DNA from: a virus
Taxonomy: Duplodnaviria; Caudoviricetes
Virus record (IMG/VR): IMGVR_UViG_3300005512_000218
Span: 1 to 30,654 of that record
Length of the DNA stretch: 30,654 nucleotides
Reading direction: 5' to 3' (one strand)
Of this stretch, positions 1 through 30,654 are shown piece by piece. The notes beneath the pieces are model-generated. The model saw only the letters and a program-made list of their open reading frames with translations. It made no database searches and had not been told where the DNA came from. The first letter of the stretch is position 1, and each line of letters opens with the position of its first letter. The position numbers and the translations under genes are program-made.

Positions 1-44
1 TTATCAGAGCCTGTGATGTAAGCTTCACCCATGTTGAGGTTCAT
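1..44 (-). CDS. 5' end of next late-operon gene (partial, MNLNMGEAYITGSD...)
   Basis: ATG at 44 preceded by AGGAG RBS (51-55); frame runs off the window edge. Confidence 0.6.
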   Translation of the reverse strand, partial: MNLNMGEAYITGSD

Positions 45-60
45 GGTTCTCTCCTGTTAG

Positions 61-2025
61 TTAGGGTTGCATAGTCATAAAGCTGTCGCCTTCTTGCATC
101 GCTGCTTCGGCTGTTGCTTCGCGTTTGCGTCTTGCCATTCTGTCGGCTTCACGCTGTCTCACCTGAGACATAAGTTCTTCTTGGGTTGCAGGACGCATAT
201 CTGGGGTTGCTTCTGCTTCACCTAATTCTGTGGGTGTCATGATCATAGGCACGGCTGCAGCAGGGCCAGCAGCGGCTCCTAAAGCCCGTGCTCCTACTTC
301 TAAGCCTACATCTACAGCAGCTTGGGCAGGTTCTTGAATAGCTGAATAGATACCTGCACCGATAAGTCCGTAAGATCCTAGTTTTATACCAAACCTACTT
401 AGTTTGCTTGAAAGTTTATCAGATGGAACTTCGTCTACTTCAACATTCGTTTCTTGAATACGTGAAGCGTCTTTTTCTTCACGCACTTGTTTTTTGATGT
501 CTTGTTCACGAAGGCGACGCTCTTCCTTTGCACGGATAGCAGCTTCGTCAATCTTTGGCATCTGGGCTTCAAGACGTAAGCGTTCTGCTTCAGCTTGTGT
601 GGCAGTCAATTTCAGTTCTTGACTACGTGCTTCACGCACATCGTCGATCAAATCTAGGTCAGCATCTGTTAGCTTACCTTGAACTTGCGTACCTACGATG
701 TCTTGACCTTTAGGAATGACAGCTAGGCGGGGTGCCTCTACTGCTTCTAGTCCTGCTGCTGTGACGCCCATAGAGGCAGGTAGTTCGTTCAAGGTAGATA
801 AACCCAGAACCTCACCGTACATGTTTTGCAGGGCACGAAGGGCTTGCTTTGCCGTTGTGCCTTCCTGCGTCATAACCTGAGATACGTAGTGCTTAGAGGT
901 AATACCCTTCAAGCCTTCGATTGTATCGTCGAAGTTATCGTGACCCAAGATGGTCGATGCTTCCGGTGCGTAACCTAATTCGTTTGCAATGATTGACGGG
1001 ATAATCTTACGAATATCCTTGACACCTTCGATCTTTCGTCCCAAGATGCTTTCAAACGGTTTGAAGCGTTCGGCAATACCGCCGGGAGCCTTGACACCAG
1101 CAGTCATCTTACTAACAGTGGTATTAAAAATGTATTCCCGACCTTCTGCCCGTGCCTTTTCAGCAGCATCACGTAAAATCTCTAGAGATACTTCTGGTAT
1201 ATCCAGAGCGTTACGAATCTTGTTGCCGCGACGGTATTCGTCTGTAAACCGACCCGCTTCAAAATCAAAGTCGTCCAGTTTGATCTTGGCTACCTCACCG
1301 GGACGTAGCGGTACGAGAGCGTTGAAAGCTACGGCTGCACGAGTATCTGGGTCTTTGATTGCAGCGATACCTTCAGTCAAGGCAGGAAGAGACTGCTGTG
1401 CACCGGGGACTTGCTTAAAGACCTTTGTTTTACGGGCTTGCTTTGCCTTTTCCAAACCCATGCCACGAGCCTTACCTTCAGCCTTGAAGATATTAGGCGG
1501 TGGGGGAAGGTCGTTTGCAGCAGACATCTTTTCGATGGCTGATTGTACTGTTGCAAGAGTAGTAAAGGTAGCTTCAGAACCGACTTCGTTTAGGCTTGTA
1601 AGAAACTTGCTGTCGCCTATTGTTGACCAAGCATCGTCTAGGGATTTACCCGCAGCTTCGATTGCCTTAGTAACAGCCCCTCGCTTACCTTCCGGTCCCA
1701 TCTCAATGGCTTCACCGATGGTAAGAGTCTGATTCTTGATTTTGTCAGCAATGCTCATGCTAGGTGCGCTTTGTTGTTTTTCACGAATAGCATCGATGAC
1801 AGATGCTTTTTCTGATTTGCTAGTTAAAGGCGTTCCGATAAAATCAAAATACGCAAGTATCTGCTTATCAGTTAATTTATCAGGTACAGCAACCCTACCT
1901 GCACCCTTCTTACCACCAAACGCTTCGTACAAACCTTCATCATCTTCAGGAATAGAACCTGTGTCGATCATGTTTTGTAGATCTATGGCAGCACGTTCTA
2001 TTACATCATTTAGGTCGTCTGCCAT
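61..2025 (-). CDS. 654-aa protein with tyrosine-recombinase-superfamily catalytic core (recombinase/TopoIB/protelomerase-like), coiled coil and Gly/Ala-rich C-terminal tail
   Basis: Motifs PLRPGEV (R241), K269, KDIR (K336-R339), ILGHD (H362), SKHY (Y380); directly downstream of terL. Confidence 0.7.
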   Translation of the reverse strand: MADDLNDVIERAAIDLQNMIDTGSIPEDDEGLYEAFGGKKGAGRVAVPDKLTDKQILAYFDFIGTPLTSKSEKASVIDAIREKQQSAPSMSIADKIKNQTLTIGEAIEMGPEGKRGAVTKAIEAAGKSLDDAWSTIGDSKFLTSLNEVGSEATFTTLATVQSAIEKMSAANDLPPPPNIFKAEGKARGMGLEKAKQARKTKVFKQVPGAQQSLPALTEGIAAIKDPDTRAAVAFNALVPLRPGEVAKIKLDDFDFEAGRFTDEYRRGNKIRNALDIPEVSLEILRDAAEKARAEGREYIFNTTVSKMTAGVKAPGGIAERFKPFESILGRKIEGVKDIRKIIPSIIANELGYAPEASTILGHDNFDDTIEGLKGITSKHYVSQVMTQEGTTAKQALRALQNMYGEVLGLSTLNELPASMGVTAAGLEAVEAPRLAVIPKGQDIVGTQVQGKLTDADLDLIDDVREARSQELKLTATQAEAERLRLEAQMPKIDEAAIRAKEERRLREQDIKKQVREEKDASRIQETNVEVDEVPSDKLSSKLSRFGIKLGSYGLIGAGIYSAIQEPAQAAVDVGLEVGARALGAAAGPAAAVPMIMTPTELGEAEATPDMRPATQEELMSQVRQREADRMARRKREATAEAAMQEGDSFMTMQP

Positions 2026-2028
2026 CGA

Positions 2029-3696
2029 TTAGTATCCGAATACTTCATCTTGAACCTTGTAGACGTGGTTCTTGATTGCGCCTAGTTGTTGGTGTATAGA
2101 TGCGTAGCCACTCATGCGTGTCATTACCATATAACGCAATGCGTCGTATGCGTGATCCTCTGCCTTCGTGTCTACGTCTTCGCTATTCGTCTTTGATAGA
2201 GGTATTCCCGCAAGCTGCTTAATGGTATGCTGGCAGGTAGAAAATACTCGTAAGCGTGGTTCTTCTGTGTACGGATCATTGCCTAATCTTCTGTGGATTT
2301 CCATCTTACCTTGAATACGGTTACGGTCAGATGGTGTCCAGCGTACACCGACTCGCATCATTGTTTCTGCTATGGATGGGCCGAAACCTGTTTTGTTCCA
2401 GCACGAAGCATCTAAGACGGTATAGTGTGGTAGGGGGTCTAATTGTTCTGCTTCTATTATTTTATCAGCTAAATCTTCCGCTGTCAAGTGTTTTGCGTAC
2501 AACTCACGATAGACCCAAATATTATTATCCCAATCAATAGCACCCCAAAGAACTGCAGACGGGGACGAATAGCCATAGTCCGCTGCTCTAATGCGAGGCC
2601 AATTGGTAGGTAGTTCGAAAGGTTCGACAACGTGTCTACTCCGTGAAAACTCTGGGAAGGCCGCTCCCTCTGCCACATCCCAATCCCCCTCTAGAAGTCT
2701 CTTCCGCTCAACTTCTGGGAGCGAACGCAACATGGCTTCGTATTGTCCGTCAGCCATGAGGTGGGGATTATCAGTCAGCCGTGCAGGAACAAACTTGCGG
2801 TAGAACAACGGCTGACCTGCCTTCTCGTGACCGTTGGGCCACACAAAGGGCTTCATCGTATCTATGTCGTACGCAGGAAACGCTTCGTTTTCTGTGCGTG
2901 AGTCGATGTACATTTTCTTAACCCACCAGCCACCGACGCCGCCGGGGTTGGCTGTACAACGCATATATAGATTCTTTTGAAGTTCAGGATCTGTGGAACG
3001 TAGTCTAGAACGTAGGTAGTCCCAGACGTAAGGAGTTGGGTATTGGGTTATTTCGTCTATGCCTATCCAGTTAAAGGCTTGACCCTGAAAACGGGTAACG
3101 TCCTTGTCTCTGTCTAGGTAGGTAAACCAAATCGTGGCACCTGATGGAAAGACCCACGTTGATTTTGATTCACGGAACTTTGCTCCGGGGAACGCCTTAG
3201 TATATAATTGGCGTGACTTGTCTATTAGTTCGGTTAGTTCATCTAAGGTGCGTCTTAGAAGAAGGCCCCGGTGATTAGAGTTGTGGCAATAACGTAAGGG
3301 GTCAGCAAGTAGAGCAAACGACTTACCGCCGCCAGCCGCTCCCCCATACAATACATCTTGTTCACCTGCTGAAAGAAACTCCTCTTGAGGGCCGGGGTTA
3401 GCTTGGAAAACAACTTCAGAATCACCAACAAGGTCGGAAACGGATGGGGGTAGAATGGAGAGATCTCCCTCATCGATGACGTTTGTTCCTTTTCCAGTGA
3501 CTCCCTTTTCAACTCTTCCAATTGTTTCTTCCAGCTTTCGGGCATAACTTCTTTGTGCTTCCGCTTTCTTTGTAGCTTGTGTAGCTTTCTTCTTTGCAGC
3601 CCGTAAACGCTTCTGTGCCCCACGACGGGCACGTTCAGCGGTGGATAGCTGATAGGTTCGTTTCTTCTTTGGTGCGTCGGTTTCCGACAAGGTCAC
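2029..3696 (-). CDS. terL: Terminase large subunit
   Basis: Walker A YGGAAGGGKS, Walker B IGIDE, coupling motif TANPGG, nuclease motifs ADYG and EDHAYDALRY. Confidence 0.95.
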   Translation of the reverse strand: MTLSETDAPKKKRTYQLSTAERARRGAQKRLRAAKKKATQATKKAEAQRSYARKLEETIGRVEKGVTGKGTNVIDEGDLSILPPSVSDLVGDSEVVFQANPGPQEEFLSAGEQDVLYGGAAGGGKSFALLADPLRYCHNSNHRGLLLRRTLDELTELIDKSRQLYTKAFPGAKFRESKSTWVFPSGATIWFTYLDRDKDVTRFQGQAFNWIGIDEITQYPTPYVWDYLRSRLRSTDPELQKNLYMRCTANPGGVGGWWVKKMYIDSRTENEAFPAYDIDTMKPFVWPNGHEKAGQPLFYRKFVPARLTDNPHLMADGQYEAMLRSLPEVERKRLLEGDWDVAEGAAFPEFSRSRHVVEPFELPTNWPRIRAADYGYSSPSAVLWGAIDWDNNIWVYRELYAKHLTAEDLADKIIEAEQLDPLPHYTVLDASCWNKTGFGPSIAETMMRVGVRWTPSDRNRIQGKMEIHRRLGNDPYTEEPRLRVFSTCQHTIKQLAGIPLSKTNSEDVDTKAEDHAYDALRYMVMTRMSGYASIHQQLGAIKNHVYKVQDEVFGY

Positions 3697-3893
3697 TTCT
3701 CCGCAGATTTTGCTGCAGGGCGTCCCTTAGAGTTTGGGTTGGCTTCATTCCATTTTTTCATGCCAGCCTCAACCATTTCTTTATCGTCACCGTAAACGCG
3801 AACGAGATGATTGTACGCATCACGTCGGTTCATCGTTGTGTAGTCTGTTGCCATATCTTTTGCAGACTGGTAAATGTTTCCGAAAAATTCCAT
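3693..3893 (-). CDS. Small hypothetical protein (66 aa) ending in KGRPAAKSAEK
   Basis: ORF track; tightly packed, overlaps terL start by 4 nt. Confidence 0.7.
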   Translation of the reverse strand: MEFFGNIYQSAKDMATDYTTMNRRDAYNHLVRVYGDDKEMVEAGMKKWNEANPNSKGRPAAKSAEK

Positions 3894-3896
3894 AGG

Positions 3897-4214
3897 TTAT
3901 GCCTTATAGTTTGCTTTGCGTCCGCGACAGGCTTTGCCGCCACCTGCCATAGCTTTTCTTTTTGGTTTTGCTGTACCGCCGTACGCCATTTTTTGTTTTT
4001 TTGGTGGGATGAGTTCGTTTTTTAACTCTACGTATGACATGTCAGGATTCCTATCTATGAAACTTAAAATGCCCATTGCGTCATCTGGAGATAGATCCCG
4101 TCCTTTGAACATCTTATTCATTGTGCTGCCGTGCTTATCGTATAAACGTTCAAACCTCATGTCCAAACCTTTTATACCAAAGACGTACTTATTTGACATG
4201 GGATTTTCAGACAT
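3897..4214 (-). CDS. Small basic protein (105 aa) with MAYGG motif and C-terminal CRGRKANYKA
   Basis: ORF track; GAGG RBS upstream; C-terminal tag shared with neighbour. Confidence 0.75.
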   Translation of the reverse strand: MSENPMSNKYVFGIKGLDMRFERLYDKHGSTMNKMFKGRDLSPDDAMGILSFIDRNPDMSYVELKNELIPPKKQKMAYGGTAKPKRKAMAGGGKACRGRKANYKA

Positions 4215-4258
4215 CTACTATACCTCTATGCCTTGTAATTTGCTTTGCGTCCGCGACA
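3898..4258. repeat. 32-bp direct repeat (3898-3929 and 4227-4258) encoding CRGRKANYKA-stop
   Basis: 30/32 identical; both mismatches synonymous (AAC TAT vs AAT TAC). Confidence 0.9.
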
Positions 4259-4396
4259 CCTACCGCCCATCGCTTTAGACTTGCGTTCGTACATATTTGG
4301 TTTGATTACTTTGATCCACTGATCGTACTCTTCGTTTGTGAGTTTCGATATTTGATCACTCAGGGCAATCTTGCGAATTTCTTTATCAGTCCGCAT
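4226..4396 (-). CDS. Small protein (56 aa, MRTDKEIRK...AMGGRCRGRKANYKA), not in ORF track
   Basis: Translated by hand; overlaps terS end; fills the gap; ends in the same 10 residues as 3897..4214. Confidence 0.75.
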   Translation of the reverse strand: MRTDKEIRKIALSDQISKLTNEEYDQWIKVIKPNMYERKSKAMGGRCRGRKANYKA

Positions 4397-4790
4397 CGAT
4401 CACGACTTCCTTCTTTGGTGGCAGCAGGACTACGCCGTGCACTGCCGTTACATTGTGGTTGATTTGTTCCTGCTTTGCTACGCCGACACGGTTGAGTAGT
4501 GATTCGGCAGCTTTGAGGCGCAGGTCGTCACCTCTTTCCGGGGCGGGGTTGTCGATTGTATCGACTAATCGGTTTGCGGCTTTGAGTGCGTTGGTTGCCA
4601 AAACCGACTTGGTGCGTTCGATGATCTCATCAGCAAGCGTTGACTTGAGCCACGCTGCAGATCCACGAGAATACCCTGCATCGATGGCAGCAGCAGTTAC
4701 CTGACCACCATTTTCAAACAGAAGTTCCAAGAACTGTTCCTGTTGCGGGGTCAATTCCTTCTTTTTGTGTGTCTGGGGGAGTAGATTCAT
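4386..4790 (-). CDS. terS: Terminase small subunit
   Basis: N-terminal HTH LTPQQEQFLELL..TAAAIDAGYS typical of TerS; upstream of terL. Confidence 0.8.
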   Translation of the reverse strand: MNLLPQTHKKKELTPQQEQFLELLFENGGQVTAAAIDAGYSRGSAAWLKSTLADEIIERTKSVLATNALKAANRLVDTIDNPAPERGDDLRLKAAESLLNRVGVAKQEQINHNVTAVHGVVLLPPKKEVVIDAD

Positions 4791-4986
4791 CGTTGTTTTC
4801 CGAAACCGACTTACAGCGACTACGTATTACAACTTCGAATACCTGTCGCTCGTAAATGTACGTTGCCATTTCATCGTTTCGCAACATACACTCTTTTTCT
4901 GTGGGGTACGGACCTTCTGTGTCACGTATTTCACGGCACAAATCTGGCCCGACGGCTAGGCAGACAAGAATCCAAGATTCAAACAT
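4714..4986 (-). CDS. Hypothetical protein (90 aa, Cys-containing, hydrophobic N-terminus)
   Basis: ORF track; AAGGA RBS; first gene after the 5105-5133 promoter. Confidence 0.65.
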   Translation of the reverse strand: MFESWILVCLAVGPDLCREIRDTEGPYPTEKECMLRNDEMATYIYERQVFEVVIRSRCKSVSENNDESTPPDTQKEGIDPATGTVLGTSV

Positions 4987-5104
4987 GTCTGATTTCCTTT
5001 TTTATGTTGTGGGAGGGTCAGTTTGTAGCCTCAAACCCCTAATGTCAAGCATATTGTGTTGGTTTTTGCCGGGATGTGCTAAGTAAACCTCTGCCCACAT
5101 CACA

Positions 5105-5133
5105 AGTATACCGTCTATAACTATGTAAGTCAA
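5105..5133 (-). promoter_or_regulatory. sigma70-type promoter for the terminase operon
   Basis: TTGACT-N17-TATACT on the minus strand. Confidence 0.7.
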
Positions 5134-5194
5134 CAAGAATATACCCATAGGTTATCTTTTTTACTAAAAAAATTAAATTTGCCTACGAATTTTG

Positions 5195-5223
5195 TTGACA
5201 AATCACGATTTGACCTATACAAT
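5195..5223 (+). promoter_or_regulatory. sigma70-type promoter, divergent, driving a short transcript
   Basis: TTGACA-N17-TACAAT with an AT-rich upstream tract (5157-5180). Confidence 0.75.
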
Positions 5224-5229
5224 GGGGTT

Positions 5230-5320
5230 AAGACCCACCGGGAAATAACCCAATACCACCCCGCTACCCCTACACGTCGGTTTCATACCCCTTCGGGATA
5301 CCCCGTTGGGGTCTTTTTTT
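5230..5320 (+). ncRNA. Candidate ~91-nt small RNA with paired ends, C-rich loop and U7 tail
   Basis: Predicted +1 at A5230; 5230-5242 (AAGACCCACCGGG) pairs with 5302-5315 (CCCGTTGGGGTCTT); T-run 5314-5320; no credible ORF. Confidence 0.55.
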
Positions 5321-5394
5321 GCCTAAACCCTGCCGGGGTACCCCTACACGTCGGTTGCATCCTCACCGGGGCACCCCTACACGTCGGTTTCATA
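5266..5394 (+). repeat. Three direct repeats of ACCCCTACACGTCGGTT(T/G)CAT
   Basis: Copies start at 5266, 5340 and 5373; copies 2 and 3 are preceded by CCGGGG(T/C) with a 33-bp period. Confidence 0.9.
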
Positions 5395-5733
5395 GCCATA
5401 TCGGTAATCCCCAAAATACAAAATTGCTGTCGGGATTGCATAGCATATGCCGGGGGGGTGGGGTGTCCCTTGCGTGCCCGTCAAGTCACATTTTTATCTT
5501 TCCCCATCGGTGATGCCGTGGCGCACCCATAAACTAGCCACCAAACTGAAACCGACGGGCTGATATCCCGACGGATAAACCCGCGCCCGCACCCGCCCGT
5601 GTAACCTAATTTGTCATATCTGAAATAATATGGGAGGCTTATTGATGTTACATTTACATAGAAAACCCGTACCAGTTCACCCGCAATTTATCCCGAGATA
5701 TCAAGCCCAAGCCGGATATTTCAGACGATGGGC

Positions 5734-5767
5734 AAAAAAGAACCCCGCCAGACTAGCTAAGCGGGGC
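5734..5767 (-). terminator. Rho-independent terminator ending the early/accessory block
   Basis: GCCCCGC...GCGGGGT stem followed by TCTTTTTT on the minus strand. Confidence 0.75.
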
Positions 5768-5804
5768 ATAAGTTGGGAGGAAATGCGTCGGTTCGTCGGT
5801 TTCG

Positions 5805-5915
5805 TTACTGCCGGAAATCTTCCTTTGCAAGATCCCACAGTGCCGCAAATAGGCACCAACAAGCAATCAAAACCCATGCCAGCAACACTAGCATGATCAC
5901 ACTACTGATTGTCAT
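5805..5915 (-). CDS. 36-aa single-TM membrane peptide (MTISSVIMLVLLAWVLIACWCLFAALWDLAKEDFRQ)
   Basis: Translated by hand; hydrophobic stretch; GAGG RBS; overlaps end of upstream ORF. Confidence 0.55.
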   Translation of the reverse strand: MTISSVIMLVLLAWVLIACWCLFAALWDLAKEDFRQ

Positions 5916-6147
5916 CGCTGGCCTCTTTAACTGTCAGGTTCAACCGTGCAATGGTGCGCGGGTTGTCGGTTGCATGGGTGTAATGATCAAAGCCCAAAGT
6001 TCGAAGCAATGCCTTTGCCGCCGATGCCTGTGTTTCGAGTGCTTCAATAGACTGCAAGATCAAATCGGCTTCAACTGTGGTAATAGCAACCACGCGTTTT
6101 GCGTCGGTTTCGAAATTGTCTTTATTCAGTGAAATTGTGCTTTTCAT
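5902..6147 (-). CDS. Hypothetical protein (81 aa, MKSTISL...)
   Basis: ORF track 5902..6276 trimmed to ATG 6147 with AAGGAACC RBS. Confidence 0.65.
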   Translation of the reverse strand: MKSTISLNKDNFETDAKRVVAITTVEADLILQSIEALETQASAAKALLRTLGFDHYTHATDNPRTIARLNLTVKEASDDNQ

Positions 6148-6229
6148 TTTGTTGGTTCCTTCTTTGTCGGTTTCAAGTGAGACTGGCAACACCGCGCCGC
6201 CAGCCCCAATATTGTTAGTCGGTTTCGAA

Positions 6230-6619
6230 TTAGCTTGCAAGCTTGTATTTAGGCAAGCGATATCCCCGCCGGACACTCACGATTTCGTAACCATGCCCCC
6301 GCAACCGATGAATGGCGTTTTGCACCGCCTTTCTATCGCATCCAGTTTCGCGGCAAAGCGTGTTGATATTGACGCCATGTTTACGGCTGGCAAGCGTCCG
6401 GTAGATTCGGGCAAGCGGAGAATTCGCACGGAATGGCCGCTTATCTTTGCCCCGCTGCCCCCGCTGCCGTTTGACTGGTTCGAGGCTTTCCCCGTGCATC
6501 CCCGTCTGGAAATCAAACTCAGCTTTGAACCGCTGATATAAGTCCTGCTTTACGTCGGCACGGACAGCAGACACAAGTTGGTTGCAAAGCTCTTTGATGT
6601 GTTCGTTGTTGGTTGTCAT
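6230..6619 (-). CDS. Winged helix-turn-helix DNA-binding protein
   Basis: C-terminal INTLCRETGCDRKAVQNAIHRLRGHGYEI...GYRL resembles BirA/HTH_11-type wHTH; AAAGGAACC RBS. Confidence 0.75.
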   Translation of the reverse strand: MTTNNEHIKELCNQLVSAVRADVKQDLYQRFKAEFDFQTGMHGESLEPVKRQRGQRGKDKRPFRANSPLARIYRTLASRKHGVNINTLCRETGCDRKAVQNAIHRLRGHGYEIVSVRRGYRLPKYKLAS

Positions 6620-6645
6620 AGTTCTGGTTCCTTTCCCAGCGTTGA

Positions 6646-6738
6646 TTAAAAGGTGATAAAAGCGATCAATAGCGTAATCAACAAAACCGCCAAGATCATA
6701 CGATACACAAGATAAAATATTTCTAGTTTGTCGTTCAT
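6646..6738 (-). CDS. 30-aa membrane peptide (MNDKLEIFYLVYRMILAVLLITLLIAFITF)
   Basis: Starts 1 nt after the DUF932-like gene stop; hydrophobic. Confidence 0.5.
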   Translation of the reverse strand: MNDKLEIFYLVYRMILAVLLITLLIAFITF

Positions 6739-6739
6739 T

Positions 6740-7753
6740 CTATGCCGCCAGCCCCTCAAGATATAGCCATGACGGTGACGTGATAACGTTCCGCACGTCC
6801 TCGTTTCGTTTACGCTGCACCATATGCTGGCTCTGTGTATTCTTGCCAGTCTGCCGGTCAACGCCATCCGCGCCAGTCCATGTGACGTTTGTATGGGTTG
6901 ACCAATGGGTCAGAGCATTATAAGCCGCCCACATGGTCGCGCCTAGTTCCTGCTTTTCAGCGTTGAATTGGTGCATCAAGTAATTGAACAAACGTTCGTT
7001 GACTGGTTTAACCTTGCCTTGTTCGGCTGCTGCCCCAGATTTATAGCAAACGGTTTGCGCCAAGATATCCCCGAATTGTTCATCCGATAATTTCGCACCC
7101 CGCCACAATTGCATCTGGTCAAGCTGGTTTTCCCACATAGACAAACCCATTGCCGCCTTGCTGATAAGCGCGGTTGGCTCTAAGTTTTTGGTGTGTTTTG
7201 CCCGTTGGTGGTAAGCTTTTTCCCCGCCGAAAACTAGCGTATTGCGGCACAGGTCACGATAAGCCCCACTGAATATCTGGAAAGCCCAACTCATATCAAT
7301 GCTGTTGAAGATATCCATGCGGCAGACAACATTGTCCTGTTTTTCACCGACGCCATGCTGCAAGTCTAAAAAATGCACGGTTCTATGAGCACGCAGCCCC
7401 CCGTCGTAGATTCTATCCATGACCGCAACATTGCTAGTCGGCAAGTCGGTTGCACCCAAGACATCGGCATGATTGGCGAATAATTCATCATGCGGCACAA
7501 GCTTATAGCTGGAACCGACAGGCCGGGTCTTTAATACTTCCCCGGTTGCGGTATTCTGCAAAGCTGAATAATCCGGCATCGGCTGATACTCGCACAATTC
7601 GACATCACTATAATGTTGAGCGGTCACCGCCTCAATTGGCACCCGCCGCACAGAACCCATATCTTGAAAAATAGATATGTCGGCAATGTTGTTGTGTTCA
7701 TAGACGGTCGCGCCGCCCTCGTTTTTGTATTCAGGTTGGATTAAGTCAAACAT
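6740..7753 (-). CDS. DUF932-like phage/plasmid protein (337 aa)
   Basis: Motifs VGSSYKLVPH, FNSIDMS..FQIFSGAYRDLCRN, HTKN, MWAAYNALTHWSTH; start 7753 from AAAGGAACC RBS. Confidence 0.75.
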   Translation of the reverse strand: MFDLIQPEYKNEGGATVYEHNNIADISIFQDMGSVRRVPIEAVTAQHYSDVELCEYQPMPDYSALQNTATGEVLKTRPVGSSYKLVPHDELFANHADVLGATDLPTSNVAVMDRIYDGGLRAHRTVHFLDLQHGVGEKQDNVVCRMDIFNSIDMSWAFQIFSGAYRDLCRNTLVFGGEKAYHQRAKHTKNLEPTALISKAAMGLSMWENQLDQMQLWRGAKLSDEQFGDILAQTVCYKSGAAAEQGKVKPVNERLFNYLMHQFNAEKQELGATMWAAYNALTHWSTHTNVTWTGADGVDRQTGKNTQSQHMVQRKRNEDVRNVITSPSWLYLEGLAA

Positions 7754-7831
7754 GTGTTCGGTTCCTTTCGTTGATTGAACAAATATAGTTAAAACAGAAA
7801 TTGACCGCACAGGCAAATAAAAAATGCACAC

Positions 7832-7861
7832 AAAAAACGGGGCGGAAAATCTCCCGCCCCG
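7832..7861 (-). terminator. Rho-independent terminator after the Gp88-like gene
   Basis: CGGGGCGGGA-GATT-TTCCGCCCCG followed by T6. Confidence 0.75.
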
Positions 7862-7977
7862 CCCCGATGGATCAGCCCCCAACTCAACTGATCCGATGAT
7901 GCCACCGCCGCCAGTAAAACCAACAAACCGATGCGGCATAGCATCCCAAAACATTTAGTGTCGCCCCGTTTGTCACG

Positions 7978-8664
7978 TTAGTGGGTTTGAAATAAAACCT
8001 GCACATAGTCTGCCGCCCAGCATATCGTACAAGTCGCGCACGATTCGGTTTTGCCCGTTTGTTCTGGACAAATTACCGATTTGTTTTTTGCTGGCTTAAT
8101 TAGGTCGGCACTATTTGCGCTGAATTGCCATTCCGGCGCATTGCTGAACCGCACCGCGAATCTTTCCCCGAATCCGCCCCGCACGGCACGAATAGCCAAA
8201 CCGATATCACTTGTCGGTTTGTATCCGGTAAATCCCCAGATGGCTAAATTGTCAAACTTGGTCAACAGGTGCTGCCACAGTTCGACATAATCAACCGAAT
8301 AGAAATCGCCCAGCACATGCAGCCGGATAATCACCCCGCGATAAAGTCCGCAAAGTTCCGCAACTTCTTTTTGCAAAGCGGCTTCAAGTTCTGCCCCGTG
8401 CTGGATGCGATGCCCGAACATCATATTATTGCCGTAGCAATCATCCCAATGATAGCAATAGCGGGGACAGGTTGCTCGTTCCTCTAATGTCAAAGTATAA
8501 ATCACATAGCCTTTAAACTTGCCTTTTTTGATTACGGGCAATTTATCTTTGCTTAGCTTTTTATTTTTAGATTGTTTCAAAACCGATTTGGATTCGGCAA
8601 CCGTGCGTCGGCTTTTTGGATACATGGTCGCGGCGGGTTTGTTTATATCAGCTTTTTTCATCAT
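7978..8664 (-). CDS. Gp88-like Cys-rich protein (probable Fe-S/radical-SAM-like)
   Basis: TCPRYCYHWDDCYG (Cx3Cx5C), IRLHVLGDF, C-terminal CPEQ...CATCTICW; start trimmed to ATG 8664 (GGGGGA RBS). Confidence 0.7.
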   Translation of the reverse strand: MMKKADINKPAATMYPKSRRTVAESKSVLKQSKNKKLSKDKLPVIKKGKFKGYVIYTLTLEERATCPRYCYHWDDCYGNNMMFGHRIQHGAELEAALQKEVAELCGLYRGVIIRLHVLGDFYSVDYVELWQHLLTKFDNLAIWGFTGYKPTSDIGLAIRAVRGGFGERFAVRFSNAPEWQFSANSADLIKPAKNKSVICPEQTGKTESCATCTICWAADYVQVLFQTH

Positions 8665-8809
8665 ATCCCCCTGCGTCCAAAATAGCCCAATACTGATCAA
8701 AAGTGTAAACTTGTTTTTCGGTTTCAACTTCTGCGGGATAAAATCCAAAATTAGCAAAATGATCGCCTACAAAATCCGATATCATCAAAAATTCTTTATC
8801 GCGTTGCAT
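8648..8809 (-). CDS. Hypothetical protein (53 aa, MQRDKEF...FGFYPAEVETEKQVYTFDQYW), not in ORF track
   Basis: Translated by hand; TAATG coupling to the upstream gene; fills the gap. Confidence 0.6.
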   Translation of the reverse strand: MQRDKEFLMISDFVGDHFANFGFYPAEVETEKQVYTFDQYWAILDAGGYDEKS

Positions 8810-9066
8810 TAGCTATACACCCCGCTTATCAAAGTGACCTTGCCACCCTTTTCACATTGCACGGGTGCCTCTGTTTCTATCCAAACACGGGCACCACATG
8901 ATAACGGTTTATCAGGTGAATAAACAACATTAGACGCGCCGCGAATCTCGACACGGTCGGCATAGATATTGCGATTGCTAGTTTTAATTGTGATTACAGG
9001 ATCGGTTGTCCCGTTCTTTTTATTTGCACGAATGACGTGCTGATTAATGTGTATACGTTTTTTCAT
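8809..9066 (-). CDS. Hypothetical phage protein (KRIHINQHVI...SPDKPLSCGARVWIET)
   Basis: ORF track trimmed to ATG 9066 with AAAGGAACC RBS; sequence type recalled from other phages. Confidence 0.75.
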   Translation of the reverse strand: MKKRIHINQHVIRANKKNGTTDPVITIKTSNRNIYADRVEIRGASNVVYSPDKPLSCGARVWIETEAPVQCEKGGKVTLISGVYS

Positions 9067-9102
9067 TTGGTCGGTTCCTTTTCGTTTGTCGGTTTGCAAA
9101 CG

Positions 9103-9297
9103 TTACGGATAAAATCCGCGATGGTCAAGCGGTTTTATTTTGGCACCCTGCTTTTTTAGATAACATTTAGGACAGTAAAATAAATTATCTACATAGACCA
9201 TCGACGGTTTACCGCAATCATAGCACGGATAATCTCTTGATAGTGTGGTTCGTTTGTCAGGTGTTTGTCTAGAAATTTGGTGTGTATAATTTGCCAT
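9103..9297 (-). CDS. Small zinc-ribbon protein
   Basis: CYDC...CPKC; start uncertain. Confidence 0.55.
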   Translation of the reverse strand: MANYTHQISRQTPDKRTTLSRDYPCYDCGKPSMVYVDNLFYCPKCYLKKQGAKIKPLDHRGFYP

Positions 9298-9472
9298 GTT
9301 GCACCATTTGTCTCAGTGTTACCAGTTTGTCACGTTGCGCTTTTGTCACGGGTTTGCCATGCCAGTCAGCGTCACTGATTTGTCTGTTTAGTGTCCGCCA
9401 TTTGTCAGCCACGTTTGTCAGGCGTGGGTCGCTTGCCTTGTCAGGATACACAGGGTCAATATAGAAGTTCAT
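9269..9472 (-). CDS. Hypothetical protein (67 aa) overlapping the TTTGTC cluster
   Basis: ATGA overlap with upstream ORF. Confidence 0.55.
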   Translation of the reverse strand: MNFYIDPVYPDKASDPRLTNVADKWRTLNRQISDADWHGKPVTKAQRDKLVTLRQMVQHGKLYTPNF

Positions 9473-9675
9473 CGTTTGTCTGCCCAAAAGTTATCCCAAG
9501 TTTCCCGCATCAATTCGCCAAGTTCGTTGTCAGTGAAATGCGCCATCAGGTCACGGTGTGGTTCCATCTGTTGCATAAACTCACCGACAAACTCACAACC
9601 CCCGATGATTGATCCGGCAATGTCAAACCATTTGTCTTCGTTGTCCATTGCCAATGCTTTCATCTTGCCCATCAT
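9469..9675 (-). CDS. Hypothetical protein (68 aa)
   Basis: ORF track; GAGGTG RBS; coupled to neighbours. Confidence 0.65.
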   Translation of the reverse strand: MMGKMKALAMDNEDKWFDIAGSIIGGCEFVGEFMQQMEPHRDLMAHFTDNELGELMRETWDNFWADKR

Positions 9676-9866
9676 TACACCTCACCTATTTCGTATATGT
9701 CATAATCAAACGTATCAATGTAATCTGAAACAATCAACCTATTTATCAACGGGTCTAGCTTGAATGCTTCGATAGCCATCCTCTTTGCTTCATCCTCGCT
9801 ATCAGCCCCAATAGGTACACGGGCTGAAACCGACGCAACAACATCAACTACAAATTTTCTTTTCAT
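9675..9866 (-). CDS. Hypothetical protein (63 aa)
   Basis: ORF track; AAGGAAG RBS. Confidence 0.65.
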   Translation of the reverse strand: MKRKFVVDVVASVSARVPIGADSEDEAKRMAIEAFKLDPLINRLIVSDYIDTFDYDIYEIGEV

Positions 9867-10014
9867 TGTTCGCTTCCTTCATCATCAGTTCAGCAATTCT
9901 ATTAGAGACAGGACGATTGCCTGTCAACTTGATTCGTCCCATGCGGTCGTACACAGGTTCAATCTCTAGGATTTGTAAGTCCCGCTTCAGTTCCTTGAAT
10001 GTCGGTACGTTCAT
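9844..10014 (-). CDS. Hypothetical protein (56 aa, MNVPTFKELKRDL...), not in ORF track
   Basis: Translated by hand; AAGGAAACCGACG-ATG start context. Confidence 0.5.
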   Translation of the reverse strand: MNVPTFKELKRDLQILEIEPVYDRMGRIKLTGNRPVSNRIAELMMKEANNEKKICS

Positions 10015-10234
10015 CGTCGGTTTCCTTTATTAACTGTGTTGACATTTTGTCCCATTCGCCACGCCGCATACGAAACTTCTTGTTTTGTACTGGTGTGCAA
10101 ATGCGAACCCACTTGTAACCGACAACAGCCCACACGAGCCGTGTGCCGGATACTGGTAATCTCATGTCGAAGAAATCCACGCGGTACAGCTTGGCGTTGT
10201 CCCACGCGGCTTCTTTGGGTCTAGCTACGTTCAT
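9959..10234 (-). CDS. Hypothetical protein (91 aa)
   Basis: ORF track; same orientation as the packed early block. Confidence 0.6.
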   Translation of the reverse strand: MNVARPKEAAWDNAKLYRVDFFDMRLPVSGTRLVWAVVGYKWVRICTPVQNKKFRMRRGEWDKMSTQLIKETDDERTDIQGTEAGLTNPRD

Positions 10235-10502
10235 CTAAATTAAACTCAAACTTTAGTTTGTCCCGTGCATCTGACAACTCTTGCAATGCGTATGCTGACA
10301 CACATTTGATACCGCCCATGTCAGGATATAATGCCAAGTCCAAGACATCATCAAGCCACTTCTGTACCTCAATTACAGCGCACCGTTGTTCCATAGACAG
10401 TTTACCAATGCGGTTTCTGCGCTGTATGCGTTCCTTTTCCCGTTGGTTTTCCCAATAGGCCATGCGTTCATCAATCGTCATGTTCTCTAGTTTTTTAGCC
10501 AT
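10221..10502 (-). CDS. Hypothetical protein (MAKKLENMTIDERMAYW...)
   Basis: ORF track trimmed; GGGAG RBS upstream. Confidence 0.65.
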   Translation of the reverse strand: MAKKLENMTIDERMAYWENQREKERIQRRNRIGKLSMEQRCAVIEVQKWLDDVLDLALYPDMGGIKCVSAYALQELSDARDKLKFEFNLDERS

Positions 10503-10710
10503 CGTAGTCATCTCCCTTGTCACGTTCCTGCAGTTCATCCACACCCACATCATCACAGATATATGAATAGTCATAGTTGGATATGTTGAACAGCTTTACT
10601 GTGCCATCTTCATTACGAATGTAGTCATCCAATTCGTTGTCAAATACAGCGACAGGCATATCCCATACGAGTACGCTGTAGGATTTATCTGAATCAAACT
10701 TCATCATCAA
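10495..10710 (-). CDS. Acidic hypothetical protein (71 aa)
   Basis: ORF track; AGGGAG RBS; Asp/Glu-rich. Confidence 0.65.
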   Translation of the reverse strand: MMMKFDSDKSYSVLVWDMPVAVFDNELDDYIRNEDGTVKLFNISNYDYSYICDDVGVDELQERDKGDDYDG

Positions 10711-10716
10711 TCTCCC

Positions 10717-10953
10717 TTACAGTAGTTGGTCAGTACCATCAACGCCCATCAGGTTCATCACATCCCTAGTCAGGCTGTCAATCAATTCATAAACATCATT
10801 GACAGGCCAATATTCTAGCGGTTCCCATGCGTTGTCCTCAAAAAACTTATCTAACTTTTCTTCAGGCCAGTCTGCCCAATCATCAGGCAAATGTTGGCAT
10901 AGGAAGTGTCCAGACATTCTAGCAAATATTTGTTGTTCAGTCATCTTAGCCAT
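10717..10953 (-). CDS. Acidic Trp-rich hypothetical protein (78 aa)
   Basis: ORF track; AAGGGAAC RBS; first gene after the 11010-11015 TTGACA. Confidence 0.7.
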   Translation of the reverse strand: MAKMTEQQIFARMSGHFLCQHLPDDWADWPEEKLDKFFEDNAWEPLEYWPVNDVYELIDSLTRDVMNLMGVDGTDQLL

Positions 10954-10986
10954 CGTTCGTTCCCTTCATTGATTAACGATACATAA

Positions 10987-11015
10987 CCAATATCGGTTAC
11001 AAAACATCCTGTCAA
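10987..11015 (-). promoter_or_regulatory. Putative sigma70 promoter for the early block
   Basis: TTGACA-N17-TATTGG immediately after a terminator T-tract. Confidence 0.5.
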
Positions 11016-11016
11016 C

Positions 11017-11056
11017 AAAAAAAGAAACGGGGCTGGAAAATTAATTCCAACCCCGC
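11017..11056 (-). terminator. Rho-independent terminator
   Basis: GCGGGGTTGGAA-TTAATT-TTCCAGCCCCGT followed by TTCTTTTTTT. Confidence 0.8.
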
Positions 11057-11081
11057 TCCCCAACCAACGAACGAAACAACC

Positions 11082-11336
11082 TTACGCAACCTCGTAAGGT
11101 ATCCCTAGTTTTAGCACCACCTGTTTGTGTTCGTCAAGCCATTTTTTACATTCCCACCGACTTTTTCCGACAAACAATACAACGTGACGCAGATAGTCCA
11201 CACAATCTTTTGACTTCACCAGTTCACGATCTGTCTCACCAATACGCACGGATGATACAGGAACACACAAAGACCACTTGTAATCGTTGCGTTCGACAAT
11301 TTCTATTTCAAGTTTTTTAGTCTTCAACGACTTCAT
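11082..11336 (-). CDS. Hypothetical protein (84 aa)
   Basis: ORF track; GAGGA RBS. Confidence 0.65.
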   Translation of the reverse strand: MKSLKTKKLEIEIVERNDYKWSLCVPVSSVRIGETDRELVKSKDCVDYLRHVVLFVGKSRWECKKWLDEHKQVVLKLGIPYEVA

Positions 11337-11523
11337 CTGATTCCTCTTTCAAAGCGTCTAAGTAAATATCTATGGCTTCCCTGATTAGGTCAGCTACTGC
11401 CACTTGTTCTAGGCTTTTCTTCTGCATCTCTTTAGCAAAAACCGACAATTCATCAAACTGTTTTTGTTTCATCAACAGAACGTATGTCTTAGTCGGCTCA
11501 TCTATCTTTGGTGGTCGAGCCAT
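11317..11523 (-). CDS. Ribbon-helix-helix (CopG/Arc-like) regulator
   Basis: MARP..TKTYVLLM strand, helix, then VADLIREAIDIYL helix; lies next to the divergent control region. Confidence 0.7.
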   Translation of the reverse strand: MARPPKIDEPTKTYVLLMKQKQFDELSVFAKEMQKKSLEQVAVADLIREAIDIYLDALKEESDEVVED

Positions 11524-11647
11524 CCTTCATTTCCTTTTTAGATAGTTTATCCAATTTACTTTTCTTCTTATTAGGTATAACCTGTTTATTATATTTTCTA
11601 TCCCCTAATAGTTTAGCTATCGGGTTTATTTTATTATATGTTTTCAT
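11498..11647 (-). CDS. Small basic protein (49 aa, MKTYNKINPIAKLL...VIPNKKK), not in ORF track
   Basis: Translated by hand; NPIAK..VIPNKKK pattern recalled from small phage proteins. Confidence 0.55.
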   Translation of the reverse strand: MKTYNKINPIAKLLGDRKYNKQVIPNKKKSKLDKLSKKEMKDGSTTKDR

Positions 11648-11671
11648 AATAGGTTATCCCCATAGGGTAGG

Positions 11672-11753
11672 TTAAATAAATAGGTAGCACGGCCTGTCAA
11701 GTCGTGTCAACCAAAAAAATGCAGTTGACAAGGTTTGTTGTATCGATTATTCC
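11672..11753. promoter_or_regulatory. Divergent promoter region between early and replication blocks
   Basis: Minus-strand TTGACA at 11695-11700 and 11705-11710; plus-strand TTGACA-N17-TATTCC at 11725-11753. Confidence 0.6.
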
Positions 11754-11760
11754 TTGTGAC

Positions 11761-12561
11761 ATGAAATCACCGAACTGGCTAAAAGGTTATGTTGAGTCGC
11801 TGGACATCCAGCCGTTGGGACGCTATCGGTCTGACTGTCCTGTGTGTGGCAAGTCGAATACGTTTAGCGTAACCGACGATGGATTGCAACGCATGTGGTT
11901 TTGTTTTCATGCGGACTGCAACGTGTCTGGTCGAACAGGCATAGTCTTATCTAAAGATTTTGCAAAGATTGCAATCAAGAAACCGACGCCTAGTGTTGCA
12001 CCTGCCGCACCGGATAAGTTTGTTATTCCTGATACATTTACCAGTCTTTCCAGAAACTTAGACGCCGAACTTTATGTAAGATCTGTACATGCCTACGATG
12101 CGTATTTGTCTGGTCGTGCAGATATACGGTACGATTTCAAACGTAATCGTGTAGCTTACCTTGTTAAACATGAAGGCAAGGTAGTCGATGCGGTCGGTCG
12201 ATCATTAGATGGAAGAGGGGCGAAATGGTACAGGTATGGAAACAGCAAACTACCTTTTGTTTGTGGTAGTGGGGATGTTGGAATTGTTGTGGAAGATTGT
12301 GCTTCTGCTTGCGCTGTTTGCGGCGTTTCGACGGGCATAGCTTTACTGGGAACCAATCTATTAGACGAACACATAGATTTTTTATCCAAGTACAAAAGGA
12401 TTTTTGTCGCGCTTGACAAAGATGCAACCGACAAAGCACTTGACATGGTAAAGATTCTATGTAGAAAAATACCGACGCGATTGATGGTACTTGATCGTGA
12501 TTTAAAAAACCTAAACAACGAGGAACGAGATGAGTTCATACGATCCCATATCAATAGATAA
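11761..12561 (+). CDS. DNA primase (T7-like zinc-binding domain plus TOPRIM)
   Basis: CPVC...FCFHADC zinc finger; IVVED and ALDKDA TOPRIM motifs; start trimmed to ATG 11761. Confidence 0.9.
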   Translation: MKSPNWLKGYVESLDIQPLGRYRSDCPVCGKSNTFSVTDDGLQRMWFCFHADCNVSGRTGIVLSKDFAKIAIKKPTPSVAPAAPDKFVIPDTFTSLSRNLDAELYVRSVHAYDAYLSGRADIRYDFKRNRVAYLVKHEGKVVDAVGRSLDGRGAKWYRYGNSKLPFVCGSGDVGIVVEDCASACAVCGVSTGIALLGTNLLDEHIDFLSKYKRIFVALDKDATDKALDMVKILCRKIPTRLMVLDRDLKNLNNEERDEFIRSHINR

Positions 12562-13759
12562 ACAGATACTTGGTTTCTGTCTCAACTTTAACTTCTTTGG
12601 TAGTGTCAAGAACATTATCGACAGGACAATGTTTGAAAAAGAGATGCGTGACATATTTGACACGTTGACATATTCGCACACCAAATACGGAAAAGACTTA
12701 ACTATCAATGAGTTAGCCAGTCTGTTCAATGATCGCAATCCTGCTATGCCAGATGCGGCTCGTAACAAAGTGCAAGAAACTATTGCAACCCTAGACGTTG
12801 GTAATGCTGACAATGCTGACTTGCACCTAGACTTGGTACACAATTTCTGGTTGCGTGATCGTGCGCGGCAGATAGGTGAAAAGGCAATTGAGATATTTAC
12901 GGGCGACAGTGAAGAGTTTGGCGAGTTGCGCCGCCTCATTGAAACTGTAGAGGACGGTCGCATCAGTGACAAAACTACCTACACTAAAGTTGAAGATGAT
13001 TTGGATACCCTGTTAAATGATGAGGCTGGTGATCCAGACTTCCCTTTCGGCTATGACCTGATCGCAGAGAATGTGACAGGTCTAGACAGAGGTAACTTAG
13101 GTATTTTGTTTGCACGTCCTGAAGTTGGTAAGACTACATTCTGTTGCTTCCTTGCCGCATCATATATCAGGCAGGGTTTCAAGGTTGTGTATTGGGCAAA
13201 CGAGGAACCAGCCCCAAAGATTAAGTTGCGTATCATCCAATCGTACTTTGGTTTGACACGGGAAGAGATGGTCAGAGACAGAGTCAGCCTGTCGGTTAAG
13301 TACGCCGATGAGATCGCCCCGTTGCTTACCATTATGGATTCAGTTGGTACGTCGGTTGAAGAGGTCGATGAATATGCCAAGCTGAATAAGCCTGACGTTA
13401 TGTTCTGTGACCAGCTAGATAAGTTTCGTATTGCAGGTGAGTTCAATCGTGGGGATGAGCGGCTCAAGGAAACCTATGTGTTTGCACGGGAAATAGCTAA
13501 AAGAAACAAGACCTTAGTGTGGGCGGTTAGTCAAGCAAACTACGAGGCGCACGACAGACAATGGATTGACTACTCTATGTTGGACAACTCACGCACGGGC
13601 AAGGCTGGTGAAGCTGACATCATTATTGGTATTGGCAAGACAGGATCTAGTGAGGTAGAAAATACCGTACGTCACATTTGCATATCTAAGAATAAGCTGA
13701 ATGGTTGGCACGGTATGATCAATGGTCAGATAGATATAGAACGCGGAATATATTACTGA
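12530..13759 (+). CDS. Replicative SF4 (DnaB/T7 gp4-like) helicase
   Basis: Walker A ARPEVGKT, FCDQL, VSQAN, EADIIIG, ISKNK. Confidence 0.92.
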   Translation: MSSYDPISIDKQILGFCLNFNFFGSVKNIIDRTMFEKEMRDIFDTLTYSHTKYGKDLTINELASLFNDRNPAMPDAARNKVQETIATLDVGNADNADLHLDLVHNFWLRDRARQIGEKAIEIFTGDSEEFGELRRLIETVEDGRISDKTTYTKVEDDLDTLLNDEAGDPDFPFGYDLIAENVTGLDRGNLGILFARPEVGKTTFCCFLAASYIRQGFKVVYWANEEPAPKIKLRIIQSYFGLTREEMVRDRVSLSVKYADEIAPLLTIMDSVGTSVEEVDEYAKLNKPDVMFCDQLDKFRIAGEFNRGDERLKETYVFAREIAKRNKTLVWAVSQANYEAHDRQWIDYSMLDNSRTGKAGEADIIIGIGKTGSSEVENTVRHICISKNKLNGWHGMINGQIDIERGIYY

Positions 13760-14040
13760 TGGTGCACAGAAATACATTGCGTAATCGTAGACTGCGTGAA
13801 AGCAGGGGGCGGTGGCTTGATATATACAAGCGCAACAAGGGCTGTGAGATGTGTGGTTACAACGCTGATGCTACTGCATTGCAATTCGATCACATAGATA
13901 GGTCAACTAAAGTAAATTCCATATCGAACATGCGGCATTTTAATTTATCTACGTTAATTCAAGAACTTAGAAAGTGTCGTATACTATGCGCGAACTGCCA
14001 TCACATACATAGTAACAAGCAAAGGAAAGAAGATGAGTAA
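13759..14040 (+). CDS. HNH endonuclease
   Basis: CEMCG..LQFDHID...LCANCHHIH; TGATG coupling to the helicase stop. Confidence 0.85.
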   Translation: MVHRNTLRNRRLRESRGRWLDIYKRNKGCEMCGYNADATALQFDHIDRSTKVNSISNMRHFNLSTLIQELRKCRILCANCHHIHSNKQRKEDE

Positions 14041-14467
14041 GAAGCACGAATGGTTGATGAAAACAAACATGTTTATGATAAGACATTTTGATCCAATGGA
14101 TTTTGGGTGGGATCAAGACAGTCTAAAATACAAGGTAGTAGACAGGGTTTGTGATTTTATACACGATCATATTGGACTTCATATCGAATCAATATATTAT
14201 GTTGTTAACGATGAGTTCTATGATTTTTCTACAGGAAAACCTATGACACTTCGGGAGTATTTGCATTGGGCATTTATATCTCCTATTGTAAGTTTTATGA
14301 AGCACAGGGTATTTCGTATTGAGCGGGTAGATGAACATCTAGGATGTCCTAGCTGGCCTAACTGCGACTTAGCCCCTTTAGGTTGTTCCTTAGAGATGGG
14401 TAAAGACGTAGAGTGGTACGGTCATAAAGACCCAGAACCAGCTAAAAGAAAAAAGGAAGACGAATGA
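14033..14467 (+). CDS. Hypothetical protein (144 aa)
   Basis: ORF track; AAGGA RBS; C-terminal HLGCPSWPNCD..GC. Confidence 0.7.
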   Translation: MSKKHEWLMKTNMFMIRHFDPMDFGWDQDSLKYKVVDRVCDFIHDHIGLHIESIYYVVNDEFYDFSTGKPMTLREYLHWAFISPIVSFMKHRVFRIERVDEHLGCPSWPNCDLAPLGCSLEMGKDVEWYGHKDPEPAKRKKEDE

Positions 14468-15048
14468 ATATATTAACCTTTGACGTGGAAACAACCCACA
14501 TCTACAAGGATAGTGGCGGCACTACTGCCCTGCCATACTTTGGAAACCGACTCGTATCTATCGGGTACAAGCGTCTGTCTTCACCCTATATACACTACCA
14601 CTGCTACTACCACGCAGACAGGCAAGCCCACGACTTTGCACCTGAACTTTTTCAAGAGGCACTTGACGAAGCCGATGTAGTTGTGGGACAAAACATAAAG
14701 TTTGATTTATCTTGGATACGGGAATGCGGGTTTGTTTACGACGGTGACATCTATGATACGATGGTGGCGGAATATATTTTATCGAAAGCCCAGCGTTGGC
14801 CTCTTGGACTTGCTGCTCTTGCAGAAAAGTATGACGTTACCCGCAAGGAGAAAGACCTTGTTGAGCCGTATCTTAAAAGCGGTAAAACATTCTACGATAT
14901 ACCGTGGGAGATAGTAGAAGAGTACGGTAAAGCTGACGTACTTGCTACAGAAGAAATTGCAGTTAAACAGCTTGAAGCCTTTGGCACTACCTTTGAGGAA
15001 CTATATAATGCAGCGGACTTTACTACCAACCTTGAGACTGTCGCTTGA
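14464..15048 (+). CDS. 3'-5' proofreading exonuclease domain of family A DNA polymerase, encoded as a separate ORF
   Basis: ExoI FDVET, ExoII GQNIKFDL, DTMVAEY, ExoIII YGKADV. Confidence 0.88.
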   Translation: MNILTFDVETTHIYKDSGGTTALPYFGNRLVSIGYKRLSSPYIHYHCYYHADRQAHDFAPELFQEALDEADVVVGQNIKFDLSWIRECGFVYDGDIYDTMVAEYILSKAQRWPLGLAALAEKYDVTRKEKDLVEPYLKSGKTFYDIPWEIVEEYGKADVLATEEIAVKQLEAFGTTFEELYNAADFTTNLETVA

Positions 15049-16549
15049 GATGACAGACGTTCTGGCTCGTATGGAGCGGAACGGATTGAAGATTAACTTA
15101 GATACCCTAGAAGATATCCGACAGGAATACCAACAGGAAATGGATGAACTTGAGGTTCGCCTAGAACGCCTTGCACGGGACGCTATGGGGGATACCCCTG
15201 TCAACCTGTCCAGTCCCGATGACAGAAGCGTGTTGCTCTATTCACGGCGTGTTAAAGATAAGAAGGCATGGTCGCGCGTGTTCAACTTGGGACACGAGAT
15301 GCGCGGCAACACAATGAAGCCTAAGATGCGTACACGGATGAAGCGCGGCGAGTTCAAGTCTGCCGTAAAGAACATGACGGATGTTGTGTACAAGACACGG
15401 GGTCAGCAGTGCGATGAGTGTAGGGGCGAGGGTCGGTTTCATCCACGCAAGAAAGATGGCACGATAGGAAAGGCTGTGCGTGTCTGTAAGCGGTGTGACG
15501 GGGCTGGTGTTCTTTATATACCTACACGAGAGGTAGCCGGATTCAAGCTGATACCTCGTGACCCAATGGACACAGCATCGGCGGGGTTCAAGACAGACAA
15601 GGTTACGTTAGAAAACCGACAAACCGACTTGTCTGGTGATGCCCACGAGTTCGTTGTAGCCTATGTTCGCTACAGTGCGTTGCGTACTTACCTGTCAACT
15701 TTTGTAGAAGGAATGAAGAATAATGTTGACGAAAATAGTTTCATCCATCCAGAGTTCATGCAATGTATTACGGCAACGGGTCGCCTTTCGAGTCGCAATC
15801 CTAACTTTCAGAATATGCCGCGTGGAAGTACCTTCGCTATACGGAAGGTTGTCGAGAGCCGCTTCACGGGCGGTTTTATACTTGAAGGGGATTACTCGCA
15901 ACTAGAGTTCAGGGTGGCTGGTTTCCTGTCTAAAGACGGACAAGCCTACATCGATGTGAAGGATGGTACAGATGTTCACAGCTATACTGCAAGTGTTATC
16001 GGATGCACACGTCAAGAAGCAAAGGCGCACACGTTCAAACCTTTGTATGGTGGTGTCAGCGGTACAGAAAACCAGCAACGCTATTACCGTGCGTTTAAAG
16101 AAAAGTATGAGGGCGTTACTGAGTGGCACAAGGAACTGCAGAAAGAAGCAGTGCGAACCAAAGTAATTACATTGCCCAGCGGCAGACAATACGCTTTCCC
16201 ATCTGCACGTTGGACTGAGTGGGGTACAGCTACAAATCGTACGGCTATCTGTAACTATCCAGTACAGGGATTTGCAACAGCCGACTTGTTGCCAGCCGCA
16301 TTGGTTCGCCTAGATAAGATGATGCGATCAAGAAAATTAAATTCTGTAATCTGCAACACAGTGCACGATTCGATTGTATTGGATGTACACCCAGATGAAA
16401 AAGAGGCTTGCATCAACCTATTAGCCTATGCTATGCAGAGTTTACCTGAAGAAACAGTTAATCGGTATGGTGTCGAGTATGACATGCCTGTCGGAATAGA
16501 ATTAAAAATAGGCAAAAATTGGCTTGACTCAGAAGAAATAGAACTGTAA
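15008..16549 (+). CDS. polA: Family A DNA polymerase catalytic part with DnaJ-type zinc-finger insertion
   Basis: TATGRLSSRNPNFQN, motif A DYSQLEFR, motif B RQEAKAHTFKPLYG, motif C VHDS; CDECRGEG and CKRCDGAG; GAGGA RBS before ATG 15008. Confidence 0.92.
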   Translation: MQRTLLPTLRLSLEMTDVLARMERNGLKINLDTLEDIRQEYQQEMDELEVRLERLARDAMGDTPVNLSSPDDRSVLLYSRRVKDKKAWSRVFNLGHEMRGNTMKPKMRTRMKRGEFKSAVKNMTDVVYKTRGQQCDECRGEGRFHPRKKDGTIGKAVRVCKRCDGAGVLYIPTREVAGFKLIPRDPMDTASAGFKTDKVTLENRQTDLSGDAHEFVVAYVRYSALRTYLSTFVEGMKNNVDENSFIHPEFMQCITATGRLSSRNPNFQNMPRGSTFAIRKVVESRFTGGFILEGDYSQLEFRVAGFLSKDGQAYIDVKDGTDVHSYTASVIGCTRQEAKAHTFKPLYGGVSGTENQQRYYRAFKEKYEGVTEWHKELQKEAVRTKVITLPSGRQYAFPSARWTEWGTATNRTAICNYPVQGFATADLLPAALVRLDKMMRSRKLNSVICNTVHDSIVLDVHPDEKEACINLLAYAMQSLPEETVNRYGVEYDMPVGIELKIGKNWLDSEEIEL

Positions 16550-16578
16550 TATCTATCTACAACCCTAGAAAAAGGAGC

Positions 16579-17448
16579 ATGATTATCATGGATACAGGGA
16601 CAGACGTAATGAATATTGACGATATGGACGCAATTGTTTCAGCATTTAATAACGACGATGTTGAAGCACTAATGGAAGCAAGCGGTCAAGGCGGTAATAG
16701 TAACCGTCAAGTCGGTTTGCCCCGCATTAATATTAACTACGATACAGAGACTGAAGATGGTCAGACCTTGCCTCGTGGTTCTTGGAAGATGTACCTAGAT
16801 GGTCGGTTTATCTACGCAGAGAAAGTAAGCATGAGATTTATACTGCGTACTTTTGAATATAGCCTGTGGGATCAGGAGAGTGGTGTCTTTTCATCTAAGT
16901 CGGTACAGAAACCGACGCTGTCTGGTATGTTCCCATCAACCGATGGTATCAATAAAGCTGGAAGATTGACTCGTGAGGAAGAGGAGAAACTATCGAAAGA
17001 TGACCCCGCCTACTTGCGATCACGTGCCGTTGTTTGTAATCAGGTTATTTATGGTAAGATATCTGGTGACTTCAAGACAGCAGACGGAACCGACGTGAAG
17101 GTTGAAGACCAGCCAGTGGTTGCGTATTTCAAACGTTCCGGTTTCAAACCTATCGGCGATTTTATTGGCGGCTTGTCTAAGCAAAAGAAGCTTATGCAAA
17201 AGTGTGAAATCTCCCTTACTACACACCGCCATAAAAATGGTAGCGTAACTTTTTGGACTCCTGTACCAGCACTGGAGAAAGAAGTCGATATCACAGATCA
17301 GGACAAGGAACTCATGGGCTTGTTTGCAGAGACTGTAAAGGGTCACAATGAGAACGTTATGAATCAGTATCGTGAAGCTGTAAAGCTTATCGCTGACGAT
17401 GACGACATTGATCTGGCGGCGGACTTCGAAGATGCTAACGCTGCTTAA
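16579..17448 (+). CDS. Putative ssDNA-binding/annealing protein
   Basis: Position between polymerase and nuclease; acidic C-terminal tail DDDDIDLAADFED; AAGGAG RBS. Confidence 0.5.
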   Translation: MIIMDTGTDVMNIDDMDAIVSAFNNDDVEALMEASGQGGNSNRQVGLPRININYDTETEDGQTLPRGSWKMYLDGRFIYAEKVSMRFILRTFEYSLWDQESGVFSSKSVQKPTLSGMFPSTDGINKAGRLTREEEEKLSKDDPAYLRSRAVVCNQVIYGKISGDFKTADGTDVKVEDQPVVAYFKRSGFKPIGDFIGGLSKQKKLMQKCEISLTTHRHKNGSVTFWTPVPALEKEVDITDQDKELMGLFAETVKGHNENVMNQYREAVKLIADDDDIDLAADFEDANAA

Positions 17449-18325
17449 AATACAAGACTACATGACTAAGGCTCTCAGGGGGGAAACTACTGTCTCCCCT
17501 GAGACTCTTGCTGCCTTCCAAAAAGAATGCAGCGACTCTGTAGTTAAACAACTTACAACTGAACGTGGTGGTTATCGTATTCGTATGTCGGGCTTGGGTC
17601 GTCCTCTTTGCCAACAGGTGTTGGACAAGCAGGGCATCAAGGAAGAGATGGAATACAACACCCTGTTCAGGTTTATGTTCGGTGATCTAACCGAATCTAT
17701 CATCATGCTAATTATGAAAGAGGCAGGGGTAGACATCGTTGACTACCAACGTGCTGTTGAATTGAAGATTGGTGATGAAGTAGTAAAGGGAACTCTTGAC
17801 GTTATCATCCGTGATGAGATGGGCGTCGAGAAGGTTTGGGATGTCAAGTCAGCCAGTGATTGGGCATTCAACTATAAGTTTACAGGACTGGGTGGATATG
17901 AAAAGTTAAAGGAAGACGATCCCTTTGGCTATCTTATGCAGGGGTTCTTGTACGCCGAAGCAACAGACATGCCGTTTGGCGGGTGGATTGTCGTGAACAA
18001 ATCCAACGGTCAGGTAGCTATTGTTGAAGTTCCTGATTGGTCACAAGACGATAAAGAAGCATACCTGAAGGATGCGGCAGAGCGTATCAAGTTTCTTAAC
18101 AACCCAGACGTAAAGCCATTCAAGCCGTACAAGGCTGTGCCTGAAACGTACAAGAAGGATGGCGAGATTGTAGAGACTGGAAACAAACTACTGCCTAAAG
18201 AATGCAACCTGTGTGGTTACAGACACCATTGCTGGCCTAACGCGATCTTACACGACCGTGTTACGTCACGGGCTAAGAATCCCCCACAAGTTTGGTATTC
18301 TAGCCTAAAGAAGAAAGACGTGTGA
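17432..18325 (+). CDS. PD-(D/E)XK exonuclease (Cas4/RecB-like)
   Basis: RMSGLGRPLC, GTLD, WDVKS, Q..LYA, C-terminal CNLCGYRHHC. Confidence 0.85.
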   Translation: MLTLLKIQDYMTKALRGETTVSPETLAAFQKECSDSVVKQLTTERGGYRIRMSGLGRPLCQQVLDKQGIKEEMEYNTLFRFMFGDLTESIIMLIMKEAGVDIVDYQRAVELKIGDEVVKGTLDVIIRDEMGVEKVWDVKSASDWAFNYKFTGLGGYEKLKEDDPFGYLMQGFLYAEATDMPFGGWIVVNKSNGQVAIVEVPDWSQDDKEAYLKDAAERIKFLNNPDVKPFKPYKAVPETYKKDGEIVETGNKLLPKECNLCGYRHHCWPNAILHDRVTSRAKNPPQVWYSSLKKKDV

Positions 18326-18705
18326 TGCCGTACTTGTTTGTTAAAAACTATGAGGTGGATCTGATGAGCATGAACAAAAGCTTGCATCATATCTACATCG
18401 AGTCGGCTTCCAAGTCTGGGGGAGAACGTCGGGTAGCTCAGATGCGCTTGCATGAAAATGGGCTACCCCTCACTCTTGTAAACAACTACAGTAAGGATGG
18501 ATCTCTTCAGGCAGAAACTGAAGTGCGAGACATGCGAACTGTAGAAGAAGAATTACAGAAAATCAGTAGAACAGCATTTAGCGGGGCTTATGTATGTGTG
18601 CCGATGCACCCTTTAACAACAGAACTTACCAACATCGAAAGACTATCCCCAAAACTGGCAGGGTACTTGATAAAAAGATTTCAGTCGATAGGATTAGAGT
18701 TTTGA
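18322..18705 (+). CDS. Hypothetical protein (127 aa)
   Basis: ORF track; overlaps both neighbours by 4 nt. Confidence 0.7.
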   Translation: MMPYLFVKNYEVDLMSMNKSLHHIYIESASKSGGERRVAQMRLHENGLPLTLVNNYSKDGSLQAETEVRDMRTVEEELQKISRTAFSGAYVCVPMHPLTTELTNIERLSPKLAGYLIKRFQSIGLEF

Positions 18706-19070
18706 AAAAAGCGGGATACAGATCACAGTTCGAACTTAATTTAGCTAGGATACTTACGGATAACAAAGTTCCTTTTGAATATGAAAATTCTAAATTCCAG
18801 TATATTCCCGAACCCCGTAACTATACACCAGATTTTTATCTTCCTGAAAGCGACATATACGTCGAAGCAAAGGGACACCTGACCAAAGATGACAGGGTAA
18901 AGATGCTGCTTGTAAAGAGACAGCACCCTGAGTTGGACATACGATTTGTGTTCCTAAGAGCGTCGAATAAGATTTACAAAGGCAGTAAGACGACGTATGC
19001 TGCATGGTGTGAACGTTATAAATTTGAGTGGGCAGAAGGTACGATACCCACAGATTGGTATAAAAAATGA
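18702..19070 (+). CDS. Endonuclease I / Holliday junction resolvase (T7 gp3-like)
   Basis: YRSQFE, YTPDF, YVEAKG, DIRFVF; TTG start overlapping upstream stop. Confidence 0.9.
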   Translation: MKKAGYRSQFELNLARILTDNKVPFEYENSKFQYIPEPRNYTPDFYLPESDIYVEAKGHLTKDDRVKMLLVKRQHPELDIRFVFLRASNKIYKGSKTTYAAWCERYKFEWAEGTIPTDWYKK

Positions 19071-19420
19071 GCGACAACGACGAATTTAATCAGGCTATGG
19101 AAGCAGCATCCCTATTACCAGACAGGTATTACATCATATTAAGACCGACAGGTAACGGCGAATTTACCTTGTCAGCATATGATACGACAGGTAATACATA
19201 CGATGACGATGAAGATTTCAACCCTGCTATGTTGATACAAGAAGGTGCAATTGATATGATACGACTTCATACAGATGAACTGTACGATCAAGGTGTAGCG
19301 TCTGTGAAGTTTCGTTTGGCAGGGCAAGAGATGCTTGATGAAGCAGAGGTCGAAGACCCCAAGCTTATCAAGTCGGTTGAAGACAATGTGATTAGAGTGG
19401 ACTTTGGTACAGAACAATGA
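19067..19420 (+). CDS. Acidic hypothetical protein (117 aa)
   Basis: ORF track; ATGA overlaps; ends in NVIRVDF. Confidence 0.75.
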   Translation: MSDNDEFNQAMEAASLLPDRYYIILRPTGNGEFTLSAYDTTGNTYDDDEDFNPAMLIQEGAIDMIRLHTDELYDQGVASVKFRLAGQEMLDEAEVEDPKLIKSVEDNVIRVDFGTEQ

Positions 19421-19737
19421 GACACGAACAATTTATGAAATCTAAGATAGATGTAGGTAGCATAGAAGATTACCCGCCATCTTATGATCTAGCAGAACAA
19501 GCGGGTAAAGAAGCATACGGGGGTGTAGATCTTGTCAACAGTCCGGCACACTACAATCAAGCAGGTGTCGAGTGCATTGAAGCAATCGCGGCGGCGACAG
19601 ACGATGGGTTTCAATACTACCTGCAAGGAAACATCATCAAATACCTCTGGCGGTACAGATACAAAAACGGAATCGAAGACCTTAAAAAAGCCCAGTGGTA
19701 CCTCAACAAACTGATCGAAACAACAGAGAAGGAATAA
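19417..19737 (+). CDS. DUF3310 (T7 gp1.7/SaV-like) putative nucleotide kinase
   Basis: VNSPAHY..GVECIEAI, GNIIKYLWRY..KNGIEDLKKAQWYL. Confidence 0.85.
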   Translation: MRHEQFMKSKIDVGSIEDYPPSYDLAEQAGKEAYGGVDLVNSPAHYNQAGVECIEAIAAATDDGFQYYLQGNIIKYLWRYRYKNGIEDLKKAQWYLNKLIETTEKE

Positions 19738-19740
19738 GAC

Positions 19741-21669
19741 ATGAGCAACATGCTACCAACATCATATCAACAATTCATTCACAAGTCACGCTATGCACGT
19801 TGGCTAGACGATGAACAACGCCGTGAAAACTGGGACGAGACTGTGGATCGATACGTCGGTTTCATGGAAAACCAGATTCAGGGCAAGTGCGGCGTTAAGC
19901 TAGACAAGAAGGTAACCGACGATTTGCGTGAAGGTATTTTGAGTCTTGATGTCATGCCATCTATGAGAGCAATGATGACAGCAGGTCCGGCTCTTGCTCG
20001 TGACAATATCTGTGGCTATAATTGTAGCTACATTCCTGTTGATAGTCCTCGTGCGTTTGATGAATGCATGTATATTTTGATGTGTGGTACTGGTGTTGGG
20101 TTTAGTGTGGAGAGAGAAAATGTGGATAGATTACCTGTTGTATCCGATAATTTTGGTAGTTCTGACATCGTTATTTCAGTAGCTGACAGTAAGCCGGGAT
20201 GGGCAAAAGCTCTGCGTGAACTTATTGCTTTGCTATATGCGGGACAGATTCCTACATGGGATGTGTCTGCTATACGGGAAGCAGGGGCACGTTTGAAAGT
20301 GATGGGGGGACGTGCAAGCGGACCACAGCCGCTGTTAGACCTATTTGATTTTACTGTTAGTATATTCAAGAAAGCTAAAGGGCGTCGGTTGTTTCCTATC
20401 GAATGCCACGACATCATGTGTAAGATAGGCGAGGTTGTAGTTGTAGGTGGCGTACGTCGTTCTGCACTAATTAGTTTATCTAACTTAAATGACGATCAAA
20501 TGGCACACGCCAAGTCAGGCATGTGGTGGGAAAACGAAGGACAACGTGCGCTGGCAAACAATTCTGTAGCGTATAAAACGAAGCCAGAGATGGGTACGTT
20601 TATGCGTGAGTGGCTTGCCTTGTATGACAGCAAGTCTGGTGAGCGTGGTATGTTCAACCGTGAAGCGGCAGACAAGCAAGTCGGTCGTAACGGACGCCGT
20701 GAGCAAGGGCACATGTGGGGAACCAACCCGTGTTCTGAGATTATCTTGCGTGGTTATCAGTTCTGTAACTTGTCAGAGGTTGTGGTTCGTGAAGCCGACT
20801 CGTTGGATGATCTCAAGCGTAAGGTTCGTCTTGCAACTATCTTGGGAACCCTACAATCTACCTTGACGGACTTTAAATATTTGAGGAAGATATGGAAGGA
20901 CAACACAGAGGAAGAGCGTTTGTTAGGCGTATCCTTGACTGGTATCATGGATCATCCCGTGCTTTCAAAGAACGTAGACAGCAAGCGTTGGCTAGAAGAA
21001 ATGCGTCAAACAGCCGTAGATACAAACAAGAAGTTTGCGAACATGCTTGGAATACCACAGAGTGCAGCAATCACCTGTGTAAAGCCATCGGGTACTGTAT
21101 CTCAACTCGTGGACGCAGCTAGTGGTATTCACGCACGACACAACGATTACTACATCCGCACAGTTCGTGGTGACAACAAAGACCCCTTGACACAGTTCCT
21201 CATTGAGCAGGGACTGCACAACGAGCGTGACATGATGAAGCCTGATAGTGTTACCGTGTTCTCGTTTGCTATGAAGTCACCAGAGGGGGCAGTGACACGT
21301 ACACAGATGACAGCTATTCAACAGCTAGAACTGTGGAAGACGTACGCAATTCACTGGTGCGAACACAAGCCTTCTATCACCGTTACGGTAAAAGAAAACG
21401 AGTGGATGGAAGTTGGTGCGTGGGTGTATGAAAACTTTGACGTGGCGTCAGGGGTATCGTTCTTGCCTCACAGCGATCACACATATCAACAAGCCCCGTA
21501 TCAGGACATCGAACCAGATCAATACCTAGAATGGCGCGAACAGTACAAGGACGTTGTTATTGACTGGAACAAGTTGACAGAGTTTGAAAAAGAGGATAAC
21601 ACTACTGGATCTAGAGAACTGGCATGTACTGCTGGTGTGTGTGAAGTAGTGGATTTGAACGCGGCATGA
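19741..21669 (+). CDS. nrdJ: Class II (B12-dependent) ribonucleotide reductase
   Basis: YNC, GTNPCSEI, TCVKPSGTVS, C-terminal ACTAGVCE; no adjacent beta-subunit gene. Confidence 0.9.
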   Translation: MSNMLPTSYQQFIHKSRYARWLDDEQRRENWDETVDRYVGFMENQIQGKCGVKLDKKVTDDLREGILSLDVMPSMRAMMTAGPALARDNICGYNCSYIPVDSPRAFDECMYILMCGTGVGFSVERENVDRLPVVSDNFGSSDIVISVADSKPGWAKALRELIALLYAGQIPTWDVSAIREAGARLKVMGGRASGPQPLLDLFDFTVSIFKKAKGRRLFPIECHDIMCKIGEVVVVGGVRRSALISLSNLNDDQMAHAKSGMWWENEGQRALANNSVAYKTKPEMGTFMREWLALYDSKSGERGMFNREAADKQVGRNGRREQGHMWGTNPCSEIILRGYQFCNLSEVVVREADSLDDLKRKVRLATILGTLQSTLTDFKYLRKIWKDNTEEERLLGVSLTGIMDHPVLSKNVDSKRWLEEMRQTAVDTNKKFANMLGIPQSAAITCVKPSGTVSQLVDAASGIHARHNDYYIRTVRGDNKDPLTQFLIEQGLHNERDMMKPDSVTVFSFAMKSPEGAVTRTQMTAIQQLELWKTYAIHWCEHKPSITVTVKENEWMEVGAWVYENFDVASGVSFLPHSDHTYQQAPYQDIEPDQYLEWREQYKDVVIDWNKLTEFEKEDNTTGSRELACTAGVCEVVDLNAA

Positions 21670-21833
21670 ACTGTTGGCATTGTAGTTACAACTTGACTTG
21701 GGGCGGTGACCATGATACGGATGATGATCCAGATCATTCTATGGTCACCAACCTTAGTTGTGCCAACTGTGGCTCGTTTGTTTTAGTCTATTTACCCAGA
21801 GAAGAAGATGATACAAATAAAAATAACTCCTAG
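21666..21833 (+). CDS. Small zinc-ribbon protein (55 aa, MNCWHC..WGGDHD..SCANCG), not in ORF track
   Basis: Translated by hand; ATGA overlap with nrdJ stop; two CxxC. Confidence 0.75.
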   Translation: MNCWHCSYNLTWGGDHDTDDDPDHSMVTNLSCANCGSFVLVYLPREEDDTNKNNS

Positions 21834-22296
21834 CATCATTGCCCGTGCCAAAAAGAAAGCCGCCTCTGTAGGTAATCTACAGGGCAGCATAACGGGTAGT
21901 CTATCTAATGTTGTCGGTGCTATTGGTGAGATTATCGTACAGGATTACACTGGCGGTATCGAAGCCAACAGCAAAGACTTTGACTTGATGGTAGGAAACC
22001 GACGTGTTGACGTAAAGACTAAGCGGTGCAACACAACCCCTTCACCTAACTACGATTGTTCTGTGGCGGCACACGGTACGAAACAAGACTGCGATAGCTA
22101 CGTGTTTGTTCGTATCCTTACCGACCACAGCAAGGCGTGGATCTTGGGTGAGATACCTAAAGCAGACTATTACAAGAAGGCAATCAAATATAAGGTAGGT
22201 GATGTTGATCCTGCCAACGGCTTTGTTTTCAAGGCTGACTGTTATAACCTAGCAATACAAGAACTAGAGACTGTCAATGGCAAAGAAGCAGCATAA
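21808..22296 (+). CDS. Restriction-endonuclease-fold (PD-(D/E)XK) hypothetical protein
   Basis: GAIGE...DFDL..RVDVKTK. Confidence 0.65.
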   Translation: MIQIKITPSIIARAKKKAASVGNLQGSITGSLSNVVGAIGEIIVQDYTGGIEANSKDFDLMVGNRRVDVKTKRCNTTPSPNYDCSVAAHGTKQDCDSYVFVRILTDHSKAWILGEIPKADYYKKAIKYKVGDVDPANGFVFKADCYNLAIQELETVNGKEAA

Positions 22297-22501
22297 GGCT
22301 AACCTATTTCAATTTACAGCGTACTTGAATCAGGATGGAAATGTCGAGTTGGTTTGGGACGGTATACCGCCTGATCAATTCGAAGCCACAATGAATAAAG
22401 GGATGCCAGAGTATGAAGGTGCACACTCAATAGCATCCCTGTTAAGGTACCTCAGATCGATGGGTGATGAAATGATGGAGAAATCCCGCACTTACATCTA
22501 A
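22277..22501 (+). CDS. Hypothetical protein (74 aa), last gene of the plus-strand block
   Basis: ORF track; overlaps upstream gene. Confidence 0.65.
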   Translation: MAKKQHKANLFQFTAYLNQDGNVELVWDGIPPDQFEATMNKGMPEYEGAHSIASLLRYLRSMGDEMMEKSRTYI

Positions 22502-22503
22502 GG

Positions 22504-22668
22504 CTATTTCTTTTTCTTTTTGTGTTCCTTGATTATTTCGAATCGTGCATTCAAGAACGAACCCCGATGACGCTTGTAACCGTCTTTGGGGTTTTTCATT
22601 AGGACAAACTCTTTGCCTTGCTTCATCCAGTGATAGCCCTCTGGGGCACGAACAACTTTTCTAGCCAC
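22504..22668 (-). CDS. Small basic protein (54 aa, ..RAPEGYHWMK..KKKKK), not in ORF track
   Basis: Translated by hand; GTG start overlapping the upstream gene end; fills the gap to the convergence point. Confidence 0.65.
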   Translation of the reverse strand: MARKVVRAPEGYHWMKQGKEFVLMKNPKDGYKRHRGSFLNARFEIIKEHKKKKK

Positions 22669-22987
22669 GATTCTTAGCCTTTCCCCCGTACATCATGTAG
22701 CCCATCTTATTTCGTACAGGTTTTGGTAATTTACCTAGACCCTTGTTGTCTGCGGGTACAGGTTTCAGGCTTGCCATACCACCTTCTGCCATGCTCATAG
22801 ACAGGGGTGGTTGCATCGTCGGTTTCATTTTCTGTGGCTGCATCATCGGATTCGATGACATCATGCCGCCCATCTGTGCCTTTTTACGGGGCTTGGTTGC
22901 CGTGCCGCCGTACATCATAGGTTTGCGACGGGTTGCACCGCCATACATCATACCCTTGCGTGGGCCGTTATGGTACTGCTTTTTCAT
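22661..22987 (-). CDS. Basic Met/Gly-rich protein with repeated MMYGG/MAEGG motifs (108 aa)
   Basis: ORF track trimmed to ATG 22987 (AGGAG upstream); five GG motifs. Confidence 0.7.
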   Translation of the reverse strand: MKKQYHNGPRKGMMYGGATRRKPMMYGGTATKPRKKAQMGGMMSSNPMMQPQKMKPTMQPPLSMSMAEGGMASLKPVPADNKGLGKLPKPVRNKMGYMMYGGKAKNRG

Positions 22988-25900
22988 AGGTTTCTTGCTC
23001 CTGTCTTTCATATTGAGTTGCCGCAAGGATAGCTTCCGGCGGAATGTATTCTGATACTTTGTTCTGTGATAGTCGTGCCGCTTCACGAGCCGCAATAGAC
23101 GTAAGGATAGTTCCCAGCGTTTTTACGTTTGCATCTGTTACGGTTTCAGGTTTTGCGATAATTCTATTTAAGATTTGTGCAGCTTCTTTACTTTCTGCAG
23201 CTACCTGTACCAGAGATATCTTCTGTTTTTCTAACACCCTAAATGCAAACTCTGCACCAACATATGTAGGACTAACCATACCCCGTGCAATGTTGAAGGC
23301 GCGGCTAATTACTTCATTTGGAGATATAGAACGTACACCGTTTGATGAATAGCGATTTACAGATGTTCCTGACGCCATTTGCATAAACCCAGCAAAATCA
23401 TGTAAATACTGAAGGTGTTCATCATCCATAAATTCGCGTAGTATTTTAATAGTGTCTTCGTTTTCAAGATCTGCTACAAGCTGGGCAGCATTGGTCATTG
23501 TCTCTCTTGTTCTAGTAGTACCATCAAAATTTTTGTATCCAACTGCGGCTCCACCATCTATAGAAGAAAAAGTAACAGTCTGTGAAGGTGCAACTTCAGC
23601 GCGACGAAGCAAACCATTAGTGATCATAACAACCATGCCGCTGTTAAATTCGTTTATCGCCTGTTGCCGTGTCATGTTAGGGACTTCTGCAACAAGACCA
23701 TCTACGAACGTATCACGAAGCATATTGATACTTGATGTTGTTCCTCTTGCAATGTACATTTCAAAGAAATCACCTACATCGCTTGTACCAGCTATTCTTT
23801 CCATTTTGTTCTGGAATCGCTTTGATTTCAAAACCTCATCTTTCGCTAGTTCCCCCAGATTTCCGGTTTCACCATTTACTGTACGACGAAAATCATCGAA
23901 CTGTTTTCTCACTTCTTTACTCAGGCCAATCAAATCCGCAATATCTGCTTCGGCTTCAAACATATCACCGAAGTCCACCAAGTTTAGTTTCTGTGGTGGT
24001 TCACCCGGCTTTGTTCTTACGTACATTGTGAATTGTTCTTGTGCATTATTAAGCTTTGACAAAACACCAAACTTGTACGAACCCTCTGATATGTCTTGAC
24101 CAGATGCGGATCGACGTATAGCTTCTTGTAGGTTTAGTTCACGTGCACTACCCCAGCTAGAGAAGACACTTGCTTCTGCTGATTTTTGTAAAGCTTTCCA
24201 AAGAGACATGCCATCTTCTGTGGTAGCATCAAAAACAAACTGACTTGTAACGTTTCCGTCTGCATCTGTAACCTCTTCTACACGATCACCCCAGTATCTT
24301 CTAAATTCCTCTACAGAATTCTGCAACCGACCTGTAGCCCCTGTCTTATCTTGAAGTATTTCATCAATACCAATTCCAAAATCCTTGTGCCAGTTTTGGG
24401 GTTGCATGTTTGCTTTGTATGGGTGAGCGTATTCAAATTCTGCTGTTTCTTCGAATGCCGGACCTGTTCTTGAATTGTCTATCTTATCTCCCAATGATCC
24501 GGGACGCATCTTATCAAACTTGCTTCTTTTATATTCTGAACGAGCACCTTCCACTGCTGCAGCAACAGCAGGATCTGAAGCTATTGCATCTTCAATACCA
24601 TTAGCCATGTCGGTGAATTGGATTGCACGTGTCTCATCCTTAGTTCTGTCTGCTATACTTGTAAAGTACCGCTTCATTTCGTCTGCTTCAAATGCCCCTG
24701 CCATAAACGGTATAAACTTTTCACCATCATCAGCTTGTCGGGTAGACAGATGAAATGCCATAACTGCATAGTTAGGTGATTCAGGCGAACCTAAGTATTG
24801 CGGCGGAATAAAGTCTGGATTGTCATTACCATTTTTAAGCTTGGGCTGAGACATACGAGCATACAACTCTGCAACATCGTCTTCATCAAAACCTAATTGC
24901 TGACGTATGGAGCGTTCACCTGCTGTATTAAATGCAGTCCACGCATCCTTTGCAGAACGAGTACGGGCAAAGAAAGCTTCACCAGAAAACAGCCGACCGA
25001 AATCTTCTGCAGACTTAACGTTGAATTTGTCCATGAGAACTTGGAAGGCGGGACTCATATCAATAAACTTGTCATCGCCAAGAGATTCTTCAGCATTCTT
25101 GTAGATAAGACCCCGTTGCAGTCTTAACTTTTCTTCCTGAATATCGTAAAGCCTTTCAAGTTCCAAGCCCATTCTTCTTTCGAAACCTTCGCCACCGCGT
25201 AAATATTTAATAGTGTCGAGGCGTTCAGAAAGCGCATTTTGTAAGGCCGCTACATTATCTATCAGGATATTTCGTTCTTCTTCTACGTTAAGTACCTTAC
25301 CTTCACCCTTTATAGTTTTTTCTAAATTAACGAGTGTCTTTAGTGTATCCCCGTCTATTTTTTCTGACGGATTTTGAAGTGCGTTATCACGATAATTTTC
25401 AATTAAGCCAAGATACTCCTGACGACGTTTAGTCATTAAGGTTTGTTGTCCATCAGCCGCCTTTTCAAAGTTACCTATCCATGCGTCTAGGTACTGCCTG
25501 TCGGTTGTTTTCATGCCTGTTGATTTTTCAATCAAGTTGCGTAAGTTGTTTACGCCTAGCTGCATCATACGGAAAGAGTTTTCGGCCTGAAGCTGTACAT
25601 CTATTGCTTGTTCTATGCTTTTTAAGTTTACATTTGTGAGACTGGCCTTTTCCATAGCTTGAAGTGGTGCCAAGCCAGATGCATGAGCGAAGGAAAGACG
25701 GAAGGCGTCTTTAGCTTCATCTTGTAGCTCTTCAGGAAAAGAATCAATAATTCGATCCCGCATCTTGTTATATTCATCTATTGAACGAACAACCATCTCC
25801 CGTTGATCCGGCCTTATATTACTCATAAGTTTAGCTGTGGAATATACAGCAGCACGTTCTTTTCCAGTTAGAGGTCTCCCCGTAGAAGATAAAAATTCAC

Positions 25901-27644
25901 GTTCAAGATCGTCTAAAGCACGGTTTACAAAAAGACCTTGAAGCTTTCTAGAACCAAACAAATCTAACGGAAGGTCTTCTAGGAGTCTAAATCCATCTAC
26001 GATCATCTGACCCGGTTGTGTACGAGAGGCAGAAGTAGCCACACCTTTAACTATACGAACACTAGGGCGAACTCCAAATGCACTAGCAAGAGCACCTAAC
26101 ATAGCCCCCGTATCTTGGCTGATTTCATTACCTGCTATGCTAGTAATATAGTTGTAACCAAATGCTTGGGCGTTGGCAACGATAGCTTCATCAACCATCG
26201 TGTTAAAAAAGTATGGGTTTTCAGCACCCGCCAAGTACAGACGATTGTATCTACCCTCTAGTTGGTTTCTTCTCATTTTTGCATCTAGTATAGACATCTT
26301 GTCGCCGCGTATGTTTACTATACGTGTGTCCGGTGCGTCTATGTTTTTAGCCGTATTTAAAATTTTGTCGTAATCCTGTATGTCACGAGCAATAGCGTGC
26401 ATAGCAACGGCTTGCGAATTGTTTTCTAGGGTGTTACCTAGCGCACCAGTGTAACCAAATCGACTACCTACGTTGCTCTTGAATTTAGTAACTCCTTCGT
26501 ACCATTTACCTGTTGCATCTGAAATTCTAAGTTGACGAATAGCGGCAACAGGCGATAGATTTGCAAGAAACGGATTAGCCTTGATTCCGTCTTCCAAGTA
26601 TTTAAGCTGCTTTGCACCTTTGCTGAGATGTCTAAAAGCGATACCAGCAGTGATTGGCGCATCTGTTCCAAAGTAACTAAGAACTTGAGATGTTGCGGGA
26701 AGCTGCTTAAAACCAAAGTCAACCATTTCAGCGGCTATATCTTGATCTACCATAGGTATTTCTATAGATACAGCGTCTTCACCTTCACCTATAGTTCTTG
26801 TAAATTTAGCTTCGTACGCATCTAGTCCGTGTCTAGCTATGTACTTTTCTTTTAAGGAATCATTCAAGGCTTTAGCATAGGATGGGTTTATGCCGACCTG
26901 TTCTTTTAGGATATTACCCCATGTATCAAACATCGCACTGTTTGCTTTCCAGTTTGCATCCCAGTTGCTTTTTTCACCAAATAAATCTACATCTTTATCA
27001 AATGCATCAAAGACAGTTTGTGTAACTGTTCCATCCAAAGTAGCAAGAAACGGAGGAATATCCGCCGCTGCAAACCGACCAAACTCAATCAGCCCAGACC
27101 GGGTAACGTTCCAGAAATCTGTACGAAAATGATCAGACATAAGTTCAACTATTTCTGGATCTACAAGCTTTGCTTCTAAGGTATCTGCTAATTTTATTCT
27201 ATCTTTTGCATACCCTGTCATCAACTGCTTTTCGCTAGGCATCACACCGTAGAACCCGCCCTTGTCGTCGGTTTCAGGCGGGATATCAGGAACCCGCTTT
27301 CCTTCGTCAGTGATCTTTGTTAGGGGTATATCCGCTCTTTGTGTAGCAGTAACCTGTCGCTTTTTGTACGTAGCCAACATAGCGTCAATTCTATCATATG
27401 CTTTTGAATCGTCGGTTTGACCAGACAGAAAAGCTTGCGCCTGTTGAATATCAGCAGGAGATACTTCCATATCACCAATCATGCTGGTTTGACCAGACAG
27501 GATAGAATCCATGTTGACCAGATCTACAGTAGGCTCTTGCTGTGCTTCCTGCTGTATTGTCTGTGCAACGTCACTAGATCCAGTGATTAAACCCCCCGGA
27601 AGAGGTACATTCGCTTCTGGTGTGCGCTGTTGAATTTCAGCCAT
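22968..27644 (-). CDS. Large internal virion (ejection) protein, 1558 aa
   Basis: Size, helical-type composition and position after other probable internal-core genes in a podovirus-like layout; no catalytic motif recognised. Confidence 0.65.
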   Translation of the reverse strand: MAEIQQRTPEANVPLPGGLITGSSDVAQTIQQEAQQEPTVDLVNMDSILSGQTSMIGDMEVSPADIQQAQAFLSGQTDDSKAYDRIDAMLATYKKRQVTATQRADIPLTKITDEGKRVPDIPPETDDKGGFYGVMPSEKQLMTGYAKDRIKLADTLEAKLVDPEIVELMSDHFRTDFWNVTRSGLIEFGRFAAADIPPFLATLDGTVTQTVFDAFDKDVDLFGEKSNWDANWKANSAMFDTWGNILKEQVGINPSYAKALNDSLKEKYIARHGLDAYEAKFTRTIGEGEDAVSIEIPMVDQDIAAEMVDFGFKQLPATSQVLSYFGTDAPITAGIAFRHLSKGAKQLKYLEDGIKANPFLANLSPVAAIRQLRISDATGKWYEGVTKFKSNVGSRFGYTGALGNTLENNSQAVAMHAIARDIQDYDKILNTAKNIDAPDTRIVNIRGDKMSILDAKMRRNQLEGRYNRLYLAGAENPYFFNTMVDEAIVANAQAFGYNYITSIAGNEISQDTGAMLGALASAFGVRPSVRIVKGVATSASRTQPGQMIVDGFRLLEDLPLDLFGSRKLQGLFVNRALDDLEREFLSSTGRPLTGKERAAVYSTAKLMSNIRPDQREMVVRSIDEYNKMRDRIIDSFPEELQDEAKDAFRLSFAHASGLAPLQAMEKASLTNVNLKSIEQAIDVQLQAENSFRMMQLGVNNLRNLIEKSTGMKTTDRQYLDAWIGNFEKAADGQQTLMTKRRQEYLGLIENYRDNALQNPSEKIDGDTLKTLVNLEKTIKGEGKVLNVEEERNILIDNVAALQNALSERLDTIKYLRGGEGFERRMGLELERLYDIQEEKLRLQRGLIYKNAEESLGDDKFIDMSPAFQVLMDKFNVKSAEDFGRLFSGEAFFARTRSAKDAWTAFNTAGERSIRQQLGFDEDDVAELYARMSQPKLKNGNDNPDFIPPQYLGSPESPNYAVMAFHLSTRQADDGEKFIPFMAGAFEADEMKRYFTSIADRTKDETRAIQFTDMANGIEDAIASDPAVAAAVEGARSEYKRSKFDKMRPGSLGDKIDNSRTGPAFEETAEFEYAHPYKANMQPQNWHKDFGIGIDEILQDKTGATGRLQNSVEEFRRYWGDRVEEVTDADGNVTSQFVFDATTEDGMSLWKALQKSAEASVFSSWGSARELNLQEAIRRSASGQDISEGSYKFGVLSKLNNAQEQFTMYVRTKPGEPPQKLNLVDFGDMFEAEADIADLIGLSKEVRKQFDDFRRTVNGETGNLGELAKDEVLKSKRFQNKMERIAGTSDVGDFFEMYIARGTTSSINMLRDTFVDGLVAEVPNMTRQQAINEFNSGMVVMITNGLLRRAEVAPSQTVTFSSIDGGAAVGYKNFDGTTRTRETMTNAAQLVADLENEDTIKILREFMDDEHLQYLHDFAGFMQMASGTSVNRYSSNGVRSISPNEVISRAFNIARGMVSPTYVGAEFAFRVLEKQKISLVQVAAESKEAAQILNRIIAKPETVTDANVKTLGTILTSIAAREAARLSQNKVSEYIPPEAILAATQYERQEQETYEKAVP

Positions 27645-27653
27645 ACTAATTCC

Positions 27654-30032
27654 CTATGCGTTTATCTTGCTGTCGAGCCTGACTAGGTTTCCACTTTGAT
27701 CGATAATAAACCGACCTTCTTCGTACTTTCCGGTTTCGTTGTTTTTAACCCTGCCGCCTGAGTTGGTGCCTGAAAAGGTGTAACGAGGTTGTCCATTTTC
27801 CATCTTGTCTGTTATGTTCATAGTTGAAGATTCAGTACTTGGAGCGAGAGTCTCACCTAAACCTTCAGGTGAACCCGCTGCAGAAGCATCTGGGGCAGCA
27901 GGACTAGATTGTGGTGCAGAAGCATCTGAGGCAGCAGGACTAGATTGTGAAGATGTACCTGCAGCAGACGGTCTAGGTAGTTGATTTGCAGAAATAGTCT
28001 TTGTATTTCCCTGATCGTCCTTGTACATGAATAGTTGATTGCTGTTGCTGTCGTACCTATAGTTACCGTCCGGTGCAAGGGAAAAGTACAAATCTTCGCC
28101 GTTTGGTCCTTTTCGCGTAGACATGTTGATGTCTTGAAAGATCATGTCATCACCAACTCCAGACGCTATCTGTTCTTGATTACGTTTACCCCGGATAGCA
28201 CCTGCTCTATTCATCAAAGAGTCTGCAGCAATAGCCGCATCTATTATCTTTGCATCCATCTGTGAAATTTGTGCGTTTCCTCTGCCGTAGTTTACAAGCA
28301 CATTCATCTTTTGAACGTCACGTTCCATCTCATCGATAACAACCTGTATTTTAGCAAGAGCCTGATCTCTGGTATAGAATCCGGCACCCAAGCGATCCAA
28401 TTGCTGTTGGATATCTTGGTTAGATAAGCGACCAGACGGGTCTGCTGCACGAGCAAGCTGGAAGGCAAGAGAGATACGCATAGCTTCTAATTCTGCCAGA
28501 GAAGTACCATCATCTCCTACTGCATCGCCCTTTGCCGCAACCATTCTATCATAGACAGACAGATCTAACTTGTCTGATTCTAGAGCGGATTCTTTTTCAA
28601 ACCCTGCTCCAAAAACGTCGGATGCTATTGCTGCTCCAATACCTTGATCTCCTGTCCAAACCCCTATGATTCTTTTAAAACTTACATATGGCTCTGGGTC
28701 ACCAACCTCTGCTCTTTTTGCTTTTAGGTTATTTAGTTGATCTAGAGCAGTTTGCTTTGCATCTCTTTGCTGAATCATATAGCCCATAGTAAACTTTTCT
28801 TGTTTACCAGCCAAGTCGGTTCCATACTGTTTTTGTAGAACGTAGTTTTGACGTGACTCACCCCCGTCTTCCTGAACGTAGAATGAAACAGAGGCTGAAC
28901 TTTTTAGCTTGTCGTATCTCATAGACGGGGCTATTGCCATTGTCAATTGCTGAAAATTCTTTGCGTCGGTAGTACGTATAAAATCATCTACAACAAGAAC
29001 GTTATCGTCAGTCATGCGATAGAGGCTACCACTGTCAGGATCTAAACCGTCTACAGGAAAAAAGTTTTGGGCGTGAATTTGCACACTTGCGTTTAGGGCT
29101 TGTTCCTTCTCTTGTACAGAAACACCGGGAACAGCAAAAAACTGTTTGTCCATACTTAATTGATTTCCGTTTCCGTCTATGCCAACCCAGTAATTATAAA
29201 ACTGTCCTTCTTGAAACTTCATCCCTAAAGAGTCACTAACTCGCTTTGTTATGTTGCTAAACGCAGGTAACGATTCCTGCGCTAAGACAACATTACCAAA
29301 AGACAAAGATCCAGTGGTAGGGTCTTTAATTACCTTAGATCCTACTATCTCAAACCCTTCAGGTGCTTTTTCTAATCCTGCCGAATTAACAATTTGTGCG
29401 TATTCTGGAACGTTTATGCCGTGAGAGGACTTACCTATATCTGCATAGTTTGATAGTCCGGGATATATAGCATAAATATCAGGACGCACAAAGTTACCTT
29501 CTTTATTGCCCTGCATCCAAGCACTTCTTTCTTTTGAATATATATCAAATTGGGCACCAGTAATGATAGGTTCAAGCTTTGAATATAGAAGTTCGTCCTC
29601 TTTCAATTTTTTTTGTACATCAGGATCTTGCAACAGAGTGGATGCTTCAGTCAAAATACCGTTTGTATCTTTTAGATCCTTTGCCATTGAAAATCCAAGA
29701 GTGTGCTTAGATCCCTTAATTTCAAAGTTATAATCACCAGCACTTTCTAAGGTACTCTGCAAGCTTGCAAAGTCAATATCAATCGCGTCGGTTGCACGAC
29801 CAAAGATGTCGATATCTGGACGCTCATCTATCTGCTGTTGTGCAGATTTGATAAGCTTGGACACTGAAGCATAACCCGACTTGGTTGCCTTGCCCGTCAA
29901 AACCGACTGGAGAGCAGTTTGTTCGAATGCGTCAATCTTCTGCTGTTCGGCTAACCGACGTGCCTTTTCCTGTTGGATGTTCTGTGTGAAGCCTTTTACA
30001 AGGCCAGTAGCAAACGCTGCGCCAATACCCAT
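27654..30032 (-). CDS. Internal virion (ejection) protein, 792 aa
   Basis: Gly/Ala N-terminus MGIGAAFATGLVKGF followed by coiled coil; SGRLSNQD motif recalled from ejection proteins. Confidence 0.65.
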   Translation of the reverse strand: MGIGAAFATGLVKGFTQNIQQEKARRLAEQQKIDAFEQTALQSVLTGKATKSGYASVSKLIKSAQQQIDERPDIDIFGRATDAIDIDFASLQSTLESAGDYNFEIKGSKHTLGFSMAKDLKDTNGILTEASTLLQDPDVQKKLKEDELLYSKLEPIITGAQFDIYSKERSAWMQGNKEGNFVRPDIYAIYPGLSNYADIGKSSHGINVPEYAQIVNSAGLEKAPEGFEIVGSKVIKDPTTGSLSFGNVVLAQESLPAFSNITKRVSDSLGMKFQEGQFYNYWVGIDGNGNQLSMDKQFFAVPGVSVQEKEQALNASVQIHAQNFFPVDGLDPDSGSLYRMTDDNVLVVDDFIRTTDAKNFQQLTMAIAPSMRYDKLKSSASVSFYVQEDGGESRQNYVLQKQYGTDLAGKQEKFTMGYMIQQRDAKQTALDQLNNLKAKRAEVGDPEPYVSFKRIIGVWTGDQGIGAAIASDVFGAGFEKESALESDKLDLSVYDRMVAAKGDAVGDDGTSLAELEAMRISLAFQLARAADPSGRLSNQDIQQQLDRLGAGFYTRDQALAKIQVVIDEMERDVQKMNVLVNYGRGNAQISQMDAKIIDAAIAADSLMNRAGAIRGKRNQEQIASGVGDDMIFQDINMSTRKGPNGEDLYFSLAPDGNYRYDSNSNQLFMYKDDQGNTKTISANQLPRPSAAGTSSQSSPAASDASAPQSSPAAPDASAAGSPEGLGETLAPSTESSTMNITDKMENGQPRYTFSGTNSGGRVKNNETGKYEEGRFIIDQSGNLVRLDSKINA
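27879..27950. repeat. In-frame 36-bp tandem duplication (QSSPAAxDASA linker)
   Basis: 27879-27914 vs 27915-27950, 34/36 identical. Confidence 0.9.
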
Positions 30033-30035
30033 AGC

Positions 30036-30599
30036 TTACTCCGCCTCTTCCATAGTCGGTTTCATGTTCATAAAGTTTTCTTCTTGTGGCTCTTCTGGAA
30101 TGTAGCCACTACGAATGTCTTCGTTAATCTTTTCACGGATAACAGAGAACATACCCGGATTGTTTTGCTTCATCATACGGAAGAAGGTTTCGTCATCCAT
30201 CTCATCTTTTTCAAGTTCGTTGTCGTTTTCAAAGAAACGGTACGGAATACCTTCCTCTTCAGCCATACCCGCAACAACCATCGCAAGAGGGGCTTTGATC
30301 AGCATACCGACATCCGGTGTGAATTGACCTTCGGAGAATGCCTGAAAAATGTATCCTTCGACAAGCACCTCAACCGACGCGCCGACAATCAACAGCTTCA
30401 TCAATTCACGCTTGTTCTTTTTGCGGTTTAGCTTAGTTATAGCAGCTTGCAAAGCCTGTTGCGGGTCAACAATCTGTGGGGGTTGTCCCCACGGCCACTG
30501 TTGATTGTCGGTTGTTAGGCCGTATCCCGGGGGTGCCATTGCAAACGGGTCTTTTGCCTCTATGCTACCACGAGGGGCTTGTGACGGATCTATTTTCAT
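30036..30599 (-). CDS. Conserved virion-module protein (187 aa)
   Basis: APPGYGLT...WPWGQPPQ motif recalled from marine podovirus structural modules; GGGAG RBS. Confidence 0.65.
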   Translation of the reverse strand: MKIDPSQAPRGSIEAKDPFAMAPPGYGLTTDNQQWPWGQPPQIVDPQQALQAAITKLNRKKNKRELMKLLIVGASVEVLVEGYIFQAFSEGQFTPDVGMLIKAPLAMVVAGMAEEEGIPYRFFENDNELEKDEMDDETFFRMMKQNNPGMFSVIREKINEDIRSGYIPEEPQEENFMNMKPTMEEAE

Positions 30600-30652
30600 T
30601 ATACATCTATCTCCCGTAGTTCGGGCGTTTCAGTAGCAAGTGTCTTGCGTCC
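30599..30652 (-). CDS. 3' end of upstream gene (partial, ...GRKTLATETPELREIDV)
   Basis: Open frame ending in TAATG coupling with the 187-aa gene. Confidence 0.45.
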   Translation of the reverse strand, partial: GRKTLATETPELREIDV

Positions 30653-30654
30653 CT

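Follow-up and report, generated by a model that had tools for sequence, protein, structure and literature searches.

The heptamer AACCGAC is repeated throughout the genome of the phage described here and is a real word under selection. We propose, tentatively and with a probability of about 0.45, that it is a lineage-specific self code and the site of a candidate double-stranded DNA (dsDNA)-binding protein, phased at a probable genome end. The window, by which we mean the whole 30,654-nucleotide stretch analysed, belongs to an HMO-2011-like marine podovirus with best database matches to HTVC033P, CRP phages and HMO-2011, its polymerase sharing only 38-48 % identity with those of isolates. HMO-2011-type phages rank with the most abundant viruses of the sea and are recognised by a family A polymerase whose DnaJ domain contains two CXXCXGXG motifs (PMC9038755); in the window PF00684 falls at positions 152-191 of the Pol ORF, where both motifs are visible, as in the HMO-2011 type. 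The window shares with these phages this polymerase and its insert, as well as a helicase, primase, RNR and endonuclease I (PMC9038755). Unlike the isolates, however, it has a polymerase split over two ORFs, an early block in reverse orientation and a recombinase-like gene following terL. No comparable word was present in any of the 7 isolates checked among its cultured relatives; GGTGGTGG in HTVC033P seemed Chi-like but is in fact a Gly-rich coding repeat on one strand.

AACCGAC is over-represented in all frames and on both strands

AACCGAC is the top-ranked 7-mer of the window, with 57 sites (25 on the plus and 32 on the minus strand) where a second-order Markov model predicts 4.0 (z 26.5), an excess of approximately 14-fold.

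1247..30513, both strands, all frames: dispersed AACCGAC/GTCGGTT sites, n=57, approximately 1 per 540 bp

The original prediction had put the number at about 50 dispersed copies with 3-4 expected from composition, and each of the 28 positions it listed is an exact site. Using a set of 43 ORFs, 45 sites fall in coding DNA, in all three frames of both strands as had been suggested, where synonymous-codon shuffles yield 4.6 ± 2.1 (maximum 13 in 1000) and whole-codon shuffles 2.8 ± 1.6; the excess thus survives both codon-shuffled and Markov nulls. A proposed two-thirds preference for the coding strand was not borne out, the coding sites dividing into 24 sense and 21 antisense. The same gene set leaves 12 sites intergenic, four of which (5787, 5795, 10016, 10117) are inside small ORFs outside it. 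All seven positions matter, because each of the 21 single-mismatch variants is found just 0-11 times, while the longer consensus put forward earlier proved weak (T at -3 in 22/57, G at -2 in 33/57, A at -1 in 33/57 and G at +7 in 26/57). Ten sites within 5276-6218 account for the predicted density peak at 5.2-6.2 kb, and the other 47 of 57 lie outside it.

Sites are constrained beyond the needs of the encoded proteins

Synonymous positions within the sites are constrained in related phages of the AACCGAC class. Among 18 close class loci, fourfold positions in sites differ at 23/304 compared with 59.9 expected (2.6-fold less), and among 35 distant class loci at 155/392 compared with 190 expected, whereas in 67 loci of other classes the constraint is absent (342/530 compared with 284). 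Individual sites follow the same pattern:

4804..4810, plus strand: site directly upstream of the terS start, kept in 29/29 AACCGAC-class loci and 0/5 others
14545..14551, plus strand: site within the coding sequence of the polymerase exonuclease ORF, kept in 21/23 class loci and 2/22 others
15614..15628, plus strand: tandem coding sites in the DNA polymerase, 15614 kept in 29/29 class loci and 1/36 others
21997..22003, plus strand: coding site (Asn-Arg) in the ORF at 21808-22296, kept in 14/14 class loci

In other-class loci the 4804 slot reads AACCAAC in 2/5 and the 21997 slot reads AACAAAC (Asn-Lys) in 5/9. Pol Q227, encoded at the tandem coding site, is present in 30/32 class sequences and 1/41 others, an example of AACCGAC overriding protein sequence. 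The selected cis-acting code envisaged in the original prediction is supported by the codon-aware null, by the synonymous constraint and by in-register swaps between lineages. That the word is a functionless by-product of codon use, repeats or mutation bias is accordingly highly improbable. Some sites do fall in ribosome-binding spacers, a setting in which A-rich words of similar sequence are frequent, but the ten-fold excess over synonymous shuffles extends over six frame-strand classes, the in-register swaps also count against a by-product, and codon-aware shuffles and synonymous constraint together largely refute it.

Related lineages carry different words at the same positions

The words of related lineages are AACGAAC, CGCGAAC, AATCGGAG, CGCGTAC and AACGTAC, every one ending in A-C/G. 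Twelve of 35 primase clusters have a word at z ≥ 7, 11 of which fall into six classes, and AACCGAC is the top word in five of the 35. The word differs between phages whose polymerases are 91 % identical, and three genomes (G013, L083 and L113) with an early block 95-97 % like that of the window and a distant backbone carry CGCGAAC with only remnants of AACCGAC. The slots of the conserved element described below read GTCGGTT, GTTCGTT, GTTGGTT, GTTGTTT, GTTCGCA or CTCCGAT depending on lineage, all with T at position 2 after G or C. Since different words occupy the same positions across lineages, AACCGAC is likely a protein-binding site. A search of the openly accessible literature yielded no earlier account of this word.

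Stoperators of cluster A mycobacteriophages (L5, Bxb1) are 13-14 bp long, number 20-30 in each genome, follow the direction of transcription and are the targets of an immunity repressor that co-evolves with them (PMC6550527). Like stoperators, the window sites are asymmetric and dispersed over a phage genome, genes included; in both systems related phages differ in the consensus, and sites at syntenic positions change together (PMC6550527). They differ from stoperators in being only 7 bp with weak flanks, in their number (57 in 31 kb), in the near-equal sense and antisense counts given above, in the phased array at the probable genome end and in that the RHH and wHTH proteins do not covary with them.

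The dsDNA-binder model does not account for the A-C/G end kept in every word class. BREX sites are short asymmetric words with a penultimate adenine. MmeI-family (type IIL) sites are also short and asymmetric, variable except for a penultimate adenine followed by C or G (PMC2731913). The six strong classes are without exception asymmetric 7-8-mers with penultimate A then C or G. Because every class ends like an MmeI-family site, our main rival treats the word as the substrate of a host N6-adenine methyltransferase, one of the MmeI/type IIG or BREX kind, which we consider rather unlikely. Many sites would be kept for dense methylation, the methyl mark, in place of the exact word, would be read by a conserved reader such as the terminase or by host defence, with Dam-dependent P1 pac as an analogy, and the word would change when a lineage changed host. 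Such a scheme accounts for the constancy of TerS under a changing slot, for the failure of any phage gene to track the word and for the one word common to five primase clusters. However, phages usually lose such sites, as CCWGG has been wholly lost from these genomes (0 in 16 contigs), while AACCGAC is enriched rather than avoided. No methyltransferase was found among 128 phage ORFs (49 of the window and 79 of the missing half), and enzymes that vary from strain to strain seem too unevenly distributed to have moulded a clade of global range.

A helically phased element beside terS

The densest sites lie in and around a conserved non-coding element upstream of terS:

4386..4790, minus strand: terminase small subunit (terS), adjoining the element, its HTH region common to four word classes
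5105..5133, minus strand: putative promoter with a sigma70-like match (TTGACT-17-TATACT), directed toward the terS/terL late operon
5195..5223, plus strand: near-consensus sigma70 promoter match TTGACA-17-TACAAT (11/12) opening the element
5257..5397, minus strand: three 34-nt direct repeats holding sites 5276, 5350 and 5383
5300..5320, plus strand: terminator-like hairpin and T-run directly after the first site
5397..5409, plus strand: conserved anchor for registering the element
5452..5463, plus strand: G-run, with a G- or C-run variant in 61/83 terS loci
5480..5730, no strand assigned: hypervariable stretch with a pile-up of contig ends, holding site 5550 (plus strand)
5734..5766, minus strand: terminator-like hairpin closing the leftward early genes and converging on the rightward hairpin; a conserved anchor
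5787..6224, minus strand: six same-strand sites (5787, 5795, 5965, 6103, 6166, 6218)

A promoter match similar to that at 5195..5223 is present in 63/83 terS loci, and the repeats are the slot in which other lineages carry their own word; within the class, site 5276 is kept in 28/28 loci and site 5383 in 23/24. The three repeat sites are 74 and 33 bp apart, corresponding to 7.05 and 3.14 turns, and the gaps of the 5787..6224 cluster, 178 (170 from 5795), 138, 63 and 52 bp, correspond to 16.95 (16.2 from 5795), 13.14, 6.0 and 4.95 turns. All six same-strand gaps of 20-250 bp in the window cluster thus fall within 0.15 turn of an integer (0.2 from 5795). Among 61 loci the promoter-to-anchor distance changes in steps of approximately 10.5 bp (26 distinct values, best period 10.5-10.6), 36/49 site-to-site gaps lie within 0.2 turn of an integer and the best site-site period in a 7-15 bp scan is 10.5, although the associated p-values are optimistic because the loci are related. 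Outside the element phasing is weak (10/18 same-strand gaps). The 10.5-bp steps argue for a dsDNA binder rather than Chi or primase; as the whole element is phased, promoter-terminator included, phasing may reflect another complex. An Rfam search gave no match.

The 5480..5730 stretch is the probable genome end or terminal redundancy, as judged from the pile-up of contig ends. Two of four public runs (contigs only) showed a depth peak at 5306-5606, which was not counted as evidence. Lambda cosB and SPP1 pac contain repeated sites read by TerS and confined to one locus (PMC4856287). The window likewise has repeated sites, a geometry-sensitive element beside the terminase genes and a presumed packaging end, but its word is genome-wide and its TerS constant while the word changes.

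We suggest that the putative reader is a sequence-specific dsDNA-binding protein, probably encoded in the phage replication/late backbone. Sites in the promoter-repeat element by terS would sit on one helix face and build a nucleoprotein complex for the start of replication or for hand-over of concatemers to terminase, while the remaining 45 or so copies may act as loading sites or as a self label separating phage from host DNA. Were the reader to change specificity, the element slots and then the whole genome would be rewritten to the new word. Against this model, some class genomes contain 5-10 kb stretches in which one strand has no site.

Search for the reader protein

As far as sequence comparison can tell, no phage gene tracks the word cleanly. 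The three proteins named in the original prediction fared poorly: near-identical RHH proteins occur with different words (L011 compared with L024/L025), wHTH types are common to several word classes, and the recombinase slot is hypervariable (57 distinct ORFs) and reassorted among the word classes (10 changes for 7 states), the 654-aa ORF itself having no PDB sequence match. TerS seemed the best candidate at first, but finer classes show the same HTH region with four slot words, and it is therefore not the specificity determinant. The TerL variable loop and the nuclease-like ORF at 21808-22296 were rejected as each sequence is common to several word classes. Primase, Pol, endonuclease I and DUF7831 are at most one parsimony step apart, AU tests rejected no grouping, and column-level and nearest-neighbour scans gave no clean reader, several top columns being the motif itself; sampling for covariation was thin for tail and head genes. 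A DUF7831 model (pLDDT 85.2) matched no DNA-binding fold, only other DUF7831 proteins (best PDB Z 5.8), and the Atlas yielded no usable match.

Among the genes compared, primase shows the best, albeit imperfect, covariation with the word.

11755..12561, plus strand: primase with Zn-binding domain and Toprim, weakest-case candidate reader

The word could be an unusually long phage primase site, 5'-GT-C-GGTT-3' on the lagging-strand template with primer pppAC, enrichment then supplying each strand with a priming site approximately every kb and the element serving as origin, but we regard this as improbable. We take two primase residues to align with T7 D31/H33; these are the same in GTC and GTT classes, and the zinc domain is nearly identical. 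In T7 the sites (5'-(G/T)2GTC-3') are short, single-stranded and present in surplus, and bases 3' of the site add specificity via K57, a residue that directly follows the zinc domain (PMC12839067). The (G/C)T common to all words agrees with initiation at 5'-GTC-3' in T7, GTC lying at the 5' end of one strand (PMC12839067). The helix matching the K57 region tracks word class best, reading DFAK[IL]A[IM]KK in 17/17 distinct AACCGAC-enriched sequences (one of them mixed), the primase tree requires no more class changes than the minimum, and sites converge on the element like lagging-strand sites around an origin. Seven sharp positions, an enriched word and a helically phased element are however unlike T7 (PMC12839067). 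Primases read single-stranded DNA, making helical phasing needless, L050 and L413 carry the word with an N-class-like helix, and the margin over other genes is one step. Per-strand spacing is also mostly no more even than random (even-spacing tests by low variance or short maximum gap reach p<0.05 in 4/21, clustered in related genomes). A single-sequence primase model (pLDDT 39.6) was too low for use.

Host search

Chi, KOPS and DNA uptake sequences are host-chromosome signals, over-represented, short, asymmetric and partly polarised, that can override protein sequence. The window word resembles them in its over-representation, partial polarity and effect on protein sequence, but among the genomes examined is enriched only in this phage clade. 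A host Chi-like signal had been one of the original suggestions. As a signal for AddAB, or a KOPS-like one for a translocase, that the phage would gather to protect its ends and promote recombination, it is in our judgement quite improbable, since both the helical phasing and the absence of enrichment from the sampled bacteria weaken it. AACCGAC points toward the element from both sides, with a ratio of 14:5 in the window left arm and rest-of-genome ratios of 21:6, 20:7 and 18:7 in G005, G006 and G014, density peaks at the probable first-entering end, and with a reader encoded by the host no phage gene would be expected to covary; the window long arm, however, has no polarity (20:18). Chi is read during unwinding, for which phasing is not needed. 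In a scan of 11/64 parts of the viral collection for unrelated loci with triple sites, 0/79 showed dispersed enrichment, 79 of 120 being long enough to score.

Enrichment was not found in the bacteria sampled. The four densest bacterial genomes checked are at Markov expectation, and none of 401 Alphaproteobacteria and 28 genomes in one family exceeds approximately 0.26 sites per kb as read from tables, although the real host may lie outside this sample; the 401 include the unpublished G256 and G056, neither of which alone carries any claim. One related phage contig lies within a MAG labelled Parvibaculum sp., and a 13-genome family reached by searching with the phage MsmA-like gene shows no clear excess of the word. 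A SAR116 host was first suggested by the absence of CCWGG, but this motif is missing from CRP-3, CRP-738 and HTVC115P too.

Implications

Self-recognition in lytic dsDNA phages is usually credited to one pac or cos site. A stronger version of the self-code reading, which we consider rather unlikely, is that the word is a private, swappable identity code, phased at the genome end and sprinkled through genes. Through it one factor would admit only self DNA to replication and packaging, or would guard that DNA against nucleases of the phage itself. Lineages with a changed word would then be mutually incompatible, their genomes rewritten, amino acids included. If true, this would be a dispersed self signal in a tailed dsDNA phage, and phages might speciate by such a route. 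Selection on a genome-wide word is strong enough to alter residues of the polymerase. With their matching slots, the natural specificity classes, at least six in number, form a ready comparative set for finding the reader and for following the divergence of a protein-DNA code. Should the reader prove to be a host enzyme, the word would serve to assign hosts to an uncultured clade and would exemplify phages that accumulate modification sites rather than lose them.

Enrichment and conservation of AACCGAC sites

The word AACCGAC, counted together with its reverse complement GTCGGTT, is real, selected and swapped between lineages. We identified 57 exact sites in the window against 4.0 expected, in line with the earlier count by eye of about 50 dispersed copies where 3-4 were expected, and each single-base variant is present in only 0-11 copies. 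As noted earlier, sites occur in all frames and on either strand: the 45 coding sites within our own gene set span all six frame-strand classes and compare with 4.6 ± 2.1 (maximum 13) in 1000 synonymous-codon shuffles. With 24 sense and 21 antisense sites, the counts do not bear out the proposed coding-strand bias of about two-thirds; of the longer consensus proposed the 7-mer core stands, its flanks being constrained only weakly. No description of the word was found in searches of the main texts of openly accessible papers; in the available part of the HMO-2011-type group paper (PMC9038755) 'motif' is used only for CXXCXGXG.

Synonymous-site conservation, suggested earlier as a check, is present in loci of the AACCGAC class, that is those with AACCGAC as their own enriched word, and absent from loci of other classes. 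Alignment of 225 related loci to the window left 163 after duplicate removal. At fourfold-degenerate positions within sites, 23 of 304 comparisons differ in 18 close same-class loci (59.9 expected, base-matched) and 155 of 392 in 35 distant same-class loci (190 expected), whereas 67 other-class loci show no constraint (342 of 530; 284 expected), these counts not being independent since the loci are related and the classes are defined by the word itself. Six sites are near-fixed while many of the remainder turn over among class loci.

Table. Near-fixed AACCGAC sites (window position, class loci with the site)
4804: 29 of 29
5276: 28 of 28
5383: 23 of 24
15614: 29 of 29
21997: 14 of 14
14545: 21 of 23

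Word sites alter the encoded proteins. Polymerase Q227 is found in 30 of 32 class sequences vs 1 of 41 others, and 5 of 9 other-class loci have AACAAAC (Asn-Lys) in place of the Asn-Arg site 21997.

Gene content of the window and its relatives

The window, a virus record of 30,654 bases, encodes a terminase, primase, DnaB helicase, family A polymerase with a DnaJ zinc insert, Cas4-like exonuclease, endonuclease I and class II RNR, with closest database matches to HTVC033P, the CRP roseophages and HMO-2011 (28-48 % identity). The virus is a marine podovirus of HMO-2011-like type, and its clade lacks a close isolate in the phage collection. The sequencing runs in which parts of the window occur come from marine, estuarine or salt-marsh metagenomes. 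The polymerase is split into an exonuclease ORF (14464-15048, +) and a polymerase ORF (15008-16549, +) overlapping by ~40 nt in different frames; because the identical split is found in a related locus (L039, 9950-10160) it is not an assembly error. The early block (5902-11523, -) is directed leftward and faces the probable left end, the reverse of its direction in HMO-2011 and HTVC033P; it moves en bloc from one lineage to another (G013, L083, L113).

A tyrosine-recombinase-like late gene (61-2025, -) occupies a hypervariable slot after terL, also present in relatives, which holds 57 distinct ORFs of 538-851 amino acids in at least 10 deep types (11-22 % core identity) shuffled among lineages; in HMO-2011 and HTVC033P the portal takes this slot. 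Catalytic-looking R, K, R, H and Y residues are visible in the window's copy, and the gene may encode an injected end-joining or resolving enzyme. Small basic late ORFs (3693-4396 and 22504-22972, -) share M(M/A)YGG / MAGGG repeats, vary in number among relatives and are possible DNA-condensing core proteins. One relative (G003, L216:2361-3446) carries a ring-hydroxylating alpha subunit gene resembling the HMO-2011 MsmA gene and 72 % identical over 253 amino acids to a gene of G192.

Lineages differ in their word

Among the 136 loci of the first two scans AACCGAC was common to many, and alternative top words were AACGAAC, CGCGAAC, AACGTAC, AATCGGA and CGCGTAC; the AACGAAC lineage has a 91 % identical polymerase despite its different word. 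When 178 loci were grouped into 35 primase clusters, a strong word (z ≥ 7) was found in 12, 11 of them within six word classes. Five clusters carry AACCGAC and two carry CGCGAAC; AATCGGA(G), CGCGTAC, AACGTAC and AACGAAC account for a single cluster each. TCCCGGA, with 10 copies in the twelfth cluster, falls outside these classes. No strong word was seen in the remaining 23, of which many consist of short loci. All six classes terminate in A-C or A-G. Seven cultured relatives lack a comparable word: with Markov order equal, their top z is 5.8-9.5 vs 22 in the window. Where an early block 95-97 % like that of the window sits on a distant backbone, the genome's word is CGCGAAC and a few remnants of AACCGAC persist in the early block; the word thus tracks the host or the replication/late backbone rather than the early genes.

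A phased element upstream of terS

A conserved non-coding element upstream of terS contains divergent promoter matches:
5133, - strand, sigma70-like promoter
5195, + strand, sigma70-like promoter
It also comprises three 34-nt direct repeats with one word copy apiece, a terminator, a conserved anchor (5397-5409), a G-run, a hypervariable stretch and a converging terminator. Registered on the anchor, its word slots read GTCGGTT, GTTCGTT, GTTGGTT, GTTGTTT, GTTCGCA or CTCCGAT according to lineage. The strong promoter and the terminator close to it predict a ~90-nt RNA (5230-5320, +) containing one word copy, with no match in Rfam.

Three lines of sequence evidence suggest a genome end at the element. 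Contig ends, among loci partly fetched through TerS, are most numerous in the bin 5500-5999 (19), with six true ends at 5658-5684; the genomes deposited for HTVC103P and HTVC115P terminate 797 and 589 bp upstream of terS; and GCWGC-free zones in four relatives end at the element, such zones being located at the left end in the HMO-2011 and HTVC033P genomes as deposited. The window has a 6.5 kb stretch free of GCWGC (8319-14811) and 64 sites elsewhere. None of the 16 contigs (the window and G002-G016) contains CCWGG, nor do HMO-2011 (first 50 kb), CRP-738 and HTVC115P; HTVC033P has 54 copies.

Spacing within the element steps by helical turns. Across 61 distinct loci in which promoter and anchor are both present, gaps from site to site group around 22, 33, 72-76, 85-87, 95-97 and 106 bp and promoter-to-anchor distances around 152, 173, 184, 194, 204 and 214. 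Out of 49 site-to-site gaps, 36 deviate from a whole number of turns by no more than 0.2, 7 by 0.2-0.3 and 6 by more. A period scan of 7-15 bp peaks at 10.5 (site-site) and 10.5-10.6 (promoter-anchor), with Rayleigh p ~0.002 and ~0.0001 respectively on values that are distinct and not independent. The inserted spacing units vary in sequence by lineage. Window gaps of 74, 33, 178, 138, 63 and 52 correspond to 7.05, 3.14, 16.95, 13.14, 6.0 and 4.95 turns. A gap of 404 bp, which spans the presumed genome end, is out of phase, and outside the element phasing is weak (10 of 18 same-strand and 6 of 21 opposite-strand gaps). Helical phasing points to a complex on double-stranded DNA, and may be a property of the whole element rather than of the word's reader alone. 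Our preferred reading, with a probability of roughly 0.45, is that the word is a lineage-specific binding site of a double-stranded-DNA-binding protein, probably phage-coded. The sequences themselves show the enrichment, the constraint, the swapping and the stepping; that a protein binds, that the genome ends here, what the word does and that its reader comes from the phage are inferred from them.

AACCGAC is oriented toward the element from either side and reverses again near the RHH/primase gap. Left-arm polarity is 14:5 in the window and 7:0, 6:1 and 8:0 in the related genomes G005, G006 and G009; over the rest of the genome it is 21:6, 20:7, 18:8 and 18:7 in G005, G006, G009 and G014 and absent or weaker in the window (20:18) and G002 (19:13). 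This polarity holds for one subclade and is not a requirement. It would suit a Chi- or KOPS-like signal, which the helical phasing does not, and we regard this explanation as improbable. An extended primase site (available part of PMC12839067) likewise agrees with the polarity and not with the phasing; it is somewhat likelier, yet still doubtful.

Candidate readers of the word

The RHH (11317-11523), the wHTH (6230-6619) and the 654-aa recombinase had been proposed as readers, but RHH and wHTH proteins and the recombinase-like slot are all common to different word classes, which argues against each. TerS, whose HTH region is identical across four slot words, and the ORF at 21808-22296, also common to different classes, were rejected. 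In trees of 21-24 loci the primase required the fewest class changes (6 for 7 states) vs 7 or 8 for other genes, polymerase and DUF7831 equalling it under one coding; AU tests on these trees never rejected a single origin of word class. The helix following the primase zinc domain tracks word class well, with two exceptions (L050, L413); the zinc domain proper shows no change from GTC to GTT classes. The DUF7831 model folds well and matched no DNA-binding fold.

No methyltransferase was found among the 49 window ORFs and 79 ORFs of the missing half in relatives. The strongest rival to a phage-coded binding protein is that the word is a host m6A methyltransferase site, the methyl mark being read by an unchanged protein. 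This would account for the A-C/G end of the words (available part of PMC2731913) and for the absence of a covarying phage gene but does not easily explain the enrichment, and we consider it rather unlikely.

Candidate host genomes

A related phage contig (L210:812-2314; polymerase 67 %, CGCGAAC 6 vs 0.7 expected) lies inside a MAG labelled Parvibaculum sp., which may reflect misbinning or hint at the host. We scanned 401 genomes of the class of this MAG, identified as Alphaproteobacteria because GcrA is present in four of five genomes checked. Enrichment in candidate hosts, suggested earlier as a check, did not appear: in this sample, from which the phage's host may be missing, none exceeds ~0.26 sites per kb, a ceiling read from tables, vs 1.9 in the window. 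The word is at Markov expectation in four of the densest genomes (58-102 kb samples), and its density is similarly unraised in one family of which 28 genomes were covered. The small weight left by the explanations named falls to drive-like processes or to further DNA-binding proteins of the host. An alphaproteobacterial family with ~2-Mb genomes (L261-L280) strongly avoids CCAGG, with 1 vs 82, 6 vs 114 and 5 vs 65 observed vs expected copies in G346, G215 and G034, and partly avoids GCAGC, as do the phages.

Comparison with known systems

The AACCGAC system is built like the stoperators described in the available part of PMC6550527 but departs from them in tests of orientation, length and repressor. 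The element is placed like the cosB and pac arrays in the accessible text of PMC4856287; AACCGAC, by contrast, is neither confined to one place nor tied to TerS. The system is a variant of dispersed phage cis-codes and a member of no system compared. The word-binding protein that we favour would assemble in helical phase into a complex where the genome is packaged or its replication begins or ends, at the presumed genome end, and the dispersed copies of the word would serve as loading sites or as a self label.
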